Made by a program: the position numbers and the translations under genes. A DNA stretch of 64,000 nucleotides from an uncultured virus (IMG/VR IMGVR_UViG_3300028797_000119) (lineage: Duplodnaviria; Heunggongvirae; Uroviricota; Caudoviricetes), in the IMG/VR virus record IMGVR_UViG_3300028797_000119; one strand, given 5' to 3'. Of the stretch, positions 1 through 64,000 are shown piece after piece. How positions within the stretch are numbered: the first letter of the stretch is position 1; the number at the start of each line of letters is the position of its first letter. The notes beneath the pieces are model-generated. The model had not been told where the DNA came from, did no database searches, and worked only from the letters and a program-made list of their open reading frames with translations.

Positions 1-300
1 ATGTCGTACATCGAACCGGAGAATAAGGACGGTCAAGAAGACCAAGGCCAAGTGTTTGTTTATGACGAGCCGGGCGTCGTGTCTTTCACCGCGCCGCTCG
101 ATTACATCGTGGCTACCGCGTTACACAAGCGTGACGAGCTTGAAAAGGTCGCGAAGCAGAACAAGGCCGAAGCGAAATTTGATAAGCTATCCACTAAGGA
201 CTTAGTTTTGCTGGTTCTTGACTCGATGAAGGTCGACGCTCTGGAATCGCAGAAGGAAAAGGTACAAAATGGCAGCACCGAAAAAGAACAAGAAGCTTAA
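1..300 (+). CDS. hypothetical protein (may extend beyond the window start)
   Basis: ORF in the co-directional + block, overlaps next ORF. Confidence 0.6.
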   Translation: MSYIEPENKDGQEDQGQVFVYDEPGVVSFTAPLDYIVATALHKRDELEKVAKQNKAEAKFDKLSTKDLVLLVLDSMKVDALESQKEKVQNGSTEKEQEA

Positions 301-475
301 AGGCGACCTCGATTTCGAGAACGACGATGAAGTGATCAGCACGGACAACTTTGTCGACGATTCCACATCTGAAACGGACGAAGCGGAAGAGGCCGAGGAC
401 ACTCAGGAACTCAACTTCGACGCGGACTACGGAAGGATGTCCGACTTCGCAGACGATTCCGACGACTGGAACTAG
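269..475 (+). CDS. small very acidic hypothetical protein
   Basis: 68-aa ORF, AAGG upstream, basic N-terminus then D/E-rich. Confidence 0.6.
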   Translation: MAAPKKNKKLKGDLDFENDDEVISTDNFVDDSTSETDEAEEAEDTQELNFDADYGRMSDFADDSDDWN

Positions 476-502
476 AAATATAATTTTTCTCCGAATGACC
501 TC

Positions 503-531
503 TTGACATCTGTCAAGAGGTTATTTATATT
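503..531 (+). promoter_or_regulatory. sigma70-like promoter overlapped by an inverted repeat
   Basis: TTGACA(503-508)-N17-TATATT(526-531); ACCTCTTGACA-TC-TGTCAAGAGGT palindrome at 498-521. Confidence 0.65.
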
Positions 532-562
532 TTCGGTGTAACACACCATTGAAAGGAACTTT

Positions 563-1012
563 ATGGTAATTGCATTCGATTTCGACTGGACGGTCGCTTG
601 TGGCGGCTGGCCGGACATTACCAAGGCAAAACTCAACAAGGTCGTCGCCGACTGGCTCAAGAAGCGCAAGCGTATGGGCGACCAGCTCGTTATGTGGACG
701 TGCCGCGAGAACTTCTTCGGCGACAACTTCGACAAGTGCGAGGGTGCGGACGGTATCGACCGCTCCACTTGCAAATACCTTGACGAAGCCGTAGAATTTT
801 GCCGCAAGAACGGCATCGCCGTAGACAACGTGAATATGGCAATCGGGGAACAACAAGGCGACGTGGGCATCCGCTACGGACGCAAGATTATGGCCAAGTT
901 CTACTTGGACGACTCTGCGGTTCCGTTTAACCCACGCTCCAAGTTCGCCCCGGTTTTCTGGTGGATTTTCTTGAAACTTGTCGATATCCGTTTATCGACG
1001 ATGGCCATTTAA
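563..1012 (+). CDS. HAD-superfamily phosphatase-like protein
   Basis: IAFDFDWT (DxD motif I), WTCR (motif II), YLDD (motif IV). Confidence 0.75.
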   Translation: MVIAFDFDWTVACGGWPDITKAKLNKVVADWLKKRKRMGDQLVMWTCRENFFGDNFDKCEGADGIDRSTCKYLDEAVEFCRKNGIAVDNVNMAIGEQQGDVGIRYGRKIMAKFYLDDSAVPFNPRSKFAPVFWWIFLKLVDIRLSTMAI

Positions 1013-1033
1013 AACTCAACAAAAGGAAGCCCA

Positions 1034-1876
1034 ATGAACTTATACTATCTTGAAAATAAACTCGCCGGAAAAAGTTACCAGCAGCATAAATACTACACCG
1101 GTTGCGGGGATATGGAACGTGACGCCGGATCCGACAACTTGAGTGACGCCAGATTCTTTATCCAGAAAGAAGACGCCGAAGGTGCTATCAAAAGTGCAAA
1201 CGACTGGTGGGAAAAGCACGATTACGAAGTGAAGTCCATCGACATCGAAGCACTTATCGCACGGGGCAAAACGCAGCTGAACCTCCAACTGATTCTTCCC
1301 GAACAGAAGAAGCCCAAGAAGGTGGCGAAGAAGGAAGAGGCCACTCGCAAGATTACCGTCGTCATCGAAGGTACCGACGGTGTAGGCAAGAGTACCGTCA
1401 TCAAGTCTCTCGAACAGTATTTCGGCAATCACACCATCACTGAACATAAGCAAACCGACGAAAACCCGGTGAAGCTGGAATTCGAATTCCTCGACCGAGA
1501 GACCACCACGATTTCCGCGTCTATGCTGTTCACGGTCCGTATGAAGGACCGAATCGAACGCATCAAGAAGTATCTGGACAATAACCGCGACACCTTCGTC
1601 CTTTTCTTGGTGAACGAGGATGCCGAAGAACTGATGCGCCGTATCAAGACGCGTGACAAGCCCATTTCGGACTTCGATAACGACGCGCCGGCATACAACC
1701 TTATGTATACGGCCACATACCGTGAAATGGAACGCCAGAAGTACGTCAACCACCAAATCGGTCTGCTTGATGTGACCGGTGACGGAATCAAGGAAGAAAC
1801 GGACTCGGCCATCCGTGCCGTAAAGGATATGCTGACCAATCGCGCACTGAACACGATGTCCTTGATCCAGTTCTAG
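1034..1876 (+). CDS. P-loop nucleotide (thymidylate/dNMP-like) kinase with N-terminal extension
   Basis: VVIEGTDGVGKST Walker A and LDR motif. Confidence 0.65.
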   Translation: MNLYYLENKLAGKSYQQHKYYTGCGDMERDAGSDNLSDARFFIQKEDAEGAIKSANDWWEKHDYEVKSIDIEALIARGKTQLNLQLILPEQKKPKKVAKKEEATRKITVVIEGTDGVGKSTVIKSLEQYFGNHTITEHKQTDENPVKLEFEFLDRETTTISASMLFTVRMKDRIERIKKYLDNNRDTFVLFLVNEDAEELMRRIKTRDKPISDFDNDAPAYNLMYTATYREMERQKYVNHQIGLLDVTGDGIKEETDSAIRAVKDMLTNRALNTMSLIQF

Positions 1877-1885
1877 CAGCTAAAC

Positions 1886-1914
1886 TTGCATCCGAAACCC
1901 CGGAATCCTATATT
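1886..1914 (+). promoter_or_regulatory. sigma70-like promoter
   Basis: TTGCAT-N17-TATATT upstream of AGGAG and ATG 1941. Confidence 0.55.
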
Positions 1915-1940
1915 TCCGAAAAAGATATGTAGGAGATGTT

Positions 1941-2381
1941 ATGCCAGACCAGAACCAGCCAAAAGAAGAAACTACCCACAAGATGCGAAACCTAGGGGAG
2001 ACCCTTACGCCACACAAGTACAAGGCTACCTATGTGCGCAAGGGAACCCAAGGCAAGAAGCCCAGTTCGCTACTTATCTGCATCCGAGACGAGAACGACC
2101 ACGAGCTTTGCGACCATCTTTGGGTACGCCATACCAAGTCGATGGACCGATTGAATAGCGGCGACCTAATTACGTTCGTCGCGACTCCGATTCGATACAT
2201 CAAGGGGTATAGCGGAACGAACCACGTCCAGTCCGAGTTCAGCACGGATATCACCTTGAGCGGCATCAAGAAGATCCGTGTGCTGGGCAACAACCCCGTA
2301 ATCGCCAAGAAAACGGAGGATTGGAACAAGACCCACGCGGACAAAACGTATAAACAAGAGGCAAAGACCAAAACAAAGTAA
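1941..2381 (+). CDS. hypothetical protein
   Basis: ORF with AGGAG RBS. Confidence 0.7.
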   Translation: MPDQNQPKEETTHKMRNLGETLTPHKYKATYVRKGTQGKKPSSLLICIRDENDHELCDHLWVRHTKSMDRLNSGDLITFVATPIRYIKGYSGTNHVQSEFSTDITLSGIKKIRVLGNNPVIAKKTEDWNKTHADKTYKQEAKTKTK

Positions 2382-2382
2382 A

Positions 2383-2601
2383 ATGATTGTTGAAGGATTC
2401 AAGCAAATCGGCGACTGGTTGAGAGCCAGAACCACCCAGAAGGCCGAAGACCTAACCAATGAACAGATGGAGGATATGAGCAAGCCTATGCTCATTAACG
2501 CGGTCAAGGAGCTGCAAGCCCAGCTGCGGACCTCCAGAGCCGAAACCAAGAAGAAGTCAGACACCATCTGGAAGCTCTTCCTGAAGATTTCGGACAAATA
2601 G
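2383..2601 (+). CDS. hypothetical protein
   Basis: abuts previous ORF. Confidence 0.6.
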   Translation: MIVEGFKQIGDWLRARTTQKAEDLTNEQMEDMSKPMLINAVKELQAQLRTSRAETKKKSDTIWKLFLKISDK

Positions 2602-2629
2602 ATTGCACATTGCCGACAAAAATGCTATA

Positions 2630-2661
2630 ATTCCTCTCACGAGAGAGGAATTTTCTTTTTT
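2630..2661 (+). terminator. intrinsic terminator
   Basis: TTCCTCTC-ACGA-GAGAGGAA hairpin then T-run. Confidence 0.6.
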
Positions 2662-2666
2662 ATCTA

Positions 2667-2695
2667 TTGACAACTCCATTCAACATTGCTATATT
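2667..2695 (+). promoter_or_regulatory. sigma70-like promoter
   Basis: TTGACA-N17-TATATT before GAGG RBS and ATG 2717. Confidence 0.7.
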
Positions 2696-2716
2696 TAGCA
2701 CAAAAAGAGGTTAAAA

Positions 2717-4198
2717 ATGTTTACCAAGACTGAAAATGGTGCAGTTGTATTTGATTCTACCGGCCACACGTTGCTGGACTTGAACTTCAACGCGCTCGGA
2801 ATGCGCAAGAAGGATCCGTCCACAATCGTTTCGATTTTCGCAAAGGCTTACGAGGAAGACCCCCTCCTCGCCGTCCGCTGGCTCTTCTACGCTGGCGACA
2901 TCCGTCAGGGTATGGGCGAACGCCGTCTGTTCCGTACCATCTTGCCGTATGTGGCAAAGCGTCATCCGCACGTTCTGCAGTTCGTCGGCGAGTACAACCG
3001 TTTCGACTCGTTGCTGCCGTTGCTCGACGATGCCGAACTCGGTCCGGTTGTGGCTTCCCTTATCAAGAATCAGGTTCTCGCCGACCTCGCCAACTTGAAG
3101 GCCGGAAAGTCCATTTCCTTGCTCGGCAAGTGGTTGCCGTCCATCAACGCGTCTTCCGAAAAGACTCGTAAGTACGCTCGTATCTTGTCCACCGCTTTGT
3201 TCGACAGCCACAAGACTTACCGCAAGACTTGTGCAACGCTCCGCAAGGCAATCGACATCGTGGAAACCAAGATGTGCGAAAAGCAGTGGGATTCCATCGA
3301 CTACTCCAAGGTGCCGGGAGTCGCCGTACACCGTTACCGCAAGGCGTTCAACCGTAACGACACCATCCGTTTCGCCGACTTCAACGTGAAGGCCGTGAAG
3401 GGTGAAGTGAAGAAGAACGCTGGAACCGTGTCTCCCGCCGAAATCGTGTACTCCTACTTGAAGAATTTCCAGTACGATCCGAGCTTCACTCCGGAACTCG
3501 CCGTGGAAGCTTCTTGGAAGGCTATGCCAGACTTGATGAAGGACGGTTACTCCATCCTTCCGGTCTGTGACGTGTCCGAATCGATGCAGAACGTAAAGAT
3601 TGACCCCAAGTCCGGAATCCGTCCGATCGACGCTGCAATCGGCTTGTCCTTGTACTGCGCAAACCACAACCACTGCGCGGCCTTCAAGAACAAGATTGTC
3701 ACCTTCAGCGGTATTCCGAAGTTCATCGACGCGGACGGCTCCACCGTGGCCGACAACATCAACCGCATTATGAGACGCGGAAACCGTGGCTACCATACTG
3801 ACATCGTGAAGGTGTTCGATCTCTACTTAAGCACCATCGTGGGTGCCGGTATTCCGACCGATGCCGTGTTGCCGACCCTCGTTATCTTCTCCGATATGGA
3901 GTTCGACCGCGAGGCACCGGGCAATATGGGCTTCCGCAACGAAGACCCGACCTTGTTCAACTCGATCCGCCGCAAGTACAACCATTACGGTTATGAATTG
4001 CCGCGCCTTGTCCTCTGGAACTTGGCCAGCCGTAACGGCGGTGCTCCGATGCGTACCAACGCAGCGGGTATCGTGATGATTAGCGGCCTCAATCAGGCCA
4101 CTATGGATATGGTCTTCTGCGACAAGACCGACCCGTTCGAAATTCTCTGCGACAAGCTGAATTCCGAGCGTTACAACCAGATTAAGCTCGAAGGTTAA
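2717..4198 (+). CDS. DUF2828-family protein with C-terminal vWA domain (TROVE/Ro-related architecture)
   Basis: TENGA..STG..LLDL, DIRQGMGERRLFR, GKWLPS, CDVSESM (MIDAS-like), FSDMEFD, WNL. Confidence 0.85.
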   Translation: MFTKTENGAVVFDSTGHTLLDLNFNALGMRKKDPSTIVSIFAKAYEEDPLLAVRWLFYAGDIRQGMGERRLFRTILPYVAKRHPHVLQFVGEYNRFDSLLPLLDDAELGPVVASLIKNQVLADLANLKAGKSISLLGKWLPSINASSEKTRKYARILSTALFDSHKTYRKTCATLRKAIDIVETKMCEKQWDSIDYSKVPGVAVHRYRKAFNRNDTIRFADFNVKAVKGEVKKNAGTVSPAEIVYSYLKNFQYDPSFTPELAVEASWKAMPDLMKDGYSILPVCDVSESMQNVKIDPKSGIRPIDAAIGLSLYCANHNHCAAFKNKIVTFSGIPKFIDADGSTVADNINRIMRRGNRGYHTDIVKVFDLYLSTIVGAGIPTDAVLPTLVIFSDMEFDREAPGNMGFRNEDPTLFNSIRRKYNHYGYELPRLVLWNLASRNGGAPMRTNAAGIVMISGLNQATMDMVFCDKTDPFEILCDKLNSERYNQIKLEG

Positions 4199-4200
4199 CG

Positions 4201-4569
4201 ATGTCCAAATTTGAAGAGGCCAGAAACTTACTTCAGCACGGTGAACTCCCGTTCACTGTGAAGGTATCGGACGACAACAAACTCATTATCGCGAAGCTGA
4301 TGTTCGGCTCCCAAGATAACGTGTTCGTTGTCCAGTCCGACCCTGATGACCAACTGTACATCACTGGTTATCCGATTAGCGTCAGTATCTCTACTGACAA
4401 CGGAATCCATTGTAGCTACAAGGTCAGCAAGGGTGCGGTGGTTATTCCTAACCTCCAAGAACTGGCGACTCGTGCCGTGGAAACAGCCAAGGCCGCACAG
4501 ACCTACATCGATACCTACACTTGGTGTAGCAGCTTCCGCCGTTCTCTCAAGGAACAGAACAATGGCTAA
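4201..4569 (+). CDS. hypothetical protein
   Basis: tightly packed ORF. Confidence 0.65.
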   Translation: MSKFEEARNLLQHGELPFTVKVSDDNKLIIAKLMFGSQDNVFVVQSDPDDQLYITGYPISVSISTDNGIHCSYKVSKGAVVIPNLQELATRAVETAKAAQTYIDTYTWCSSFRRSLKEQNNG

Positions 4570-5227
4570 TATTTTCGGCGATATGCATATTGAAAACGTC
4601 ACGCCGAAGGAATTCGAGGCTATGAGAACTATCCTCAATTCCGAACGTGCCGCCATTATGCTCAAGGAACTCAACAAGACATTCGCCCAGTTGGATTCCA
4701 AGGCACCGTCGTGGCTGCTGAACATCTTAACCGAAATTGTGTCCTATGTGACGACGCTTGCCAACAACCACATCTCGTCGATGCAGAACTGGGTAGGCAC
4801 TCTCGGTCGTATGCTGACCTTGGACACTTCAAAGTCTGGATCGCGCACGGGGGAACCCAACTTCCTTACGGCGCATTTCCGTGACTTGGCGGACACGAGC
4901 AACTGGGATGTACTCATTTATATGTACGAGTTCTGCAACTTCAAAGATGCAGCCCAAAAGGTCGAATGCGGCATCTATTCCGAAATGCCGACTGCGAAGT
5001 CTCGTTGCGTTGGGAACAAGCTTGCCGCAGCCTACGTCGGTCGTTTCGTCAAGTTCTTGGACGACTTGAAAGTCAAGCCCATCGAGGAACTGGTCGCCTA
5101 CGATATGATCTGCAAGACCTATCCGGGAATCAAGGAGATGGTCGAGTGGTGTCGTGACAACCGTGATAAGTGGGACAATTTTGAGGAGTTCTATGCCGAG
5201 AACTACAAAAAAGGTCAAGCCTTCTAA
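4562..5227 (+). CDS. hypothetical protein
   Basis: start refined to ATG 4562 (AAGGA upstream). Confidence 0.7.
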   Translation: MANIFGDMHIENVTPKEFEAMRTILNSERAAIMLKELNKTFAQLDSKAPSWLLNILTEIVSYVTTLANNHISSMQNWVGTLGRMLTLDTSKSGSRTGEPNFLTAHFRDLADTSNWDVLIYMYEFCNFKDAAQKVECGIYSEMPTAKSRCVGNKLAAAYVGRFVKFLDDLKVKPIEELVAYDMICKTYPGIKEMVEWCRDNRDKWDNFEEFYAENYKKGQAF

Positions 5228-5594
5228 GGAATCCTTGGAGCAGCTTTACAAGCAGCTTGAGAGGTCTTTTTATCAGAAACAGATCGAATGGCGTTCCGTA
5301 GATTTCCGCAAGGAAACTATATACGGCTATGCCATTTTTTCGTTTGTGCAGAAGGCTGACGAAACCGGTTTCAAGTGTCTGACTGTCCACTATATCCTCA
5401 ACACGCAGAATCCGTTGTTGAAAAATCGGGCATTCCAGTTCGACAAGGACAACAAGTACCCGGATTCAGACTACATCAAAAAAGCGTTGCAGTTCGTCGA
5501 GCTGGTTGACGAAGAACTTGCCGAAATGCTGACTAAGTACAATGGACTCGCTGCTAGGATATCACAGCGACTTATGGGAGACAAAAATGGTTAA
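5193..5594 (+). CDS. hypothetical protein
   Basis: GAGGAG RBS before ATG 5193. Confidence 0.65.
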   Translation: MPRTTKKVKPSKESLEQLYKQLERSFYQKQIEWRSVDFRKETIYGYAIFSFVQKADETGFKCLTVHYILNTQNPLLKNRAFQFDKDNKYPDSDYIKKALQFVELVDEELAEMLTKYNGLAARISQRLMGDKNG

Positions 5595-5952
5595 GCATAT
5601 CTTGAAACGTTTCTGGTGGAATTTGGACGACTTCGCTTACGAGACGGCCTATCTAATTGCTGTCATCGTTTGTGACATCGTTATGTTCGCGGTATGGTGC
5701 GTCAGGAATCCGTTAGGCGGAGCCGTCATCTGTTTGGTAGCGGCATTGTCTTGCCTTATCACGTTGAAGATGTCGGCGGACAAGATTGACGCGGAACATA
5801 AGGTCTTGTACTATGGCTATATGCTCGCCTCGGAAATCCTCTCTGGAGCGATTATCCTCCATATCGCTTGGTGGCTGTTCAATATCCCGCTGATGGTAAG
5901 CGAATATTGTAAAGAAAACTCAAAAAGGAAAGGTAAAAAATGTGGCTATTAG
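5587..5952 (+). CDS. membrane protein (about 3 TM)
   Basis: GGAG RBS, hydrophobic segments. Confidence 0.65.
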   Translation: MVKHILKRFWWNLDDFAYETAYLIAVIVCDIVMFAVWCVRNPLGGAVICLVAALSCLITLKMSADKIDAEHKVLYYGYMLASEILSGAIILHIAWWLFNIPLMVSEYCKENSKRKGKKCGY

Positions 5953-6137
5953 TCGTTACTCTTGCTTTTAAAACTTTTGAAGGCGGTGGTCCTACTGTAA
6001 TCCAAGTCCAAGTAGATTCCAAGTCCAAGTGCGAACGTCTGGGCAATGAAATTATTGCCGACCAGAAGAAGGATTTCGAGGTCGTTCTCGGTTCTATAAA
6101 GCTCAAGGACTACAAGTTCCATTGCTATGCTTTATAA
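5940..6137 (+). CDS. small hypothetical protein
   Basis: AAGG RBS, overlap with previous ORF. Confidence 0.55.
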   Translation: MWLLVVTLAFKTFEGGGPTVIQVQVDSKSKCERLGNEIIADQKKDFEVVLGSIKLKDYKFHCYAL

Positions 6138-6166
6138 ACTTGGGGTAGCTTATAACCCAAGGAAAT

Positions 6167-7297
6167 ATGCCTAACAAATGGCTAAACTGTGCGATTCCCG
6201 GTGTCGCGTTGACTACTTGCATCGGGTCGGTCTACTGCTGGTCGCAGTTCTCCCAGAACCTGATGTCGGTCTTCAATCTATCGAAGATGCAGACCGACTT
6301 CGGATTTACTCTTATCATTTTCTTCCTCGGTATGTGTGCCGCAATATTCGGCAGCACAATAGAGAAAAACCCAAGACTGGGCGCGTGGCTATCGACTATC
6401 GTGTTCATCTTGGGTTTTTTGATGCTCGGTGTTTCCGTCGATGTGGTGTCGGTTCCGGCATTTTACATTTCGACCGCAATCATAGGAGCTGGAACAGGAA
6501 TTGGTTATGTGACACCAGTCAAGACGCTTATGGCGTTTTTCGCAGACCATAAGGGTCTGGCATCTGGGTTGGCCATAACTGGGTTTGGACTGGCAAAGTT
6601 CGTCGCGTCTCCAGTTATCGAGTGGCTACTTGCGACTGTAACTCTATCGCAAGTGTTCTATGTTCTGGGAGGCGTCTATGCGCTTGTGATGGTAGTCTCG
6701 TCACTGTTGTTGCGCAAATACCCGTATACAGAACAAGAGTACGGACCTAGCGACTTCAAGTATTCCTATATGCTCAAGAGCAAGGAATGGTGGTCGATCT
6801 GGTTTATGTTCGCTGTCAACATTTCGTGCGGACTTTCAATCATCTCCCAAGAGAAGTCATTGTTGAGCGCGTTAGGCATAACCGCAATAGCCGCCATCTT
6901 GTCCGGAACCGCATTGTCGAACTCTGGTGGCCGTCTCGGATTCTCCACGCTGTCTGACAAGATTGGACGCAAGGCGGCGTATCACTTCGTCTGTTCGTTC
7001 GGCATCCTCGGTGCATTGTTTTGTATAACCGGAAATCCAGTTCTATCCGTACTAGGAATATTGCTATGTGAAGCCGCGTATGGCGGCAACTTTAGCGTAC
7101 TTCCTAGCTTGCTCGCCAAGCGGTTTGGTATGTCCAATGCATCTAGAGTCCACTCTATGACCTTGACTGGCTGGAGCGTAGGTGGTATAGTAGGTCCACT
7201 CCTAGCAAATACCTTCAGCGGAACTATGCTTTATCTTGTTTTGGCTATATTGTACTTCGCGGCGTTTACCGTGATGGAAATGAACGTCAGAAAATAG
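6167..7297 (+). CDS. MFS transporter, oxalate:formate antiporter (OFA)-like
   Basis: about 12 TM; GSVYCWS, GAGTGIGYVTPV, HKGLASGLAITGFG, GRLGFSTLSDKIGRK, YGGNFSVLPS. Confidence 0.9.
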   Translation: MPNKWLNCAIPGVALTTCIGSVYCWSQFSQNLMSVFNLSKMQTDFGFTLIIFFLGMCAAIFGSTIEKNPRLGAWLSTIVFILGFLMLGVSVDVVSVPAFYISTAIIGAGTGIGYVTPVKTLMAFFADHKGLASGLAITGFGLAKFVASPVIEWLLATVTLSQVFYVLGGVYALVMVVSSLLLRKYPYTEQEYGPSDFKYSYMLKSKEWWSIWFMFAVNISCGLSIISQEKSLLSALGITAIAAILSGTALSNSGGRLGFSTLSDKIGRKAAYHFVCSFGILGALFCITGNPVLSVLGILLCEAAYGGNFSVLPSLLAKRFGMSNASRVHSMTLTGWSVGGIVGPLLANTFSGTMLYLVLAILYFAAFTVMEMNVRK

Positions 7298-7350
7298 AAA
7301 AAACAAATTCTTTTTTATAAACTGCTGGTAGATTACTGGCAGTTTTTTGT

Positions 7351-8124
7351 ATGAACAGATTCATGGCATATCTGGAATCATTGGATCAGACACCGACCGT
7401 CCAAGCGGCGTCGGAGTTGTACAAGAACGAAACCCCGGACGATTCCGTATCAGTCAAATCAGAAGAAATCCATCAAGGACAGCCAATAGAACCAGTTGGC
7501 CCACATCCCCTGAACGACAAAGAAATCAACAACCTTTGTTGCGAACTAGAATCCATATGGAAACGTACCCACCATTTCGCCCCGATTCTTAGAGCTATAA
7601 AGGATTCTGGTGTCCAATATCTCGGTCAAGGATCCTCTCGTATGGTCTTCAAACTGAACGACGATAAAGTGCTTAAGTTGGCAAAGAACAAGAAGGGTCT
7701 CGACCAGAACTGCGCAGAAGCAAATTATTACTTGAGACAGATTTACGGTATAGCAGAATGGTTTCTTGCATCCAACGACGATATCTGGATAGTCAGCGAG
7801 CTATGCACCAAGGCTAAGGCATCAGACTTCAAGAAAAAGCTGGGCATATCGTTTAAAGATTACTGTAATTATGTCGAATACATCGCTCAAGAACGCGGCA
7901 CAAAGCGGAGATATGGTAAAATCGATCCGCCGCCAAATGTAGAACAGTACATGGAAGCGGAAAACTTGTTAGGCGGTATCAACGAATACATAGCGAACAT
8001 GGATCCGCCGATTGGCGACCTTACCAAGCTTAACAGCTACGGTATAACCAAAAACGGGGATATAGTGCTTGTCGATACTGGCTTGACCGACGACATCGAG
8101 GAACGATACTACAAGCCACGTTAA
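7351..8124 (+). CDS. protein-kinase-like fold protein
   Basis: LGQGSSRMVF Gly-loop, VLKLAK, DL...NSYG, VLVDTG. Confidence 0.65.
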   Translation: MNRFMAYLESLDQTPTVQAASELYKNETPDDSVSVKSEEIHQGQPIEPVGPHPLNDKEINNLCCELESIWKRTHHFAPILRAIKDSGVQYLGQGSSRMVFKLNDDKVLKLAKNKKGLDQNCAEANYYLRQIYGIAEWFLASNDDIWIVSELCTKAKASDFKKKLGISFKDYCNYVEYIAQERGTKRRYGKIDPPPNVEQYMEAENLLGGINEYIANMDPPIGDLTKLNSYGITKNGDIVLVDTGLTDDIEERYYKPR

Positions 8125-8169
8125 AATGTAGAAGAGCTTGCCTACTGGCAAGCTCGGTTTCGTTAATTT

Positions 8170-8499
8170 TTATCTGTGTTGTCTGTACTCTCGCTCGACT
8201 ATAACTTGTTCATCGGTCTCGTGTGCTTCCTCGTCGAATGACTTTTCTAGAGCTTTGTCCATAGCGGTCAACGCATCCCCGATAGTCGAATATTTCAATC
8301 CGGGTATGTCTAGCCAGCCATCAAAGTCCTTGTAAAGTTGAACCACGTAGGATACCTTCCCCTTTACCTTGCGCTTGATAACACGGCCTTTTCCGTGATT
8401 TTTTGCGTTTAACAGTCTCCAATATACTCTATGGCATAGCTTTGCCAGTCCGACAAGCAACAGTATGAGAATTGCGATAAAAAATATTAATCTTGGCAT
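8170..8499 (-). CDS. hypothetical protein, N-terminal TM
   Basis: ORF; last gene of the - block. Confidence 0.6.
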   Translation of the reverse strand: MPRLIFFIAILILLLVGLAKLCHRVYWRLLNAKNHGKGRVIKRKVKGKVSYVVQLYKDFDGWLDIPGLKYSTIGDALTAMDKALEKSFDEEAHETDEQVIVEREYRQHR

Positions 8500-8503
8500 G
8501 TGT

Positions 8504-8797
8504 TTAACCTGTCTTTAAATGTTTGAAAGTGTTTTCCATTGTAATTATGTAGCATCGAAGGCTTTCGATATTCTCAGGTGACGTAGTACGCCATTCCCTT
8601 ATGTTCGGCCACAAGTACGTCTTCGTGAGCCTACGCATATCCTTGTTCACCGGAAGCCGCCATACCATGCGAAAGAGCTTGTACAAGGCTTCAGCTCGTT
8701 CGGAAGCCGTCGACGCGATGTCCACGGCTAGTTTTTGCCGTTCTATGTCGTGGGACGTCGCACGTACGAACGGTACGCGTTTCGATATATTAGTCAT
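8504..8797 (-). CDS. hypothetical protein
   Basis: packed ORF. Confidence 0.6.
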   Translation of the reverse strand: MTNISKRVPFVRATSHDIERQKLAVDIASTASERAEALYKLFRMVWRLPVNKDMRRLTKTYLWPNIREWRTTSPENIESLRCYIITMENTFKHLKTG

Positions 8798-9098
8798 TAT
8801 CCTGATTCGGTTTGAACTGGCCTCTAACCATTTTATTAGCCATTATGAGGAACGGGGTTTCCTTGTCGTTGTCGGCGCTACGCACCACAAGCTTGAAGAC
8901 CTTCTTGGTGCCAATAAGTCCCTCGCTTATGCTGAGAAGGTCTAGGTAACTCCACCCACGGTTAGAACGGTTGCATTCATCGAACCGCACGAAGAAAAAC
9001 TTGGAATCTTTGGACTCGGCTACGTACAGTTTGTCGGCATGCCAGCAACAATACAGCGGGTTTTTGTGACTTTTCTGTATGCGGTAAATCTGTGTCAT
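8790..9098 (-). CDS. hypothetical protein
   Basis: GAGG RBS before ATG at 9098. Confidence 0.6.
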   Translation of the reverse strand: MTQIYRIQKSHKNPLYCCWHADKLYVAESKDSKFFFVRFDECNRSNRGWSYLDLLSISEGLIGTKKVFKLVVRSADNDKETPFLIMANKMVRGQFKPNQDND

Positions 9099-9167
9099 AT
9101 ATACCTCAAAAAATAAAAATCTGCAATGCAAATAGCATCGCAGAAAAATATAGCAAAACCGGAACGA

Positions 9168-10676
9168 TTACGCAACTTCGCGTAGGCTTTTCCAGCGTAC
9201 ATATCCACCGAAGTCGCCGTGGTTCGTTATGTACTTCGCCACTACGTCGTCGGATAGGTTGAAGTATTTCATCAAGTACCTGGTGAACTTTCCGTAGCAT
9301 TTCACATCGTAGTTCGTCAGCAACCGACCGCACTTAACCAAGTCGCCGGTCAGGAGCGTTCTTCCGCCACGGATTTCGTTGAAAATGTCAACACTGAACG
9401 GAAGCTTGCCGTAAGTGGAAACATTCCCTGTAACGAAATCCACCCGCTTGCTGAAGAACACGAACGTGTTCATCCATACATAGCGGAGGATGGCGTCAAT
9501 GGTCGTGTCACTGAAGAATACGCCATGAATACGTTCCTCTACGTCGTTAGCAGAAAGAATCATGTCACCGAGGCCGAGTAAGCTTTCAGCACCGCCATGA
9601 CCAAGGATAGTGGAGCTATCTATAGCCGAGCTAACTTTGAACGCTATGCGGTAAGGCAAGTTGGCCTTGAGGTCTCCCGTAATGACCTTTACGGACGGTC
9701 TCTGCGTGGCCAAAACCAAGTGAATACCGACGGCACGGCTCTTCTGAGCAAGACGCTGTACAAGCTGCGTGAGTTCAGTACCGCTTGTCATCATCAAGTC
9801 GGCAAACTCGTCCACCACGCAAACGATATAACGCATCTTCGGATCAGCGGTATTGGTTAGCGGCATCGTGGCGATTTTGTCGTTGTACGCCTTAATGTTG
9901 CGAGAGTTGTACTTCGCAAGCAACGCGTAACGATTTTCCATTTCGTCCACCAGCCAACGGAGACCTGACATTGATTCTTCAGGGTTGACAAGAACCTTGT
10001 TGTTCACGCAGTTCGGCAAGAATGAGTACATGCCGAGTTCGACACCCTTGGGGTCGATCAAGAGCATTTCGAAGTCGCGCATATCCACGTTCTTGATGAG
10101 GCTGGCCACGATGGAGTTGATGCACACTGACTTGCCAGATCCGGTCATGCCGGCTATTAACAAGTGCGGCGCTTTCGCAAGGTCAATGGCCTTGCCCTTT
10201 CCCTCTACAGACACGCCAAGTTCAATCGGTAATGTCATACCAGAAATATCGGTATTCGAAAGGTTTCCGGGAAGTACCGTCTTTCGTACGGTCGCCGGAA
10301 TGTCAATAGCAAGGACTCCTTCTTCGGGAATCTTGGTGCAAGACACCTTGGCGACGCGGAGACCCATAGCGATATCATCGCTAAGCGATTCCACGGTGGA
10401 TATCTTGACACCAGTCGGCAATACGACCTTGAGACGGACAAGCACGGGTCCGCATTCAACGCCGACTACTTTCGCTCCACGGATGCCGAAACTGTCGAGT
10501 ACATTGACTAAACGGTTCTCTATGCCGTCCGGAGCACTGTTGCTCAAGTCACTAGTATCAGAATAGCGAGTAGCCGTCAAGTTCTCGCGAGAATGCAGAT
10601 GATGAAGCGACATGGCTACCATTGCGTCGTAGCCAAGGTCAACACCGAACATATTTTTGATTTCGTCACGATTCAT
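9168..10676 (-). CDS. ftsK: FtsK/SpoIIIE-family DNA translocase (no TM domain)
   Basis: DLAKAPHLLIAGMTGSGKSVCIN, LIDPK, VVDEFADLMM, RAVGIHLVLATQRPS, GAESLLGLGDM. Confidence 0.9.
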   Translation of the reverse strand: MNRDEIKNMFGVDLGYDAMVAMSLHHLHSRENLTATRYSDTSDLSNSAPDGIENRLVNVLDSFGIRGAKVVGVECGPVLVRLKVVLPTGVKISTVESLSDDIAMGLRVAKVSCTKIPEEGVLAIDIPATVRKTVLPGNLSNTDISGMTLPIELGVSVEGKGKAIDLAKAPHLLIAGMTGSGKSVCINSIVASLIKNVDMRDFEMLLIDPKGVELGMYSFLPNCVNNKVLVNPEESMSGLRWLVDEMENRYALLAKYNSRNIKAYNDKIATMPLTNTADPKMRYIVCVVDEFADLMMTSGTELTQLVQRLAQKSRAVGIHLVLATQRPSVKVITGDLKANLPYRIAFKVSSAIDSSTILGHGGAESLLGLGDMILSANDVEERIHGVFFSDTTIDAILRYVWMNTFVFFSKRVDFVTGNVSTYGKLPFSVDIFNEIRGGRTLLTGDLVKCGRLLTNYDVKCYGKFTRYLMKYFNLSDDVVAKYITNHGDFGGYVRWKSLREVA

Positions 10677-10694
10677 TGAATAACTCCTTGCTAT

Positions 10695-10723
10695 AATATA
10701 GGTTTCTAGTTGCGTTTTGTCAA
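10695..10723 (-). promoter_or_regulatory. sigma70-like promoter of the ftsK-like gene
   Basis: TTGACA-N17-TATATT on -. Confidence 0.65.
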
Positions 10724-10769
10724 TAGTTTTGTTTGCGTTAGTTATATTAAAAGCGAGCGGAAACCCGGA

Positions 10770-11327
10770 CTACCAGTCGATAGTCATGCGCTTTGATTTC
10801 GCCGAAGGGAAGTTTAAACGTCTGTACAGTATTTGACCCTTTACACGTTTGTCGTCGGATAGCGACCAGTCGATCTGCTGTTTAGGGATTTCGATACCAA
10901 CATAGTAAAACCGATGGTCATCCACGTTGTCGAAGTTGACCGCGTCGAAAAACCTGAACCCGGAATGACTAGCCAAGATGTCTGGACACCCGTTGACGCC
11001 AATCACTGTTACTGCCGGAGAATAGTCTCGGTTGTAATCATAATAACAGTCCAGCTTACCCTTGTTATCGGCAATCCTTACCAAGTGGTAGATGTATGTC
11101 TCCGGACATTCTAAGTTGTCGTTTGGTGATTCAGCGATTGACCCAAGATAGGTACATGCAGCCTTACCGTTTACGATGACGGGAAGTGTCGTCATGACAG
11201 ATACCGTGCTGGTACGCACGTCTTGTATGTCGATGCGAACGTCGCGCCGATCGAACGGCACTTTGACATGTTCAGCAAACGCCGTAATGGCAATGAACAG
11301 AACGATGAGAGATGCTAGTTTCTTCAT
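10770..11327 (-). CDS. secreted hypothetical protein
   Basis: signal peptide MKKLASLIVLFIAITAFA, AAGGAG RBS. Confidence 0.75.
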   Translation of the reverse strand: MKKLASLIVLFIAITAFAEHVKVPFDRRDVRIDIQDVRTSTVSVMTTLPVIVNGKAACTYLGSIAESPNDNLECPETYIYHLVRIADNKGKLDCYYDYNRDYSPAVTVIGVNGCPDILASHSGFRFFDAVNFDNVDDHRFYYVGIEIPKQQIDWSLSDDKRVKGQILYRRLNFPSAKSKRMTIDW

Positions 11328-11428
11328 AATTGCTCCTTTGTTTTCGGTTTGATTGATGGTTAGGGGAAACCCGGACTAAAAGAAAACCGTCCGATAGGTC
11401 GGACGGTCTTTAAAAACGTATCATCTGC

Positions 11429-12115
11429 TTAATTTCGGAAACTATTGATTTCTCGTTCATTAAGGACGATAGGGTTCTTGCATCCCGTCATGCCTTGAGT
11501 CCGCAGCGTACATTCATCAGGGTCGTAGTCGATTGCTCCAGTGGACGCAGTGCCAACTCCGATTTCTTTACCGGGATTTTCCTTGGACATATCGTTGAAG
11601 GTCTGTCCGTTAGGCATCTGGAACACCTTGCCCGTTACGGTCGAGTAATATTTCCTACCATCTGGAGACACCAACCATCCAAAGTCGGTGTGCGGATGCT
11701 TGTCGATTTCGGACAACGGCATTCCTCTATAAGAGTCGCTGTACACTCCCGGCTTTTCCGAAGCCGGTACAAACTTCCAACCTTTTTCGCGAAGTTCATC
11801 GCCGAAATAGTCGAAGTTTTGTACCTTGCTAACCGTATAGTCGTTCTTGAGCTGCTGGTCGGCACTGTTTTTCAAGTCGATGACAGTCTGCTTACCGCTG
11901 TCAAGAGCCTTGTCAACTGGGTTACCAGCCATGTGGTTGACACCGAGTGCACCAAGAGCGCCCATAGCGCCGATTCCAATAGTACGGCCTAGCTTGCCTT
12001 CGAGCTGTGCCTTTCGTTCACACACGTCGTAAAGCTTCTTAACCGAGTCTACCAAAGTCTGGCGTTCTGGTGTAGTCTTCAGTTTCTCTAATTCGTCCAA
12101 GAATTCTTGGTTCAT
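11429..12115 (-). CDS. hypothetical protein, possibly late/virion
   Basis: ORF with upstream TATAAACT and downstream terminator hairpin (about 11386-11408). Confidence 0.7.
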   Translation of the reverse strand: MNQEFLDELEKLKTTPERQTLVDSVKKLYDVCERKAQLEGKLGRTIGIGAMGALGALGVNHMAGNPVDKALDSGKQTVIDLKNSADQQLKNDYTVSKVQNFDYFGDELREKGWKFVPASEKPGVYSDSYRGMPLSEIDKHPHTDFGWLVSPDGRKYYSTVTGKVFQMPNGQTFNDMSKENPGKEIGVGTASTGAIDYDPDECTLRTQGMTGCKNPIVLNEREINSFRN

Positions 12116-12154
12116 AAAAACCGCCTCTCTGTTACAAAAGGCAGTTTATAAGTT

Positions 12155-12442
12155 TTACTTTTTCTGTGAGTTACGAATCGTGAGCCAGCAGTCCCAACGA
12201 GGCTTACGCACGATTGCGTTTGTCGCCTTGTCCAAGGAAGTGTCAATCTGGAGAAGCGCTCTCATGTTACCAGCATCGTCATAGATGGTGGCCGATTCGA
12301 TCGTGCCGAATTTTTTCTCACCTACACGAGCTTTCAGTTTTTCCTGAAGCATAAGACCCGCCTTGAACGGGGTATCGGTTTCGACTTCACCGATTACGAG
12401 TTCCGGCATGTTTTCGAGTTTGAATTTAAGCAAATATTTCAT
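12155..12442 (-). CDS. hypothetical protein
   Basis: AGGAG RBS. Confidence 0.65.
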   Translation of the reverse strand: MKYLLKFKLENMPELVIGEVETDTPFKAGLMLQEKLKARVGEKKFGTIESATIYDDAGNMRALLQIDTSLDKATNAIVRKPRWDCWLTIRNSQKK

Positions 12443-12746
12443 TGTTGACTCCTGTAAAATATATTTTTCCATCGGAAGTTTCCTCGATTTTGAAATCAAG
12501 CGTTCTCGGCCAGTAGTCGCTGACGACGACTCCGTTGTTCTTAGTCAGTTCGGCGCTAACTATGGCAATCGTGTAAGACCCCGGTCGAACGGCGACAATT
12601 TTCTTGCCTTCGTTGAGCAGTTCTGGGATTGTCTTGTCGACCGAAGAAATCAATACGCTTTCGCGATATGCCCACGGCTTCCCTGGGATTAACATGTTTT
12701 CGACAACATTCGCTACATTGGAAAGTGTCAGTCTCAGTACAATCAT
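12426..12746 (-). CDS. hypothetical protein
   Basis: AAGGAGG RBS. Confidence 0.65.
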   Translation of the reverse strand: MIVLRLTLSNVANVVENMLIPGKPWAYRESVLISSVDKTIPELLNEGKKIVAVRPGSYTIAIVSAELTKNNGVVVSDYWPRTLDFKIEETSDGKIYFTGVNNEIFA

Positions 12747-12756
12747 GATAGCCTCC

Positions 12757-13155
12757 TTATGCGGAGAGTTCCGCAAGCTGCTTATCTATAAGTTTCTTTT
12801 CTACATTATTGTATGCGAGGTCTGCGAGAGCAATCGTGTAGTCGGACGCTACCTGAGCGGCCATGTCAGCAATGTCAGTATTGGTAAGCTGGCGCTTGCT
12901 TATCGTGGCAAGGGTCGTGTCGACGATAAGTTTGGTCAGTTCGTAAGCCATGATATTGCCGATGATTAGAGGGGTGAAGTTTCCTTCGCTCGGTTCAGCA
13001 GTGACTACTCGTTCGACTTCGCGAAGAAGGTCGTCTGTAATGTTTTTAATACGCGTCACGACGCGGTCTCGTCCTTGATTCATCGCCTTCGTGTCGGTTT
13101 TGTGAACAGCGTTACGAAACATTTCCCAATTTGTCTTGCTGTTGTTGATAAACAT
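12757..13155 (-). CDS. hypothetical protein
   Basis: AAGGAG RBS, junction element upstream. Confidence 0.7.
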   Translation of the reverse strand: MFINNSKTNWEMFRNAVHKTDTKAMNQGRDRVVTRIKNITDDLLREVERVVTAEPSEGNFTPLIIGNIMAYELTKLIVDTTLATISKRQLTNTDIADMAAQVASDYTIALADLAYNNVEKKLIDKQLAELSA

Positions 13156-13222
13156 GATTAAACTCCTTTTATTTTTAGTTTCCGTCATACAGATGACGCG
13201 CAAGGGGAAACCCGGACTAATA

Positions 13223-13522
13223 CTATGCAGTGTGTACACGGTATTCCATTACGGAACGCAATATGTATTGTTGGGCTTCTTGGGAGTCTTTGCATTTCTT
13301 CGAAACCTTATCAGTTGATAGCGTGATGGGCATATCGCTTGACAAATCGAATTCGATCTTGATTTTGAAGTCTGGGGCAAACTTATCCGAAACCACGAAA
13401 CTGTTCGGTCCGTTGCAACATTCGATGGACAAGTTAGTCCCGTGGGCGATTTCAGTAAGTGTCGCCGACGCGCTAAGATAGGCGTCCAGCGTATTGTCAT
13501 CAATTGAGATATGCTTGCCCAT
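13223..13522 (-). CDS. hypothetical protein
   Basis: GGAGG RBS. Confidence 0.65.
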   Translation of the reverse strand: MGKHISIDDNTLDAYLSASATLTEIAHGTNLSIECCNGPNSFVVSDKFAPDFKIKIEFDLSSDMPITLSTDKVSKKCKDSQEAQQYILRSVMEYRVHTA

Positions 13523-13534
13523 GTGGCCTCCAAT

Positions 13535-13777
13535 TTAGTCGATCGAAGCCGTTTCAAATCCGGCAAGTTTTTCGAAACGCCTCACGTCCGCTTCGAAATT
13601 TTTCTGTGCGTGGACTGGATCTGACGAAGAACCCGGAGCAATTAGTATCTGATTGCTTTTGACAAGAAGGAACTTGGCATGTTTCTTGCCCGGTCGTAAT
13701 AACCAACGTCCGGACTTGAGCATCTTGGTCATAACCGCTCGTAAATGCTTGTCGATTTTAGGAATACCGTAATTCAT
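13535..13777 (-). CDS. HicA-like small basic protein
   Basis: W..RPGKKHAKF...APGSSSD pattern; AAGGAG RBS; TTGACA-N17-TATATT at 13800-13828. Confidence 0.55.
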   Translation of the reverse strand: MNYGIPKIDKHLRAVMTKMLKSGRWLLRPGKKHAKFLLVKSNQILIAPGSSSDPVHAQKNFEADVRRFEKLAGFETASID

Positions 13778-13913
13778 ATAATCTCCTTTAAGTTTTATAA
13801 ATATAAGTTTTAGTTGACTGGTTGTCAATAGGGAAAATATCAAGTGTGATATTTTTACAAAAGGCGGCGGGAAAGATGCCACCCTTTAGGGTGGCTTATG
13901 AGAGCCGCCGATT

Positions 13914-14318
13914 CTAGCCTTGATTCTTAATGTATTCCACAAGTGTCTTTTCGGACACACCACCAATAGTCGAAGCAAAATAACCACGAGTCCACAGATG
14001 ATGCTGTCCAGACCAGTAGAACTTAGACAAGTAGTCATGATGCTTCTGCCATATTAGATAGGTAGACTGCTGTTTGAGGTCATGCACTATCCTAGAAATG
14101 GACTCATTTGGTTTAATGCGTACCAGTAGATGGATATGGTCGTGGTCTACCTCGTCTATTTCAATCTTGAAGTTTCCATTCTTCTCTTGAGCTACTTTCA
14201 TAGCTGCAAGCAAGTCGTCTCGGATAGGATTAAGCACCTTCCTACGATACTTGGTCGAGAAGATAAGATGATACCGCAAGAAGGTCTTTGCGTGGTTAAA
14301 TCGTTCATATTTGCTCAT
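13914..14318 (-). CDS. tnpA: IS200-type Y1 HUH transposase
   Basis: YHLIFSTKYRR, DHIHLL (HUH), LWTRGYF, YIKNQ. Confidence 0.95.
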   Translation of the reverse strand: MSKYERFNHAKTFLRYHLIFSTKYRRKVLNPIRDDLLAAMKVAQEKNGNFKIEIDEVDHDHIHLLVRIKPNESISRIVHDLKQQSTYLIWQKHHDYLSKFYWSGQHHLWTRGYFASTIGGVSEKTLVEYIKNQG

Positions 14319-14402
14319 ACACCATTAAATATAGTTAAAAAATAATAAAATGTCTTGCATTTTTGAGAAAAAATAACTAGATTGCATTATAAACTTAATG
14401 AT

Positions 14403-15677
14403 ATGAGCATGACCGAAGAACAGCGACTTGCAAAGAATGCTTCCATCAAGGAAGCGATGAAGGCTACGCACGAGAAGCGTAAGTCGCAAGTCTGCCGTGT
14501 CTATATGCTTAAAGTACAGAAAAACAAGTTGTCCGCCCGGCAGAAGGAAGACTTCAAGATGCTGTTCGTGGAAGCGAAGTGGCTGTACAACGATATTCTC
14601 AATTATGGTTCTGTTAAGGGACAGTCCATATTCGACTATGAACTAGGCAATGTAGTTGAAGTCAAGCTACCGGATGGTACATTCGATGGTAGGAACCTCG
14701 ACCATATCGGCTCACAGATGAAGCAGTCGGTCTATACTGACATCAAATCTTCAATCAAGGCGTTGTCGAAGCTCAAGAAGAAAGGTTTTAAGGTAGGACG
14801 GTTAAAGTTCAAATCCGAAATCGGGGCGGTGTCCTTGAAGCAGTACGGAACGACCTACAAGTTCCATAACGACCACCTTGTCAAGATTCAGAACATTCAC
14901 GGTCTGGTGCGAGTAAACGGTCTCGACCAGATTAAGGATGATGTTGAGTTCGCCAACGCGAAACTCTTAAATAGGGCTGACGGATACTATCTTGCCGTCA
15001 CGACCTATACAGAAAGAAAACCGTATTCCAACCGACCTCACGCTGATGTCGGTATCGACATGGGTTGTCATACTTCTTTCACGCTCTCAACGGGCGAGGA
15101 AGTTGATGTCAAGGTTAAAGAACCGGAGCACTTGAAAAGACTGCAACGAAAGCAGAGTAGACAGAAGAAAGGCTCCAATAGTCGAAGACGGACAATCCAC
15201 AAGATACAGAAGAAGCATCAGCGTTTGGTAAACCGAAAGAACGACAAGGCCAACAAGATTGTTGCCGACCTAAATTCTAGGTTCGGTCTTATATACATCC
15301 AGGACGAGAATCTCCAAGGATGGCATAAGGACGGACATGGCAAGGCGGTACAGCACAGTTGCTTAGGCAGAGTCAAGGCGAAACTGAAATCGCAAGACAA
15401 CGTCTATGTCGTCAATCGCTGGGAACCCACTACGCAGAAGTGCATCAACTGTGGCAAGAAACATCCTATGCCACAGAACGAACGCACATTCCGGTGCGAG
15501 TGCGGTCTGTGTATGCCCAGAGACCTTCATTCGGCTAACCGCATGGTACAGGAAGGTAGGAAGTTAGTACCTATGGAACAGAGGGAGTTCATGAGCTCTG
15601 ACTGGCAGACCTCTATCTTGTCCTATATTGGACAAGGCAAGCCCGCTGGGTTGAAGCCCGAAGCTCACCGCCTTTAG
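14403..15677 (+). CDS. tnpB: TnpB RNA-guided nuclease family protein
   Basis: GRLKFKS, VGIDMG (RuvC-I), TTQKCINCG/CECG Zn finger, RDLHSA (RuvC-III). Confidence 0.92.
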   Translation: MSMTEEQRLAKNASIKEAMKATHEKRKSQVCRVYMLKVQKNKLSARQKEDFKMLFVEAKWLYNDILNYGSVKGQSIFDYELGNVVEVKLPDGTFDGRNLDHIGSQMKQSVYTDIKSSIKALSKLKKKGFKVGRLKFKSEIGAVSLKQYGTTYKFHNDHLVKIQNIHGLVRVNGLDQIKDDVEFANAKLLNRADGYYLAVTTYTERKPYSNRPHADVGIDMGCHTSFTLSTGEEVDVKVKEPEHLKRLQRKQSRQKKGSNSRRRTIHKIQKKHQRLVNRKNDKANKIVADLNSRFGLIYIQDENLQGWHKDGHGKAVQHSCLGRVKAKLKSQDNVYVVNRWEPTTQKCINCGKKHPMPQNERTFRCECGLCMPRDLHSANRMVQEGRKLVPMEQREFMSSDWQTSILSYIGQGKPAGLKPEAHRL

Positions 15678-15758
15678 GCGGTGGGTAGTTCACATTCACG
15701 CATCAAGAAGAGGCCGGGAATAAACCCCGACCTCTCGACCTTTATTATGCGGAGAGTA

Positions 15759-16250
15759 TTAGCCGTTAAGCTTGAATTCAGTCTTCATTTTGATGGCCGC
15801 TTCGACAAACGATACGGACTGGTGAATGGCTTCCGCGATTTCAGCCACCTTCATGCCGCCGTTGTACATGGTATAGATAGGGAGAAGGAGCTTGTTGACC
15901 GAGTCGTGATGATGTTGCGGGGGGTTCTTGCGTTCGGCCTTAAAATTCAGACTAAGCTGGTCGGGATGGTTCGGATCTGCAAACTTGTTGCACGGGACAG
16001 TTACACCCAGCTTATGGCGGAGTTGGTAGACCGCGTCACGACTGCGTCCGACCGGGAATCCGCCAGCTTGAACGAGACGGATTTCATTTTCAGTCCACTT
16101 TCGTTTTTGCGTACCCTTGATACCGAGCTTACTGAGGTGACACTGGACGGCTTGTGGTGTACGTCCTTCTACCTTATGGAACTTGATTGCTTCAGCTTGT
16201 TCCTTGGCGGTCCAGCGCTTGCGGGTTACCTTTTTGACTTCTTCGGCCAT
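15759..16250 (-). CDS. putative DNA-binding protein (Myb/SANT-like WT..E repeats plus HTH)
   Basis: KRWTAKEQ, RKWTENEI, C-terminal VAEIAEAIHQSVSFV; TTGACA-N17-TATATT at 16295-16323. Confidence 0.6.
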   Translation of the reverse strand: MAEEVKKVTRKRWTAKEQAEAIKFHKVEGRTPQAVQCHLSKLGIKGTQKRKWTENEIRLVQAGGFPVGRSRDAVYQLRHKLGVTVPCNKFADPNHPDQLSLNFKAERKNPPQHHHDSVNKLLLPIYTMYNGGMKVAEIAEAIHQSVSFVEAAIKMKTEFKLNG

Positions 16251-16346
16251 TGTATTTCTCCTTGTAGATTGATTGTTGATTGTTTGTTGGTTTAAATATA
16301 AATGATATTGTGAAATTTGTCAACACATTGTAGTGTTATTTTTTGT

Positions 16347-16547
16347 TTACATATATGCTGACGATGTATAGAACTCTTGACCGCATTCATCGCAAGTCAC
16401 TCTGTATTCCTTTGTGTCGTTGTTCTTGCCGTCCATCAAGGTGGCGTGGAGGTCGCTTTCGAATACAGCGCATTCGTGGTTACAAGACGGACAGTCACAG
16501 TGCTTATATCCGTTTGGGTCGATGCTGAGGTGAGTTACCATACTCAT
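16347..16547 (-). CDS. small Zn-ribbon protein
   Basis: CPSC...CDECG, AAGGAG RBS. Confidence 0.65.
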   Translation of the reverse strand: MSMVTHLSIDPNGYKHCDCPSCNHECAVFESDLHATLMDGKNNDTKEYRVTCDECGQEFYTSSAYM

Positions 16548-16577
16548 ATTTACTCCTTGGTTACACAGTACCGATGG

Positions 16578-16841
16578 CTAGATAAGGGAAGCCCGGATGA
16601 CCCTGAACAATTTCCTCGTCAGCTTCTTGTTCATACAGGTCCAGCTACGGCGGTACGAGCAGAACATCAGGTAGGCCGCCGCGACCATAAAGATGCCGTA
16701 GATTAGCTTGGACAGTTCGAACGAGCATCCGGCGAGCTGCGCGGCATAACTGATGAACATACCGATCGAGGCTAGGCCGAGCATCGTGAGCAGACCGACC
16801 GCATACATAATGGTTACGGATATACCGAAGGCGAGTTTCAT
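16578..16841 (-). CDS. membrane protein
   Basis: GGAG RBS, two hydrophobic segments. Confidence 0.6.
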   Translation of the reverse strand: MKLAFGISVTIMYAVGLLTMLGLASIGMFISYAAQLAGCSFELSKLIYGIFMVAAAYLMFCSYRRSWTCMNKKLTRKLFRVIRASLI

Positions 16842-16994
16842 TTGTTGCTCCAGAAAAAGTTCTTGATAACCCATACCACGAGGCAAAGAACGGCGATGGT
16901 TCCGAGGATGCTTAGGCCGACCTTGAGAAGCTTCCACGCGAGTACGAGCGCGATAATGACGAGCAGAACGAGTAACAGTTTCTTAATCATATTC

Positions 16995-17588
16995 CTAAAC
17001 CTTCTTGAGTGCTTGATTGAGCCAGCTTATTTTCCATTTGGAATGGGTGCAAATGTAGGTCTGAAATTCTACGAGGTTATCGCTTATCATAGAGTGATAT
17101 CGGTCGCCATAGTGTTCTTTCAGTTCGTCATCGGTAGGCGTTTCTATAATGACCGTATACCCAAGTTTTTCGAGCTTTCCCTTGATAAGGTCATCTGGCA
17201 AGTCTTGGAAGTACATATCGTCGTACTCGCTTGAAAGGTCCGAAGGCGTGAACGACGTGCTGGTCTTGCCGCGTTTCCACTGAGGCTTTATGTGCCAATC
17301 GTACATCTCCTTGATGTACTCGGTGGCGACCGAGTCGAACTTCCGCTTGGCTAACTGGGTGTTATGGTAGGCGGCCTCGGCAGTTATACACGGTTCCTCA
17401 ATCTTCTGTTCGCGGTATAACGTAAGATAGGCTCGAACGGTACGCCAGACGGTGTATGTGGCGAGCAGATAGACCACCACGTCCACCGGGATTTGTTCGT
17501 TGCGAAACCAGAAGTAAACCGCGTACAGATAGACTGCGAGAATAGCGGTTATCACGCCGTCCGTAAAGGATTTTAAGATTGCTTTCAT
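16995..17588 (-). CDS. hypothetical protein, 2 N-terminal TM
   Basis: ORF with RBS. Confidence 0.7.
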   Translation of the reverse strand: MKAILKSFTDGVITAILAVYLYAVYFWFRNEQIPVDVVVYLLATYTVWRTVRAYLTLYREQKIEEPCITAEAAYHNTQLAKRKFDSVATEYIKEMYDWHIKPQWKRGKTSTSFTPSDLSSEYDDMYFQDLPDDLIKGKLEKLGYTVIIETPTDDELKEHYGDRYHSMISDNLVEFQTYICTHSKWKISWLNQALKKV

Positions 17589-17679
17589 TTAGTTCTCCCT
17601 GATGATTGGTTATCCATTGCTAAGTATAGCAATTTATTAAAGAAAAGGGGACGCCCGGAGCGTCCCACATTAGTGTTTT

Positions 17680-18414
17680 TTAGTCGCGATAGCCGTCCGC
17701 GTGAACCACAATCGCTTCCTTGTCCGTCCGGAGCGAACATTCGCAGATGAACTTGACATCCGTCATACACTGCACACGGACCCGTTCTTCTTCCGAGCCG
17801 CTGCTGCCACGGTATTCGGATGTGTAGAAATCCTGAAGGTATTCGATGCGGTCTGTGTGTTCGGCCTTGAAGACGTTGCTCGCAATGAGACCCTTGAGCT
17901 TGTCGATGGATTCGCAAGCGATAACCGCGCTGTTGAAGCCGAAGCCGACGTTTTCGAGGTTGACTTGGTAGAGGTTGAGCGGTATCTTGGTGCGGTCGAT
18001 CGGCTTGGTTTCCTCTTCCGTCTTGTAGAACTTGTTCGCCATCAGGACATCGTAGATGCTCTGGTTTTTCTTGTAGTCGAAGGTGATGGTCGGATGACCG
18101 TCGACAGTGAACTGCGACAAGTCTTCAATCTGGATGACCTTCGAATCGTTGACACGGCGAGCCGTTATCTGGAGATCGTGGCCTTTCCAGCGGACTGTAC
18201 GGACAATCTTGATATTGCCAGTGCGGTTGTCGTGGAATACGGGCTGCTGGTCTTCCTTGTGGGTGATGATTTTGATGTCACCGAGGCTTGCCTTGAGAAG
18301 ACGGTCGAACGCGACCTGAAGATGCTTGTTGACTTGTTGGTCGGTCGGAAAGCCGTTCATAAAATTTTTGAACGTGTCACAATCGAACATCAAATTTAAA
18401 ATTTTCTTGGACAT
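17680..18414 (-). CDS. hypothetical protein
   Basis: AAGGAG RBS. Confidence 0.75.
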   Translation of the reverse strand: MSKKILNLMFDCDTFKNFMNGFPTDQQVNKHLQVAFDRLLKASLGDIKIITHKEDQQPVFHDNRTGNIKIVRTVRWKGHDLQITARRVNDSKVIQIEDLSQFTVDGHPTITFDYKKNQSIYDVLMANKFYKTEEETKPIDRTKIPLNLYQVNLENVGFGFNSAVIACESIDKLKGLIASNVFKAEHTDRIEYLQDFYTSEYRGSSGSEEERVRVQCMTDVKFICECSLRTDKEAIVVHADGYRD

Positions 18415-18423
18415 AAAAACTCC

Positions 18424-18948
18424 TTAAACCTTGGTTTCGACGATGTTGAGCGTACCCTTTTCCATTTCTTCCTTGTATGCTTCGTAATGGGTGGTGCGGC
18501 TCATATGGTCGAGAGCGTTGTCGGATTCCCTGATAAGCTTGTGGATCTGATACCAGCGGCGCATATCGTCGATGATGAAGTCCATCAAGCCGAGAAGGTA
18601 GTCCGTCTTGGCCTTACCCTTGACCGGGTAGACGTTGCGGCAAGCGACGTTGTCAGTCTTGGCGCGGAACGTAATCTCAAGGCTCTTCTTGCCGTTACGT
18701 TCGTGCTTGGTGATGACTGCGGTTTCGCCACGGTATTCGATAACCAGGTCGTATTCGGCGAGCTGGAACTTGCACTGTTCGAGGAAGATGGCGTTCTTGT
18801 AGCCGATTTTGTCGAAGATCGGCTGGCACGGATTGAACGCTCTTAACAGTTCAGCGAGGAGAGCCTTGCTTCCGAGTACGTTCTTCATCTTCTTGAGGTT
18901 TTCGTGGAACTGCTTGCCTTTGATGGTAGCGGTAATGGACATATGCAC
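18424..18948 (-). CDS. hypothetical protein
   Basis: AAGGAG RBS. Confidence 0.75.
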   Translation of the reverse strand: MHMSITATIKGKQFHENLKKMKNVLGSKALLAELLRAFNPCQPIFDKIGYKNAIFLEQCKFQLAEYDLVIEYRGETAVITKHERNGKKSLEITFRAKTDNVACRNVYPVKGKAKTDYLLGLMDFIIDDMRRWYQIHKLIRESDNALDHMSRTTHYEAYKEEMEKGTLNIVETKV

Positions 18949-18952
18949 TCCT

Positions 18953-19147
18953 TTATTCCCGTTCGGGAATATTTAGTTGGTTTTGGGTGGATTCGAACGA
19001 AATTTTCCCGTTCGGTAAAATTTTGGGCAAGAAGTCGTGATCAAGGTCGACTACGACAAGATGAGTGACTTTCGGTATGGCATTCCTGAGGTTCCGTATC
19101 ATTTCCTCAGTAATTCCGGGCGGTGGCGTAGGCCGTTTTCGGTACAT
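18953..19147 (-). CDS. small hypothetical protein
   Basis: AAGGAG RBS, junction element upstream. Confidence 0.6.
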   Translation of the reverse strand: MYRKRPTPPPGITEEMIRNLRNAIPKVTHLVVVDLDHDFLPKILPNGKISFESTQNQLNIPERE

Positions 19148-19227
19148 AATCAGCTCCTTGTGTAGGGTGAATGAAGAACGAGGGGACGCCCGGACACACT
19201 ATAGGCATCCCCTCGCCATCGACGGAA

Positions 19228-19695
19228 CTAATCTTTGCGTCCTACATAGGTGATGGTTTCGATGAACGGACGGAGCGCGTCTTGCATATTTTCGACCGAG
19301 CATTCCATTTCGTACTGGATGCGACGGATGCGGTCAAGGTCGGCGAACGCATTGCGGTAGAGTTCAACCGGAGTATCGTTCGATGCGGCGATGCGACCAG
19401 CGACGTAGTTCATCAAGTAGTCGTCGATAGAGTCGACATCTACCTTGTTAGAGCGGACTTCCACGATGAAGTTTTCAGGAACCGAAGCGAGCTTCTTGAA
19501 CACAATCGTGCCGATGTCGGTGCTGCACTTCTTGAAGCTCATAATGACACGTTCTTCGGTTTCGGTCTTGGTTTTACGGATCTTCACGCGCTGATGCAAC
19601 ACGGGGAGCGTCTTCTGGACGTATTCTTGCATTGCTTGCTTGAGGTTATCGTTACCCAAGATGTCGTTGTTCTTGAAAAATAAAGTCGGATTCAT
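19228..19695 (-). CDS. hypothetical protein
   Basis: AAGGAG RBS. Confidence 0.75.
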   Translation of the reverse strand: MNPTLFFKNNDILGNDNLKQAMQEYVQKTLPVLHQRVKIRKTKTETEERVIMSFKKCSTDIGTIVFKKLASVPENFIVEVRSNKVDVDSIDDYLMNYVAGRIAASNDTPVELYRNAFADLDRIRRIQYEMECSVENMQDALRPFIETITYVGRKD

Positions 19696-19713
19696 TGTAG
19701 ATTCTCCTTTTGG

Positions 19714-20280
19714 TTAGAGTTCGAGACGGTTGATGCAAAGGACGTATTCCGAACCAGTCTTCTTGTTCTTGAGCGTGTATTCGCCGATAGGTTCGTCTTC
19801 GATAATGAGCTTGTCTTCGACCCAAAGTTCGAAATTGGGGTTGTCTGCGCTGACACGCGGTTCGCGGTATTTGGACGAAATGTAGTCCATATACACGGGC
19901 GGACACGAGAACTGCAACTCCATATTCATACATTCAGGTTCGTGCTTGGCAATCAATTTGGAGAAAAGATTCGCCACGGCTTGCTTCGCTTCGAGCGGAG
20001 TGCGGATCTGATGGGTGGAACAGACGGTCTTGATGGTCTTGCCGACCTTGACGTAGCCGCTGACTACGAACGGACGGAGGTCCCCAAAGACACGCTTGCC
20101 AAGTTCGCCGAGCGGCTTGCGGCACATCGGACAAGCCGGGAAGTGGAAATCGGCCACATACTTGTTGTGTTCGTCATAGAACTTGAAAACGCCTTCGGAT
20201 TCGGTTCCCTTGGTGTCGAGCGAAACCTCGTTATGGGACGAAAGGATTCCGAGATTGACTCGGTCGCAATATTCACACAT
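19714..20280 (-). CDS. hypothetical protein with CxxC pairs
   Basis: MCEYC...CPMCRK; junction element. Confidence 0.75.
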   Translation of the reverse strand: MCEYCDRVNLGILSSHNEVSLDTKGTESEGVFKFYDEHNKYVADFHFPACPMCRKPLGELGKRVFGDLRPFVVSGYVKVGKTIKTVCSTHQIRTPLEAKQAVANLFSKLIAKHEPECMNMELQFSCPPVYMDYISSKYREPRVSADNPNFELWVEDKLIIEDEPIGEYTLKNKKTGSEYVLCINRLEL

Positions 20281-20363
20281 ATTTAACTCCTTTTGGTTAT
20301 GTATGACAGATACAGAACTGGGGGAAGCCCGGCCTCCCCCAGTCTATTCTATCTCAGATGGAT

Positions 20364-20759
20364 TTAAAGGTTTTCGCAACCAGATTCGTTGAGAGCGTCA
20401 AGCTTTTCGTTGAACTTGATGAACAAGTCATCGATTTTCTTAGCCTTAGCTTCGAAGTCTGCGCCCATTACCAGCGAAACATCGGTGGTCGGCTTGACGA
20501 TGTCAAACACGTTACGCTGATGAAGGTTGCATTCACGGAAACATTCAAATCGGGTGTGCATTCGGTACTGAACGCTCACTGATTTGTACCCTTGACGCTT
20601 GGTCGTGTAGGTCTGGAAAGCCACGGTAATCGTGCCGTTTTTCAGGTCCTTCTTCAAGGGAAAATCTTCCCAACGGTTCTCCCGTGTAAAGCCAAACGCC
20701 ATCAATACGTCTCTGAGTTGATCGGCGGTTTCGGAAGTGATGTTGACCTTTGTCGCCAT
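20364..20759 (-). CDS. hypothetical protein
   Basis: start refined to ATG 20759. Confidence 0.7.
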   Translation of the reverse strand: MATKVNITSETADQLRDVLMAFGFTRENRWEDFPLKKDLKNGTITVAFQTYTTKRQGYKSVSVQYRMHTRFECFRECNLHQRNVFDIVKPTTDVSLVMGADFEAKAKKIDDLFIKFNEKLDALNESGCENL

Positions 20760-20769
20760 ATATTTCCCC

Positions 20770-21210
20770 CTAATGGTTCTTCTTGAAGCGTTTGATTGTG
20801 CTATAGAGACGGCATGCCATGCTGGCAATGTTGCATACGGTTTCGATTTCGTCGCGGAGTTCAATTCCACAGTGGTTGTTGCGTAGGCCGATGAGTCCGG
20901 ACATCAAGAACGTACGAATCACATTGGAGTCAATACGCTTGACAGTCACGGTGATAGTGCCATCAGAACACGGACGGAAGTAAGCTTCGACGATTCCGTC
21001 ACCATCCTTACCAGCATTTGTCGGAACACGGATATACTTGAAACACGGTGAACCTTGTTCATCGGTAACCAGTTCGAGACCTCTGGTTCCGTGTTCTACC
21101 CAGCCATTGCCGACATAGAGCTTCTTGAGCTGCTGGTCGCCGTACTGGGTTGGATTATTACTCTTCAAGAGGTTGAAATCGTACATCTGGTCTTTGGTAA
21201 ATTCAGCCAT
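20770..21210 (-). CDS. hypothetical protein
   Basis: AAGGAG RBS, junction element. Confidence 0.75.
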   Translation of the reverse strand: MAEFTKDQMYDFNLLKSNNPTQYGDQQLKKLYVGNGWVEHGTRGLELVTDEQGSPCFKYIRVPTNAGKDGDGIVEAYFRPCSDGTITVTVKRIDSNVIRTFLMSGLIGLRNNHCGIELRDEIETVCNIASMACRLYSTIKRFKKNH

Positions 21211-21278
21211 ATTGACTCCTTTGTTTACGTTTGGCGGATGGATGGTAAAGGGAACCCCGGCTGAATGCCGAACAGTCC

Positions 21279-21986
21279 CTAGTCGATAACCTTGCAGTAG
21301 ACAACGTTGTCTGGGTATTCAACAAGCGGTCCGTAGTTGCTGATATACTTGCCTTCCACATTCTTCATATAACCACGGAGAACCTTCGCATTGCGTTCCG
21401 GATGCACACCCACGACACAGCCCTGTTCGAAGGCAACCGTGTGTACGAGGTCGCTAAAACTGTCCGGATTGCAGTGACCCATCGGATCCACATAGCAGAA
21501 CTTGATTTTATCACCAATCTTGATTTCGCGGTTGTCGATATCCACGAGACCAGTCTTCACGATAATACCAGGTTCTACGTCGGAAGTATGACCAACCATA
21601 CTTTTTAAGTTAGTTTCATACAATTCGGGGATGTCCTTGATGAAATTTTCAAGGTGCTTGCTGAAATTGACACCCTTTAGGTCATAGAGAACAACATCTT
21701 CCGGAGTAAGAATCGTGGCCGCTGGAATAGCGGTGACACTGGTGGATAGATTGAAGAAGTCGCCGTTATTGGCGTTGCGATAATTTTCGGCGCGGAAAAA
21801 TTCTCCGGTGACGTTCTTGATTTTGCCGTTGCTGTCGTTGTGGCGGAACGTCACGATACATTTAAGCTTACCGATAAACTTCGTATAATCGTGATAACTA
21901 CCACGTTTGTTCAACGCATAGCCGAGTTCAACAAGCTTTGCCTCGACGAGCTTAAATTCTTCCGGGGTGTTTTTTCTCTTAGCCAT
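21279..21986 (-). CDS. protein with C-terminal YopX-like domain
   Basis: TGLVDIDNREIKIGDKIK resembles the YopX motif TGLxDKNGxEIYEGDI. Confidence 0.55.
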   Translation of the reverse strand: MAKRKNTPEEFKLVEAKLVELGYALNKRGSYHDYTKFIGKLKCIVTFRHNDSNGKIKNVTGEFFRAENYRNANNGDFFNLSTSVTAIPAATILTPEDVVLYDLKGVNFSKHLENFIKDIPELYETNLKSMVGHTSDVEPGIIVKTGLVDIDNREIKIGDKIKFCYVDPMGHCNPDSFSDLVHTVAFEQGCVVGVHPERNAKVLRGYMKNVEGKYISNYGPLVEYPDNVVYCKVID

Positions 21987-21995
21987 AATTAACTC

Positions 21996-22568
21996 CTAGT
22001 ATTTGCAAACAAGATATTTCATCTTGGTCGCACGAAAATTGTGGTTGGCATCGCATACGACCACATCGTTGCCGTCCTTAATCAGTGCGGCGGGAAGCTT
22101 GCAGACAAAGTGGACATAGTCGATGTTATCTGTATCGAAGCATTCGGTAGCCGTTTCAATGGTCTGGTGTTCCAGTTCGGATAGATTCACCACACCAAAA
22201 TCGGTTTTCAAGATTTCGCAAGCGATGCGGTAGATGACGTCGTATGGACGTTTTAACAGAAGTAACTCTTCCGGTGTACGGATTTTGGTTGTCTCGTTTG
22301 TCAGCTCCGTCGAAGTCTCGATGATGAACTTGACCTTAGTGGCGAGAAGTTCCATAGCGCAATCGGACAGAACCGAGGTCAGTAGAACATCGCCGTTGCC
22401 GTCTGCCACCGACAATGCGCGTCTTGTCAGCGAGAACTTGTGGTCCAGACCCTTGTTGTGGATAAGGAACACGAACGGTTCTTGCATAAAGCGGTTGTGG
22501 TCTTCCTGATACACCTTCAAGGTGTCCTTCAGTGCGACAAACGGAATGTAGTAGCTAGTGTTCTTCAT
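21996..22568 (-). CDS. hypothetical protein
   Basis: AGGAG RBS, junction element. Confidence 0.75.
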   Translation of the reverse strand: MKNTSYYIPFVALKDTLKVYQEDHNRFMQEPFVFLIHNKGLDHKFSLTRRALSVADGNGDVLLTSVLSDCAMELLATKVKFIIETSTELTNETTKIRTPEELLLLKRPYDVIYRIACEILKTDFGVVNLSELEHQTIETATECFDTDNIDYVHFVCKLPAALIKDGNDVVVCDANHNFRATKMKYLVCKY

Positions 22569-22623
22569 ATTATCTCCTGTTTACGTCCGAAATATAGCAA
22601 TGAAGGGGACACCCGGCAATAGG

Positions 22624-23310
22624 TTAATCATTACCTCTCACGAAGTACGAATCATCATCGCTTCTGGACAGCTTCGCAGGGAGATCGATTATTGCGAAAT
22701 TGGTCGGATTCAAATCAATCGCATCATTCGGACAGCACCCATCCGCGATTTCGACTTCGTTCGGCACGATGTACATATCCACATCGTTCCCACGGTCAAT
22801 AATCAACAGATTCGCCTTAGCCTCGTCCAGAACCTTCTTCAAGGCCACCGCCTTTTCGGAAATCTTCGTGGTCAAATCGTCGGAAATCTTGCCATAGATG
22901 GCTTCGGCTTCGACCGATTTCACGCTGTGAACGATGTTGTAGATAGCGTTGAGCGTCTGGCTAAATTCACCGTCACTGAGAATGTTTGCACTTGGGATCT
23001 GCGATGAAATTGTGTTATCCTTGGTATAGATGCACAACCGGACTTCGTTCTTGACAGTGAACGAAATGTCGTATTCAAACCACTTACCGTCAAGCATAAC
23101 CTCGCCTCTAAAACGGCGACCGTCAAGAGGTTCTTCGTAGGCAATCTGCTTGATTTCCTTGGTTTCGCAGAAACGACCTGTCACTCGACCGCCAAACGCG
23201 GTGAGGATGCCGTTAGACAATACAGCTTCCATCTGCTGAATATAGCTAGACAAATCCACGGTGTTATCGGTCTGGGACATCAATTCGATGATGGTATGCT
23301 TAAAATCCAT
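22624..23310 (-). CDS. hypothetical protein
   Basis: AAGGAG RBS, junction element. Confidence 0.75.
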   Translation of the reverse strand: MDFKHTIIELMSQTDNTVDLSSYIQQMEAVLSNGILTAFGGRVTGRFCETKEIKQIAYEEPLDGRRFRGEVMLDGKWFEYDISFTVKNEVRLCIYTKDNTISSQIPSANILSDGEFSQTLNAIYNIVHSVKSVEAEAIYGKISDDLTTKISEKAVALKKVLDEAKANLLIIDRGNDVDMYIVPNEVEIADGCCPNDAIDLNPTNFAIIDLPAKLSRSDDDSYFVRGND

Positions 23311-23377
23311 TTTAGACTCCTTGTTGGTTGTGTAGATCCGATACGAGAAAAGGGGAAGCCCGGCTCCCCCCTATGTA

Positions 23378-23617
23378 TTACTTCCGTTCCGACCTTAATT
23401 CCTTCAGCCGTTGGTAGATTTCTTGTTCCTTTGCGTACAAAAGGTTACGGAGTGAGTCGTTTTCGGCCTCAAGTTCGGCGACCTTTTTCTTGTAAGGCGT
23501 TATCCAAGTTTCGTCGTACGCTTCGCGATATTTCTGTGCGCCAAACCCGGCGGCGAATAGAGCGACAACGACGATTATAAGAACCCAAGTAACCTTGTCT
23601 GGATGTCCTTTGAACAT
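23378..23617 (-). CDS. small TM/coiled-coil protein
   Basis: TM then coiled coil. Confidence 0.6.
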   Translation of the reverse strand: MFKGHPDKVTWVLIIVVVALFAAGFGAQKYREAYDETWITPYKKKVAELEAENDSLRNLLYAKEQEIYQRLKELRSERK

Positions 23618-23627
23618 ATTTCCCCCG

Positions 23628-24014
23628 CTACATATGGCACATATATTTAGAGACCACCTTGCAGCCGACAATCTCGTATGTCAAGCTGTCCGATATATGG
23701 AAATTCCGTATAATCTGCTCGTACGATTTCTTGCCGTTGGTAGACCAGCAAGCATAATTGTACTCCTTGTTGGCATACATTATGGTGATGTACGGCTGGG
23801 TTGAGACGGCGGCTCCTTCAAATATCCCGCCACCGACCGTAGCGGCTATCGGGTTGTCGATTTCCACATAGCCGCACGGAGTCTGGAAAACGACTTCGCT
23901 TCCGCGCTTCACGATTCCCATTCGAGCGGTTATTTCCTTTTCGGTTTTAGTGCAAGCATCTTCGCATCCGACAAGCGCAAATGCGGCAATCAATATTAAA
24001 ATCAGTTTCTTCAT
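23628..24014 (-). CDS. putative lipoprotein
   Basis: MKKLILILIAAFALVG-C lipobox. Confidence 0.7.
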   Translation of the reverse strand: MKKLILILIAAFALVGCEDACTKTEKEITARMGIVKRGSEVVFQTPCGYVEIDNPIAATVGGGIFEGAAVSTQPYITIMYANKEYNYACWSTNGKKSYEQIIRNFHISDSLTYEIVGCKVVSKYMCHM

Positions 24015-24034
24015 TGTTTTCCTCTTGGTTATGG

Positions 24035-24376
24035 TTAGACTTCACATTCATACTTTCCGGTGTTCTTGAACTGCATCCACTTCTTGTAGCAGTCTGGACC
24101 GACTGGATAGAAGTTCAGTTCGGCGTTCTCCTTGAAGCGTTCGTCTCGCGCACGGAGTTCAGCCGGAAATTCGTCCGGAAAGTCCGTCAGCAAGTCGCCG
24201 CCGTCGAACCAGTGGAGCATCTGCATCTTGCTCTTCTTTTCTTCGTTGATGGCCTTTCCGCAGATGCAGCACGGCGTACCGCCGTGGTCGTTAGTCCAGT
24301 CGTCATTCTTCCGAAAATTCGGCGACTTGATGTCGTCGTGCTTGATGATGGTCATCTTAATCTTGTTCGTTGCCAT
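24035..24376 (-). CDS. hypothetical Zn-binding protein
   Basis: CCICGK...VGPDC; junction element. Confidence 0.75.
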   Translation of the reverse strand: MATNKIKMTIIKHDDIKSPNFRKNDDWTNDHGGTPCCICGKAINEEKKSKMQMLHWFDGGDLLTDFPDEFPAELRARDERFKENAELNFYPVGPDCYKKWMQFKNTGKYECEV

Positions 24377-24446
24377 TATTGACTCCTTTTGGTTGTATAG
24401 CGGTTATGGAGAACCAGGGGAAGCCCGGACAGTTCTAGTTAATCGG

Positions 24447-24929
24447 TCACAAGGAAAAGTCCGGCATCGCTTTCGCGAACGCTTCCCATTCCTTGTGGTA
24501 CGGACAGTCTTCGGAATCAGCGAACTTCTGGTAGATACCAGTGAAGCGAGCCAGATGGGTCTTGCGGCTTTCAGGACCGTCCGTATAGATGGACGGAGCC
24601 ACGCGCTGACCGCCAGCAATCTTGAATCTTTCGAACGTGAACGTGACGATTCGACCGTTCAACACGCAGAAAGTGGCTCGAACGACAGTCTTGGAAAATT
24701 TGGTACTGCGGCTATAACCGCTGAGGCCGCTGTACATAATGACCTTGTAGCGTCCGCGCTTGATAGCGGACTTCTTGAAGAAAAGGTCACACACGTCGCG
24801 GAGAAGTTCGTCGAGTGACGAAAAACCATGTTCCAGACGGCCTTGAACTTGAGTTAATACTCCCAGAGCTTCCTTGTAGAGAAGATCGGAAATCTTGAGG
24901 GAGTTACCATTCCATTCGATAGTCTTCAT
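24447..24929 (-). CDS. hypothetical protein
   Basis: ORF with RBS. Confidence 0.7.
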   Translation of the reverse strand: MKTIEWNGNSLKISDLLYKEALGVLTQVQGRLEHGFSSLDELLRDVCDLFFKKSAIKRGRYKVIMYSGLSGYSRSTKFSKTVVRATFCVLNGRIVTFTFERFKIAGGQRVAPSIYTDGPESRKTHLARFTGIYQKFADSEDCPYHKEWEAFAKAMPDFSL

Positions 24930-24939
24930 ACTATCCCCC

Positions 24940-25191
24940 TTAGTCTTCGATGTTCAGCGTAATACCGAACTTTTCGAGAATTGACTTGCGGATGGTGAAT
25001 TTAATCTTACCAGACTTATGGTCGGCTTCTAGGACGGCAAAGCTGCGGTCACAAGCTCCGTCACCTTCATGGTAAACGCCGAGCTTGATGAAAGTCTGTG
25101 CCGGATTGTCCTTGCCGTAATAAGTATCATTAGCCCACGCGGTTCCGATAAGTTTTTTGGCGACCAGCTTACGTCGTAAATTCTGTTGCAT
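24940..25191 (-). CDS. hypothetical protein
   Basis: ORF with RBS. Confidence 0.65.
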   Translation of the reverse strand: MQQNLRRKLVAKKLIGTAWANDTYYGKDNPAQTFIKLGVYHEGDGACDRSFAVLEADHKSGKIKFTIRKSILEKFGITLNIED

Positions 25192-25384
25192 ATTTAACTC
25201 CTTTGGTTATGCCGACTGAACCGTATGCAGAACATAGTCTCTGCAATTCGGACAATAGCAGTTAACTTGGGTGGCCGAGGTCGGTGTTTCGTCCACCTTG
25301 GTAGTGTTGTGGCAACGATTGCAAACATATTTTTGCACCATTGGATACCTCTTGAAAATAAAAATGCCGGGGAAGCCCGGCCAC

Positions 25385-25750
25385 CTAGAGGTGAGTTTTC
25401 GGGTAAACTTGCTCCTTGTTCTTGCCGAGCCATTCGATTACGTTGTATATCAAGTTCAATTCGATCGAGTTAAAGCAAACCTTCGGAGCTATTCCGTACT
25501 TTGCGCGTGGCATAAATTCCGGATAGGTATCTGCGACATTGTTCTTCCCTTCGAACACGAACTCCTTGCCGCCATCTGGAGTGAAGTAAATCTTCACCCA
25601 AAGTTCGGTGTTCTTTTCGTCGCATATTAACAGGAGAAGCCGCGAAACCGTACCCTTGGGATAGCGGTTGTTCGGTCCACGGTCATCCTTGATGTCACTT
25701 TCATCAAAGTTGACCGTGAAGTGGAGTGTCTGCTCGCTACTTTGCGACAT
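25385..25750 (-). CDS. hypothetical protein
   Basis: start refined to ATG 25750. Confidence 0.6.
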   Translation of the reverse strand: MSQSSEQTLHFTVNFDESDIKDDRGPNNRYPKGTVSRLLLLICDEKNTELWVKIYFTPDGGKEFVFEGKNNVADTYPEFMPRAKYGIAPKVCFNSIELNLIYNVIEWLGKNKEQVYPKTHL

Positions 25751-25976
25751 ACACGCGCTCCGAGACGGGCTTCTTGAGCAAGGACAGAGCCTTCTTTTCG
25801 GGGATGAGCTTGCGGGTGCCGTCACCGAGACGAACGAACTTCATACCGGCGGTCTGGTTCATTTCGTTCTGGATTTTGATGATCGCGTAGTCGAATGCTG
25901 CGCGGTCGTCTTTGCTTCGTGCCAGCTTTTTGTAACGAGCGAGGGTTGTGATGATTTCGGAACGATTAGTAGCCAT
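25737..25976 (-). CDS. small basic protein
   Basis: AAGGAGG RBS. Confidence 0.7.
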   Translation of the reverse strand: MATNRSEIITTLARYKKLARSKDDRAAFDYAIIKIQNEMNQTAGMKFVRLGDGTRKLIPEKKALSLLKKPVSERVYVAK

Positions 25977-26091
25977 ATTGGCCTCCTTTTGTTTGTGGTT
26001 GATTGTTTGTTGTATAGGTTTGATGAATGGTTTGGGGAAACCCGGACTGGTTACTTCCAGTCACCGGATTCGAGAAAGGTCTTTACACGCA

Positions 26092-26778
26092 TTACAATTC
26101 CAGATTGTATACATCGCCAGTGTCGTTAGCCACGATGCGAGCCAGATCCGGCACGAATCCGTCATACGTCACCGTGTCGGTGATTTCGCGCATCAAGCGA
26201 GCGGCTTCGGTGATGATGTAAGCGTCGAAGTTCTGGCGAGAACTGGCGATACGGTTGATACCCTGTTCGTAGGACGTGTTCACCGCTTTGCCGTGTTCGT
26301 CGCGACGGTAGAAAGTCACTAAGAAGTTCTGATAGGTGATAAGCTCGTTCAGCTTGGACATAAATTCGGCGAGACGGACGACCTTGTCGAAGACGGTCTT
26401 GCGTTCACCCTTGGCGAAGGTCTTCGGCACGTACTGTTTCACAGCCGTGTGCAGTCCCATACGCTGGATGGTGAACTTGCGGCTCCCACGGTCGTGAGAA
26501 ACGCGGAAGTTCTTGTCGCCGAAGACGATGGAGAGGTCGTTCAGCACGTCCTCGATCTTCTTGAGGAAAATCTTCTTCAGGCAGCCGTCGGTCTGCTTGT
26601 ACGCATCGTCGCAGAGGCAGAAGGTAAATTCGCCCGTGCGGTAGTTCACCTTGTCGGTGTTGACAACATTGTCAAGGTGGTAGAGCTTGTAGACCGGGGA
26701 CGTTGTGATGGTGGTTTCCATCTTGTCCATCAATTCCTTGTCGGCGGCCAAGACGGTATCAACGGTAAATTGTTTCAT
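26092..26778 (-). CDS. hypothetical protein
   Basis: AAGGAG RBS, junction element. Confidence 0.75.
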   Translation of the reverse strand: MKQFTVDTVLAADKELMDKMETTITTSPVYKLYHLDNVVNTDKVNYRTGEFTFCLCDDAYKQTDGCLKKIFLKKIEDVLNDLSIVFGDKNFRVSHDRGSRKFTIQRMGLHTAVKQYVPKTFAKGERKTVFDKVVRLAEFMSKLNELITYQNFLVTFYRRDEHGKAVNTSYEQGINRIASSRQNFDAYIITEAARLMREITDTVTYDGFVPDLARIVANDTGDVYNLEL

Positions 26779-26860
26779 AATGGACTCCTTTGGTTTGTGT
26801 AGGTATTATTGATGGATGGTTAGGGGAAACCCGGACTATACCATGACAGTCTTGATGTTG

Positions 26861-27278
26861 ACATTCCACGCATATTCGTGGGTTTTATAACGTTGACGTA
26901 ATTGATCCCCACATGCATGGGTTGTATAGCGGTTCATCGAATATTGGCCGATAATTCACGTTTCAATCCCCACATGCATGAGTTATATCTGCATTTCGAC
27001 GTTCGTCACTTCGGCATTTTCTTTCAATCCCCACATACGTGGGTTGTATCAAACGCACCGACAACACCTAATACTACACTATCTTTCAATCCCCACATGC
27101 GTGGGTTGTATAACCGGGCGCATATTTTTTCAATCCCCACATACGTGTGTTGTATATATAAATTTTTAATCTATGTTTGTCAACCATTTTTCAATCCCCA
27201 CCTTCATGGGTTGTATTAAAACACGCTACCGGAGCGAATTACGCTATATTTTTCAATCCCCACGCATGTGGGTAGTGT
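26861..27278 (-). CRISPR. leader-distal degenerate CRISPR segment (7 recognisable repeats plus 1 relic)
   Basis: + strand TTTCAATCCCCACATRCRTGGGTTGTAT variants at about 26902, 26961, 27022, 27084, 27128, 27189, 27251; relic near 26861; spacers 33-34 nt except one of 16 nt. Confidence 0.9.
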
Positions 27279-27286
27279 GGTTTCAC

Positions 27287-27674
27287 AAAAAGCGTGGGCA
27301 GGAAGATGCCGTCCTTTTAGGGCGGCATAGGAATGCCCACGAAAGCACTTGCATTTTGAAAAGATATAAACTATATTGTACATAACGCTGAAAGTCTTGC
27401 TGAAATAAAAGGCACTCATCTAAAAGTCCAAAAGAGGCTCGTGGCTTGGTGAGGAAACAGTTTGATTGGATTCGGTAGCCACATACATAACGAGTTCAAG
27501 ATGCATTATGAGTATAGCGGATTGCTGAAATGCAGTCTAACCATCCCGACTCGTATGCCTACGCATACTTGACGGGCAGGCCGCAAGTCAACCGGCCAAT
27601 CGTATGTAAGTCTCCTCCGTGGAAACGCGCTGGAGCTTTACAAGCTCACCGCATTTAGGCGGTGCGTAGTTGAC
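27287..27674 (+). mobile_element. non-autonomous IS200/IS605-type mini-element (388 bp, no credible ORF) inserted in a CRISPR spacer
   Basis: ends homologous to the IS at 13859-15693: TCAC|AAAAAGCGTGGGCAG-GAAG-ATGCCGTCC-TTTTA-GGGCGGCAT and CAAG-CTCACCGCATTTAGGCGGTGCGTAGT-TGAC; flanks 8+26 nt rebuild a 34-nt spacer. Confidence 0.85.
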
Positions 27675-27700
27675 AGATGCGTGCGTAGTAAGTCTTGGTT

Positions 27701-28713
27701 TTGCAATCCCCACGCATGTGGGTAGTGTATATTGATTGACTTGTAAATCATAGGTCTCTACTTTGCAATCCCCACACATGTGGGTAGTGTTTCGAACTTA
27801 CCATCGAGAACATCAGGCCATTTCTTGCGATCCCCACACAAGTGGGTTGTGGCTAGCGCGTAAGCGGAAACATCATCGAACTGGTTTTGCGATCCCCACG
27901 CATGTGGGTTGTGTCATTCCGTAAGCACCTGATGTTATTGGGTTACATTGCAATCCCCACGCATGTGGGTTGTGTTGCAAGCGTGATGTAGACGGTCGTG
28001 TTATAGTCTTGCAATCCCCACGCATGTGGGTTGTGTTTCGATGTGACGCACCTTGCGAGAGACGACCCATTTGCGATCCCCACGCATGTGGGTTGTGTTG
28101 ACCAAAAGAAAACGCGCTGTCCTTTTGAATTGCAATCCCCACGTGTGTGGGCTGTGTCGTAGCCTTAACGCACAAGCTAGCTCTGACATTTTTGCAATCC
28201 CCACGCATGTGGGTTGTGTTCCTTTGCAAGAGACTTAGGCAAATCCGAAACATTTTGCAATCCCCACGCATGTGGGTTGTGTGTTCTAACATCGTTAAAG
28301 TGGGATTGGGAGATTTTGCAATCCCCACGCATGTGGGTTGTGTTTGGTCAACCCGCCCGGACAGAGTTTCAAATAGTTTGCAATCCCCACGCATGTGGGT
28401 TGTGTCCTTCTGCGACGACGGATGGAGCTACAAGCATTTTGCAATCCCCACGCATGTGGGTTGTGTCATGTTCCAGGGCTGTACTTCACTAACGACAGTT
28501 TTGCAATCCCCACGCATGTGGGTTGTGTTTCTCGTCTTCAATCATTGTTCCGCCGCTTGACATTGCAATCCCCACGCATGTGGGTTGTGTCGCTAAGGCA
28601 GTATTCGATAAGGTGTTCCTTGTTTTGCAATCCCCACGCATGTGGGTTGTGTACGCAGACGTGCGTCCGGCTCCACTGCTCGACTTTGCAATCCCCACGC
28701 ATGTGGGTTGTGT
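27701..28713 (-). CRISPR. CRISPR array, 17 repeats and 16 spacers
   Basis: 28-nt repeat TTGCAATCCCCACGCATGTGGGTTGTGT (+) with period about 61-62; mutations cluster at the left (trailer) end; AT-rich leader 28714-28773 next to cas2. Confidence 0.98.
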
Positions 28714-28773
28714 GCTGCATTTGTAGCAATAAATACTATTTATGAGGCTGCACAATGTATCATTTTAATTACA

Positions 28774-28983
28774 TTAAAAGGACTGTACGACTGGCATGAT
28801 ACCTTGTATAGGTTCTGTAGCTATATGAAAAGCCACCTTATTTGATGTCAAGAAATCTACTAACGACGACACTATTTTCGTGTTGGCGCACGTTGCATAG
28901 ACCCTTGGCGTTAGCTTAGTCGAAAAATTAGCTAACCGACCAGATACTGACGGTGGACACTGATTGACTATAAAAACGGTCAT
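28774..28983 (-). CDS. cas2: Cas2, type I-E-like (short, 69 aa)
   Basis: MTVFIVNQCPPSVSGRLANF...PRVY resembles Cas2e PPRLRGRLA..GVYV; ATGA overlap with cas1. Confidence 0.8.
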   Translation of the reverse strand: MTVFIVNQCPPSVSGRLANFSTKLTPRVYATCANTKIVSSLVDFLTSNKVAFHIATEPIQGIMPVVQSF

Positions 28984-29804
28984 GCCACATCCCTTATGAA
29001 CAAATCTTCTAATAAACTTGTAAACTTTCGAGTAATCTTAAACTTATTCAATTCATTTGACAAATCGGACAACAATTCATTCACATCAGTTTCGGTGTGA
29101 CTTACCACATATTTCATAGCACACGGAATCGTAGTATCTACTTTATACACATCAGCTAAATCATACGCCAACGGAGTAGAACCATTACCATGTATTACTC
29201 CAAATTGTGGTAGAAACCCCATTGCAGTTATACATGCCGTAGCTACACCATACAAAGCCATATTGCAAACCGTTATCGCAAAATTCAACCGATCATCTGG
29301 ATCCATGTCGCTTACTTGCGGAATGCGACCAGACCATTCAACTCCATAGAATTTAGACAATCCGTCATACGCTTGCTTCATGGCCGTAGCTTCGACGAGC
29401 AACAACTGTTTCACGCCCATTTTGACATTGGATTCAATCCTACGATACTTTAGTAACAATCTCCATAGCTGTTGCCGTTTAGTCATTATACGATTGATTT
29501 GTTCTTTGGCATTTTTCATACTTGACTGAACATTCATACCAACTGTATACATTGACATTCCAGACCGTCCACACCATACCACCGTTACATTACTATCGGA
29601 CAATAGTTTCACGGCATCCCTGGAAATCGATGTGCCGCATCCAAGCATGAGACATGCAATTCCTTCAACGCATAACGACTGTTTACCGGTTATCTTCGAC
29701 AATATCATGATGGTTCCATCAACCACCACGATATTGCATTTTTCCAAATAACGGATACTGAGCCGATCGTCCATTCGTACATGCGGTATATTACATGTCG
29801 GCAT
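28980..29804 (-). CDS. cas1: Cas1, type I-E-like
   Basis: DRLSIRYLE, CLMLGCGTSIS..AV, VVWCG, GVIHG, LAYDLADVYK. Confidence 0.92.
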   Translation of the reverse strand: MPTCNIPHVRMDDRLSIRYLEKCNIVVVDGTIMILSKITGKQSLCVEGIACLMLGCGTSISRDAVKLLSDSNVTVVWCGRSGMSMYTVGMNVQSSMKNAKEQINRIMTKRQQLWRLLLKYRRIESNVKMGVKQLLLVEATAMKQAYDGLSKFYGVEWSGRIPQVSDMDPDDRLNFAITVCNMALYGVATACITAMGFLPQFGVIHGNGSTPLAYDLADVYKVDTTIPCAMKYVVSHTETDVNELLSDLSNELNKFKITRKFTSLLEDLFIRDVA

Positions 29805-30333
29805 TTTCTGTAGCCTTGATAATGGGTAGACCGAGACCGAGATACTTTACTCGACCGTAGCCAGTAACGGCGAACTTTTCCAAAACGGCAGAATCGTCGC
29901 ATTCGCATTCGGCAACGATACGGCAAGTAGCCAGACGAGAACGGTGTTCTTCGTCGCACACCATGCCATCGAACTTGTACGAAGCGTCCAGCACTTCGAT
30001 GCCGATGGACTTCATGTACGTTCTGAACTTGGGATCCAGCCGGGTGCGGTATTCGTTCGGCATGATCGAGTGGTTGCGACCGTCCTTGCGAGTGACGGCG
30101 GCAACCGTCATTTCGATAGTGACCTTGCCAGTCGGAACCTTGACTTCGCTTACGTTCAGCACATCGGACTTGTCCTTCGGCGGTTCGCTAGACTGCACGT
30201 AGAGCATCGTTCCGATCTTGCAGTAACGAGGGCATGATTCCTTGTCAGTAGGGTTGTGGAAAATCTTGTGAAGTTTCTTATGTGCATCATTGGGCGTCTT
30301 GATGCCAGTTCCCTGAATAAGAGATATAAACAT
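29791..30333 (-). CDS. cas6: Cas6, Cas6e-like and compact
   Basis: H...HKIF, LYVQSSEPP, C-terminal G-loop GYGRVKYLGLGL. Confidence 0.8.
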   Translation of the reverse strand: MFISLIQGTGIKTPNDAHKKLHKIFHNPTDKESCPRYCKIGTMLYVQSSEPPKDKSDVLNVSEVKVPTGKVTIEMTVAAVTRKDGRNHSIMPNEYRTRLDPKFRTYMKSIGIEVLDASYKFDGMVCDEEHRSRLATCRIVAECECDDSAVLEKFAVTGYGRVKYLGLGLPIIKATENADM

Positions 30334-30395
30334 GTTGACTCCTTTTGGTTATGTATTACCAATGAATGACTGAGGGGAAACCCGCACTATATTTA

Positions 30396-31361
30396 TCAGT
30401 CTTTGTTCGGTACGAACGGCGTCGGAAGGCTCTCGTAGGTTTCGTTCCACGCTTCGCATACGTTAGGCACAACAACGTAACCGCCGTCCATGAACGTAGC
30501 GCACATCGGGCCTTTCAGCATCGCGATCCATTCAGCCTCTGTCAGCTTCATGTAGATGTTTCCGGACACAACCGTCGCAAGTTCAGGCGACCCATGTACC
30601 GGGGGACAAGCAAGCCATGCCTCAAACTTGGACGCGGTTGCGTAGTTTTCCATACGGAACACCGAGTCTATTATGGATTTGTCCTTGACAATCTTGATGA
30701 AGTCACGGTCAAATCCGTTGGAGCAGTTACCTTCCTTGGATTCGATGAACTTGTTCAGCTTGGCGTTCTTTGCGACAAACAGCTTGCGGAGTTCGGTCAA
30801 GGTCTGCAAGAACGAGTAGCGAACCTTGTAGTCTGCACCGAGAACATCAATGCAGAAATTATCGAAATCAAGGTACTCGTTCGGATATTTTCCGGTACAC
30901 CATGCGAGAGACATCGTCTGGTGGGTCGGACAGCTTCTGCCGAGTTTAAACCATTCTCCGTCAAGTTCGATCCGAACCAGAGTGGATTCGGTAGAATGTG
31001 CGTAGTACGCCTTGTTAGTAGTCAAGGTGGACTTGTTGACCTTGTCGGTCAAGATTTCAACAAAGCAACGGCTTGCGATGTCGTTGTACTTGGACTGGTC
31101 ATAGACGGCAACCGAGCTGCAATCCCGCTTGGCCGGGACTGGTCGGTCTCCCATTAACACGCTGACCAAGTTGGTCACGCAATGCTTCGGTACGGTATTC
31201 TCCGGACATATGGTACGACGGCTGATGTCGATACTTCCGCGCTTGGGAGTAAGGGTTTCTCGCGTGATGATACCGAAACCATACGGCACATGAGAAATCT
31301 TTTGTTCAGCAAAAAATTTTGCGTTCTTGAAGGACAGCTTGGCGAGGACATACTTAGTCAT
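30396..31361 (-). CDS. cas5: large Cas5, Cas5fv (I-F2)-like
   Basis: 321 aa between cas7 and cas6; VTNLVSVLMGDR, VSGNIYM, GPMCATFMDGGYV recall Cas5fv LNRLIGDQR, ASGQLEI and the terminal G-loop. Confidence 0.65.
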   Translation of the reverse strand: MTKYVLAKLSFKNAKFFAEQKISHVPYGFGIITRETLTPKRGSIDISRRTICPENTVPKHCVTNLVSVLMGDRPVPAKRDCSSVAVYDQSKYNDIASRCFVEILTDKVNKSTLTTNKAYYAHSTESTLVRIELDGEWFKLGRSCPTHQTMSLAWCTGKYPNEYLDFDNFCIDVLGADYKVRYSFLQTLTELRKLFVAKNAKLNKFIESKEGNCSNGFDRDFIKIVKDKSIIDSVFRMENYATASKFEAWLACPPVHGSPELATVVSGNIYMKLTEAEWIAMLKGPMCATFMDGGYVVVPNVCEAWNETYESLPTPFVPNKD

Positions 31362-31423
31362 GGTAAAAACTCCTTATGAAAAATGGGCTGGCTGTTGCCA
31401 ACCAGCCCCAGGAATCAACGAAC

Positions 31424-32467
31424 TTATGCGGATTCTTCGGTTGCGGCCTTTTCTTCGGCTTCCTTCTTTGCCTTTCTGGCTTCCTGTTCGGCCTTCTTCT
31501 TGGCGGACTTGGCAGCCTTGTTGGATTCGGCAAGCTGGCGTTCAACTTCAGCCTTGGCAGTCTCGTACTTGGCCTTGTCGCCTTCGATATACTGGCTGCA
31601 TACGCCGTAGTCGGAACCGAGATCGAAATTTTCAACAACGTTGTTGTCTTCGTCGAGTGCGGATACCTTCATGGAAGCGAACCTTGTGAAACCTGTTGCC
31701 TTTTCGATGTTGAAAGCCTTCAAGGTATCGGCATACCAAGAAACGATGGAACGGACTGCGGAGTCAGGAAGCATGTAGCCGTATTCCGGAGTGTCCACAC
31801 TTGCATTCTTCAATGCGTAGTAGCCGTCAGCCACATCGCCGTAATTCTTGCGGAGATTGGCAAGAACGATATTTTCGAGGTGGCGAGGAACTGCGCGACG
31901 GTCGAAGATGTCGCTCACGGAAATGAACTGGAGTTCGCTCAGGTTGATGGTCACTTCAAATTCCCAGACGGTAGAACCGAAAGTTTCTTGCTGGAAATAC
32001 GACGTGTCGTTGCGGACACCAGACGCGGACTTGCTTTCGATCATGGACACAGCACCGGATTTTTCTTCGGCGTCGGTCACTGACAGCGGAGACTTGCGCT
32101 TTGTTGCGGTGTCGCCTTCCTTGGGGAACATATAGCCACGGAGGATAGCTTCCTTGGAGGCCAGGTATTCAGCCCAGATGCTGTCTACCAAGGTGATGGT
32201 GCTGTTCTTAGTGCCAGCCATCTGGTGACGGATGCAGTCGGCACTGATTTTCAGCACACGGACGAGCTTGCCGTCACGGATGTAGTAGTTAGCCTTGTGC
32301 CACTTGATGTTCTTAACGTACTTGGCGGTCACGTCCGGGTTAAAGCCAGCATCTTGCATGGCCTTGACGAAGGCATCCTTGTTGCCGTTGGAGCCTTCCC
32401 AGTTTACGCCACCCTTACCGGTGGTTGTGACAGTGAAGGTGATAGACTTGATGTTCTTACTAGTCAT
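31424..32467 (-). CDS. cas7: Cas7fv (type I-F2/I-Fv)-like backbone subunit
   Basis: IKSITF...GKGGVNWEG, ISADCIRH, ILRGY, KRKSPL, RNDTSYF..ETFG, ELQFIS...FDR match Shewanella Cas7fv motifs as I recall them. Confidence 0.85.
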   Translation of the reverse strand: MTSKNIKSITFTVTTTGKGGVNWEGSNGNKDAFVKAMQDAGFNPDVTAKYVKNIKWHKANYYIRDGKLVRVLKISADCIRHQMAGTKNSTITLVDSIWAEYLASKEAILRGYMFPKEGDTATKRKSPLSVTDAEEKSGAVSMIESKSASGVRNDTSYFQQETFGSTVWEFEVTINLSELQFISVSDIFDRRAVPRHLENIVLANLRKNYGDVADGYYALKNASVDTPEYGYMLPDSAVRSIVSWYADTLKAFNIEKATGFTRFASMKVSALDEDNNVVENFDLGSDYGVCSQYIEGDKAKYETAKAEVERQLAESNKAAKSAKKKAEQEARKAKKEAEEKAATEESA

Positions 32468-32554
32468 AGTTGATTCCTTTTTGTTGTTTAATGGTTTTGG
32501 CGAACCGCCGACGCATTCCTCATGCAACTGCGAGGGAACCCCGCCTCAAGACAA

Positions 32555-34912
32555 TCAGTCCTTCGGCTTGTTCTTGAAGATCCCGATATCATGTGAATAT
32601 AGCAATTCGCTAGGATTGACGATATACGGATAGTTCTCGTTGCGGTAGAAAGACTTGTTGAGAAGGTACTTCTTGCGCTTGTTCTCCCCCTTCTTCCCCG
32701 GTTCCCCAAGGTATTCAGCGAGCTTAGGGAACTTTGTCCTCAGTGAGTCTCCGTACTTGGCGCAAACTGACTTAAGCTCGTCTTGGCTCCAACGGTAGGC
32801 GAACGCCTTGTAGAGGTTTTCCACCTTGTCCATATCCATTTCGCTCTCTCCGACGGAGAACGGACCGAACCACTCGTCTTGATTCTCGCCAAGAACGATG
32901 TACTTCATGGACGGGTCTGGATTGCGTATCGTGCCGTGACCTGTCTTGCCGATAGTCGTCTTGGTGTTGTAGTAAGGACGTTGCGGATGGCACTTCTCGG
33001 CAAGAACTTGCACACCGTTACGGAACAGTCGGTCGGCATACTTCTGCTGTTGCATGGCGGTTTCCTTGTTGAACTGGTCAAGCAGCTCGTACATCATCGT
33101 CAAGGTCATGTCGCCGTTGAAATGCTTCTTGACAAAGTCAGCCCACAGACCGTAAAGGGTCAAGTCGTACTGCTTCTCGATGTAGGTCTTGTTCGCCTTG
33201 GTCAATTTGTCCGGAACGACGAGGTAAAGCTCGGCTTCTTCGTACTCGCCGAAGCGGTCGCACCTACCGATACATTGGATATCGTTGTTCGGGGACGAGC
33301 ACATGATTGCCATGCTCTGGAAGGATATGTCCGCACTTGCCCTCAAGATAGGGCCGCTACACACGGCAAACTTGTCACCAGTTGCTCCCTTGCCATAGCT
33401 TGCGTAAATCTTGCCCATCTTGTCGGCTCGATCCTCGGCGGTGTACTTGGAATGGATGCACACATCGCCAGCATTGATGTCGCAATACTTCTGCGCATCT
33501 TCTACCACGTTGAAAATACGGATTTGGTTGTCCTTGCGGTCGGGCATTTCGCTCACCACGTGGACGTGGTACACCTTGTCGTGCTGAGGTGCAAAATGCT
33601 GGTTCTCGCCGGGAAGAACGGCAACAGTGGACTGGTCGAGACAGTGCTGCTTTTCTAGCTTCACCGGGGTAGCGGAAAGGAACATCTGCGGAGCCTTGGT
33701 GATAGCCGCACGGGCGTAGGCAAGCATGCTGTAGGCGGCGTACATAGCGGACATGTCTTGCGGAATTTCGTGGTATTCGTCGAATACCATCACGGCGCGG
33801 AACATTTCGTACTGAACATCAGCAAGTCGCTGACTTGCCATCGGCTGAGTAATCGCGTCGATGTTCGTTACGATGATGTGAGGCGAATTGACAGACACGG
33901 GACCGAAAGATGTCTCGTTTCCACCATACACCTTGCTAACGTGGAGGTTCAAGCCCATGAGTCTGTCCAAGTCCTTCAACCCTTCGTAAACCGCGTCGAT
34001 TACAACGTTTCTCGGACACACCCACATTACAGGCCGTCCGTACTGCAAAGCCCATGCCATGCCGACAAGGGTCTTTCCGAAACCAGCCGGGGCGGCAAGC
34101 ATGTTCGTCACTCGGTTGGCAGCAGTTATAATGGCCTTCTGCGTGGCGAAACGAGCCTTGTAGCTCTCTGGAACGGCAAGCTGTTCCGCAGAAACATTTT
34201 TATAGCGGCTCTCGTTGCTGTAATGACGACCGCTTGCCTCTCGGTCGCCACGTATAAGCACCATACGGACAAACGAGATCAATGCGTTCACCTCAACCAG
34301 TTCCACCTTCTGCCTTGTCAAGGTCTGGAAGCGCTCGTTGTCGCTTGCATAGGAAGGAACCTTTACGTTGTCGGAATAGCTTTCTGGTTCCGGAACGGTG
34401 ATTCCGAGGTAGTCGCAGATAGGTTCAAACGAAAAAATAAAATTGCCGTACTCGTCCTTGGCGTTCAGCAATGACGGAGAATTATCGAAGTCCTGGGCGG
34501 CACCATGATGCCAATATACAGCGTTGAGGATTGCTTCACGCAATACGGGCGGCAACCCGTACTGGTCGAGAATGGACGGCATCAATGCCAGTGCCAGCCA
34601 GCTGTACTCGTTGTGGAAACGCAGTGCGGTAACTTCCGCGCCAGCTTCCTTGGACCCGTCAACCATGTCGGCGGTAGGATCGTCTGTTTCGGCCATCGTC
34701 TTCGCGAGATAGGTCTGGAAATACGGCAGAGCCTTGCCGATATCGTGGTATCTTCCGGCAATTCGGCATGCCTCGATAATCTGCTCCCTAGACACGCCAG
34801 CGATGCTCACTTCGTCCGCAATAAGGTCGGCTGCAATAGCAACACAACGTGCTTCGGTAAGATTACTGTGGTATTGTAATGTGGTTCCATCACTCTTTGC
34901 TAGGTAAATCAT
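32555..34912 (-). CDS. cas3: Cas3 HD nuclease-SF2 helicase, stand-alone
   Basis: LAKS...H, YHDIGK, HNEYS, WHHG; APAGFGKT, FDEYH, LSATP, IHSKY, QCIGRCDRFG. Confidence 0.95.
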   Translation of the reverse strand: MIYLAKSDGTTLQYHSNLTEARCVAIAADLIADEVSIAGVSREQIIEACRIAGRYHDIGKALPYFQTYLAKTMAETDDPTADMVDGSKEAGAEVTALRFHNEYSWLALALMPSILDQYGLPPVLREAILNAVYWHHGAAQDFDNSPSLLNAKDEYGNFIFSFEPICDYLGITVPEPESYSDNVKVPSYASDNERFQTLTRQKVELVEVNALISFVRMVLIRGDREASGRHYSNESRYKNVSAEQLAVPESYKARFATQKAIITAANRVTNMLAAPAGFGKTLVGMAWALQYGRPVMWVCPRNVVIDAVYEGLKDLDRLMGLNLHVSKVYGGNETSFGPVSVNSPHIIVTNIDAITQPMASQRLADVQYEMFRAVMVFDEYHEIPQDMSAMYAAYSMLAYARAAITKAPQMFLSATPVKLEKQHCLDQSTVAVLPGENQHFAPQHDKVYHVHVVSEMPDRKDNQIRIFNVVEDAQKYCDINAGDVCIHSKYTAEDRADKMGKIYASYGKGATGDKFAVCSGPILRASADISFQSMAIMCSSPNNDIQCIGRCDRFGEYEEAELYLVVPDKLTKANKTYIEKQYDLTLYGLWADFVKKHFNGDMTLTMMYELLDQFNKETAMQQQKYADRLFRNGVQVLAEKCHPQRPYYNTKTTIGKTGHGTIRNPDPSMKYIVLGENQDEWFGPFSVGESEMDMDKVENLYKAFAYRWSQDELKSVCAKYGDSLRTKFPKLAEYLGEPGKKGENKRKKYLLNKSFYRNENYPYIVNPSELLYSHDIGIFKNKPKD

Positions 34913-34971
34913 TGGTAAATTCCTTTGTTGTTGACCGCATTGGTTTGATACAACCACTGGGAAACCCCGGA

Positions 34972-35547
34972 CTAGAAGCGGAGTTTTTTCTTGGCTTTTT
35001 TCACCCTGCTTTCATCCTCGGATTTCTTGATTTCGTTCTGCTTGATAGAACATTCAATCTGCGGGATGAACGATAGCAGGTGGGTAATTGCACTGTCCAT
35101 GTCGTAGAACACCTTGGTTCTCACCGTTGACGGAGTACATGTGTACGGACTTGAATAGTAGGAAAAGAGAAATTCGTCGCCAGCGTCCAAACGGGAGGTG
35201 TCCTTGTCAATGACAATCCACGCAAAGTATACTTCCGCAGTGGACTGGACGGTTTCGATGGCGAGGAAACAGTCGGTACGTTTCGGCATGGTGGCTCTCA
35301 GAGCCTTATTTAAGGCGGCACGGGTCGCCTTGACGTTTTTTGCACCACGAATTGCAATGGTCTTAAATTTTCCCTCAGCATTACGCACATGGTTGACGCA
35401 AGACGCTCCGCTAGATTCGCTAACATCGCTTTCCTTTGCAAGGTCATGGTCATCGTCCACAAAGGCCACCATATTAAGATAGTGGTTGTCTTGGTAGTCA
35501 AGCTTGTGGGAATAGGCGGTGCAGGATTTTCCAAAAAGAAATTTCAT
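34972..35547 (-). CDS. hypothetical protein
   Basis: AAGGAG RBS. Confidence 0.7.
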   Translation of the reverse strand: MKFLFGKSCTAYSHKLDYQDNHYLNMVAFVDDDHDLAKESDVSESSGASCVNHVRNAEGKFKTIAIRGAKNVKATRAALNKALRATMPKRTDCFLAIETVQSTAEVYFAWIVIDKDTSRLDAGDEFLFSYYSSPYTCTPSTVRTKVFYDMDSAITHLLSFIPQIECSIKQNEIKKSEDESRVKKAKKKLRF

Positions 35548-35567
35548 GTCTTCTCCTTTTGATTGTG

Positions 35568-36068
35568 CTATCCGACAATAATACCACGATTGGCAAGGAA
35601 TCGGTTAGCGATGTTCAATATCTTGGTCACGAAGGCTTCGTTCCCATTCAGTTCGCAAGTCATAACCTTGTTGTAGTCACGATGCCCGTACACGGGAGAA
35701 CAGAAGTACAGATGGGTGTGTCCTTTCATCGGAACCTTCGTATAAGACGATACCGGATTCGTCAGCAATTCGCGCAAGCATTCAAGAGCAACGGCCTTGT
35801 AGTGAGTGGTTCCGAACTGACGATAACCGCCCCGGCGAATGAAAGCGTCCGATTCGGCCTTACGGCGGAACTCAGATCGTTCGGAGCTTTGGTTAACGAG
35901 ACCGCACTTATACGTGAGCATCTTTTGGGTGGTTGCGGACTGTTCGATAAGATGTCCAAGTTCGCAAGGAGTGGGCGTATGACCCAGCTTGATAGCTGCC
36001 AGATGCCATACTTCGGTCTTGTTGAACGCCTTGATGGCGGCGCGGAATGCTTTAAGCGTGAATTTCAT
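35568..36068 (-). CDS. hypothetical protein
   Basis: AAGGAG RBS, junction element. Confidence 0.75.
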   Translation of the reverse strand: MKFTLKAFRAAIKAFNKTEVWHLAAIKLGHTPTPCELGHLIEQSATTQKMLTYKCGLVNQSSERSEFRRKAESDAFIRRGGYRQFGTTHYKAVALECLRELLTNPVSSYTKVPMKGHTHLYFCSPVYGHRDYNKVMTCELNGNEAFVTKILNIANRFLANRGIIVG

Positions 36069-36138
36069 AGGTAACTCCTTTTGGTTGCATCGGTTTGATA
36101 CAACCGCCGGGGAAGCCCGGACGGTTGCGATACAGTTC

Positions 36139-36735
36139 CTAGGGTTTTCTGGTTATGCGAAGATCACCGACGACACGGATTCCCTTGCGTGCGTACTTAC
36201 GTTTGAACGCTTCGAAATCCGCACTGAAGCTGGTCTTTTCCCAGTAGGCGAGACCGTTGGCGTCAAGCTGGCTGTCCAAGAAGTCCTTGACGTACTTTCG
36301 GGTGTCGTCTACCTTCTTGGAAGATACGAGCGGATTGCTCTGGCTGAATCCTTTAGCCGATATGCCGATACGAGCATACAGACCCTTACGCCACAGTTGA
36401 CCAGTCGCGTCCTTTCTCGGAACGGTTCTGTGTTCGATGGTGATAGTGAACTCGTCACGGACAGCCCAGTGGGTGTTGCTCTTGAGCGTGAGCGTGATAC
36501 GGGTACCGTGGTTTTCGGAGCCGCCATCCAAGAGCTGTTCGACACGATGCATCTGCAAGATTGCGCCAAAGGCCGATACGCAAAGATTGTGGAGATCCGC
36601 CCAGTAAGTACCTTCCGTGTCTACAGTCGGCGGATAGACATCCAAGCCACTCGTGTAGGTATCTGCGACCTTTTTGACGAGGTTAACGATACTCGGAAGT
36701 GATAGTAACTGCTTACCAAATTCGACCATTTTCAT
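36139..36735 (-). CDS. hypothetical protein
   Basis: AAGGAG RBS, junction element. Confidence 0.75.
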   Translation of the reverse strand: MKMVEFGKQLLSLPSIVNLVKKVADTYTSGLDVYPPTVDTEGTYWADLHNLCVSAFGAILQMHRVEQLLDGGSENHGTRITLTLKSNTHWAVRDEFTITIEHRTVPRKDATGQLWRKGLYARIGISAKGFSQSNPLVSSKKVDDTRKYVKDFLDSQLDANGLAYWEKTSFSADFEAFKRKYARKGIRVVGDLRITRKP

Positions 36736-36807
36736 AGATAACTCCTTGTTTTGGTTACACGATGACAATATCAAAAGAGGGGAAGCCCGGCCTACCCTCG
36801 GTTAGTG

Positions 36808-37314
36808 CTACAAGTAGATGTTCTCCGGATGCAGCTGCAAGTATTCGTTCAGCAGCGTCTCCCTTCGGTGAGCCTCTATGACCTCGATGAACGCGGTCGC
36901 GAGTTCTTGCTCCTTGAACCAAACCACGTATCCTTCAAATGTCGGGTCGCCTTCGGCGAGCTTTATTGCGTACCACGCATCTGAACGCATCGCTTCATCG
37001 TTGATTTTGATGTCTTTGGTCATACCTTGGGTTATATACTTCCAGAAATCAAGACCGAACATATCAAAACACTTGTATTGAAGCCCGTAAAACCAGCGTT
37101 TGCCTTTGGCATACCATTTCTTTTTCAAACGCCACTTCCGCCGCGAATACCCAATCGTTTCGTCGTCGAGAGCCGGAACTCCGTTCGTGGAAGCGACTAA
37201 TTCGCGAGAACCGTCTTTGACAAATTGGCTTTTAGTGTTGTTCATAATCTGGACGACTCGTTGACGGTCATCGTCTTCCAGCTCCGGATTCACGACAGTC
37301 TTTTCAAAATCCAT
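36808..37314 (-). CDS. hypothetical protein
   Basis: GGAG RBS. Confidence 0.7.
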   Translation of the reverse strand: MDFEKTVVNPELEDDDRQRVVQIMNNTKSQFVKDGSRELVASTNGVPALDDETIGYSRRKWRLKKKWYAKGKRWFYGLQYKCFDMFGLDFWKYITQGMTKDIKINDEAMRSDAWYAIKLAEGDPTFEGYVVWFKEQELATAFIEVIEAHRRETLLNEYLQLHPENIYL

Positions 37315-37333
37315 AGGAACTCCAATTAAAAAA

Positions 37334-37828
37334 TTATTTTACGGTCTTCAAAACAAATCTGCGGTAGTTGTCGGTAAGCCAAGTTTCCAAGGCTTTCTGC
37401 GCATCCACCAGATCTTGCGGTTCAGCCGGGGTTCGGTCGGCCTTCTTGGTGAAGACATAGTTGAATCGGTCATAATACTTCATCGCTTCGTAGAAAAGGT
37501 CTCCACAATGGGCTACCTCGCCAACACTGCAACAGAAAAATGCCCGATTCAGGCAACCGTCGGCTATCTTGATGGAATCGCCGTCGACGATGTACACACC
37601 GGCGTCGATACCGCCTTGGATGAACTTGGCGGCTCGTTCGGGTCTCGTCCGTTCCAGCTCGGCAAAATGCTTGCGCCACTTCTCGTCGATTTCCTCGCAA
37701 GTTGGGAGACGGAAACGAGGCTGGATTGGGCTTATGATGCTTTCGTGGGTCCAGCCACGACCGTTGCTTACCGGAAACTTGGTCTGCGTATTATGGCTGA
37801 TACCTTCCATATTCTTCGTTCTAGCCAT
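37334..37828 (-). CDS. hypothetical protein
   Basis: ORF with RBS. Confidence 0.7.
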   Translation of the reverse strand: MARTKNMEGISHNTQTKFPVSNGRGWTHESIISPIQPRFRLPTCEEIDEKWRKHFAELERTRPERAAKFIQGGIDAGVYIVDGDSIKIADGCLNRAFFCCSVGEVAHCGDLFYEAMKYYDRFNYVFTKKADRTPAEPQDLVDAQKALETWLTDNYRRFVLKTVK

Positions 37829-38074
37829 ACCGACCCCCTAGTAGGTGGTTACGTTTCCGGTGTCTTCGTTGACGACCTTGGTGATCTTGCTTCCCTTGGG
37901 GAAGATAGCCAAAGCCTTGTCGAAGGCTTCTTCGGTCGTGTCGCCGACCGGATAGGTGACCGACTTGCCGTTCGGCGTGTCGGCGTGGACTGCATAACAA
38001 TACTTGGCAACTTGCATTTTAAACTCCTTGGTTGGTTACATATAGACAATACCCCCATCGGGGACGCCCGGACC

Positions 38075-38527
38075 CTAGCCGAACAGTAGCTTCTGCACGC
38101 AAGCCATAGTCTTGTCGATCTTGGCTTGCAGCTCCTCGCGGCTAATCACGCTGTAGCTGGAACCGGGCGTGATGAACGTGCGGTGGTCGCCTTCATCCGA
38201 GAATGCGCGTACATAGGGGTCTTTGCCTTCTCGGAGTACCACATAGTCATATCTGATGGTGAAGAAGGTCTTGTACTCCTTGCTCCATTCCACGTTCTTG
38301 ACGATGGCGTAGGAAGTCACACGAGTGCTGAGGTCGATGATGTCGTTATGGAAAACGATAACCACGTCTTTCAGCTTCTTGCGGATGATGTCAACGATTT
38401 TCTGGTGGTTCTTGTCCATCAGATCGGCGTTCCACACCAAGTCCGGCTTGGTGTAGAATGGTGACGGCTGGTAAGTTCCCAGCTCTTTAATAATATTGTC
38501 GGTGAACAGCTTAACAACTCTGGACAT
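38075..38527 (-). CDS. hypothetical protein
   Basis: AAGGAG RBS, junction element. Confidence 0.75.
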   Translation of the reverse strand: MSRVVKLFTDNIIKELGTYQPSPFYTKPDLVWNADLMDKNHQKIVDIIRKKLKDVVIVFHNDIIDLSTRVTSYAIVKNVEWSKEYKTFFTIRYDYVVLREGKDPYVRAFSDEGDHRTFITPGSSYSVISREELQAKIDKTMACVQKLLFG

Positions 38528-38592
38528 ACATAACTCCTTGGTTACACATAACCGATATAACATTTGGGGAATCCCGGCTACAGCCGAGACAG

Positions 38593-39072
38593 TCAGTCCG
38601 ACCGCTTATACTTGCTCGGATGCCCCGGCTTGACATTGGGTATTCCGAGACGGTGAGCCTTCTGCGAAACCGCAGACACGCTGATATTGAACAGCTTGCT
38701 GATCTCGGTATAGGACAACCCGTCTTCTATGTACTTGAGGAAGCGTTTCTCCTTGAAGGTAGTCCAGATATCTTGTCTGGATGTGTCGAAACCGGCCTTG
38801 TGCAAGGCTCTCTGGAAGGTCTTGGGCGCGACGTGGTACTTAACGGCTAGGCCGCGCAATGTACCTTCTCCGTTGCGGTATTTCTCGACCATTTCAGCCA
38901 AGATTTCAGGTGTCCCGTTCGTCTTGAGACCCTCGCCGCTATAACCCAATATCTTGCGGATTACGCCGATGTCGATCCGCTTGATTTCCGGGTACTGGGA
39001 GAGTGCTTTCCTCGCTTGCTTGACCGTCCCCTTGAACAGCGGAAGAATGGATATAAATTTTTCCTCTGTCAT
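38593..39072 (-). CDS. multi-HTH DNA-binding protein
   Basis: LRGLAVKYHVAPKTF and WT...GLSYTEISKLFNISVSAVSQKAHRLGI (GcrA-like HTH). Confidence 0.7.
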   Translation of the reverse strand: MTEEKFISILPLFKGTVKQARKALSQYPEIKRIDIGVIRKILGYSGEGLKTNGTPEILAEMVEKYRNGEGTLRGLAVKYHVAPKTFQRALHKAGFDTSRQDIWTTFKEKRFLKYIEDGLSYTEISKLFNISVSAVSQKAHRLGIPNVKPGHPSKYKRSD

Positions 39073-39102
39073 ATTGAACTCCTTTGCGAAGGGACGCCCG
39101 GC

Positions 39103-39345
39103 CTACTTCAGGGTATTGACCCAGCGACCCTTGCCGTTCTCGCTATGCACATAGGTACGCTCGAAGACTCGGTTGCCGTCGGCATCCTCGACCCAGCAAC
39201 GGCCCGGATTCGTGCCGCCGAAGTGCGCTCCCTTCGCCATACGCAAGATGTCCTTCTTCGCGTCCGCACTGTTGCGGTATTCGAGCGGGAAGGCCAGCGT
39301 CGTACCGTTGTTCACGCTGTAATTTGCAAAAAATTTTCTCGGCAT
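39103..39345 (-). CDS. hypothetical protein
   Basis: ORF with RBS. Confidence 0.65.
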   Translation of the reverse strand: MPRKFFANYSVNNGTTLAFPLEYRNSADAKKDILRMAKGAHFGGTNPGRCWVEDADGNRVFERTYVHSENGKGRWVNTLK

Positions 39346-39354
39346 AACGACCCC

Positions 39355-39942
39355 CTAAAATTCCAAGGTGTAGACCTTGTTGTTCATCATTTCGTCGGAA
39401 TAGACTTCCGCACATTCAAGGGTGTCCGGTTCCCAGACTTCCCTCGCCCTGTCCACGGCCTTCGAGTGGTCGGGAGCGGCTACCTTGATGGTCTTGTTCA
39501 CATCCTTGCCGCTGTCCGTTCCGCTCAACACCACCCAGTAGGGGTCTCCGTCGATTCCGTGCTTCTCGCAGAACTCCTTCTGCATCTTGCGGACTTCGTC
39601 CCACGGCATAACCCTCAAAGGCTTGATGGTCTCCACGAGGATCCAGTCGCCGCCTTGGTGGAGGCTGCGCTTGTAGGTCTTCGTCTTGCCGGAACCCTCG
39701 CACTCTATCCACACCCTCTCCTCGCCGCTCGCCAGCTTCTCGTTCAAGTGAGCTGCGTAGGGAGTGAAGCAACAGTGCCAGCCGCCTGTCGGGTTGTCGT
39801 CAACCGACCTCGGCGCGAACCCCTTTGTCGGATGGTATTCGCACTGCATTTCCTCGCCAAACGTAAACGGCTTGCTCTTGTCGATGAACAACGGATAGCA
39901 GTTTCCGTCCTTTCCCTTGCGCACCAGCTTGTATACCTTCAT
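39355..39942 (-). CDS. phage-type hypothetical protein
   Basis: YPLFI, HPTKGFAPR..GWHC; junction element. Confidence 0.75.
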   Translation of the reverse strand: MKVYKLVRKGKDGNCYPLFIDKSKPFTFGEEMQCEYHPTKGFAPRSVDDNPTGGWHCCFTPYAAHLNEKLASGEERVWIECEGSGKTKTYKRSLHQGGDWILVETIKPLRVMPWDEVRKMQKEFCEKHGIDGDPYWVVLSGTDSGKDVNKTIKVAAPDHSKAVDRAREVWEPDTLECAEVYSDEMMNNKVYTLEF

Positions 39943-40110
39943 TTTAAACTCCTTGTTGATTGGTTACATACTACCGATGCGACCGATGGGGAAGCCCGGT
40001 TACAGCTTCGCCAGTACCTTTTCGAGTACGGCGGTCATCTTCTCGACGGCCTTCTCCTTGTTGTGGTTGTCCAAATTATAAAAGACGGTGGCAGTCCCGC
40101 CGTCGGCGGA

Positions 40111-40410
40111 TCAGTTCGTAAGATCCTTCAGCGCGGTCGCAAACCGATCCGGGTTATTGGTGTCGAATACCAATGAAGTGAACCATCCGCAACTGACATA
40201 TTCCCGCTTCCATATGGTGTAGCGCACAATGCCGTACTGCTTGCTAATATCGGCATCGTATTGCAATCCTTGCTCTTTTTTACGGTCAATAAGTCGGCAT
40301 GAGCCGACAGTATCGTCCAACGGAATCACAGTCGCTTCCGGAAAGTAAGCGCGTACAGTTACATAGAACTGTTCAAGTTCATGCTGCTTAAAATGACCAA
40401 TTCCAAACAT
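40111..40410 (-). CDS. hypothetical protein
   Basis: GGAGGA RBS. Confidence 0.65.
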   Translation of the reverse strand: MFGIGHFKQHELEQFYVTVRAYFPEATVIPLDDTVGSCRLIDRKKEQGLQYDADISKQYGIVRYTIWKREYVSCGWFTSLVFDTNNPDRFATALKDLTN

Positions 40411-40608
40411 AGTTCCTCCTAGTCTGTAGTTTCGAGAAAATAGGACAGTTCATCGTCCTTGAGGTTGTCCATGGCGTAGGCGTCGGCCTCCTTCCAGAGT
40501 TTGCCGTAGTCGGGTTCGGCCTTTTTCGATGTTTTCTTCTTGGTTGCCATAATAAAAACTCCTTTTTGGTTACATATACCCGATACCCCACTAGGGGAAA
40601 CCCGGCCT

Positions 40609-41061
40609 CTACATAATCACTCCCTTGACCAAGGGAACCTCTCCGAGCCGCCTCAACGCCATTTCGGTCTGCCACCCGCGGTCGAGAACGTCGAACAGAC
40701 CGTTCACCAGCTTGCTCTTGTCCTTCTTTCCCAACGCTCCCAAGGTCTCGTCCGTCATAGACAAGGACACCCTGTTCTGGTCCCCGCCGACCCATACTTT
40801 GAAGTCGAAGTAGCTACCGTTCTGCTTGAACATAATGACGAACCGAGGAAAGTCCTTCAGGGACAGCACCACCACGTCACCCTTGTCGTGGCTGTACTCG
40901 AAGTCCGTAAGGAGACAGTTGTTGCGGAAACGCATAAGCCTACGCTTCAGCAAGCCGCTGAAGTCCTTGTCGCCGAACCAGACGGTCTCGTCGTTGCAGA
41001 AGTCCGTTATCCGACCGTTACAAGCGGCTATATCGTGAGAAGTGACAATTCCGTTTTCCAT
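40609..41061 (-). CDS. hypothetical protein
   Basis: AAGGAG RBS, junction element. Confidence 0.75.
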   Translation of the reverse strand: MENGIVTSHDIAACNGRITDFCNDETVWFGDKDFSGLLKRRLMRFRNNCLLTDFEYSHDKGDVVVLSLKDFPRFVIMFKQNGSYFDFKVWVGGDQNRVSLSMTDETLGALGKKDKSKLVNGLFDVLDRGWQTEMALRRLGEVPLVKGVIM

Positions 41062-41122
41062 ATCTGTCTCCTTGTTTGGTTACATATAGACAATACTGGG
41101 TAAGGGGAAACCCGGACGGCTC

Positions 41123-41362
41123 CTACCCCTTCCCCTTCAGGTCTACCGCGTAAACGTGGTAGCCTTGTGCCAGAGTGGTCTTCTCGCGCTTGCCGCCTTC
41201 CACTTCGAAGTCGGCGAAGATGTGCTTACCGAACACCGCGTCCATATCCGAATCGTCGGTGAAACCGAACCCTATCCTAGCGTTGTACTTCTTCAGAAGG
41301 TTTCCCAGTTCCTTACGAAACTCCTTCTCGACCGAAGTCTTCTTTGTCTTTGCCGTTGCCAT
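41123..41362 (-). CDS. hypothetical protein
   Basis: AAGGAG RBS, junction element. Confidence 0.75.
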   Translation of the reverse strand: MATAKTKKTSVEKEFRKELGNLLKKYNARIGFGFTDDSDMDAVFGKHIFADFEVEGGKREKTTLAQGYHVYAVDLKGKG

Positions 41363-41427
41363 TTGAATCTCCTTGTTTGGTTACATATAGACAATAGTCG
41401 GTAAGGGGAAACCCGGTTCCCCCGTCG

Positions 41428-42279
41428 TCAGTATGAGTACGGACTGATACCGCCGTGCCACGAACACGCGCCTTGTCGGTGTTCCGCATAGCTCATAACG
41501 CCGTCATTGCACCGACACCCATATCGGCAAGTCTCGTAGTCGGATCCACCCCCACCGCCGCCTTTAGAGGCCGAGATTGCCCCGACCGTACCCAAGGCCA
41601 TTATTCCGACCGTCCCGACCGTCGCCCAGACCTCTTCTTCTTTCTCCTTTTCGGCTATTTCCGCTTCTGTATAGTCCTTTGTGCCGTTCAGGTGCAGACC
41701 GAACACCACGGATATGCCGAACCTATGCGTGGACATTATCATATCCATTTCGACAAGCATTCCCTTGTAGCTGGTCTTATCCCTAGACGATATGTAGCCG
41801 CCTAGACCGATTTTCATATATACTCCACCGTCCACACCGCCGTATGCGTAGGCATATTCATAACCAAGGGAAATGTTCACTATCGCGTGAGGCAGAGAAC
41901 CGCCAAATCCGAAACCGATATCGTGGAACACTATGGAACTGGTCTTGTCGTACCGAGTGCTCGCGTAGTTCGTATAGTTGTACGATGTGTATTCGTAGTT
42001 GACGTGGTTCTTGTGGAAGGCGTATTCCAAGAATAGGTTGAAATCGCCTACAATCGTCCCGAAGTCATCGTGCGGATTCAGACCTAGTCTGCCCATAACC
42101 TCTAGGTTAGGCATATCCGTATATTCGAAATCAGTAAATAGGCTGCTCGACCCCTTGGTGACTTCTTCTCCGTTCGGCATATCGAACGTATAGAAACCCC
42201 AAGACGGACCCAGCCCAAGGTCAATAAGATAGGCGTGGGAACATATTGACATAAGCAATACGATGATTAAGTGGCGCAT
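41428..42279 (-). CDS. secreted beta-barrel-like protein with C-terminal DUF3761-like Cys/His domain
   Basis: signal peptide, amphipathic beta strands, CRCNDGVMSY...GACSWHGGI. Confidence 0.65.
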   Translation of the reverse strand: MRHLIIVLLMSICSHAYLIDLGLGPSWGFYTFDMPNGEEVTKGSSSLFTDFEYTDMPNLEVMGRLGLNPHDDFGTIVGDFNLFLEYAFHKNHVNYEYTSYNYTNYASTRYDKTSSIVFHDIGFGFGGSLPHAIVNISLGYEYAYAYGGVDGGVYMKIGLGGYISSRDKTSYKGMLVEMDMIMSTHRFGISVVFGLHLNGTKDYTEAEIAEKEKEEEVWATVGTVGIMALGTVGAISASKGGGGGGSDYETCRYGCRCNDGVMSYAEHRQGACSWHGGISPYSY

Positions 42280-42795
42280 TTATATCTCCTAGTGGTTGGT
42301 TACAGATAACTGGTTGGGACGGTGGCACCCGTCCGAACACTGCACAGATTCCCCACTGGGGGAAACCCGGCTGCGCTCGGAAAGTGCCGCCAACTAGTCC
42401 CGTGTTCCCGGAACGTTCCCGACCGCCGGAACAGCGAGAACAGAGGTCTAGTTCTCGCATGTTGATGAAATGTTGATAAGTTGTGACCAAGTGTCGGCTG
42501 GTGGCGGCAAGTGGGCGGATCGCCCAAAAAGTGGCAAACCTGACAGGTGTCTGGACTAAGTAGCCGTCAATCGAGACATTTTGTTCCACGTGCGAGGGGT
42601 TGCCGCGTGGCGGCACTGGCTTGCACGTTTACGACACGCGACAGAATCTAGAAGGTGTTGATAAGATGTTGATAAAAATGTTTCATGTGGAACGTTAATA
42701 AACACCCCCGCCAAGAGCTACCGAGTTCGGTAAATCCGGCAGGGGTGCCGATTGAGTGTGCTACATGTCTAGAGATAGCACCTACGGAAAAATAA

Positions 42796-43383
42796 TTAAC
42801 TGTCAAGGCACTGTTTGACGTAGTTCGTGTCGAAGAAGTGGATTTTGAACGCTTGGATAAGTCTGTGGGCGTTCTGTTTCGACATGCCGTAACGTTTGGC
42901 GACCGTTTCGAGGGAATCTGTCGAGTTGACAAATTCTTTGAAAAGTTTTTCGCCTTTCTTTACTGCATCGAGCGACTTCTTTGAGTATTTGGTTTTGAAA
43001 ACGGCTGTAGACAGTTCGCTTGCAGCGAACTTGATTACATCAGCTTTCTCGCGGTGAGGTGGGATGACACCGTTGTTGACCAATTTCACTTCGTCCGGCG
43101 TAAGCGGTTTAGCCTTATAAAGTTTTTCGAATTGGATGTTGTGGAACTCAGCAACCTTAACAGCTTCGTTCCATGATTTGCCTTTGGGCAAGATGCCGGA
43201 CCGTAGTTGTTCGATCTGCTTGGGAGTCCACTTTTCGTCGACGATTTTAGCTTTATGGAAGGTGAAGCCGAGTTGTTTGGCTTTGATGTGACATGCTGCA
43301 TGGTGCGGATGGTTTTCAGGAATAATCCCACGTTTGAGCTTGTCGATATCCTCCTCAGTCCATTCATTATAGGTTCTACTCAT
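42796..43383 (-). CDS. putative DNA-binding protein (three WT..E/GI.P repeats plus HTH)
   Basis: WTEEDIDKLKRGIIP, WTPKQIEQLRSGILP, LTPDEVKLVNNGVIP, SLETVAKRYGMSKQNA; TTGACA-N17-TATATT at 43421-43449. Confidence 0.65.
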   Translation of the reverse strand: MSRTYNEWTEEDIDKLKRGIIPENHPHHAACHIKAKQLGFTFHKAKIVDEKWTPKQIEQLRSGILPKGKSWNEAVKVAEFHNIQFEKLYKAKPLTPDEVKLVNNGVIPPHREKADVIKFAASELSTAVFKTKYSKKSLDAVKKGEKLFKEFVNSTDSLETVAKRYGMSKQNAHRLIQAFKIHFFDTNYVKQCLDS

Positions 43384-43507
43384 ATTATGCTCCTTTTGGG
43401 AGATCTATTACACGAGTAGAAATATAGATTAAAATGGGCTAGATGTCAAGGTTTGTGATATATAAATGAGATATTTGGTCTGTGGAGACCCGGTCTAACG
43501 GGAAGAG

Positions 43508-44284
43508 TTACTTGCAGATGATGATGTTTTCCGGAATATACTGGAACCGTTTGACATCGTTCGTATCGCCACGACCAGCAGCGACCTTGATGACGGTCTG
43601 GATGGCCTTTTCACGCTGTTCTGGGGTGAAATAAAATTTTCTGTCGTGTTTGTCGAGGGACTTGATGTCGACAAATCCGATGAAGAAGCCAGTACCACCG
43701 TGGTTGTTACCGAGTCCGAAGGTGTTATAGTGGTAGACGGGGGGATCGGTTTCGACCCACCATATATTGTCGAAAAATACGAACTGGTCTACGACCTTCT
43801 GGGCAGCTTCACGGGCCTTGAGCATCGTGCTTGTGACGGCGACGGAGCCGAGGGTTTCGATATCTACTTCGGATTTGAAGAGTCTCTGGACTTCGGAGTT
43901 GATATCTGAGACTTGGTTTCGGATACGCCATTCGATTTCGTCTGTGACGATATCCTTGGAGTTCATATAGAGAGTCGAGACGGCGGAACCGTGGGAATAC
44001 ATTACCGGACGGTAAAGCTTTCCCTTGTATTTCCGGATTGGTGTATCGACGAGGCGGAATTTGCCTTTAGAGGAGTCTGTGAAGTCTTCGAAGGACTTGG
44101 CGTCTTTGTAGACGGAAGCGTAGTCACGGACGACGTAGACCTTTTCGAACTCCTTTTCATCGAGCTGGCGGCAGTCAAATTCGAAGGAGCGGGTGTAGAT
44201 TTGGTGGAGGTTACGGCGGTGACGGTTGGACCGGCGGAAGATACTGATGTAAGAGTATTTGGCTTCGAGCTTGAACAGTTTCAT
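43508..44284 (-). CDS. hypothetical protein
   Basis: AAGGAG RBS, junction element. Confidence 0.75.
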   Translation of the reverse strand: MKLFKLEAKYSYISIFRRSNRHRRNLHQIYTRSFEFDCRQLDEKEFEKVYVVRDYASVYKDAKSFEDFTDSSKGKFRLVDTPIRKYKGKLYRPVMYSHGSAVSTLYMNSKDIVTDEIEWRIRNQVSDINSEVQRLFKSEVDIETLGSVAVTSTMLKAREAAQKVVDQFVFFDNIWWVETDPPVYHYNTFGLGNNHGGTGFFIGFVDIKSLDKHDRKFYFTPEQREKAIQTVIKVAAGRGDTNDVKRFQYIPENIIICK

Positions 44285-44357
44285 ATAGACTCCTTTTTGG
44301 TGGTGTATAACCAGAATAGCCGGACTGGGGAAGCCCGGCTGGTTCTAGGGGTTCTGG

Positions 44358-44639
44358 TTACATACAGCGGTCATAGACTTGGTTGAAGACATCCTTGAAG
44401 GCAGCGGGGACAGAGTCGCACGCGACATTGATGGTCAAAAAGTCTTCTTCTTGGAAGGCGTTGGGGGTTCCTTCGTTATAGTTCATACCGATGTAGACGA
44501 GACCCTTGTCGTAGTCGATTTTGGAGATAAAGACGTGACGGTCGGTGAGCTGGATAGCCTTTTCGAGGGTCTGGATCTGGTCATCGGAGAAGATGTCCAT
44601 AGCTTTCTTGTCGGGGTTGGTGTGGATGATTTTCGGCAT
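44358..44639 (-). CDS. hypothetical protein
   Basis: AAGGAG RBS, junction element. Confidence 0.7.
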   Translation of the reverse strand: MPKIIHTNPDKKAMDIFSDDQIQTLEKAIQLTDRHVFISKIDYDKGLVYIGMNYNEGTPNAFQEEDFLTINVACDSVPAAFKDVFNQVYDRCM

Positions 44640-44711
44640 TGGAAACTCCTTTAGTTGAGCTTGGTTTACACTAACCATATTGGTGGTTAGGGGAAACCCG
44701 GCTGGGTCTAA

Positions 44712-45212
44712 TTAGTCGTCGAAGACGATTTTTCCATATTTATCGGCTTTTCTGGCCAGATTGTCAAACGATTTCATATGGAAAACAGCCGTGGACGCTT
44801 CTTGAATAGCTCTGGCGAGGCTGAATGCGAGATGGTAATAGGGTCGGACCTGTTTCTTGTTCGGTTTAGCGATAAGGTTGGTGCTCTTCATATAGGCGAC
44901 CTTCTCGTTACCCTTGAGGGTGAAGACCGGTTTGTCGGCCTCGAAGTAGGCAGCCAGACCAGTAGACTTTCCGTTTTGGTTGATACCGGCTGTGGATATA
45001 GTGACTTTAGCCCAAGCTGCCTTGATTACGACGGATTCACGACCTTCGTCGTCTTTTTCGTAAGAGATTTGGCACATCTTTGGGTAGATCTGTCGAAATT
45101 CGGCGAGATCGCCAGTAAACTGACTACCGGTTTCGTCTTTAAAGATGTAGTTCTGCTTTTCGAACATTTTCTGCAGCGTTTTGGCAGTAAGGGAAATAGA
45201 ACGGTTAGACAT
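44712..45212 (-). CDS. hypothetical protein
   Basis: AAGGAG RBS. Confidence 0.75.
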   Translation of the reverse strand: MSNRSISLTAKTLQKMFEKQNYIFKDETGSQFTGDLAEFRQIYPKMCQISYEKDDEGRESVVIKAAWAKVTISTAGINQNGKSTGLAAYFEADKPVFTLKGNEKVAYMKSTNLIAKPNKKQVRPYYHLAFSLARAIQEASTAVFHMKSFDNLARKADKYGKIVFDD

Positions 45213-45317
45213 AACTAATCTCCTTGATGATGGATATACATAACCGGCTGGGTTCGCTTTATAGATGATAGAGTTGGGGAAGCCCGGATAGGTGTAGTCA
45301 GTGGTAGTTAGAAATAA

Positions 45318-45440
45318 ATAAAAAATAGGCCGAGGAAAATCCTCGGTCTATATAAGCGGTTGGGCTACGAGTGTTTAGGTGGAAAAATGTTGTGGTTGTA
45401 GCCCGGTCGGCTCAGGGAGAGAACCGTCCTTACCGCTTGG
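45318..45440 (-). ncRNA. candidate small RNA (about 120 nt)
   Basis: TTGACA-N17-TATATT at 45446-45474, nested stems AAGCGGT/ACCGCTT and GGGCTAC/GTAGCCC, terminator hairpin plus T-run, no ORF. Confidence 0.55.
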
Positions 45441-45470
45441 TAACAAATATAGCAAATGAAAATTATTTTG

Positions 45471-46238
45471 TCAATTTTCCTCCAGTTTTTTCTTGTAGAG
45501 TTTGACGGCCTTGTTACCGGTTTCGACGGTCTGGACCAGATAGTCTCTGATGTTACCGAGTGGGTCCGGCTTGGAGCAGGGTATTTCGGAGTCGTCGACG
45601 AAGATGTGGTCGTCCAAGTTTCGGATGTACTGGGAATAGACGGCCCAGCTGTCGTCTTCTGGGTTGTATGAGAGCTGGAGCTGGATGTCGAAGTCCGGGA
45701 GCTGGTTGTAGATATTCTTGACGACGAAGATAAAATCTATGTAGTCGTCCTTGGGAGCGTCCATCACCCACTGGTCGATGACGGATGGACCGTTACCGAG
45801 ATCCGTGGAAAGAGCTGTCTTCAGCATACCCATCAGCTGTTCGCCTTCTTTCGAGCCACGGTAATGGGCGTACTTACGGAGGAGGGACGTGGAGTTGTCG
45901 GCGCAGATGCGGAGGGTGGACTGAGCCGTAGGGATTCCGAGGACGTGCCGGAGTTCGGATTCGAAGGTTTCGGAAACGTAGTCCTTTTCCTTGGTGCAAG
46001 CGATACAGTCGTCTACGTTCTTGGGGTTTTTGACGACGAGCTGGTAGACGAATCCCTTGAGTCTGGTGAAAACGACCAGTTCGACTGGGTAGATTCCGTA
46101 GGTAGCTGGGAATATCCAAGCGATGTCCTTGGAGATCTGCTTGATCTGGATGTGTTCCACGTCGATGACGAGCTTGTTCTTGGAGTCATCCTGGATCTGT
46201 TTGGCGATACATGAGAGGGAAAGACCATTGATTGACAT
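45471..46238 (-). CDS. hypothetical protein
   Basis: start refined to ATG 46238; junction element. Confidence 0.75.
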   Translation of the reverse strand: MSINGLSLSCIAKQIQDDSKNKLVIDVEHIQIKQISKDIAWIFPATYGIYPVELVVFTRLKGFVYQLVVKNPKNVDDCIACTKEKDYVSETFESELRHVLGIPTAQSTLRICADNSTSLLRKYAHYRGSKEGEQLMGMLKTALSTDLGNGPSVIDQWVMDAPKDDYIDFIFVVKNIYNQLPDFDIQLQLSYNPEDDSWAVYSQYIRNLDDHIFVDDSEIPCSKPDPLGNIRDYLVQTVETGNKAVKLYKKKLEEN

Positions 46239-46311
46239 ATTGAGAACTCCTTTTGGTTGGTTGTATAGGAAGAATGACCGGTCAAGGGAAACCCGGACCG
46301 GTCGAGACAGT

Positions 46312-46719
46312 TTACTCGATCTGTTCTTTGAGGCGACCGAGCTTGTCCATTTCCTTGCTGATTTCTTGTTTGATTTCAACCATCTTGAGGATTTCGTAGT
46401 GGATCGAGAAGACGGAAGCGAGGAACTTCTTGAACTGTCGGAGCGTCGCCTTGGTCTTGATGATGTTGATCTGGTAATTCCACTCGATACATTCGTCTGG
46501 GAACTTGGACTTGCAAATCTTGACATTGATGTCGTCGTCCTTGCGATGGAAGACGACGCAGCCTTCGTTCTTGTCTTGGTACTGGATGATCAAGCGACCG
46601 GATTCGTCGATTTTGGCCTTGTTGTTGAAGTCGCCGCCGAAGATGTCGTCGAGAGCCTTGGTGAACTTCTTGTTGTCGAAAAGGGTTTCTTTCTTCTGGA
46701 TGAGGGTGGTGAGATTCAT
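46312..46719 (-). CDS. hypothetical protein
   Basis: AAGGAG RBS, junction element. Confidence 0.75.
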   Translation of the reverse strand: MNLTTLIQKKETLFDNKKFTKALDDIFGGDFNNKAKIDESGRLIIQYQDKNEGCVVFHRKDDDINVKICKSKFPDECIEWNYQINIIKTKATLRQFKKFLASVFSIHYEILKMVEIKQEISKEMDKLGRLKEQIE

Positions 46720-46788
46720 TTGATACTCCTTTTGGTTGTATAGTGGTAATGACCAGTCTGGGGAAGCCCGGACCGGTCTGGGGAGTTA

Positions 46789-47370
46789 TTACGGCTTGAA
46801 CACCTCGATTTCCATCCGAGCGGCCTCGTCGGCATAACCGACCGGAACCGGTACCGAGCCTTTCGCCGGGTTCGGCGAGCCGTTCGGAAGTGTTTTCGCT
46901 TGGGCGAGGAAGTTGGATACTTTTTCTTCGAGAGAATCACCCGGGAAATCGATCTTGGTCGGGTCGTCGACTGAAATGAGAGCGGTCCAGAGCTTTTCGA
47001 CCCGGACGAGGGTGATATTGCAGTTGAAGAGCTTGAAGGTCGGATGTTTGGCGAGCCAGCCGTAAAACTTGTCGGCATAGCAATCGTCGTCGTCGACCTT
47101 GAAGAAACCGGCGTCTTCAAAATATTTTACCACCGCGACAAAGTCTGCGTTATCGTAGAGGTTGATCGCTTCGATGTAGGTCTTCTTCTTGTCGATTACG
47201 ACGGAGTTGCAGAAGGACTGGATATTAAAATCTTTAATTCCGGACTTGTCGAGCTTTTCCTTGAGAGCGGCTTCGGCCTTGTTGGCGGCTTCTTCGACGG
47301 AATCGGCAGCGACGTGGATGTTGAGTTTCTTGGTGATGTTGACTTGGACGATGTACTTGGGATTTTTCAT
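46789..47370 (-). CDS. hypothetical protein
   Basis: AAGGAG RBS. Confidence 0.75.
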   Translation of the reverse strand: MKNPKYIVQVNITKKLNIHVAADSVEEAANKAEAALKEKLDKSGIKDFNIQSFCNSVVIDKKKTYIEAINLYDNADFVAVVKYFEDAGFFKVDDDDCYADKFYGWLAKHPTFKLFNCNITLVRVEKLWTALISVDDPTKIDFPGDSLEEKVSNFLAQAKTLPNGSPNPAKGSVPVPVGYADEAARMEIEVFKP

Positions 47371-47374
47371 TTGG

Positions 47375-47566
47375 TTAGCTCCTTGCTGGAATGTCGATAT
47401 CGGCGATGGTGTCGTGAACGGACTTACCGGCGGTGAATCCTTTGATAAGTTCGTCGTTGTGTTCTACGATGAAGTCGTTGATCTCGTCGCCGTCGTAGTC
47501 GCGGTCGGCGAGGTATTCGTCGACACGGACGAGGAAGTCGTTGAATGCTTGGTTTACGTCTGACAT
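47375..47566 (-). CDS. small acidic protein
   Basis: AAGGA RBS. Confidence 0.65.
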   Translation of the reverse strand: MSDVNQAFNDFLVRVDEYLADRDYDGDEINDFIVEHNDELIKGFTAGKSVHDTIADIDIPARS

Positions 47567-47576
47567 ATAGTTTCCT

Positions 47577-47825
47577 TTAGTCGGCGAACTGGCCGTCTTC
47601 GTATCCGTCGCAGTAGTTGACGACGAGATCCTTGTCACCCTTGGGAAGGTCGGTACGTCTCGGCGAGCTGCTACGAGCGTCGTCGTTGCCTTTTTCCCAC
47701 CATTTATTGTTGAAGCCTTCGTTGTAGTCGTTCTGGGCTTCCGGAGAGGGGAAGTCGGTAGTCTTGCGCGGCTTTTCGTTTTCGGCGTCGTTTTCGCCTT
47801 GAGTGTTCCAGTTGATGTTTGTCAT
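47577..47825 (-). CDS. small acidic protein
   Basis: junction element. Confidence 0.7.
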   Translation of the reverse strand: MTNINWNTQGENDAENEKPRKTTDFPSPEAQNDYNEGFNNKWWEKGNDDARSSSPRRTDLPKGDKDLVVNYCDGYEDGQFAD

Positions 47826-47891
47826 ATTGAACTCCTTTTGGTTGTATAGGGAAAATATCCGGACTGGGGAAGCCCGGATATGATCAGCCAG

Positions 47892-48245
47892 TTAGTCGAG
47901 GTGGCAGACGCATTCGGCGTACACGCCAATGTCGTCACCCATTCCGAAACCGGTCTCCGATTCATCTGATTCGACGGCGGTGTAGACGTTCAGAGCGATA
48001 TTGTCGCTGTCTGGGTCGTCATCGACGTAGAAGAATTCGCCGTTGAACACGTAGTAGTCGTATTCGAATGCGAACCAGTGTTCTTCGGTGATTTCCTTCT
48101 TGCCCACGTTGTCCAGAATGAATTCGATTTCGTCGCCGTTGGTAAGCGTCAGCTTTACGGTGAGATCTTTCCCGAAGGGGGTGAGTTCGAGCTTGAGGTC
48201 GTCGAAGTCTGAATTGTCGCGTTCGTTGGAGGCTTTGAACTGCAT
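47892..48245 (-). CDS. very acidic protein
   Basis: AAGGAG RBS, D/E-rich. Confidence 0.7.
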   Translation of the reverse strand: MQFKASNERDNSDFDDLKLELTPFGKDLTVKLTLTNGDEIEFILDNVGKKEITEEHWFAFEYDYYVFNGEFFYVDDDPDSDNIALNVYTAVESDESETGFGMGDDIGVYAECVCHLD

Positions 48246-48255
48246 AATGTACTCC

Positions 48256-48660
48256 TTAGATGTCGGTGTTCATGAACTTGGAGATGGCGACGGCGAAAGT
48301 CTTGGTGGCTCCAAGAACCTTTTCGACCCATTCTTGAAGGTCTGGTGCGTCGGCAGCCTTGATACCGGAGAACTTGATTTGGTTGCAGAAGGTGACCGTG
48401 TAGACGACATCGCCGAGCTTGGTTTCTGCGAACTTGAGGACGATGTTGGTTCCTTCGGACGAGTTCTTTTTCTTGGGGGTGTAGGTAGCCGAGAAATAAT
48501 CGACTGTTACGGAGTGCGTTTTTGGGGACTGTTTAGTCACTTTATAATGCGGTTGGAGCGAGTCGTAAGTCAGCATACCGTCATAGAATACGACGGAACA
48601 GCACCGCTGGTCGAACGAGTCTCTGGCGCGGACGATTGCGTTATAGATGATTTCTTTCAT
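48256..48660 (-). CDS. hypothetical protein
   Basis: AAGGAG RBS. Confidence 0.75.
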   Translation of the reverse strand: MKEIIYNAIVRARDSFDQRCCSVVFYDGMLTYDSLQPHYKVTKQSPKTHSVTVDYFSATYTPKKKNSSEGTNIVLKFAETKLGDVVYTVTFCNQIKFSGIKAADAPDLQEWVEKVLGATKTFAVAISKFMNTDI

Positions 48661-48742
48661 TTTTGAACTCCTTGTTGGTTGGTATAGAAAAAATAAAAAG
48701 GGAAGGTAAGCCCGGACGGTGCCGGGCAGTTCCCAGAGTTTT

Positions 48743-49237
48743 TTAGTAGATGATCTTTTCGAGGCACTGTTTTTTACGGCTGATGTTCTCGATACTGGAG
48801 TCGATATCGTTGAGACACGCCTTGATGTAGAGAGCAGCTTCGAGAAGTGCTTCGATGGTCTGGAGCTTGCGGTGTCTGTAGTGGCGGAAGATGATCGTGC
48901 GGACGGACTGGGGAACAGTATTCCAGAGCTTGTCCTTTTCGGTGTCGGTGAGTTTCTTGCCGACGATGGCGAGTGAGAGACGGTTGAGTTCGGGGTAGAC
49001 CGTCAAGTAGATGGCACCGTGGGCAAATTTGGGGTCGTTGTACTGGTGGAAACGGAACTTGTATTCGACACGATCTTTCCAAGTGGAGACGATTGCCTTG
49101 CACTGGTTGTTTCGGAACATATTGTCCAGAACGGTCGAGAGCGGCTTGCTGTCCGGAACGCTAGGCAACTTCTTGCTGCGGTCGCTGAAACTGAAGGTTT
49201 CGACGGTAAGGGGTGGGATTTCTTTTTTCTTAGCCAT
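48743..49237 (-). CDS. hypothetical protein
   Basis: junction element. Confidence 0.75.
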   Translation of the reverse strand: MAKKKEIPPLTVETFSFSDRSKKLPSVPDSKPLSTVLDNMFRNNQCKAIVSTWKDRVEYKFRFHQYNDPKFAHGAIYLTVYPELNRLSLAIVGKKLTDTEKDKLWNTVPQSVRTIIFRHYRHRKLQTIEALLEAALYIKACLNDIDSSIENISRKKQCLEKIIY

Positions 49238-49306
49238 TGTGAACTCCTTTCTGGTTTGGTATATGGGAAATGACCAGTCTGGGGACGCCCGGACCGGTCT
49301 GGACAG

Positions 49307-49747
49307 TTACTTCACAGTTCGGCTGCCGTGCCATTCGATACCGAGCTTCTTCGCCAGTCGGCGAGCGGCTTGGTATTCTGGGCAGCGGCTGTTGTCGCCG
49401 TGGTCCCAGGATGCGATCATACCGTGCTGCTGCAGAACGGAGAGGAACACCTTGATAACCACGTCGTACGGTTCTCGACAGGTCTTGCAGAAACGCCAGC
49501 TGTCGATGCCAATACGCTGGTTAACGTCGTCTTCCTGTTCGAGGCTGAAGTTGAACGTGTCGAAACACGGTTTACCGTAGATACGGATGTGTTTCTGGTT
49601 GATGTAGTACGAGAGCTTCTGGTCGTCGGTCTGTTTGGCGTTGTATGCCTCGACGACCTTGATCAACTGGTCGACCATCAGCTGCGGGAATGCGCTGACT
49701 TCGCCGTTCTCGACTTTCTCGCTCGGTACCCAAGAATTAACGTACAT
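49307..49747 (-). CDS. phage-type hypothetical protein
   Basis: FCKTCREPYDVVI motif; start refined; junction element. Confidence 0.75.
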   Translation of the reverse strand: MYVNSWVPSEKVENGEVSAFPQLMVDQLIKVVEAYNAKQTDDQKLSYYINQKHIRIYGKPCFDTFNFSLEQEDDVNQRIGIDSWRFCKTCREPYDVVIKVFLSVLQQHGMIASWDHGDNSRCPEYQAARRLAKKLGIEWHGSRTVK

Positions 49748-50021
49748 AATGAACTCCTTTTGGTTGGTATAGGAAAAATGGACGGTCTGGGGAGACCCGG
49801 TCACCAGCAGAAAGTGGATCCTACCAGTCTGAACGGCTGGTTGCCTTTCCAGTGTGGAAGCTTCTGGGAATCCTCGGCTACCAGCCGGGCGGCTTCCAGA
49901 TAATTTTCCGGAACAGTGAACGAGTTTTGGTGGTTTCTGGCGCACTGGGCTACCTTCTGGAGGATCACTGTGCGTTTCTGGTCGAGTTCGTGGTCTTCTG
50001 GCATAAATGTCCTCAAAAATG

Positions 50022-50175
50022 AAAAAAAGAACGGCCCAGCATACCCCAGACTGAGCCGTTCCCCCTATACGCAACCAAAGGAGTTACTATGGTTGTATTC
50101 ATTCTAATAAACATAGCGGACGATGATAAGTAATGACGAATTAACAAACCGCCGTCCGTTGCGAATTTCATTGAT
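50022..50175 (-). ncRNA. candidate small RNA antisense to the shared cassette leader/RBS
   Basis: TTGACA-N17-TATATT at 50182-50210; contains CATAGTAACTCCTTTGGTTGCGTATAG; terminator GAACGGCTCAG/CTGGGCCGTTC-T7. Confidence 0.55.
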
Positions 50176-50224
50176 GGCTCAAATATAAAAACTTATATCG
50201 GGGCTGTCAAGGTATGCTGGAAAA

Positions 50225-50818
50225 TTATTTTTCCTTGACGATGGTGTACTTGATCCAGGAGTTAGTACCCCACGAGGCTGGCGATTCCGCACACTTGGCT
50301 TGCATAACGGCCTTAAGGTTGATACGTTCCGGACGGTCGGCGGCCTTCGCCGCACGGTTGAAGTCGTTGACGACCCACTTGCAAGCTGCTTCTAACGTCG
50401 GTTTGGTGACGGCGAACGGTACGAGGGTTCCGTTCGGTTCGTTGTATTCGGCACCCTGCACGATGAACTTCTTTGGAAGATGCTTGTCGTTGATGCCGAA
50501 CGCCGTCGTCAAGCAACTGATGTGGTTTCCACCGGTTGTTTCGATATCGAATTTGACGCTCTCAGTGTCCGGGTCGTCCAGCGCTTTCTGGGCAAGCTTG
50601 ATGCCGGTTTTCACGGTTTTGACGGAGTATTCGCTTGTGGTTGTCTGTTTTCCGGTTATGACGAGTAGGAACGTTTCAATACGGGTTTTGCCAAGTTTCT
50701 TGATTCCGATATTGAGCCAGTCTTCAATGTTGTGTTTGGCAAGGCTATGCTTGAGGGTTATCATGTCGTAAATTTTCAGTTCATCGTGGTTTGTGGTTGT
50801 AAATGACCAAAGTTTCAT
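50225..50818 (-). CDS. hypothetical protein
   Basis: junction element. Confidence 0.75.
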   Translation of the reverse strand: MKLWSFTTTNHDELKIYDMITLKHSLAKHNIEDWLNIGIKKLGKTRIETFLLVITGKQTTTSEYSVKTVKTGIKLAQKALDDPDTESVKFDIETTGGNHISCLTTAFGINDKHLPKKFIVQGAEYNEPNGTLVPFAVTKPTLEAACKWVVNDFNRAAKAADRPERINLKAVMQAKCAESPASWGTNSWIKYTIVKEK

Positions 50819-50887
50819 TTTGAATCTCCTTGTTGTTTGGTATAGGATCAATAGCCAGTCTGGGGAAACCCGGCTATCCAGAGCCAG

Positions 50888-51514
50888 TTAGGTGTCGCCG
50901 TAGCGATCCCAAGTAAATTTGGCGTAGTCGTGTGCGTTGTCGGCCTCGAAGGGGGAACCGTCGAGGACGGAACCGCTGAAGTAGGTGTTGACCTCGTTCC
51001 AGAAGTCTTCGAACGTGATCGCGCTGGAATTATCGTGCAATTCAATAATTTTTGTCTTTCCAAGGTATTCGGCGAGCGTCTTGCTGGTGATCTTTTCGCC
51101 GTCGTGCCAGTGGGCGGAGAAGTATTCGATGATCTCGTCGGCCATGCTGCCCAGAGCGTCGCGCTTGAGCATATCGGCGAGATCCTTGTTGGCGGCGTCG
51201 AGCCACTTGTCGGCTGGTAGCTTGGCGTAATCGCCATCGACCCACTTTTTGGCTAGCGCGTCGCAGAGGCTCCAGCGGTATTCCATCATTTCGGAATGGC
51301 GGTCGTCGAGCTGTTCGTCAGATTCTTCTGAAGCTTCGCGGAAGTCGAGGTGTTCAGAAAGCATTCTGGACATCGTGTTGAGCTTGACTTCGTCGTCGCT
51401 CAAAGGTTCGTCGTTCTGGTCGATCACTTCGCTGCGGTTGTTGTCGTAACCGTCGTTACAAAAGTAGAGGCCGTTCTGGAGGCAAGATTCGTTGAGTTCC
51501 TTGTGAGAAAGCAT
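50888..51514 (-). CDS. acidic hypothetical protein
   Basis: junction element. Confidence 0.75.
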   Translation of the reverse strand: MLSHKELNESCLQNGLYFCNDGYDNNRSEVIDQNDEPLSDDEVKLNTMSRMLSEHLDFREASEESDEQLDDRHSEMMEYRWSLCDALAKKWVDGDYAKLPADKWLDAANKDLADMLKRDALGSMADEIIEYFSAHWHDGEKITSKTLAEYLGKTKIIELHDNSSAITFEDFWNEVNTYFSGSVLDGSPFEADNAHDYAKFTWDRYGDT

Positions 51515-51594
51515 TTTAAACTCCTTTGTTTGGTATAGAAAAAATATCCGGGCTGGGGAAGCCCGGCCCAGACCTGACAGTCCGGAAAAATTAT

Positions 51595-51846
51595 TTAGTC
51601 GATATCGACTTCGACTGTTCTGGAAAATTTTACCGTCCCGTCATTAACCCAGAGAGGACCGTCGTATTCGCCTTGTCTAAGGTGATGGCCGTCAAATGTT
51701 AAAAGATTATACCAGTCTGAATCACCGGGCATATGGTTCTCAAGCGGAATGATGCACGGTGCTTTTCCGCCGACCAACAAAAGCTGGCCTTCGATCGTTC
51801 CCTTAGTGCAATGTTCGCCTGTATAAAGATTTATTTGGATTTTCAT
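51595..51846 (-). CDS. hypothetical protein
   Basis: GAGG RBS. Confidence 0.6.
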   Translation of the reverse strand: MKIQINLYTGEHCTKGTIEGQLLLVGGKAPCIIPLENHMPGDSDWYNLLTFDGHHLRQGEYDGPLWVNDGTVKFSRTVEVDID

Positions 51847-52042
51847 AAAACCCTCGTGTTAAAAAATGTTTGGTAACTGAAAATTAAAATATAAAAAAGT
51901 CCGCCGGCTTACCTCCATATACACCTCAACAAAGTAAGCCGGCGAACCCAAGGAAACAAAAAGTTTTCCAGCCGTGCCTAGGAGCTAATTCTCTGAGCGG
52001 TGGCACGGCTGGAAAGAACCAACCATACCGCTCAGGAAAATT

Positions 52043-52810
52043 TTAATGGTCGTGGCAACCGATGACCTTTGCAGTCGGCTTGTCAATGCACAGACGGCAA
52101 GTGTCGCAGTGGATCGGACGGCGGACGGCACGTTTCGAGCCTTCCGGAATGACGTAGGCCGGACAATAAATTTTTGTTTCCAGTCTCACGTCGCCGTCGT
52201 CGTAGACGAAAGCCTTGACGTTCGGCAAGTCCTTGACACGTTCGTATTCCTTGACACCTTGATCTTTCCACACGGAGTAGAGGATAGTGAGGTTTTTCGG
52301 AACGAGGCCAGCCTTCAAAAATTTTTCCACGAGGTCGTACATTTTCGTGTAGAGGTAGGAACGGGTTTCGGGGAAAGCTTCGGCGAGGCGGCACCACATG
52401 GCCAGCTGTTCCTCGTTTTCGAGTTCGCCGGACTGGTTAATGCGGTAGACCTTGATCTCGCGACGCTTGATCTGGGCGGCGAGGTCACGTTCGACCTTAT
52501 CAAGTTCGTTACGCATACCCCAAGTGTTCACGGCTTGGCTGTAGATAACCGAGGGGAAGCGGTAGGAAGCGCGGACGTAGCAAGCCTTCTTGCAAGAGCC
52601 GCAGTTCTGGCAAGTACCCTTGATGTTCTTGAGCTTGCCAGTGAGCTTCTTATAGGTGTAGTCACCCATCAAGGTCGAGAACGTGGGGATCTCGCCGACC
52701 TTGGTGTTGCCGCCCATATTGAAGCCGTAGGTGTGGTGCTTGGGGTCGAAGCTGAGCATGGCGATACCGTCGCTCGGCGTGACAATGTTCTTGGTTTCGT
52801 CGAAAAGCAT
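52043..52810 (-). CDS. GP88-like Cys-rich (Fe-S/radical-SAM-like) phage protein
   Basis: GNTKVG, TCQNCGSCKKACY, RINQSGE, YLYTK, CP...CDTCRLC...H. Confidence 0.7.
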   Translation of the reverse strand: MLFDETKNIVTPSDGIAMLSFDPKHHTYGFNMGGNTKVGEIPTFSTLMGDYTYKKLTGKLKNIKGTCQNCGSCKKACYVRASYRFPSVIYSQAVNTWGMRNELDKVERDLAAQIKRREIKVYRINQSGELENEEQLAMWCRLAEAFPETRSYLYTKMYDLVEKFLKAGLVPKNLTILYSVWKDQGVKEYERVKDLPNVKAFVYDDGDVRLETKIYCPAYVIPEGSKRAVRRPIHCDTCRLCIDKPTAKVIGCHDH

Positions 52811-52888
52811 TTGGATAACTCCTTTTAGTTGGTTGTTTTGTGTATAGTGTTTATACATCGCTGGGGGAAACCCGGACGGATCCGGTCA

Positions 52889-53278
52889 TTACGGTCGCCC
52901 GATACTCTCCACCAGCTGCTTTGCCTTATCGGCGATTTTGTCGAACACGGCGTGGACGGACGTGGACGACAGTGAGAGGCTTGCAAGGTAGTCACGACCT
53001 TTGTGGACACCCATAGACAAGCTCCAGTTCTCGTTGATGTTCGGACGGTCGTCACGGCGGAGGTGAATAGTCAGCTCGTAACCTTCGGGAAGGTGCTTGA
53101 ACTGGTCGAAGGTGGCGATCGCGAGGTTGCACTCAGATCCAGGGGTGCGGTCGTACCAGAAGTCGCTCATTTCCTCGCCGTTGGCGGCGAAGTCCATCGA
53201 CAAGGCGTTCTTGAGGGGGTCGGCGTGGTCGAACGGTTCTCGACAGCGCAACATAGCTACAGAGGTGTAATTGCTCAT
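52889..53278 (-). CDS. hypothetical protein
   Basis: junction element. Confidence 0.75.
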   Translation of the reverse strand: MSNYTSVAMLRCREPFDHADPLKNALSMDFAANGEEMSDFWYDRTPGSECNLAIATFDQFKHLPEGYELTIHLRRDDRPNINENWSLSMGVHKGRDYLASLSLSSTSVHAVFDKIADKAKQLVESIGRP

Positions 53279-53414
53279 TGTTTAACTCCTTTTGGTTGGT
53301 ATATGACCGATAGCCGGTCTGGGGAATCCCGGATGGTTGCAGTCAGTGGCCTATGGCCAGATCGCCGTAAATAGGTGGGAGCTGGTCTGAACCAGTCCCA
53401 CCGTTGGTTAGTAC

Positions 53415-54227
53415 CTACTTGGCGGCACTCTTGGCGATAGATGCCTTCTTTTGGTCAAGCTGTTCCTTGATAACGCCTACCTTGACTTCGTCAGACAAGT
53501 AGAGCTTTTCACCATCGCGCCAGTCGCCCAAATAGAAGTCGATATTCTTTGCACCGTGCCGAGCATATGCGAGCAAAGCCTTCAGATTGTCAATGCTCGT
53601 GTTGTAGTCGAGGCTCGTGCGGTAAGTCCACGAGAGCTTTGCGTCCTTGCGAGGCTTGGAAACAAATTTTTTGTCACGGACGGCCACTTCAAACGGACAG
53701 TCGTCGTAGCGGCTGAACAAGCCGTCAAAAATCTTGAGGAAGGTCGCCTTCGTGATGGGTGCCTTTTGGTTGCAAATCACGTATTCGGTCGGTTCACCCT
53801 TGACAAAGTGCTGTTCGTAGCACTTGACGGACGGAATGTTGAAGCGGAGCTTGCCTTTGTAGCGGCGGTACACGAGCTGCGCCTCGGTGAGCTTCTTGGC
53901 CTTCTTGTATTCCACGGCTTCGCTCTTGTCGTGGGTCACGTCGGCACTGCTATCGAGACTTGCGAAGTGGCGGATGAGGTCGTTCGCATCGGTTTCCGGA
54001 CAGCGCAGCGTTTCTTCGAAGAAGCCTTCTTCGCCGTCGTGGTCGGAACGGCTGTTGTGAACGAAAGCGTCGATGATCGTGGAACCGTTGTACTTGCGGA
54101 CGAGTTCGTCGAGCTTCTTGTCGAACGCAGTCCACACGCGGTCCATAAGGTTATGGAACGAGTCGGTTTCGTAGTTGCAGCCAGTGAAACGGTGGAACTT
54201 GACGGTGATAAGCTTCATTTTAGGCAT
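53415..54227 (-). CDS. hypothetical protein
   Basis: junction element. Confidence 0.75.
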   Translation of the reverse strand: MPKMKLITVKFHRFTGCNYETDSFHNLMDRVWTAFDKKLDELVRKYNGSTIIDAFVHNSRSDHDGEEGFFEETLRCPETDANDLIRHFASLDSSADVTHDKSEAVEYKKAKKLTEAQLVYRRYKGKLRFNIPSVKCYEQHFVKGEPTEYVICNQKAPITKATFLKIFDGLFSRYDDCPFEVAVRDKKFVSKPRKDAKLSWTYRTSLDYNTSIDNLKALLAYARHGAKNIDFYLGDWRDGEKLYLSDEVKVGVIKEQLDQKKASIAKSAAK

Positions 54228-54299
54228 TTTGAATCTCCTTTTGGTTGGTATAGGAACAATGGGAAGGCCGGGGAAGCCCGACCAGTCCCAGACAGTCCC

Positions 54300-54590
54300 C
54301 TAGATCTTCTCGACTACCCAGACGAACTTGCGGTTCCACGACTTGGGGGATTTCAGCGTGGCCTTCTTGTTCTTTTCGAGTTCAAGGGTGAGGCGCACGA
54401 CTTGACGGCTGGACAGCTTGGGAGGCACCTTGCCGCTGGGGAGCTTGACCTCTTCTCGCCAGTCGTTGTAAAGGAAAGCCACTTTTTCGATTGCTTCTCC
54501 GGAGGTATCGCGGTAGTAGCGATAGGGATCCTTCGCGCCGTCTCGAAAAACGGTTTCATTGACGACAAAAGAATTTTTCTTCTTGGGCAT
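54300..54590 (-). CDS. basic hypothetical protein
   Basis: GAGG RBS. Confidence 0.65.
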   Translation of the reverse strand: MPKKKNSFVVNETVFRDGAKDPYRYYRDTSGEAIEKVAFLYNDWREEVKLPSGKVPPKLSSRQVVRLTLELEKNKKATLKSPKSWNRKFVWVVEKI

Positions 54591-54626
54591 AAGAACCTCG
54601 TAAAGGGGGTGTTACCCCCCTTTTAA

Positions 54627-54896
54627 TTATTTGTTCTTGGTGAACTTCTCGTTGCTCTTGGCGCGGATATCCTTCACGCGAGCGACGAGCTTGTGGGAGC
54701 CTTCTTCGATCTTGTCGGCAGCGGCGTCGGCGGCATTGCCAGCGGCATCCTTGACAAGTGTTCCGCCCACGTCGGTCGCCTTGCCAACGAGTTCGGATGT
54801 GGCCTTGGCTGCCTTGTCCTTTGCGGACGGCGAGGCGAAGAAGTAGACACCGGCGACAATGCCGAGGAGGAAGATGGTGACAAGGAACTTGAACAT
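54627..54896 (-). CDS. TM-anchored Ala/Lys-rich small protein
   Basis: AAGGAG RBS, N-terminal TM. Confidence 0.7.
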   Translation of the reverse strand: MFKFLVTIFLLGIVAGVYFFASPSAKDKAAKATSELVGKATDVGGTLVKDAAGNAADAAADKIEEGSHKLVARVKDIRAKSNEKFTKNK

Positions 54897-54919
54897 TGTT
54901 ACTCCTTTATGGTTGTGGG

Positions 54920-55111
54920 TTAGATTGGATAGGTCACGTCGGCGAACGCTTGTCTTTCGTCGTCGTCTTCGGTGATATCTTCGACATTGGCGTTGTCGGT
55001 GTCGATGATATCTTTTTCGTAAGCTTTTTGAATGACCTCTTCGTCAGAGAGTGAGGTTTCCGAGGTCACGGCGACCGAGCTTCCGTCGGTGTTGATTTTG
55101 TAGAATTTCAT
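54920..55111 (-). CDS. small acidic protein
   Basis: junction element. Confidence 0.7.
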   Translation of the reverse strand: MKFYKINTDGSSVAVTSETSLSDEEVIQKAYEKDIIDTDNANVEDITEDDDERQAFADVTYPI

Positions 55112-55173
55112 ATTGAACTCCTTTGGTTGGTATAGGATCAATAGCCGGACTGGGGAAGCCCGGCTAGTCCCAG

Positions 55174-55428
55174 TTAGTCGATCGAGGCGACCTTGATTGT
55201 TGACATCTGGTCGAGGCCGAGACGCTTGAGGTCGTCGATGCACTTGTCGTCGAACACGGCTTCGTGATGACCGTTATGGTACATATTGGCTTCGAGGTCT
55301 TCGATCTGGTCGAGGTCGATATCGCCGTCGAAAGTCCAAATCGGGTGATAGGGTCGTTTAAGTTCGCGGTTCGTGATTACGATGGGCTGGCGACCGTTCG
55401 TCACGTTCAGATAAGCTTTCCATGCCAT
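55174..55428 (-). CDS. hypothetical protein
   Basis: junction element. Confidence 0.75.
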   Translation of the reverse strand: MAWKAYLNVTNGRQPIVITNRELKRPYHPIWTFDGDIDLDQIEDLEANMYHNGHHEAVFDDKCIDDLKRLGLDQMSTIKVASID

Positions 55429-55482
55429 TTTGAATCTCCTTTAGGTTGGTATAGTGGTTATAGGAAACCAGGGGAAGCCCGG

Positions 55483-56181
55483 CTACTGCTGGACAGTAGC
55501 TTCGGGTTTCTTGGAGGGGTTGAGCCGTTCTCCGCGCTTGATGAGCGTTTCCAAGTTGCTCTTAGCGTCCCGGATTGCTCGCCAGTTCCCATCGATCGCC
55601 TTCAGCAATTCGTAGTCATCGGGACACTTGGCCTTCTTCCAATTCGTGAGAAGGTACTTTGTCATATCGTTAAAAGATTTTGCGGCCAAGATGACTTCTT
55701 CCTTGCGTTTCTTGAAATCGGCCTTGCGCTTGGCCTTGTCCGCCTTGATCCAGTCGGTAACATTCTTATAGAAGCCGAGGAAGCGGTCATAAATCTCGTC
55801 AAGCTGCTTGGTGGTCATAGTGTCGAACCAAGTCTTGTCCACCCCACGGGTCGGAAAGAGTGCGCGGTCCGCGCTGAATGTTTCCAAGTGTCCATCGACC
55901 ATCTTGCCGTTGAACCAACACATATGGGAATCCCAAGTGTCCAAGAAGATATAACGGCTGCTCTCGATGTACGGACGACCGTGATCGTGTACAGTGTCGC
56001 CTTGACGGATGTAGGACAAGTGGTGGAACTGCTTGTCATAGGGGTTATAGATAGACAAGGTGAGCATATACGGCCAGTCGTGCGGGTCGGTGATCTTGAA
56101 CTTCTTGGGATGCTTGGCGATGTACTTGCTAAGCGGCATTTCCAAGATCTGTTCTTTGGTGATTTTAACTTCTTCGTCCAT
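55483..56181 (-). CDS. hypothetical protein
   Basis: junction element. Confidence 0.75.
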   Translation of the reverse strand: MDEEVKITKEQILEMPLSKYIAKHPKKFKITDPHDWPYMLTLSIYNPYDKQFHHLSYIRQGDTVHDHGRPYIESSRYIFLDTWDSHMCWFNGKMVDGHLETFSADRALFPTRGVDKTWFDTMTTKQLDEIYDRFLGFYKNVTDWIKADKAKRKADFKKRKEEVILAAKSFNDMTKYLLTNWKKAKCPDDYELLKAIDGNWRAIRDAKSNLETLIKRGERLNPSKKPEATVQQ

Positions 56182-56246
56182 ATTAACTCCTTTTGGTTGG
56201 TATAGAAAAAATATCCGGGCTGGGGAAGCCCGGACACCCGGAGACA

Positions 56247-56801
56247 TTACTTCTCCTTAATCACCCTGATACAAAGTTTTTCGTTGCCGTTCTCGAACGT
56301 GTAGCCGTCCAAGCAGTCGTCGCGGGTCACCTTGTCTTGGTCGCTGTTGCATTCTCGGATAGTGTCGTTTACAATATCCGCAACCGCGTCGGCGGCGTCT
56401 TCGCGAGAATCGTAGATGTGGGGGTCTTCCACAATTTCGTCGCCGTCTTCGAAGTGGTGGAAACCGCTCAGGAAGAACTTGCCCGGTTCCTTTTTAGTAA
56501 CGACTTCGCCACCGACGATAGACGCAAATTCCTCAGCGTCGTCCTTGTTGGGCAAGTGGATCGTGAGGAAGTTCTGTTCGTAGAAGTCATCGAACGAATT
56601 GTCGTCCACCTCGATAACAAAGCCGGGGTCGTTCTTGGCCTTGTCCATATCGAAAGCTGTATCGTCTTCTGGTTCGGTGTCGTCGGGATAGCGTTCGTGG
56701 AGGAACTTTCTGGCAGCGTCTGAATCGGAGATGCGAGTAACTGCGTCGCCGAGGAAGCTGTCTACGTCATCATATTCGTTGGTGTGGGTGCTGATAGCCA
56801 T
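56247..56801 (-). CDS. very acidic protein
   Basis: junction element, D/E-rich. Confidence 0.75.
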   Translation of the reverse strand: MAISTHTNEYDDVDSFLGDAVTRISDSDAARKFLHERYPDDTEPEDDTAFDMDKAKNDPGFVIEVDDNSFDDFYEQNFLTIHLPNKDDAEEFASIVGGEVVTKKEPGKFFLSGFHHFEDGDEIVEDPHIYDSREDAADAVADIVNDTIRECNSDQDKVTRDDCLDGYTFENGNEKLCIRVIKEK

Positions 56802-56854
56802 TTTGAAACTCCTTTGGTTGGTATAGTGGTTATGGCAAACCAAGGGAAACCCGG

Positions 56855-57274
56855 CTACTTCGAGCCAGTTTTCCCACAGTACGCTCCGTACAGAGCGGTT
56901 TCGGACAGACTGTAGCTGTCGTGGCCGGTACGAGGCGGATAGTAGTCGAGACAGACTTCGGTGCCGCGCTGGCGAACCGTCCACCACTCCTTGCACTTCG
57001 CGCACTGGCAACTGGCCTCTATATAGGGGTCTTGGGGGAGTGCCTTGCCGCGCTCCCAATTGGTGGACATCACGGACATAGACACTTCGTTGGGGTCGGC
57101 CTTGCCGCCACAGTACGGACAAGTGTCGCCGTCCTGGATCGCCTTCAGAGCGATTGTGACGAGGTGTACCGGCTTTCCGAGATAGTAGCCGTCCTTTGCG
57201 ACTGCCCAGCAGTTCTTATAGTAGCGGGGCCTCGTCTTTCCAAACTGCTTGTTGATTTCCTTTGACCACAGCAT
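56855..57274 (-). CDS. Zn-finger protein
   Basis: CPYCGG...CAKC; junction element. Confidence 0.7.
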   Translation of the reverse strand: MLWSKEINKQFGKTRPRYYKNCWAVAKDGYYLGKPVHLVTIALKAIQDGDTCPYCGGKADPNEVSMSVMSTNWERGKALPQDPYIEASCQCAKCKEWWTVRQRGTEVCLDYYPPRTGHDSYSLSETALYGAYCGKTGSK

Positions 57275-57449
57275 TGTAGCCTCCTTTTGGTTGGTATAGA
57301 ACAAATAGCCGACCGGGGGAAACCCGATCGGCCACAGTTAGTGGACGGCTCCGTCAGGCTTGCCTCAGCCGTCTGGCAGCCGTCCGTTCAAATAAAGTGG
57401 TGACTGGGAGCACCCCTACCCCCAGCCACCTTAGCTACCAACCACGGAG

Positions 57450-59375
57450 CTAAACAAGACCCTTGAGCAAGTGAGCGATTACGTTCACCGTCCAGCCGTT
57501 GCCGATGGCCTCGATGCGCTGGTGACGAGTGCAGCCGCCTTTAGCCGTGTAGCCGTCGGGAATGGTCTGCAACCGTTCGCATTCGGTGACCGTCATCGGT
57601 CGGATAGTGCAGCCAGTCGCCTTGCCTTGGTCGTCGGTGAAGCGATTGTCGCTCTTAAAAAGATTTTTCAGTTCGGTCGGTTCGACATTGAACACGGCTT
57701 GACCCATAGACTTGCCGAAGTAACGGCGGCAGAGATAGGCTTGGGTTCCTTGGAAGCCAGCGTAACGGCGAGCCAAACACAAAGATTTTTCACGGTCAAC
57801 CACGCCGTTTTCGATAATGTCCTTGAGCTTGATTCCCATATCCGTCGGCACGGACGCATACGGAATGTTCGTCCAGTAGAGACGCTTGCGATTCTGAGCC
57901 GAGACGAGTGCGGAATTGATTTCCAGCGGTTCCACGCCGAAGGCTTCGGTGATGGCGGCCTTGATATCCTTGCTCATAGAGGCGTTGTTCTCGTAGAGGA
58001 AGTACGGAACGCCGCTTTCCTTCCAAGCGCGGACATACTGGGAGAACAAGTCCCATCCGATGCCAGAGTTCGTGGTTTCACGACCGTGGCCGGCCTTGGC
58101 GATGCTCCAGTTCGTGCAGTTGTGCACTACACGGTTGTTACAGATGTACGATTCGTCGTCGGCAACCGAAATATTGTACACGGTGGCGTCTTCAGCTTTC
58201 ATCTTGGATTTGAACGGTGTGAAAACTTTTGTACCTTCCACGTGAGCGACCGACTGCGGTTTTAAAGTTTTATTGAAGACCAACGACCACTGCTGGTTCA
58301 ATTTAACCGTACGGCCTTCGATCGTACCGGTGGTTCCACGAGACGCGATTTTTCTAACTCCGACATTGACACCGTACGCTTTTTGCATAAGCAGTGCCAT
58401 AGAATACGCCAAGCGCTTGCTGGTAGTACATGCGTGGTATGTTTTCCATTTGGTGTCTTGGTGGCCATCACCGCTCATATACCCTTCAACTAGGGCAATA
58501 CAATGTGTTTTCGGCAGCTTCAGCAAGACGGTCGGTACTTGTTTTTCATAACAGTTTTGACCGAGATTCAAAGATAAAATCCGTTCGACCCATTCTTGGC
58601 TGCAAATGAGACAGCGTTCGACAGACTTACTGTGAGGGTAATGGGTTACATGGTAAGATTTTACGTGTTCGAGAAAGTCTTTGACCTTATTAGAACCGAT
58701 AGACAACACCACGGCATAATGGTAAGAGTTCTTGCGATTTTTGCGTTTGTCGTTGCGGATGTGGCCGTCGGCGAGGTATCGACCCAAAATCCAGCAGTCC
58801 TCTTCGGTAAGGTTTAACGGATTTTCTTCAGCTTGGATAATCGGCGACGACATAAAATCGCCTTTTTTCATGTCATTGACGGTTATCCAGGCTGGTCTTG
58901 AAAAAGTTCTTTCGGCGCAACGACGGTCGTTATTCCACACGCGCTTCATGCTAGACACATAGAACGGGTGGTTTCCAGTCACCGTAAAGTCGTCGGTACC
59001 TTGCGAAGATACTCGATATACGTCGGACGATGTCTTGTGGCCGACCGCCGTTACCGGCTTGAAACGGTCGTTATGGGTATAGACCATATCGCCGACCTTG
59101 ATATCTTCAATGGGCTTGTATCCGTCGCTGGTAAGTACCAAGTGACCCTTTGTGAAGCACGGACTCCCACCGATAAGCAAGTCGAAACCCTTGTACTGGG
59201 TGAAGTCGGCCTTGAACACGTCGCCGCCTTGTTCGGTTTCGGGGTAGTTGGCTTGGGTAATCTTGATGGCCGATTTTTCGATTTCGTAGGCGACATAGCG
59301 TTCGACTTTGATTCCAGCGCGGTCGAGAGCTATGTGACCGCAAGAGATACCGTCGAAAAGGGAAAGAACTTTCAT
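57450..59375 (-). CDS. C5-cytosine DNA methyltransferase containing an intein
   Basis: VLSLFDGI (motif I), GGSP|C, YENN (VI), AQNRKRLYW (VIII), ECERLQ, IGNGW (X). Confidence 0.92.
   Translation of the reverse strand: MKVLSLFDGISCGHIALDRAGIKVERYVAYEIEKSAIKITQANYPETEQGGDVFKADFTQYKGFDLLIGGSPCFTKGHLVLTSDGYKPIEDIKVGDMVYTHNDRFKPVTAVGHKTSSDVYRVSSQGTDDFTVTGNHPFYVSSMKRVWNNDRRCAERTFSRPAWITVNDMKKGDFMSSPIIQAEENPLNLTEEDCWILGRYLADGHIRNDKRKNRKNSYHYAVVLSIGSNKVKDFLEHVKSYHVTHYPHSKSVERCLICSQEWVERILSLNLGQNCYEKQVPTVLLKLPKTHCIALVEGYMSGDGHQDTKWKTYHACTTSKRLAYSMALLMQKAYGVNVGVRKIASRGTTGTIEGRTVKLNQQWSLVFNKTLKPQSVAHVEGTKVFTPFKSKMKAEDATVYNISVADDESYICNNRVVHNCTNWSIAKAGHGRETTNSGIGWDLFSQYVRAWKESGVPYFLYENNASMSKDIKAAITEAFGVEPLEINSALVSAQNRKRLYWTNIPYASVPTDMGIKLKDIIENGVVDREKSLCLARRYAGFQGTQAYLCRRYFGKSMGQAVFNVEPTELKNLFKSDNRFTDDQGKATGCTIRPMTVTECERLQTIPDGYTAKGGCTRHQRIEAIGNGWTVNVIAHLLKGLV
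58119..59159 (-). mobile_element. intein (347 aa) with LAGLIDADG homing endonuclease
   Basis: CFTKGHLV start, TGNHPF block B, LGRYLADG and VEGYMSGDG, VYNISV...VVHN|C end. Confidence 0.92.
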
Positions 59376-59460
59376 ATTAACTCCTTGTTTTGGTTGGCTG
59401 TCCTAAATTAGTTCTTGCATAGGGGAAATGGCTGGGCTGGGGACGCCCGGCCAGTTCCAG

Positions 59461-59760
59461 TTAGTCGATCGAGTTCACATTGATAGGCCAGTGTGTCTGT
59501 TTACGGCGAATCTTGCCACATTTCGTGCAACGGTCAACCCAGTAGCGTTGATAACCCCAGCCCCAGCGGCCTTCTTGATGGTCACAAGTGCCGCTTTCAA
59601 TCTGTTCCCAATGATGGTCACAAATGTGGAACAGCTTCTTGAGCCATTTGATAATCTGAACGGCGAGGTTTTCAGAGCCGTTCATACCGCCTTCGACACG
59701 GCGGACAGCACAAGAGCCTCGAATGATTGCGTCGGTGAGTTCGTTGGTCTTCATTTCCAC
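59461..59760 (-). CDS. small Cys/His protein
   Basis: CDHHW...CTKCGK. Confidence 0.55.
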   Translation of the reverse strand: MEMKTNELTDAIIRGSCAVRRVEGGMNGSENLAVQIIKWLKKLFHICDHHWEQIESGTCDHQEGRWGWGYQRYWVDRCTKCGKIRRKQTHWPINVNSID

Positions 59761-59766
59761 ACTCCT

Positions 59767-60087
59767 TTAGTCCACGAGGAACCATTTGACCGAGGTGTTG
59801 CTTTCGGAGATGTTCAGAACGGCGACCGATTCAGTTGCGCTGGTTTGTTCCGGACGGTCGACACGCAGCATGTTTTCTTCATCGACTTCGTCTTCGCCGT
59901 AGATATCGTATTCCTCGCCATCGGCGACTGGCGGAATAGTGATTTCGTGCTCGTCAAGCTGGGCTTGAACCATTTCGGTAAGGGTGGCGGTCGCGCCGTC
60001 GATATTGTCAACGTCCTTTGCTTGAACATTATAGTCGACATAGCCGTTGCAGCATTCGTCGACAGTCTTGATTTCAACAATCTTCAT
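59767..60087 (-). CDS. acidic hypothetical protein
   Basis: junction element. Confidence 0.75.
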   Translation of the reverse strand: MKIVEIKTVDECCNGYVDYNVQAKDVDNIDGATATLTEMVQAQLDEHEITIPPVADGEEYDIYGEDEVDEENMLRVDRPEQTSATESVAVLNISESNTSVKWFLVD

Positions 60088-60151
60088 TTTGAATCTCCTT
60101 TTGGTTGGTATAAAAAGAATGGGCAGTCCGGGGAAGCCCGGACCGGTCCAG

Positions 60152-60634
60152 TTAGTTACATGACATCATCGAATGACCCATGCAGAATGAAGCTACTTTC
60201 TCCACGAAACCTAGCGACAGTAAGTGTTCCTTTACATCCGAGCAGAAACTTTTGTATGCTTTCGATTTAATATCGTCAGTCATTACTGTGTGATAAGTTT
60301 CTTTCAAAGCAATCGGTATACTGTACTTCGTGGCATACTCCTTGACAACACTCCGGCATACGGATGCAACAGTTGTTTCGAACGGATCCTGTTCATCAGC
60401 TGACCATAATTCATGCGACACGTCAGATGTTCTGATAACCTCCGTACTAGACACCGGTTCCGATGGGCTGGATTCGGGCGGAGGGGGCTGAATCAAGCCA
60501 GCATGCGATGAAGAACTGGGGGGTATCGCCAAGTTAGCACTGGACGTGATTTGGTCATCGTCAACATAAGTAGGAACGTCGTCACATGCGCAGAGACACA
60601 TGACCGCAAGTAATAATAAAACGATTTTTTTCAT
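60152..60634 (-). CDS. putative lipoprotein with Ser/Pro linker
   Basis: MKKIVLLLLAVMCLCA-CDD, SSSS/PPPP. Confidence 0.7.
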   Translation of the reverse strand: MKKIVLLLLAVMCLCACDDVPTYVDDDQITSSANLAIPPSSSSHAGLIQPPPPESSPSEPVSSTEVIRTSDVSHELWSADEQDPFETTVASVCRSVVKEYATKYSIPIALKETYHTVMTDDIKSKAYKSFCSDVKEHLLSLGFVEKVASFCMGHSMMSCN

Positions 60635-60701
60635 GTTTTCTCCTTGTTTTTGTGTAAAAACGATATCCAGACCGGGGAAGCCCGGATATATTATTCCAGT
60701 C

Positions 60702-61163
60702 CTAGCAACCGAGGTCGGCGTCAATAATCTTCGCACCGCTGCGGAGCTTGTCGAGAATGTAGTTGTAGCGGGAACATTCAGAGCTGTTGGGGTCGCAGCC
60801 GTGAACGGCGTCCGTGTAGAACTTGATGGCCTGTTCTGCGTTGTCGTAGGACTTGCCGAGACCGTAGCAGATGACCCTCACGCGGTCTTTCTTCTTGGGC
60901 TTGTCCTTGCCGGTCGGCGGACAGTTGATGGCTTGGACGGCGAAGTGGTGGTACTGGGACAAGACTTCGACTTCGATTCGGCCTTCGTCCTTGTCCATCG
61001 TGATTTTGCCAGCTGCGTCCTTGGCTTCGGCACGGTAGGTTTGAGCCAAGTTGATCGCCTTCGACCACGCTTCGTCGTAGTTGGGTTTCGAGTCTTTGTG
61101 GACTTTGGGGGTGATAATGTCGTCGTCCCATTCGATGACGATGAAAATCTGCGATTTAGCCAT
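60702..61163 (-). CDS. hypothetical protein
   Basis: junction element. Confidence 0.75.
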   Translation of the reverse strand: MAKSQIFIVIEWDDDIITPKVHKDSKPNYDEAWSKAINLAQTYRAEAKDAAGKITMDKDEGRIEVEVLSQYHHFAVQAINCPPTGKDKPKKKDRVRVICYGLGKSYDNAEQAIKFYTDAVHGCDPNSSECSRYNYILDKLRSGAKIIDADLGC

Positions 61164-61240
61164 ATTAACTCCTTTGTGGTTGGTTTTGTCTTGTATAGGG
61201 GTGATACGGTGACCGGGGAGACCCGGCCACCACCAGCCAG

Positions 61241-61783
61241 TTAGAGGCTGTCAACCAAGGCGATGACTTGCTTTTCCCATTCCAAGGCGGCCAGCATAAA
61301 TTCCTTTGAGTTGACATAGTGTCGGCGGTCGTATGCGTTATCGCTGTCGGCGATGCAGTTGCAACTGAATCTGTCCTTGTGATTGTCAAAGCGAATCCAT
61401 TCGCCTTTACAGTTCATCATAGTACGGTGAGGGTCACCATAGCCTACGGCTGGCGCATGGACGCCAATACCAAGATGGCTCGTATCGTCGAGTTCTCGAT
61501 ACTCGTACGCACCGAATGACATCTTTTCTTCCTTGTTGGGAATGGGGATTTCCGGAAGCTTCACCAGCTTGGAAGCTTGTTCGGCCAGCAGAGACAAGTA
61601 GGGGACGCGCTTGGCGAAGTTCTTGACCATTTCTTGGAATTCCTTGGTTTCTTCGTCGTGAGCCTTCTTAACCGCCTTGTCGTGTTCTTCCTTGGCGGTT
61701 ACCAGTTGGTTGAGCTTGGTGAGTCTCGTACCCTCGGCCTTCTTGATTTCAGCGACAAGGTCGATTTTTTTCTTAGTAGCCAT
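61241..61783 (-). CDS. hypothetical protein
   Basis: junction element. Confidence 0.75.
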   Translation of the reverse strand: MATKKKIDLVAEIKKAEGTRLTKLNQLVTAKEEHDKAVKKAHDEETKEFQEMVKNFAKRVPYLSLLAEQASKLVKLPEIPIPNKEEKMSFGAYEYRELDDTSHLGIGVHAPAVGYGDPHRTMMNCKGEWIRFDNHKDRFSCNCIADSDNAYDRRHYVNSKEFMLAALEWEKQVIALVDSL

Positions 61784-61853
61784 TTTTTAACTCCTTGTGG
61801 TTGGTATAGAGACAATAACCGGGCTGGGGAAGCCCGGTCCGGTTCAGACAGTC

Positions 61854-62192
61854 CTACGCGAGGCGGCTGTACACTTCAGCCATCGTGCGCCCACACGTGG
61901 CAAGCTTGGAGAGCAACGACTGGAGTTCCAGCAGCGTCGTGTCTTCGCGGTATTCGATGCTCTTGGTGTTCAAGGTCTTGCGCTTCTGACTGATGCCGTT
62001 AATCCATACGATCTTGTAGGTGATTCGAGTGGCTCGGTACTTCACCTCGACGCGGACTTTCTCGACGTTCAAGGCGAACCGCTTGTTAATGGGGTATTCG
62101 ACGGCGTATTCCTTGTTCGTGGAATCGTCGCTTACTGGTTTCATGCCGCAGTCGAAGGCGGCAAGCTTGAATTTTTCTTCAAAGGCGGACAT
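61854..62192 (-). CDS. hypothetical protein
   Basis: AGGA RBS. Confidence 0.7.
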   Translation of the reverse strand: MSAFEEKFKLAAFDCGMKPVSDDSTNKEYAVEYPINKRFALNVEKVRVEVKYRATRITYKIVWINGISQKRKTLNTKSIEYREDTTLLELQSLLSKLATCGRTMAEVYSRLA

Positions 62193-62281
62193 ATTATCTT
62201 CCTGTTATGCGTTTCTTGGTTGGTTTGACAATCTTGGTGCTGTTCTTACTCATTATCGTTCCTTTTCGTCGAAATGTAAAA

Positions 62282-62977
62282 TTAAACCACAAAATTTTTC
62301 ACAAGGTTCTTGGTTTCAGTCGTCGTGAGCTTGAAACCCCTGAGCTTCGGCCAAATCGAACGGCCACGACGCTGTACGCCCACCTTCTTGGCCGTGAAAG
62401 TCAATTTACCGCCGTGCCAGTGAGAAACAATTCTCGTGTCGAGGTTGTAGTGGCAAATATTTTCGCAGCCGAAAAAAGGTCTGTGGTGGTTGATGGCGTC
62501 GCCTTGGGTGCCGACCGTGTGGTCAATCTCGAACGACCCACATTCCCTAAAGTCCACTCCGCTCACTTGGATGACGACTGGGATGTTGGCCGTCGGCTGT
62601 CCGGCGAGGATGCATCTGATGCGAACGTGGGTGTACAAGTCTTGTCCAGTGAACTGGTGGCCGTTCACCGTTTCTGTACGGTGCTTGTACATTTCCAGCG
62701 TTTTCTTGTCGAGCTTTTCGCGGAGGTAGTCGGCGATTGTGTAGCCGATCCATTCCTTAAATTCGCGGTCGGATTCGAGACGGACGAGACGGCAAATGCG
62801 CTGGGGCTTCTTTGTCCGTTTCAAGTTGTCGAGGACGCTCATACCGTTGTAGGTCGCCTCGATTTCGTCGAACTTCATTTCCAATATGCTCCGATAGAGC
62901 TGGTCGGTGTCGTTTGCCACATAGCAGTAACGAACGCGGTTGCCTTTCTGTAGGCTGATAATTCCTCGTGTACCCAT
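62282..62977 (-). CDS. hypothetical protein
   Basis: junction element. Confidence 0.75.
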   Translation of the reverse strand: MGTRGIISLQKGNRVRYCYVANDTDQLYRSILEMKFDEIEATYNGMSVLDNLKRTKKPQRICRLVRLESDREFKEWIGYTIADYLREKLDKKTLEMYKHRTETVNGHQFTGQDLYTHVRIRCILAGQPTANIPVVIQVSGVDFRECGSFEIDHTVGTQGDAINHHRPFFGCENICHYNLDTRIVSHWHGGKLTFTAKKVGVQRRGRSIWPKLRGFKLTTTETKNLVKNFVV

Positions 62978-63035
62978 TGGTTTGTCTCCTTTTGATATAG
63001 GGGTGATAGCCGGACCGGGGAAGCCCGGCCAGTCG

Positions 63036-63344
63036 CTAGAAGTTCACCTTGTAATCCTTGTGGCCTTTTTCGCCAAAGATCTTGATGCGGTCGATTTTCT
63101 TACGGTTGCCGCAGATGGAGGCAGCAATTTCTACGAGCTTGCTCTTGCTCTTCTTGCACTTGAAAGCGAGGTCGTCGTAGGTGTTGATGGTCTTGCACAC
63201 GCACTTCTTACCCGTGTAGATATCAATGCACACGATATCGAGGCGGTGATTCTGCAAGTGGCAGAGGATGTTCGCGACTTCGCGAACCTTGTCTGAACGG
63301 GTGCAGCTGATTTCTTCGTTCTTGAGATAGTTGGGGAATTTCAT
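63036..63344 (-). CDS. basic hypothetical protein
   Basis: junction element. Confidence 0.7.
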   Translation of the reverse strand: MKFPNYLKNEEISCTRSDKVREVANILCHLQNHRLDIVCIDIYTGKKCVCKTINTYDDLAFKCKKSKSKLVEIAASICGNRKKIDRIKIFGEKGHKDYKVNF

Positions 63345-63491
63345 CGTGGTCTCCTTGTGGTTGGTATAAAAAGTATAGACACGCTGGGGAAACCCGGACG
63401 ACCGGAGCGAGTGACTGTACAGAAATGAAATATAAGAACACGGTGAGCATTTGTCAATACCCACCGTGGGTTAAAAGTTAAATTTTACATT

Positions 63492-64000
63492 TTACTGCAC
63501 AAAGCGCGGTTTCAAGCCAGCGTCGTCCTGGATCTGGCGGTACAGTTCGGCGTACATTTTCTCGCCCATAGCGAAAATAAAGCCGTCATTACCGACGAGG
63601 CGGTTGAATTTCGTCCGTCCGAGCCTAACAGAGCGAAGGTTCTTAGGTTCGAACTTGATGGATTCGCCATTCGCTCGCAAGTGTCGGAGGATTTCGCCGA
63701 TGGCCTCACGGTTGGTCGTACGCTTCTCGTACATCACGATAACCGTCGTATCGCCGTACATATGGCTATCGACGACCGACGAGCCTTTGATGTTGATGTA
63801 GGTCATACGGTAGCCGAGGTCAACATTGAGCTTCTTTGGGTAGTCCAGACGGTACATTTGGATGGGCTTGGGGGTGGCAGCTTGCCAGTCCTTGATCAAT
63901 TCGGCCTGAATCTCGCCGTAGCACTTGGTCTGGTCGTTCTCGTCGAGGCCGTGGTGACGGGCGATGTTATCGACGACAGACTGGATAGCCTTGCCGACAC
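63492..64000 (-). CDS. hypothetical protein, 5' end probably beyond the window
   Basis: frame of ORF 63492-63899 appears open to the window edge. Confidence 0.6.
   Translation of the reverse strand, partial: VGKAIQSVVDNIARHHGLDENDQTKCYGEIQAELIKDWQAATPKPIQMYRLDYPKKLNVDLGYRMTYINIKGSSVVDSHMYGDTTVIVMYEKRTTNREAIGEILRHLRANGESIKFEPKNLRSVRLGRTKFNRLVGNDGFIFAMGEKMYAELYRQIQDDAGLKPRFVQ

What the first reader, a model, noticed from the sequence alone, without database searches (positions are those of the whole stretch)
10758..63397. About 50 same-orientation gene-junction elements format the region as single-gene cassettes
Seen: on -, stop codon, 0-20 nt, CCGGGNNTCCCC, then 17 nt in the roughly dozen copies I counted (e.g. 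24417, 47866, 51555, 53321, 54270, 55151, 55471, 56222, 60130, 61826, 63386), then TATAC(C/A), AACCAAAAGGAG and ATG. The core is a GGG-GANN-CCC hairpin on the + (template) strand whose outer arms differ between copies yet often stay complementary (ATATCCGG..CCGGATAT near 47855, TAGCCGG..CCGGCTA near 55142, GACCAGTC..GACCGGTC near 49272, GCCGACCGGG..CCCGATCGGC near 57308). Inference: fixed 17-nt spacing suggests a phage-specific -35/-10 promoter in front of nearly every gene; arm covariation suggests a second role as an extruded DNA hairpin (compare N4 virion RNAP promoters), an RNA processing or stability signal, or a recombination site that lets genes be gained and shuffled like cassettes.
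Basis: partly seen in the sequence, partly recalled or inferred. Interest (0 to 1): 0.85.

Follow-up and report, generated by a model that had tools for sequence, protein, structure and literature searches.

The report
Repeated stop-and-start cassettes, rumen huge phage
A huge uncultured cattle-gut phage puts the same roughly 55-letter signal, probably a private promoter often fused to a stop hairpin, in front of some 50 units of small unknown genes, and related phages have reshuffled those genes at the signal, much like the known PeSL cassettes of T4-type phages.

Summary
The core CCGGGNNTCCCC (one mismatch allowed) occurs 53 times on the - strand between 10757 and 63397, against about 3 expected. 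One hit is a coding match and one copy is truncated. The core sits in a rigid linear module: an ACT box, the core, 9 nt, AT, 6 nt, then TAYRYA. A ribosome site and ATG follow at variable distance.

Hairpins are real but optional (21 of 53 copies) and form in three registers. G.U outnumbers A.C pairs 67:14 on the gene-sense strand, and hairpins go with T-rich tails. They therefore act in the transcript, terminator-like, not as a template-strand DNA hairpin.

The module recurs in the gene arrays of three 300-355 kb relatives that share few genes with the window. One relative has a different core and cleaner arm covariation. Gene order is shuffled between relatives, and homology breaks at the elements.

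The relatives have no recombinase and no phage RNA polymerase. They do carry an RpoD-like sigma behind a host-type promoter.

Best reading (0.6): composite terminator plus phage-specific promoter cassettes. This is a new variant of PeSL/PmSL cassettes, exchanged by homologous recombination.

The parts
10731..10784 (-). element copy, core 10757-10768 CCGGGTTTCCGC, box at p30 AACGCA; a sigma-70 consensus promoter follows at 10695-10723
   Evidence: hairpin z 0.3
11337..11390 (-). element copy, core 11363-11374, box at p30 GAAAAC
   Evidence: hairpin z 0.8
13178..13231 (-). element copy, core 13204-13215, box at p30 GACGGA
   Evidence: hairpin z 1.5
16559..16612 (-). element copy, core 16585-16596, box TGTGTA
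   Evidence: z 0.1
17621..17674 (-). element copy, core 17647-17658; upstream GGGACG pairs with the core (register C), followed by TTTTCTTT
   Evidence: z -3.7
19156..19209 (-). element copy, core 19182-19193, box TACACA
   Evidence: z 0.7
20295..20348 (-). element copy, core 20321-20332, box TACATA, register C hairpin
   Evidence: z -5.5
21223..21276 (-). element copy, core 21249-21260, box AACGTA
   Evidence: z -1.1
22579..22632 (-). element copy, core 22605-22616, box GACGTA
   Evidence: z 0.9
23326..23379 (-). element copy, core 23352-23363, box TACACA, register C hairpin followed by TTTTCT
   Evidence: z -1.7
24391..24444 (-). element copy, core 24417-24428, box TATACA
   Evidence: z -1.2
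25343..25396 (-). element copy, core 25369-25380, box GAGGTA
   Evidence: z -5.6
26008..26061 (-). element copy, core 26034-26045, box TATACA
   Evidence: z 0.1
26797..26850 (-). element copy, core 26823-26834, box TACCTA; lies just past the CRISPR array
   Evidence: z -0.7
30348..30401 (-). element copy, core 30374-30385 (GCGGG...), box ATACAT
   Evidence: z 0.8
34933..34986 (-). element copy, core 34959-34970 (shifted CCGGGGTTTCCC), in front of Cas3
   Evidence: z 0.5
36083..36136 (-). element copy, core 36109-36120, box GATGCA
   Evidence: z -4.1
36753..36806 (-). element copy, core 36779-36790, box CGTGTA
   Evidence: z -1.9
38034..38087 (-). element copy, core 38060-38071, box TATGTA
   Evidence: z -1.0
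38540..38593 (-). element copy, core 38566-38577, box TGTGTA
   Evidence: z -2.4
39064..39117 (-). truncated copy, core 39090-39101 runs straight into the ribosome site of the HTH gene 38593-39072
   Evidence: z 0.6
39962..40015 (-). element copy, core 39988-39999, box TATGTA
   Evidence: z -0.5
40568..40621 (-). element copy, core 40594-40605, box TATGTA
   Evidence: z 0.5
41078..41131 (-). element copy, core 41104-41115, box TATGTA
   Evidence: z -1.3
41379..41432 (-). element copy, core 41405-41416, box TATGTA
   Evidence: z -1.1
42333..42386 (-). element copy, core 42359-42370, box AGTGTT, long leader
   Evidence: z -0.7
43456..43509 (-). element copy, core 43482-43493 (CCAC); a sigma-70 consensus promoter follows at 43421-43449
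   Evidence: z -0.8
44301..44354 (-). element copy, core 44327-44338, box TATACA, register B hairpin
   Evidence: z -3.6
44664..44717 (-). element copy, core 44690-44701, box AGTGTA
   Evidence: z -1.8
45250..45303 (-). element copy, core 45276-45287, no box, no hairpin; lies downstream of the sigma-70 consensus promoter 45446-45474
   Evidence: z 0.4
46259..46312 (-). element copy, core 46285-46296, box TATACA, register A hairpin
   Evidence: z -5.5
46734..46787 (-). element copy, core 46760-46771, box TATACA, register A hairpin with G.U
   Evidence: z -6.0
47840..47893 (-). element copy, core 47866-47877, box TATACA, register B hairpin
   Evidence: z -3.6
49255..49308 (-). element copy, core 49281-49292, box TATACC, register A hairpin with G.U
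   Evidence: z -4.2
49763..49816 (-). element copy, core 49789-49800, box TATACC
   Evidence: z 0.2
50836..50889 (-). element copy, core 50862-50873, box TATACC
   Evidence: z -1.3
51529..51582 (-). element copy, core 51555-51566, box TATACC, hairpin followed by ATATTTTTTC
   Evidence: z -3.6
52838..52891 (-). element copy, core 52864-52875, box TATACA
   Evidence: z 0.3
53295..53348 (-). element copy, core 53321-53332, box TATACC
   Evidence: z 0.6
54244..54297 (-). element copy, core 54270-54281 (TCGGG), box TATACC; heads the gene that is 83% identical (protein) in G006
   Evidence: z -4.5
55126..55179 (-). element copy, core 55152-55163, box TATACC, register B hairpin with G.U
   Evidence: z -3.2
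55445..55498 (-). element copy, core 55471-55482, box TATACC; a near-identical copy is in G002
   Evidence: z -1.1
56196..56249 (-). element copy, core 56222-56233, box TATACC, 13-pair hairpin followed by TTTCTATACC
   Evidence: z -4.1
56817..56870 (-). element copy, core 56843-56854, box TATACC; a near-identical copy is in G002
   Evidence: z -0.8
57290..57343 (-). element copy, core 57316-57327 (TCGGG), box TATACC, 13-pair hairpin
   Evidence: z -5.1
59413..59466 (-). element copy, core 59439-59450, box TATGCA, long leader to the methylase gene
   Evidence: z -3.0
60104..60157 (-). element copy, core 60130-60141, box TATACC
   Evidence: z -3.1
60648..60701 (-). element copy, core 60674-60685, box TACACA, register B hairpin
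   Evidence: z -2.6
61189..61242 (-). element copy, core 61215-61226, box TATACA
   Evidence: z -2.8
61800..61853 (-). element copy, core 61826-61837, box TATACC, register B hairpin; frequent joint site
   Evidence: z -3.1
62991..63044 (-). element copy, core 63017-63028, box TATATC
   Evidence: z -2.3
63360..63413 (-). element copy, core 63386-63397, box TATACC, no hairpin; lies just downstream of the sigma-70 consensus promoter 63429-63457
   Evidence: z -0.1
63429..63457 (-). context: TTGACA-N17-TATATT host-type promoter-like site
50182..50210 (-). context: TTGACA-N17-TATATT host-type promoter-like site
45446..45474 (-). context: TTGACA-N17-TATATT host-type promoter-like site with a TG before the second hexamer
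48657..48696 (-). degenerate copy not caught by the core pattern; it aligns to element copies of G001 and G002 and is a joint site

Best explanation
Each element is a composite 'stop and restart' transcription cassette of a huge phage, a variant of the PeSL/PmSL cassettes of T4-type phages.

Promoter module (inferred function). The constant part is a rigid linear DNA module, numbered p from the first C of the core on the - strand:
- an ACT box at p-15 to p-13;
- the core CCGGGYTTCCCC at p1-12;
- AT at p22-23;
- TAYRYA at p30-35.
This has the geometry of a sigma-70-family promoter, with a -35-like box, 17 nt, then a -10-like box. Its sequence is not the host consensus, which the same phages use elsewhere (TTGACA-N17-TATATT). 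I infer that host RNA polymerase reads it only with a phage factor. The best candidate is the RpoD-like phage sigma with regions 2 and 4, whose gene in the relatives sits behind a host-type promoter. On this reading the array is a delayed class of private promoters. The transcript would start a few bases after the box, with a 10-30 nt leader carrying AACCAAAAGGAG.

Hairpin (structure shown, function inferred). In about 40% of copies the flanks have evolved to pair around or with the GC-rich core. The transcript of the upstream unit then ends in a stable hairpin followed by a T-rich tract. This would be an intrinsic terminator or 3' stabiliser that insulates neighbouring units.

Cassette exchange (pattern shown, mechanism inferred). 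The roughly 55-nt modules are far more alike than the genes between them. They serve as patches of homology at which the phage's own recombination system (UvsX-type) deletes, inserts and reorders cassettes within and between related phages.
For: - Enrichment and strand: 53 - strand hits against 3.06 expected.
- Rigid module: A22/T23 in 52 and 50 of 53 copies; T30/A31/T32 in 37, 44 and 37 of 53. The distance from p30 to the start codon varies from 17 to 40 nt.
- The module keeps its spacing whichever hairpin register is used, and is intact in the 32 of 53 copies without a significant hairpin. It is therefore read as linear sequence.
- Host-type consensus promoters exist separately: 9 in the window, 30 in G001 and 18 in G006, with 0-0.1 expected. 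A T4-like late motif, TATAAACT, occurs 58 times in G001 against 10.7 expected, among structural genes. TATACAA followed by a ribosome site lies in the arrays for 17 of 20 such sites in G001 and 24 of 26 in G006. The element is thus a third, array-specific class.
- The relatives encode one sigma with regions 2 and 4, most like RpoD/RpoS. Its gene lies behind TTGCAT/TTGGAA-N17-TATATT. No phage RNA polymerase was found.
- Hairpin:
  - 21 of 53 copies have z < -2.
  - Among G006's 75 copies, paired cells are 65.4% against 60.3% shuffled (0 of 500 shuffles reach it) and 43-48% when slid; both-side changes number 88 against 55.7 (0 of 500).
  - G.U against A.C on the sense strand is 67:14, summed over five sets.
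  - T count in p22-29 is higher with a hairpin: 3.6 against 2.58 in the window (p = 0.012) and 4.29 against 2.51 in 77 metagenome copies (p = 2.5e-5).
  - 8 element hairpins pass a strict terminator scan of 44-64 kb.
- Cassette exchange:
  - Between the window and G001, blastn aligns only the elements and one 36-nt repeat, and 3 of 97 proteins match.
  - Homologues in G006 lie in shuffled order.
  - An 86% DNA island covers exactly one gene and ends 13 nt before its ATG.
  - G002 carries window cassettes in another order.
  - 21 of 44 listed joint endpoints fall in elements that cover 8.6% of the stretch.
- PeSLs were shown experimentally to be promoter plus terminator, with crossovers between the -10 box and the ATG (PMC2839356 passages; PMC4122927 main text parts 1-2).
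Against: - No transcript start or end was seen. The RNA runs are held only as contigs.
- The -10-like box lacks the T at its last position. In G002 it often reads TGTACC, which puts G where sigma-70-type factors need A (the requirement is recalled).
- The recognition helix of the phage sigma's region 4 is nearly identical in G001/G002 and G006, although their cores differ at 3-4 of 12 positions.
- The window's own genome is not held, so its sigma was not seen.
- Only 8 of 25 copies in 44-64 kb meet a strict terminator rule. The excess of terminator-like sites overall is modest (39 against 27.2 +/- 6.3).
- Breakpoints at elements are also what any gene-wise mosaic would show, because nearly all intergenic DNA here is element. 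Repeats also attract split alignments.
- Copies are related by descent, so the p-values are rough.
Confidence: 0.6

Rival explanations
1. RNA-only punctuation. The array is transcribed as long RNAs from the few TTGACA-N17-TATATT promoters. The elements act only in the transcript, as terminator or attenuator hairpins, 3' stabilisers or endonuclease sites (for example cleavage in the AU after the hairpin). They would carry no promoter of their own.
For: - G.U against A.C is 67:14 on the sense strand.
- Hairpin and T-tract go together.
- Seven host-type promoters lie on the - strand inside the array region.
- The box at p30 is a poor match to a sigma-70 -10 element.
Against: - 32 of 53 copies have no significant hairpin yet keep the core, AT and box.
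- The core-AT-box spacing is rigid and does not depend on where the hairpin ends: p12 in register C, p21 in registers A and B.
- Copies with strong hairpin-plus-T tracts every 0.3-1.3 kb would starve downstream genes without restarts.
- The two copies that follow a host-type promoter, directly (63386) or about 160 nt on (45276), lack hairpins.
Confidence: 0.2
2. The core is the operator or docking site of a phage DNA-binding regulator (activator or repressor) other than sigma. Candidates include the small HTH proteins at 38593-39072 or 15759-16250. The regulator would switch the whole accessory array on or off, and the core differs between phage lineages because it co-evolves with that protein.
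For: - The core is invariant within a genome but differs between lineages: CCGGGYTTCCCC in the window and G001, CCGGGGCTCCTC in G002, GGGRCTGCC in G006. The flanks stay the same.
- The sigma region-4 helix does not track the core.
- Two HTH proteins lie inside the array. One matches phrog_323 and Sigma70_r4_2.
- A 30%-identical homologue of 15759-16250 lies in G006's array.
Against: - No homologue of either HTH protein was found in G001, although it has the same core as the window.
- G002 mixes two core types in one array.
- Nothing links these proteins to the site.
Confidence: 0.12
3. Integron-like site-specific recombination sites. The hairpins would be folded single-strand recombination sites at which a dedicated recombinase excises and inserts gene cassettes as circles.
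For: - Same-orientation repeats lie between short gene units.
- Cassettes are shuffled between relatives.
- The hairpins have variable arms.
Against: - No tyrosine (PF00589) or serine (PF00239) recombinase in 0 of 3 relatives, and both controls rang.
- The centre is conserved and the arms are variable, the reverse of attC anatomy (attC anatomy recalled).
- 32 of 53 copies cannot fold.
- Joints fall at various positions, from p-17 to p51, not at one point.
Confidence: 0.04
4. N4-type promoter. A DNA hairpin extruded on the template strand would be recognised by a virion-packaged phage RNA polymerase.
For: - There are hairpins with a conserved apex and variable stem.
- The element is confined to one arm of the genome, in G001 and G002 next to a contig end.
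Against: - Wobble pairs favour the sense strand, not the template strand, 67:14.
- The hairpin centre lies about 25 nt upstream of the box, not about 12 nt before a start (N4 geometry recalled).
- No RNA polymerase was found by Pfam PF00940 or PF00562, by PHROGs on 83 ORFs, or by Pfam on 26 large unknown ORFs of G001. The PF00940 control rang nowhere, so that search is weak.
- 32 of 53 copies have no hairpin.
Confidence: 0.03

Closest known systems
PeSL (promoter-early stem-loop) cassettes of T4-type phages RB49/phi1, PST/T4 and nt-1/KVP40 (Arbiol et al. 2010, PMC2839356; Comeau et al. 2014, PMC4122927)
   Same: - Both are intergenic composites of a GGG-loop-CCC type stem-loop, a two-box promoter with a 17-nt spacer, a Shine-Dalgarno sequence and an ATG.
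- Both sit densely between ORFan genes of a hyperplastic region.
- In both, copies are more conserved than the genes.
- Indels, replacements and reorderings between relatives map to them, with crossovers between the hairpin or -10 box and the ATG.
- The carrier G001 has T4-like replication and tail genes.
   Different: - The promoter boxes are not sigma-70-like (TTCCCC / TATACC against TTGACA / TATAAT), although the same phages use perfect sigma-70 consensus sites elsewhere.
- The stem-loop does not lie upstream of the promoter. It encloses the -35-position box, in three alternative registers, and is absent from about 60% of copies.
- The apex differs between related phages.
- The arrays are larger: 52 copies in 53 kb here and about 75 in 62 kb in G006.
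- Promoter and terminator activity and mini-circles are untested here.
PmSL (promoter-middle stem-loop) of Vibrio phage nt-1 (PMC4122927) and T4 middle promoters read through MotA/AsiA
   Same: Both have a stem-loop and a promoter whose -35 position holds a phage-specific box instead of the host -35, which implies a phage factor and a delayed class.
   Different: - There is no TGCTT Mot box.
- The box is 12 nt long and ends 17 nt, not 11-13 nt (recalled), before the -10-like box.
- The -10-like box is not TAnnnT.
- MotA and AsiA homologues were not searched for.
Intrinsic (Rho-independent) terminators
   Same: In the hairpin-bearing copies, a GC-rich hairpin of 7-13 pairs with a 3-5 nt loop is followed by a T-rich tract on the sense strand.
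   Different: - The apex sequence is conserved among copies.
- The T tract is often weak and overlaps the next unit's promoter-like box.
- Many copies have no hairpin.
Integron attC sites
   Same: Both are same-orientation repeats that can fold, lying between short gene cassettes that differ between relatives.
   Different: - No integrase was found.
- The centre is conserved and the arms are variable.
- The elements carry expression signals.
- Breakpoints are spread over the element.

Membership tests
PeSL cassettes | Intergenic position between small, mostly ORFan genes of a hyperplastic region, all in the gene's orientation | tested here: met
   52 copies lie on the gene strand, a median of 14 nt after the upstream stop. 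Of 97 window ORFs, about 80 have no Pfam hit and most have no PHROG hit.
PeSL cassettes | Stem-loop (often G-run, loop, C-run) that can terminate upstream transcription, placed just upstream of the promoter | tested here: inconclusive
   A GGG-loop-CCC apex is present in all copies. A stable hairpin (z < -2) is present in 21 of 53. Wobble pairs favour the sense strand and the hairpin goes with a T tract. However, the hairpin overlaps the -35 position rather than preceding it, and termination was not measured.
PeSL cassettes | Strong sigma-70-like early promoter (near TTGACA-N17-TATAAT) | tested here: not met
   The 17-nt geometry is kept, but the boxes read TTCCCC and TATACC/TATGTA/TACACA. Perfect TTGACA-N17-TATA[AT]T sites occur separately: 9 in the window.
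PeSL cassettes | Shine-Dalgarno sequence and start codon at the 3' end of the element | tested here: met
   AAGGAG and a start codon lie 17-40 nt after p30 in 43 of 53 copies.
PeSL cassettes | Indels, replacements and reorderings between related phages map to the elements | tested here: met
   21 of 44 listed joint endpoints lie in elements (8.6% of the span). A single-gene 86% island is bounded by elements. Cassette order is shuffled in G006 and G002. Caveat: nearly all intergenic DNA here is element.
PeSL cassettes | Formation of cassette mini-circles by recombination between flanking elements | not testable with these tools
   Needs inverse PCR or raw long reads. Only contigs were served.
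PmSL / T4 middle promoter | Mot box (TGCTT) about 12 nt upstream of a TAnnnT -10 box, read through MotA/AsiA | tested here: not met
   There is no TGCTT in the consensus. MotA and AsiA genes were not searched for.
Intrinsic terminator | GC-rich hairpin directly followed by a U-rich tract in the transcript | tested here: inconclusive
   Eight element hairpins in 44-64 kb pass the strict scan. T-richness rises with hairpin strength. Many copies fail.
Integron attC | Neighbouring integron integrase (tyrosine recombinase) | tested here: not met
   PF00589 found in 0 of 3 relatives, with controls ringing in 14 of 14. There is no Pfam integrase among the 97 window ORFs.
Integron attC | Conserved inverted core sites at the ends with a variable centre | tested here: not met
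   The reverse is seen: an invariant centre with variable, covarying arms. The attC anatomy is recalled.
N4 early promoter | Template-strand DNA hairpin read by a virion RNA polymerase | tested here: not met
   G.U against A.C is 67:14 in favour of the sense strand. No RNA polymerase gene was found in G001 or G002 (the PF00940 control was silent).

The most novel reading that the evidence does not exclude
The 12-nt box is the address of a private transcription code. A phage-made factor (the RpoD-like sigma, or a small region-4-like HTH protein) would read it as double-stranded DNA at the -35 position. The same letters, once transcribed, would form the apex of the preceding unit's terminator.

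The box drifts between phage lineages (CCGGGYTTCCCC, CCGGGGCTCCTC, GGGRCTGCC) together with its reader. Cassettes would then be plug-and-play only among phages that share the code. That would make this a lineage-barcoded, self-insulating gene-exchange system, not just a reused promoter.
Probability: 0.25. Interest if true: 0.7.

Novelty: new variant of a known kind. Interest (0 to 1): 0.5.

Why it matters
Huge phages carry long arms of small unknown genes, and it is unclear how these are expressed and exchanged. Here one compact signal seems to do three jobs: ending one unit, starting the next with a phage-private promoter, and providing the homology at which cassettes are swapped.

This gives a direct handle for annotating transcription units in uncultured rumen phages. 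It also points to which phage factor to test (the early-expressed RpoD-like sigma) and helps predict which phages can trade accessory genes, including a CRISPR-Cas locus embedded in the array.

It extends the PeSL idea from T4-type phages with sigma-70 promoters to 300-355 kb phages with a non-host promoter code. Notes from this scan report similar arrays in other huge phages, so the design may be general and not a curiosity.

Tried and rejected
- Fixed-register covariation in the window: mutual information over all column pairs gave only sub-class signals. I dropped it in favour of per-copy folds and the relative G006.
- First viral-contig scan: it had an off-by-one spacing and found nothing. 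It is void. The corrected scan is.
- megablast of 12 kb against GenBank phages: no match.
- Whole genome of the window: not held.
- Earlier notes by place and by sequence: none.
- Rfam: no family at gathering score.
- The CRISPR repeat is unrelated to the element.
- Sigma-54 reading of the TGGCAC in G006's upstream box: rejected, because GG is not conserved in the window (G at p-12 in 21 of 53) and the start would fall inside the hairpin.
- The p30 box as the phage's general late promoter: rejected. TATACAA followed by a ribosome site is mostly confined to the arrays (17 of 20 such sites in G001, 24 of 26 in G006). Late genes carry TATAAACT instead.
- k-mer enrichment upstream of non-array genes: nothing clear. 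One regex of mine for the TTGCAA-TTCAAA class returned 0 and was mis-written.
- The element as a host sequence: 1 match in 185,579 species' genomes, which is chance level.
- G007 and G008 are AT-rich unrelated phages without the element.
- RNA contigs from two studies both stop at 52041 and at 61813, with unlike letters beyond. I read these as relatives diverging, not as transcript ends.
- Paper searches for this element in huge, jumbo or rumen phages listed nothing on it. I saw only listings and abstract starts.

Full report
THE OBSERVATION

The pattern CCGGGNNTCCCC, with up to one mismatch, occurs 56 times in the window. Of these, 53 are on the - strand between 10757 and 63397. A hundred dinucleotide-preserving shuffles gave a mean of 3.06 and at most 8.

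Printed in register, the copies share far more than the core. I number positions p from the first C of the core, reading the - strand, which is the sense strand of the genes. The shared features are:
- an (A)ACT box at p-16 to p-13 (A at p-15 in 38 of 53);
- the core at p1-12;
- A22 and T23, in 52 and 50 of 53;
- T30, A31 and T32, in 37, 44 and 37 of 53;
- an A/C-rich leader with AAGGAG, then the start codon.

One hit (61544) lies inside a gene and lacks everything else. One copy (39090) is truncated. A degenerate copy near 48,690 escapes the pattern.

The upstream stop codon lies a median of 14 nt before the core, and within 20 nt in 38 of 51 copies. By my script, 29 of 52 copies head a single gene, 11 head two, 9 three, 1 four and 1 five. 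The region is therefore formatted into short units, not strictly single genes.

THE HAIRPIN

Mutual information over all column pairs of the 53 copies shows no fixed-register pairing. Per-copy folding shows why. Stable hairpins exist, but in three registers:
- Register A: flanking arms close over a GGG-NNNN-CCC apex (for example 49281, 46760, 46285).
- Register B: the core itself is the 5' arm and pairs with a downstream AGYCCGG (for example 61826, 56222, 55152, 47866).
- Register C: an upstream GGGGRAG pairs with CTTCCCC (for example 23352, 20321, 17647).

Against controls with shuffled arms and a fixed core, 21 of 53 copies fold better (z < -2). By region this is 16 of 27 at 43-64 kb, 2 of 11 at 34-43 kb and 3 of 15 at 10-31 kb. 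The other 32 keep the core, the AT and mostly the box. The hairpin is therefore an optional addition to a constant linear module.

Which strand folds? I chose copies by Watson-Crick pairs alone and counted the remaining cells. Sense-strand G.U against A.C came out as:
- 12:2 and 29:7 in 74 distinct metagenome copies (registers A and B);
- 4:2 and 15:1 in the window;
- 7:2 in the relative G006.

That sums to 67:14. A template-strand hairpin would give the opposite. Hairpin-bearing copies also have more T in p22-29: 3.6 against 2.58 in the window (p = 0.012) and 4.29 against 2.51 in 77 metagenome copies (p = 2.5e-5). Eight element hairpins in 44-64 kb pass a strict terminator scan.

So the hairpin works in the transcript and looks like an intrinsic terminator or 3' stabiliser of the upstream unit. 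The copies are related by descent, so these p-values are rough.

RELATIVES

The window has no megablast match in GenBank phages, and its genome is not held. A spaced pattern found the element in IMG/VR contigs.
- G001 (355,392 bp, 93% complete) has 18 exact cores, all forward, all at 338-354 kb.
- G002 (308,245 bp) has 8, all at 292-307 kb.
- With one mismatch allowed, G001 has 27 copies with the same anatomy.

Between the window and G001, blastn aligns only the elements (75-92% over 50-83 nt) and one 36-nt repeat. Only 3 of 97 window proteins find a weak match. The signal is conserved and the genes are not.

A protein search then found G006 (348,092 bp, 91% complete) with an 83%-identical homologue of gene 53415-54227. 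G006 has no exact core at all. Yet it has about 75 copies of the same architecture over 232-295 kb, with GGGRCTGCC in place of the core. Aligned without gaps, the two cores share CGGGnnTnCC.

In G006 the arms pair mostly in one register. On 75 copies and 12 pairs:
- 65.4% of cells pair, against 60.3% in shuffles (0 of 500 reach it) and 43-48% when the partner is slid.
- Cells changed on both sides number 88 against 55.7 (0 of 500).
- The covariation score is 0.238 against 0.173, and at most 0.150 when slid.

G002 uses a third apex, CCGGGGCTCCTCCGG(A/G)GCCCC, which is a hairpin in itself. It also carries window-type copies in its last 3 kb.

The strict pattern has 1 match in one genome each of 185,579 bacterial and archaeal species, which is chance level. 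It has matches on 96 loci in dozens of metagenome contigs, with multiples on one strand. Runs holding the window are labelled bovine gut metagenome (X3 and X4 were laid).

CASSETTE EXCHANGE

Of 97 window proteins, 29 have a match in G006. Those of the array fall in G006's array at 28-83% identity and in shuffled order.

The one 86%-identical DNA segment covers window 53430-54240. That is just gene 53415-54227, and it ends 13 nt upstream of the ATG. The flanks share only the element's architecture.

G002 holds window cassettes 56855, 56247 and 55483 at 78-94% DNA identity. They are followed by the homologue of 47577 and then of 59767, which is a different order with switches at elements.

Contigs of other samples laid on 44-64 kb give joints. 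Of those listed, 21 of 44 endpoints lie within elements that cover 8.6% of the stretch, and 8 of 22 joints have both ends in elements. The endpoints are mostly at p23-43, between the hairpin and the ribosome site. This is the zone in which PeSL crossovers were mapped (PMC2839356, passages).

Two caveats apply. Tables 5 and 5c were cut (37 and 8 rows not shown). Also, almost all intergenic DNA here is element, so 'breaks at gene borders' and 'breaks at elements' cannot be told apart.

No tyrosine or serine recombinase was found in G001, G002 or G006. A UvsX-type recombinase is present in G001. Exchange by general homologous recombination is therefore the simple reading.

WHO READS THE ELEMENT

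G001 is a distant T4-like myovirus. PHROGs on its ORFs found PolB, UvsX, gp32-like SSB, clamp loader, Dda, SbcCD, NrdD, major head, portal, terminase and baseplate wedge. Pfam added the gp15 tail-sheath stabiliser.

No RNA polymerase was found. PF00562 gave none while its controls rang. PF00940 gave none, but its controls were silent. PHROGs on 83 ORFs of at least 330 aa and Pfam on 26 large unknown ORFs also gave none.

G001, G002 and G006 each encode one 270-aa sigma with regions 2 and 4. It is 60-72% identical among them and scores best against RpoD and RpoS models. Its gene lies behind TTGCAT or TTGGAA, 17 nt, TATATT. It should therefore be made early by the host enzyme.

These phages show three promoter-like classes:
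- Perfect TTGACA-N17-TATA[AT]T: 30 in G001, 18 in G006 and 9 in the window, with about 0 expected.
- TATAAACT before structural genes: 58 in G001 against 10.7 expected. It is close to T4's late TATAAATA, which I quote from memory.
- The array element.

TATACAA followed by a ribosome site lies in the arrays for 17 of 20 such sites in G001 and 24 of 26 in G006.

The element's two boxes at 17 nt suit a sigma with both regions. I therefore infer that it is a phage-factor-dependent promoter class. The -10-like box also lacks the usual last T, and in G002 it often has G at its second position. An unidentified activator or repressor therefore remains possible.

The box varies along the array:
- TATACC or TATACA at 43-63 kb;
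- TATGTA at 35-42 kb;
- TACACA, TACATA or ACGTAA at 10-30 kb.

G006 shows similar variants along its own array. Whether these are temporal classes or strength classes is open.

COMPARISON WITH WHAT IS KNOWN

PeSLs of T4-type phages are intergenic composites of a stem-loop (often G-run, loop, C-run), a sigma-70-like early promoter, a Shine-Dalgarno sequence and an ATG. They lie in hyperplastic regions. They were shown to act as promoter and terminator and to recombine into mini-circles. nt-1 also has Mot-box versions, called PmSLs. My sources are PMC2839356 (abstract and passages) and PMC4122927 (main text parts 1-2).

The present element works like these, and several features match:
- position;
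- the GGG-loop-CCC apex;
- the SD and ATG;
- association with indels.

One defining feature was tested and not met: the promoter is not sigma-70-like. The layout also differs, because the hairpin encloses the -35-position box instead of preceding it. I therefore file it as a new variant, not a member.

My searches for such an element in huge, jumbo or rumen phages listed nothing on it (listings only). Notes of this scan describe PeSL-like arrays with private promoters in several other huge phages. Those are unchecked AI notes on other genomes. They agree with my reading, and they lower the surprise.

VERDICT

The template-strand DNA hairpin is not supported.

Shown:
- the anatomy, its rigidity and its enrichment;
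- RNA-strand bias of the hairpins and their link to T tracts;
- conservation across phages with unrelated genes;
- lineage-specific apex variants;
- shuffling with breaks at the elements.

Inferred:
- promoter activity;
- the phage sigma as reader;
- termination;
- recombination within the elements as the cause of the shuffling.

Noticed in passing
window 26,900-28,715 and 28,980-34,912: A phage-borne CRISPR-Cas locus sits inside the array. There are about 28 repeats of 29 nt (period 61-62), with two repeat variants and a 450-nt interruption near 27,290-27,690. Next to it lie Cas1 (28980-29804), three ORFs with no family hit (29791-30333, 30396-31361, 31424-32467) and Cas3 (32555-34912). Element copies flank the locus at 26823, 30374 and 34959.
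   Followed up: partly
window 13,914-15,694 and 27,642-27,675; G001 243,825-243,860: An IS200/IS605-type pair: a Y1 transposase at 13914-14318 (-) and a TnpB/Cas12f-like gene at 14382-15677 (+). A 36-nt stretch at the TnpB gene's end (15659-15694) recurs inside the interruption of the CRISPR array, and next to a TnpB-like gene in G001 at 94-97% identity.
   Followed up: no
window 57,450-59,375: A C5 cytosine methylase gene is interrupted by a Hint/intein domain. Contigs of two other DNA runs and one RNA run join 58115 to 59170 with 13 other letters between, which is an intein-less allele in relatives.
   Followed up: partly
window 503, 2667 (+); 10723, 13828, 16323, 43449, 45474, 50210, 63457 (-): Nine perfect TTGACA-N17-TATA[AT]T sites, with none expected by shuffling. 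Two of them start at p45-46 of element copies (43482 and 10757), giving tandem signals. In G006 two hybrid copies embed TTGACA and TATATT inside the element itself (L033, ATGs at 853 and 4347).
   Followed up: partly
G001 (L015-L032), e.g. upstream of 110577, 120314, 136239, 96030: The motif (TA)TATAAACT lies before baseplate, tail-sheath-stabiliser and other structural genes. It occurs 58 times in G001 against 10.7 expected and resembles the T4 late promoter. Replication genes (PolB, UvsX, SSB, NrdD) and the sigma gene share TTGCAA-TTCAAAYT-...-TAnnnT.
   Followed up: partly
window 38,593-39,072 and 15,759-16,250: Two small HTH proteins lie in the array. The first matches phrog_323 'transcriptional regulator, D5-like', Sigma70_r4_2 and, weakly, GcrA. 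It is preceded by the only truncated element copy (39090). A 30%-identical homologue of the second lies in G006's array.
   Followed up: partly
window 1-8,150: The + strand block converges on the array. It holds a DUF2828/DUF7788 protein (phrog_850 'RNA-binding protein', 2717-4198), an MFS transporter (6167-7297; 81% identical protein in G006) and a thymidylate-kinase-like ORF. An FtsK/SpoIIIE-like ATPase at 9168-10676 ends the - strand array.
   Followed up: no
L056 (G002 288,001-308,000): One array mixes two core types. CCGGGGCTCCTC copies, without the ACT box, fill 288-305 kb. Window-type copies fill the last 3 kb, where the DNA is 78-94% identical to window 55.4-57.3 kb.
   Followed up: partly

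Follow-up and report, generated by a model that had tools for sequence, protein, structure and literature searches.

A gene-less IS200/IS605-type element with an omegaRNA-type 3' module interrupts a CRISPR spacer in DNA of an uncultured virus

The window analysed here is a 64,000-nucleotide (64-kb) stretch of DNA from an uncultured virus (IMG/VR IMGVR_UViG_3300028797_000119), in which PHROG and Pfam searches left most open reading frames without a match. Viral contigs of 185-355 kb carry relatives of its IS elements, and a huge phage, or some other large mobile element equipped with its own CRISPR-Cas system, is a possible source of the window. In it, a CRISPR array adjoins a cas operon resembling a type I-F variant, and one spacer of the array is split by an insert. 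The features of this region are as follows.

26900-28713, minus strand: CRISPR array with 28-nt repeats and spacers of about 31-35 nt; leader at the cas-proximal, high-coordinate end and degenerate repeats at the low-coordinate end
27251-27278, minus strand: CRISPR repeat directly left of the split spacer
27279-27286, plus strand: left 8 nt of the split spacer, ending in the 5-nt insertion target and presumed TAM, TTCAC (27282-27286)
27287-27674, plus strand: protein-free mini-element of PATE type, 388 bp, delimited by the array spacing and by 10 further distinct insertion sites
27675-27700, plus strand: right 26 nt of the split spacer, whose first 16-20 nt would, by position, be the omegaRNA guide
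27701-27728, minus strand: CRISPR repeat directly right of the split spacer
28774-34957, minus strand: cas operon adjoining the array, type I-F-variant-like
28774-28983, minus strand: 69-aa open reading frame in the cas operon
28980-29804, minus strand: Cas1
31424-32527, minus strand: Cas7fv-like protein
32555-34957, minus strand: Cas3, 800 aa, with a Cas3fv match
within the cas operon, minus strand: a 321-aa and a 180-aa protein without clear matches

The layout of the repeats on the minus strand (6 nt, a 5-bp hairpin and an 8-nt tail), the decay of repeats at the low-coordinate end and the minus-strand cas genes together suggest that the array is transcribed on the minus strand. Repeats follow one another with a start-to-start spacing of 59-63 nt, with the single exception of a 450-nt interval, which equals 62 + 388. 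In this interval the mini-element has GGTTTCAC directly before it and 26 nt of spacer after it. As the initial annotation had proposed, excision of the insert gives back a 34-nt spacer, and a normal 62-nt repeat-spacer unit is regained. The boundaries of the element were confirmed by a 99%-identical copy that has the same limits at an unrelated site. At the trailer end of the array (26900-27217), the repeats follow a different consensus that has decayed, and one of the units (27084 to 27128) measures just 44 nt.

The window also carries a complete IS200/IS605 element, 11.6 kb from the mini-element, against which the ends of the latter were compared.

13859-15693, plus strand: full IS200/IS605 element with flank TTTAC and terminus TTCAC; candidate source of TnpA in trans
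13914-14318, minus strand: tnpA of the full element, Y1 transposase (Pfam Y1_Tnp, E 1e-31)
14382-15677, plus strand: tnpB of the full element, with OrfB_IS605 and Cas12f1-like TNB domains
27292-27341, plus strand: left end of the mini-element, with an outer stem, the DNA guide GAAG (27302-27305) and a subterminal hairpin (27306-27328)
27641-27674, plus strand: right end of the mini-element, with the DNA guide CAAG (27641-27644), the right hairpin (27647-27664) and the terminal TTGAC (27670-27674)

Both hairpins of the mini-element nearly match those of the full element, in agreement with what had been claimed for them. Significant blastn similarity between the two is limited to the right hairpin, and the likeness at the left end is structural, consisting of a hairpin and an outer stem with a compensatory sequence difference. 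Across the copies of the mini-element described below, pair 26-38 of left-end helices 1 and 2 is AU in 7 and GC in 5.

In IS608, each hairpin foot is preceded on its 5' side by a tetranucleotide that covaries with the one at which TnpA cleaves, and insertion takes place 3' of a fixed short motif without target duplication. Judged from its sequence, the mini-element appears to behave like IS608 in the covariation of guide and cleavage tetranucleotides, with motifs that differ from those of IS608. The tetranucleotides had been read correctly in the window, and the pairing rule was also kept across relatives. Among 39 distinct left ends, GAAG was found after TCAC in 35 of 35 and AAAG after TTAC in 4 of 4; the pattern used to retrieve most of these loci prescribed the guide but not the flank. 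Among 26 rows of right ends, fetched by a pattern for the hairpin only and including two rows that duplicate one contig, GAAG accompanied TCAC in 22 and CAAG accompanied TGAC in 4, with zero exceptions. On these counts the guide/cleavage rule extends well beyond the window. The flanks on either side of the mini-element differ at every site, and neither target duplication nor terminal inverted repeats accompany it.

The loci that bear tnpA belong to one subfamily only, and their hairpins are nearly the same as those of the mini-element. Because the hairpins of the mini-element nearly match those of the tnpA-bearing element in the window, its movement by TnpA supplied in trans is plausible on sequence grounds. 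A near-identical right hairpin is in fact common to at least seven lineages with unrelated upstream interiors (L002-L021 among the loci retrieved here, designated by L numbers, and window 15634-15693). This offers a clean natural example of IS200/IS605 modularity, in which one pair of hairpins, and presumably one TnpA, serves at least seven interior lineages. Since the terminal motif of the TTCAC-ended lineages is the target motif of the mini-element's lineage, the latter could insert directly behind them.

Two observations on right ends in relatives are recorded here. In L009/L010, right ends of two different lineages (positions 115-137 and 1844-1866) share one orientation at a distance of 1,729 bp, an arrangement that would be expected had one element gone in immediately behind the other. 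In one tnpB-bearing element (L110:1700-1798), the right-hairpin stem carries the left-hairpin sequence of the family, and the omegaRNA helix is the variant found in the mini-element.

Beyond the window, copies of the mini-element, full or partial and 71-99% identical, were found at 10 further distinct sites, all in ruminant-gut viral and metagenome contigs and none in a CRISPR array. The full-length copies are L005 (99%), L030 (=L032), L039, L044 (=L053), L052, L056, L058 and L065 (86-90%), and L057, the most divergent at 71% identity and 398 bp; partial copies lie at contig ends in L031 and L045. The resulting alignment has 12 rows with 11 distinct left flanks, the left flank of L039 being that of L030. 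TCAC precedes the element in 12 of 12 copies, and TTGAC forms the terminus in all of the 10 of 12 whose right end was captured. The initial description of the insert as a mobile IS605-type module, free of protein genes and with a structured RNA interior reaching the right end, is supported, and the unit is present at 11 distinct sites. The 99%-identical copy lies in a 223,861-bp viral contig that has nothing else in common at the DNA level with window positions 24000-36000, and the element has thus moved recently between genomes that are otherwise unlike.

In a word index of public sequencing runs, 20 holders from 17 studies were found, almost all of them labelled ruminant gut. As we read it, a lineage consisting of a guide RNA only has come to occupy many sites in mobile genomes of the ruminant gut. 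Matches to the right-hairpin and left-end patterns were numerous in viral and metagenome contigs. A collection with one genome per species gave 0 matches for the right-hairpin pattern and 0 for the interior pattern, and a host was accordingly not found in it; the mini-element was also without a match in the phage and plasmid collections. Two of the copies, L030:1462-1841 and L039:1462-1841, have the same left flank and different right flanks, which points to recombination or rearrangement at the element, or to sequences joined in assembly.

The interior of the mini-element has two parts, the second of which is related to the 3' ends of tnpB-bearing elements and the first of which follows a promoter-like site.

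27349-27377, plus strand: promoter-like site, TTGCAT, 17-nt spacer, TATATT; predicted start near 27384
27384-27520, plus strand: 5' domain 'X', conserved and non-coding, between the promoter-like site and the tnpB-derived part
27534-27674, plus strand: omegaRNA-type 3' module of ~140 nt with a closing helix, homologous to the 3' ends of tnpB-only elements
27579-27583 with 27593-27597, plus strand: GGCCG/CGGCC helix of the 3' module, with GTCAAC (27587-27592) in its loop
27612-27635, plus strand: GAAA hairpin of the 3' module

A set of tnpB-only elements of 1.38-1.40 kb (L001, L022, L025, L028, L040, L041, L046, L050, L054 and L110) has the same left end, TCAC target, TTGAC terminus and last ~110 nt as the mini-element, and TnpB domains were identified in the three of their proteins that were scanned. 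The most divergent mini copy, L057, still encodes residues 366-409 of the TnpBs of this matching lineage at 73-82% identity, and the other minis show weak matches to the same residues (E 3e-4 to 0.16). The 3' part is therefore a decayed tnpB 3' end, where a TnpB omegaRNA lies, and we assign it to the omegaRNA type for this reason. The tnpB in the window belongs to a different subfamily with an unrelated 3' region. Thus the initial view that the interior does not resemble the 3' end of this tnpB was right, whereas a relation to tnpB does exist, the last ~140 nt of the interior being the decayed 3' end of another lineage. The 64-kb window contains no tnpB of the matching lineage. In L110, which bears tnpB, the GGCCG/CGGCC helix occurs in the same variant as in the mini-element, and on the contig holding the 99%-identical copy there is a tnpB (L067) whose 3' region is of similar build and ends in TTGAC. 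A search against Rfam returned nothing at the gathering score, and at E values up to 10 only two chance hits to snoRNAs, with E of 7-9.

To evaluate the 3' module, a hand-written structure was applied to 19 sequences, comprising 9 minis and 10 tnpB-linked sequences. Of all cells, 91.4% were paired, and 11 of 27 pairs were changed on both sides, as compared to 5.8 +/- 1.2 in shuffles (0 of 500 reached 11) and 0-3 when the partners were slid. Pairing is complete (100%) in the helix around the invariant GTCAAC loop, whose pairs occur as CG:9 GC:8 GU:2 and CG:11 UA:8. These paired changes are harder to explain without an RNA because part of the module is protein-coding in the tnpB-bearing elements. 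As to the possibility raised at the outset, that the interior is a decayed tnpB coding fragment, the 3' part is a decayed tnpB end and shows compensatory changes.

Over the whole mini-element, a consensus structure obtained with RNAalifold from 12 copies was 98.8% paired, with 14 of 88 pairs double-changed versus 4.1 +/- 1.4 in shuffles. We regard this as supportive rather than conclusive, because the structure derives from the same alignment and the double changes in the 5' domain come mostly from L057. In this copy, at 71% identity, pairing is kept in every predicted helix of the 5' domain. Folding gave -74.2 for the forward strand of the whole mini-element versus -56.9 for its reverse complement, and -32.1 versus -20.9 for the 5' domain. 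The stability of the window copy folded as a single sequence is not unusual (z = -1.33).

Among the stems named from the window sequence, three are supported in the 12-copy comparison, namely GGCCG/CGGCC, the GAAA-capped hairpin and GTATG/CATAC, the last of which is absent in the most divergent copy. The other two were dropped: changes in the remaining copies at the CTCGT/ACGAG pair fit another helix, and the crossing TTGAC/GTCAA pair occurs in only 2 of 11 copies.

A different long-range contact is a candidate pseudoknot. The last 6 nt of the mini-element complement the invariant loop ~86 nt upstream, exactly so in 16 of 21 right ends of the subfamily, and the pairing amounts to 97.4%, with one pair broken in 3 of 19 sequences; since the pairing bases never vary, the contact is without covariation support. 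The corresponding GTGAAC partner was absent in 17 of 17 cases from the TTCAC-ended subfamilies, which represent different RNA lineages and hence provide no test of the pseudoknot.

Upstream of the RNA module, a promoter-like stretch is found both in the mini-element and before the tnpB of the window, as had been noted initially. In 12 of 12 copies it falls in the same columns of the alignment and agrees with the consensus at 8-10 of 12 positions; its form is TTGNNN, a 16-17-nt spacer and TATATT or TAAATT. A promoter scanner omitted the site of the window copy because its score of 8/12 fell under the threshold. The 5' domain that follows (~130 nt) is the best-conserved part of the mini family and had zero relatives outside this family in the sequences searched, which included tnpB-bearing elements; by eye, its first ~25 nt resemble the 5' leader of tnpB in the parent elements. 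No open reading frame of at least 25 aa is common to all 12 mini copies, and interior patterns searched in viral contigs retrieved known copies and chance loci only (L072-L094, L097).

In RNA libraries, contigs of 4 of 4 runs contain related mini copies, without indication of strand, ends or level, and 3 of the 4 contigs run on into flanks unlike those of the window. They could be DNA carry-over or read-through, and stretches of the element that they leave uncovered carry no information.

Elements of this kind are already published, as omegaRNA-encoding PATEs and as standalone mobile omegaRNAs, in the portions of the literature cited here. PATE-like IS200/IS605 elements of Geobacillus stearothermophilus lack genes and 'often encode omegaRNAs' that need the TnpB of other elements in trans, according to the cited part of Meers et al. 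(2023 preprint, PMC10055086). Like the PATEs described in that part, the mini-element has no protein gene, its ends are common to tnpB- and tnpA-bearing elements, and its TAM differs from the element's own terminal motif (TEM). Unlike them as described there, the mini family is found in uncultured ruminant-gut viral and metagenome contigs, with one copy inside a CRISPR spacer, and possesses its own promoter-like site and an extra conserved 5' domain of ~130 nt. Standalone mobilised omegaRNAs that function in trans with compatible effectors are mentioned in a passage of Altae-Tran et al. (2023, PMC10691335) that summarises work from 2021. The mini-element resembles those of that summary in being an evidently mobilised guide-RNA locus without effector or transposase, and may likewise function in trans. 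For the omegaRNA of ISDra2 TnpB, the relevant section of Nakagawa et al. (2023, PMC10097598) describes a scaffold that stops at the right end, a guide taken from the flank, and guide-adjacent bases that pair with a site ~100 nt upstream to form a pseudoknot. Compared with the ISDra2 pseudoknot in that section, the contact between the last 6 nt of the mini-element and the loop ~86 nt upstream is one of complementarity alone, without covariation. Relative to these systems, two additions in the mini-element are of modest interest, namely a conserved 5' domain preceded by a promoter-like site, and the insertion into a spacer; the 5' RNA domain and promoter provide a concrete target for finding out what a trans-acting omegaRNA needs.

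The mini-element is a discrete, non-coding element present at many sites; its ends are of the IS200/IS605 kind, and its omegaRNA-type 3' module is structurally constrained. We consider it probable (roughly 0.8) that it is a non-autonomous, PATE-type derivative of a tnpB-only IS200/IS605 element and carries a TnpB omegaRNA, with TnpA and TnpB both acting in trans. On the best reading of its parts, it has retained the hairpin ends, the tnpB promoter and 5' leader, a 5' RNA domain and the omegaRNA 3' module. A Y1 TnpA, for example that of the full element 11.6 kb away, would excise it in trans as single-stranded DNA and insert it 3' of TTCAC. From the element's own promoter, a plus-strand RNA of ~290 nt would run through the right end into the flank. 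Bound to this RNA, a matching-lineage TnpB supplied from another locus would then cut empty sites flanked by TTCAC, and repair after the cut would restore the mini-element (homing). An occupied site would be spared, since the element terminates in TTGAC and not TTCAC. The mini-element presumably landed in this particular spacer because the spacer contains TTCAC.

The main departure from this reading would be that the mini-element is an inert deletion remnant, whose ends can still be moved by TnpA, whose interior RNA has no function and whose conservation reflects recent spread. Such a remnant would be consistent with RNA-library contigs that have neither strand nor ends, with the unexceptional fold of the window copy (z = -1.33) and with the 86-90% identity of most copies, which makes them fairly young. 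One relative, L047:1619-1783 (minus strand, 165 bp), retains both ends and part of the tnpB leader, and has none of the omegaRNA helices; deletion derivatives without the RNA module evidently arise freely. Nevertheless, the RNA-bearing form occupies 11 sites and the RNA-less form only this one, a ratio that fits an advantage of RNA retention and does not prove it. Inertness also sits poorly with the retained pairing of L057 in every 5'-domain helix and compensatory changes far above the controls, with a promoter-like site present in 12 of 12 copies despite differing hexamers, and with G-U pairs that make the fold strand-specific. On balance we find an inert remnant unlikely. The 5' domain, for its part, might be a separate passenger, such as a small regulatory RNA or another cis element unrelated to TnpB guidance. 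Its ~130 nt have no relative in the tnpB-bearing elements examined and are still the best-conserved part, and the cited section of the ISDra2 study reports a complex solved with a 116-nt scaffold, so that a core omegaRNA needs no such extension (PMC10097598). Against this, no Rfam family matches the domain, and its first ~25 nt look, by eye, like the parental tnpB 5' leader. Flanked by the promoter and, on the same strand, by the omegaRNA core, with no terminator, it would therefore form the 5' part of the same transcript. An independent passenger is a faint prospect, below that of a remnant.

A further question is whether the position in the array has meaning of its own. By position, the guide of the omegaRNA would be the remainder of the spacer from 27675 onwards, as the initial annotation had inferred, and as TTCAC directly adjoined the 26-nt flank before the insertion, an invader with this protospacer would show a guide match adjacent to the TAM. 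This contiguity, together with the idea, discussed in the cited part of Altae-Tran et al. (PMC10691335), that TnpB insertion near pre-existing arrays was a route to Cas12, would be in keeping with a functional OMEGA-CRISPR hybrid, in which the insertion was selected for turning a spacer into an omegaRNA guide, or was a step towards a type V-like locus. The broader claim of a link between OMEGA elements and CRISPR was not supported by the comparison with relatives: of 35 distinct left-end sites in the subfamily, just one is located in an array. A check of the flanks of 107 loci for CRISPR-like repeats gave two hits, both at unrelated chance loci, and none at the other loci of the family. Furthermore, the mini-element reads on the plus strand, while the array, which belongs to a type I system, and its cas genes are on the minus strand; the element sits among older spacers near the degenerate end of the array. 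The nearest tnpB, 11.6 kb away, is of another subfamily, with none of the matching lineage in the window, and the empty-site array or protospacer that might have been expected was not seen, viral contigs containing 0 exact matches to a 24-base pattern for the junction. The spacer location thus appears to be an accident of the preference for a TTCAC target, and the link to CRISPR incidental; of all the readings weighed here, a selected hybrid is the one to which we give least credence. A bolder combination would be that the spacer remainder serves as the guide of a promoter-driven omegaRNA, with which a matching TnpB in the same mobile genome cuts the invader recorded by CRISPR, the 5' domain being a novel accessory of a selfish element that has a guide only and exploits the TnpBs of others. 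We hold this to be very improbable; if true, it would be a one-step transfer of adaptive-immunity memory to a transposon nuclease.

In a limited literature search, no report was found of an IS605-type or PATE insertion inside a CRISPR spacer. As a curiosity, the site illustrates how an omegaRNA guide could come from immune memory, the use of this in nature being only a possibility. The insertion would have cost the array one old spacer and placed a 388-nt antisense stretch in the pre-crRNA. Inside the mini-element, on the minus strand at 27511-27539, there is also a sigma-70-like site (9/12) that faces the older part of the array and could restart antisense or array transcription downstream of the insertion.

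Follow-up and report, generated by a model that had tools for sequence, protein, structure and literature searches.

A predicted phage small RNA complementary to the leader shared by at least 40 genes of the same genome

The phage small RNAs (sRNAs) covered in the available part of a review (PMC12197685) target a single gene, a few genes, or the host. Several described systems approach the locus reported here. C4, encoded by phages P1 and P7, has 77 nt, three stems, and two loops, is excised by RNase P, and belongs to the immunity system; in the available text it is a trans-acting phage RNA in which a loop occludes ribosome-binding sites and upstream sequence adds specificity (PMC5320573). FopS of Bacteroides thetaiotaomicron is a paralogous family of 14 sRNAs whose seed lies at the 5' end; as its paper states in the portion available, one seed pairs with the translation-initiation regions of numerous genes that come first in their operons, and translation is repressed (PMC11697453). 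SviR, an sRNA of the phage satellite PLE, acts in trans on multiple targets and lowers the translation of phage genes (bioRxiv 10.1101/2022.04.08.487710). Repeated leaders have also been described. Cluster K mycobacteriophages carry SAS/ESAS, a repeated extended ribosome-binding leader that often lies behind a repeated putative promoter (PMC3203893, PMC11373665), and Anaya, Adephagia, Angelica, and CrimD each possess a single, oppositely oriented SAS that has no tie to a gene start (PMC3203893). In the available text of these papers, the role of SAS is called unknown and no function is given to the inverted SAS (PMC3203893, PMC11373665). In T4-type phages, PeSLs are repeated promoter/stem-loop/Shine-Dalgarno units that front small unknown genes and are shuffled by recombination; the word "antisense" is absent from the main text of the paper (PMC2839356).

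In the present study, we analyzed a 64-kb stretch of DNA (the window), which belongs to a large phage genome and contains mostly small genes without known functions. The RNA predicted here would work like C4 or FopS but belongs to neither. It differs from C4 as a predicted primary transcript from promoter to terminator with one continuous anti-leader segment and at least 40 predicted targets. Moreover, it has no Rfam match (window at E 1; the related L031 and L039 at E 10), and its predicted fold is a row of hairpins rather than a three-stem, two-loop structure. In contrast to FopS, it is encoded by one phage gene only, its seed lies in an internal loop, and it matches the repeated leader of its own genome. 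SviR is encoded by a satellite and directed against the helper phage, and the available text makes no mention of a shared repeated leader (bioRxiv 10.1101/2022.04.08.487710). These four cluster K phages show the same layout as the window phage, namely, a repeated leader in one orientation plus a single inverted copy without a gene behind it; however, their sequences and hosts are unrelated to those of the window phage. The likeness to PeSL concerns the target cassettes, between which gene shuffling was found; in the part of the PeSL paper available, the promoters have the sigma70 consensus, whereas the cassettes of the window carry CCGGGYTTCCCC/TATAC. A description of such an anti-leader RNA was not found in the open-licence PMC and bioRxiv literature (without supplements).

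An earlier note on this DNA proposed a master antisense RNA against the shared leader, with a 14-aa peptide on the opposite strand as the alternative. Direct reading confirmed the inverted leader, promoter, terminator, and 14-aa open reading frame (ORF) where that note had placed them. The features are as follows.

11327..63396, minus strand: 44 gene-front cassettes, the predicted targets (ACT-N11-RKCCGGGYTTCCCC-N8-YATY-N5-TATAC-CAACCAAAAGGAG-N5-9-ATG)
50182..50210, minus strand: sigma70-type promoter TTGACA-N17-TATATT, predicted start near 50175
50022..50175, minus strand: predicted non-coding RNA of approximately 154 nt, based on promoter, terminator, and conservation
50110..50164, minus strand: stem H1 (loop U-rich and variable), the best conserved stretch of the RNA
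50072..50095, minus strand: hairpin H2 in predicted folds, stem CAACCA/UGGUUG, with the anti-Shine-Dalgarno sequence AACUCCUU in the loop
50065..50091, plus strand: inverted cassette leader CTATACGCAACCAAAGGAGTTACTATG, the antisense segment of the RNA
50022..50061, minus strand: intrinsic terminator, 11-bp stem plus U7 (arms 50061-50051 with 50039-50029, T7 at 50028-50022)
49801..50004, minus strand: 67-aa gene without a cassette of its own
50089..50133, plus strand: 14-aa ORF MVVFILINIADDDK (16 aa in L035), judged incidental

The leader is common to dozens of genes, as the earlier note claimed: the strict pattern yielded 44 cassettes, all on the minus strand and with fixed spacing. The leader pattern occurred 31 times in the window (28 on the minus and three on the plus strand) against 6.0 expected. 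A weight matrix built from the 44 cassette leaders placed 50065-50091 as the best opposite-strand site at 17.2 bits, the next scoring 9.7 and the cassette median being 21.0. It is the only strong inverted copy of the leader in the window, which also agrees with that note. The inverted leader was the top opposite-strand match in all four phages that bear the RNA unit (17.2, 17.2, 13.4, and 13.4 bits). On the sense strand, a leader-like site without a start codon behind it was noted at 40052-40069 (minus, 17.0 bits), which is probably a decayed cassette. The combination of a leader-like site without a gene and an opposite-strand promoter was not found in the partial records L026, L042, and G001.

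The related phage record G001 (308 kb, 81% complete) ends inside the cassette array. It encodes a 270-aa sigma70-family protein with regions 2 and 4 (L059, 1348-2160), a candidate reader of the cassette promoter, and showed no match to an Rpb2-type or multisubunit RNA polymerase domain. Based on these two results, the cassettes are probably promoters for a phage sigma factor joined to a shared leader. Conserved T-then-purine steps at core+28/29 and +30/31 suggest that cassette transcripts start at the TATAC element. Hairpins exist in some cassette copies only, and N4-like hairpin promoters were rejected for the cassettes because the stem is missing in many copies and the spacing is fixed. Host-type promoters also lie inside the array, at 63457, 50210, 45474, and 43449 among others, and would yield read-through messages with the full leader.

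The promoter of the RNA unit belongs to a distinct class. TTGACA-N17-TATATT occurs nine times in the window against 0.03 expected from shuffles, fronting genes or RNA-like units, and looks like a host housekeeping promoter. Another copy belongs to an element without a gene (45320-45474, minus), in which the promoter is followed by approximately 120 non-coding nt that fold strongly and by a terminator; this element is absent between the aligned flanks in L030 and L039 and has no Rfam match.

The predicted transcript folds into hairpins between this promoter and the terminator, the stem of which includes one U-G pair and encloses an 11-nt loop. H2 is a weak hairpin in both lineages that possess the unit (-6 to -8 kcal/mol), with CCUUU open in the loop. 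The relatives have an ACCCA/UGGGU stem with UUCCUUUU in the loop. In the window, bases of the loop core were unpaired with probabilities of mostly 0.7-0.9; for CCUUUU, the value was 0.9 in L031 and L039. In these two relatives the RNA is predicted to be longer (approximately 167-169 nt) and to contain an additional 5' hairpin along with a second CUCCUUUU. Since the plus strand also folds well (z = -4.6 versus -3.4 for the minus strand), the strand was assigned from the promoter and T-run, not from folding. As read from sequence and conservation, the unit possesses its own promoter and intrinsic terminator, as a trans-acting base-pairing sRNA does. RNA contigs of four runs, compared with 43000-57000, covered cassette genes of related phages, for which contigs do not give the strand; none spanned the unit at 85% likeness, and one X4 RNA contig touched 50164 and 50220 with 27 letters on the short side.

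The earlier note had called for a check of conservation in relatives, and the unit was indeed recovered in three of them. A pattern scan of metagenome contigs returned 21 loci on 12 contigs, and three of these contigs carry the RNA unit, with identities to the window of 94% (L035), 74% (L031), and 72% (L039). Runs that bear the labels bovine gut or gut metagenome contain sequences related to the window. All orthologues come from this single scan because viral and genome contig collections, scanned for the RNA unit or the flanking proteins, gave no match. Similarly, blastn of 48000-53000 against 50,697 phage records gave no match, and a covariance model of the unit gave no additional copy in the 594 kb of sequence examined. 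The unit was also not found in the records of a more distant cassette-bearing lineage, namely, G001 (308 kb, partial) and the 20-kb pieces L026 and L042. We conclude that the RNA unit is real, non-coding, and conserved in a small lineage; with partial records examined for the distant lineage, an RNA at this locus is not shown to be clade-wide.

The four unit-bearing phages are really two lineages, and conservation counts are accordingly thin. The order of promoter, H1, linker, H2, terminator, and 67-aa gene is the same in all four, while surrounding cassette genes are gained, lost, and reordered among relatives. The promoter hexamers are kept in L035, L031, and L039 while the spacer drifts. 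Between the two lineages, four of the 14 aligned terminator pairs are altered on both sides and 98% of cells are paired. ORFs on both the sense and antisense strands vary in frame and length across the four phages. The unit is best read as a non-coding RNA gene because neither the peptide frame nor the sense-strand frames are kept. Two mis-called N-terminal extensions, P0023 and P0033, retain translations of H1, the anti-leader (QFPFGLG), and the terminator, hinting, at the amino-acid level only, at two further variants of the unit.

We evaluated the pairing of the RNA with leaders by dimer partition functions that include the cost of opening both RNAs; unrestricted duplex folding gave long artefactual duplexes. 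In the window, the mean predicted binding was -14.7 kcal/mol for cassettes (39/44 at -8 or below) and -6.1 for other genes (11/51), a set in which some cassette genes remain that the strict pattern did not catch (e.g., 21210 and 48660). Two distant relatives, each evaluated on its own genes, showed -8.8 kcal/mol (24/36) against -5.6 (4/18) for the L030/L025 contig and -8.7 (25/38) against -5.6 (4/18) for the L040/L037 contig. In L034, the difference was not significant (-15.1 kcal/mol, 28/29, against -11.0, 2/4). When the anti-leader segment was shuffled, 0, 1, and 0 of 60 shuffles were equally good (16 sampled leaders each), and an in-silico change of the H2 loop halved the binding. The additional CUCCUUUU that L031 and L039 carry in their 5' part bound cassettes and other genes alike, and 8 and 15 of 60 shuffles were as good.

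The predicted binding depends on where the target message begins. In the window, it fell from -12.5 kcal/mol for a start at core+29 to -11.3 (+31), -9.7 (+33), -7.5 (+36), and -6.0 (+39). With a start at the TATAC element, cassettes and others differed in the window (-11.3 versus -6.0) and in the relatives (-9.0 versus -5.2 and -8.9 versus -4.8); however, selectivity was gone when the leader began at the Shine-Dalgarno sequence (-4.1 versus -3.7). By prediction, the RNA keeps a conserved seed accessible, and this seed is complementary to the initiation regions of the targets in a start-site-dependent manner. Part of this test is circular, since a repeat necessarily pairs with its own inverted copy. 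What is informative is the persistence of the pairing despite replacement of the surrounding sequence: the anti-leader still lies in a loop even though the stem and the terminator differ in sequence between the lineages. The RNA of each lineage is predicted to bind the leaders of the other about as well as its own.

The best explanation, in our view, is that the phage encodes an sRNA that acts in trans against the leader shared by the cassettes, with a probability of roughly one half; its transcription, timing, and repressive effect are inferred. The host RNA polymerase would synthesize the approximately 154-nt RNA from the TTGACA/TATATT promoter to the terminator from the beginning of infection. 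The RNA is expected to appear first because its promoter is of the host type, whereas the cassettes probably need the phage sigma factor. The CCUUU of the H2 loop is predicted to seed on AAAGG of the leader, upon which the hairpin would open and 15-20 pairs would cover CAACCAAAAGGAG, i.e., the A/C-rich entry site and the Shine-Dalgarno sequence, and block 30S loading. Cassette messages that arise from leakage or read-through contain the full leader and are the best binders; these would thereby be silenced. Once at least 40 cassette promoters fire, leaders would outnumber the RNA, which may then serve as a threshold or buffer for the regulon rather than as a late off-switch; the host-type promoter likewise suggests early synthesis rather than late shut-off. 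Read-through of the terminator may supply the 67-aa protein.

The earlier note proposed that one sRNA could shut down the whole regulon. The three relatives give good support to a conserved, non-coding unit that runs from promoter to terminator and displays the anti-leader in a loop. However, "master shut-down" is too strong a term because binding was modest in two of the three relatives, depended on the start site, and has no counterpart in the distant-lineage records, which lack the unit. If the proposal is true, a whole gene class is controlled by one RNA through a shared leader, which represents a post-transcriptional layer in phage timing. It would also provide a reason for the conservation of the leader beyond the Shine-Dalgarno sequence, an open point for the SAS of cluster K. 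More tentatively, we speculate that the phage inverted its own repeated leader behind a host-type promoter and thereby placed a threshold on at least 40 genes, one that covers any gene newly brought in behind the leader by recombination and prefers read-through messages over those from cassette promoters. Unrelated phages may show the same arrangement, and it could account for the single inverted SAS found in cluster K mycobacteriophages.

Among the other explanations, a structured RNA that works through H1 as a protein-binding scaffold, decoy, or sponge is unlikely but has several points in its favor. In that case, H2 and the terminator would have arisen from an inverted cassette, and the anti-leader would be a relic of that cassette that contributes little to regulation. 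H1 is indeed the most conserved part: its 5' arm is identical at 20/20 positions in all six pairwise comparisons, far above the 21-22/37 identity of H2 between lineages, and none of its 13 pairs is altered on both sides, while its loop matches at 8-11/18. We regard H1 as a candidate protein-binding or stabilizing domain; a search for its complement in the phage DNA examined gave nothing notable. In addition, the terminator of the window lineage, read on the plus strand, resembles a decayed cassette core (CCAGCATACCCC-AGACTG-N12-TATAC versus CCGGGCTTCCCC-AGACTG-N11-TATAC), and cassettes do shuffle between relatives. However, L031 and L039 are without the cassette core, yet the anti-leader is their best inverted match and lies in a loop. 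The second CUCCUUUU is single-stranded in the 5' part of the same two RNAs, which also argues against a relic. Furthermore, H2 is identical at 29/30 positions between L031 and L039, whereas the H1 loop is identical at 8/18.

The RNA may instead be a cis-acting 5' leader of the 67-aa gene, attenuating or autoregulatory, and possibly sensing cassette mRNA or bound by the 67-aa protein itself; we judge this quite unlikely. The gene has no cassette and lies directly behind the terminator in 4/4 phages while its neighbors shuffle, and it is probably reached by terminator read-through. Its family was found on five of the 12 contigs from the metagenome scan. The protein is modelled as a small alpha/beta fold (pLDDT 85), with a weak likeness to winged-helix, R3H, and Z-alpha domains that is not significant (Z 5-6; best solved structure at Z 6.0). 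There was no Pfam family above the cut-off, no usable atlas match, and no Foldseek match below E 0.001 among viral models. Against a cis-acting leader, equilibrium folding of the nascent RNA revealed no conserved antiterminator: the 5' arm of the terminator pairs upstream with a probability of at most 0.43, and in L031 and L039 such pairing is approximately 0.01 beyond the first base of the arm. The terminator core also stays intact, its pairs having probabilities of at least 0.99 with or without a bound leader. Finally, in the distant L026 and L042, a homologue of the gene (39% identical) follows an AT-rich spacer of approximately 70 nt without the RNA, which therefore is not a required leader of this gene.

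A candidate attenuator of a different kind lies at 51950-52045 (minus), right after the stop codon of a GP88-like gene. This two-state element also occurs in L035, L031, L039, L026, L042, and L033 (two copies) and is thus present in the distant lineage without the anti-leader sRNA. Its 11-bp terminator-like helix with a U-run is paired in 88/88 cells across eight copies, with compensatory changes, and a mutually exclusive upstream helix appeared in the nascent fold of all eight. The 5' strand of the upstream helix carries GGUUGGU, which is complementary to ACCAACC of the leader, and the terminator loop contains AACUCC or AAUUCCU. Its binding to leaders was weakly selective (-8.7 versus -8.1 in the window; -2.1 versus -2.2 for the L026 copy on window genes).

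A general anti-Shine-Dalgarno RNA that shuts off host mRNAs, with an incidental match to the phage leader, is very unlikely. The seed CCUUU/CUCCU fits any AAGGAG site, and certain non-cassette phage genes bind well (e.g., 10676 at -12.6). However, the Shine-Dalgarno sequence onward alone gives approximately -4 kcal/mol, and, among the phage leaders compared, the RNA has extra complementarity to the phage-specific UACCAACC.

Ibs/Sib-type type I toxin-antitoxin systems consist of overlapping genes on opposite strands and include a short hydrophobic ORF that is conserved and has a promoter of its own. The peptide alternative of the earlier note, an inverted plus-strand cassette for a short hydrophobic toxin-like peptide with the RNA as its cis antitoxin, is highly improbable: AGGAG does precede the ATG by five bases, and the window and L035 have a hydrophobic ORF of 14-16 aa, but the core on the plus strand is degenerate (8/12), no plus-strand TTGACA/TATATT promoter lies nearby, and the ATG, AGGAG, and matching frame are missing in L031 and L039, so that no conserved hydrophobic ORF lies opposite the RNA.

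Other elements of the window were also recorded. A DUF2828/DUF7788 protein (PHROG 850, RNA-binding protein) is encoded at 2717-4198 (plus) behind a host-type promoter and is a possible candidate partner for phage non-coding RNAs. We rejected a Y-RNA reading of the unit, for which co-occurrence with this protein was the sole argument. A tRNA search of the window gave no match. A phage-borne CRISPR array of 19 repeat matches and 16 regular spacers, together with cas1- and cas3-like genes, occupies 26900-28720 and 28980-34957 (minus); the spacers gave no match to the other loci examined, and the array is broken by a 422-nt insert. The window also carries an FtsK-like ATPase gene, an IS605-type TnpB-like gene at 14382-15677 (plus), and a C5 methylase gene with an intein at 57450-59375 (minus).
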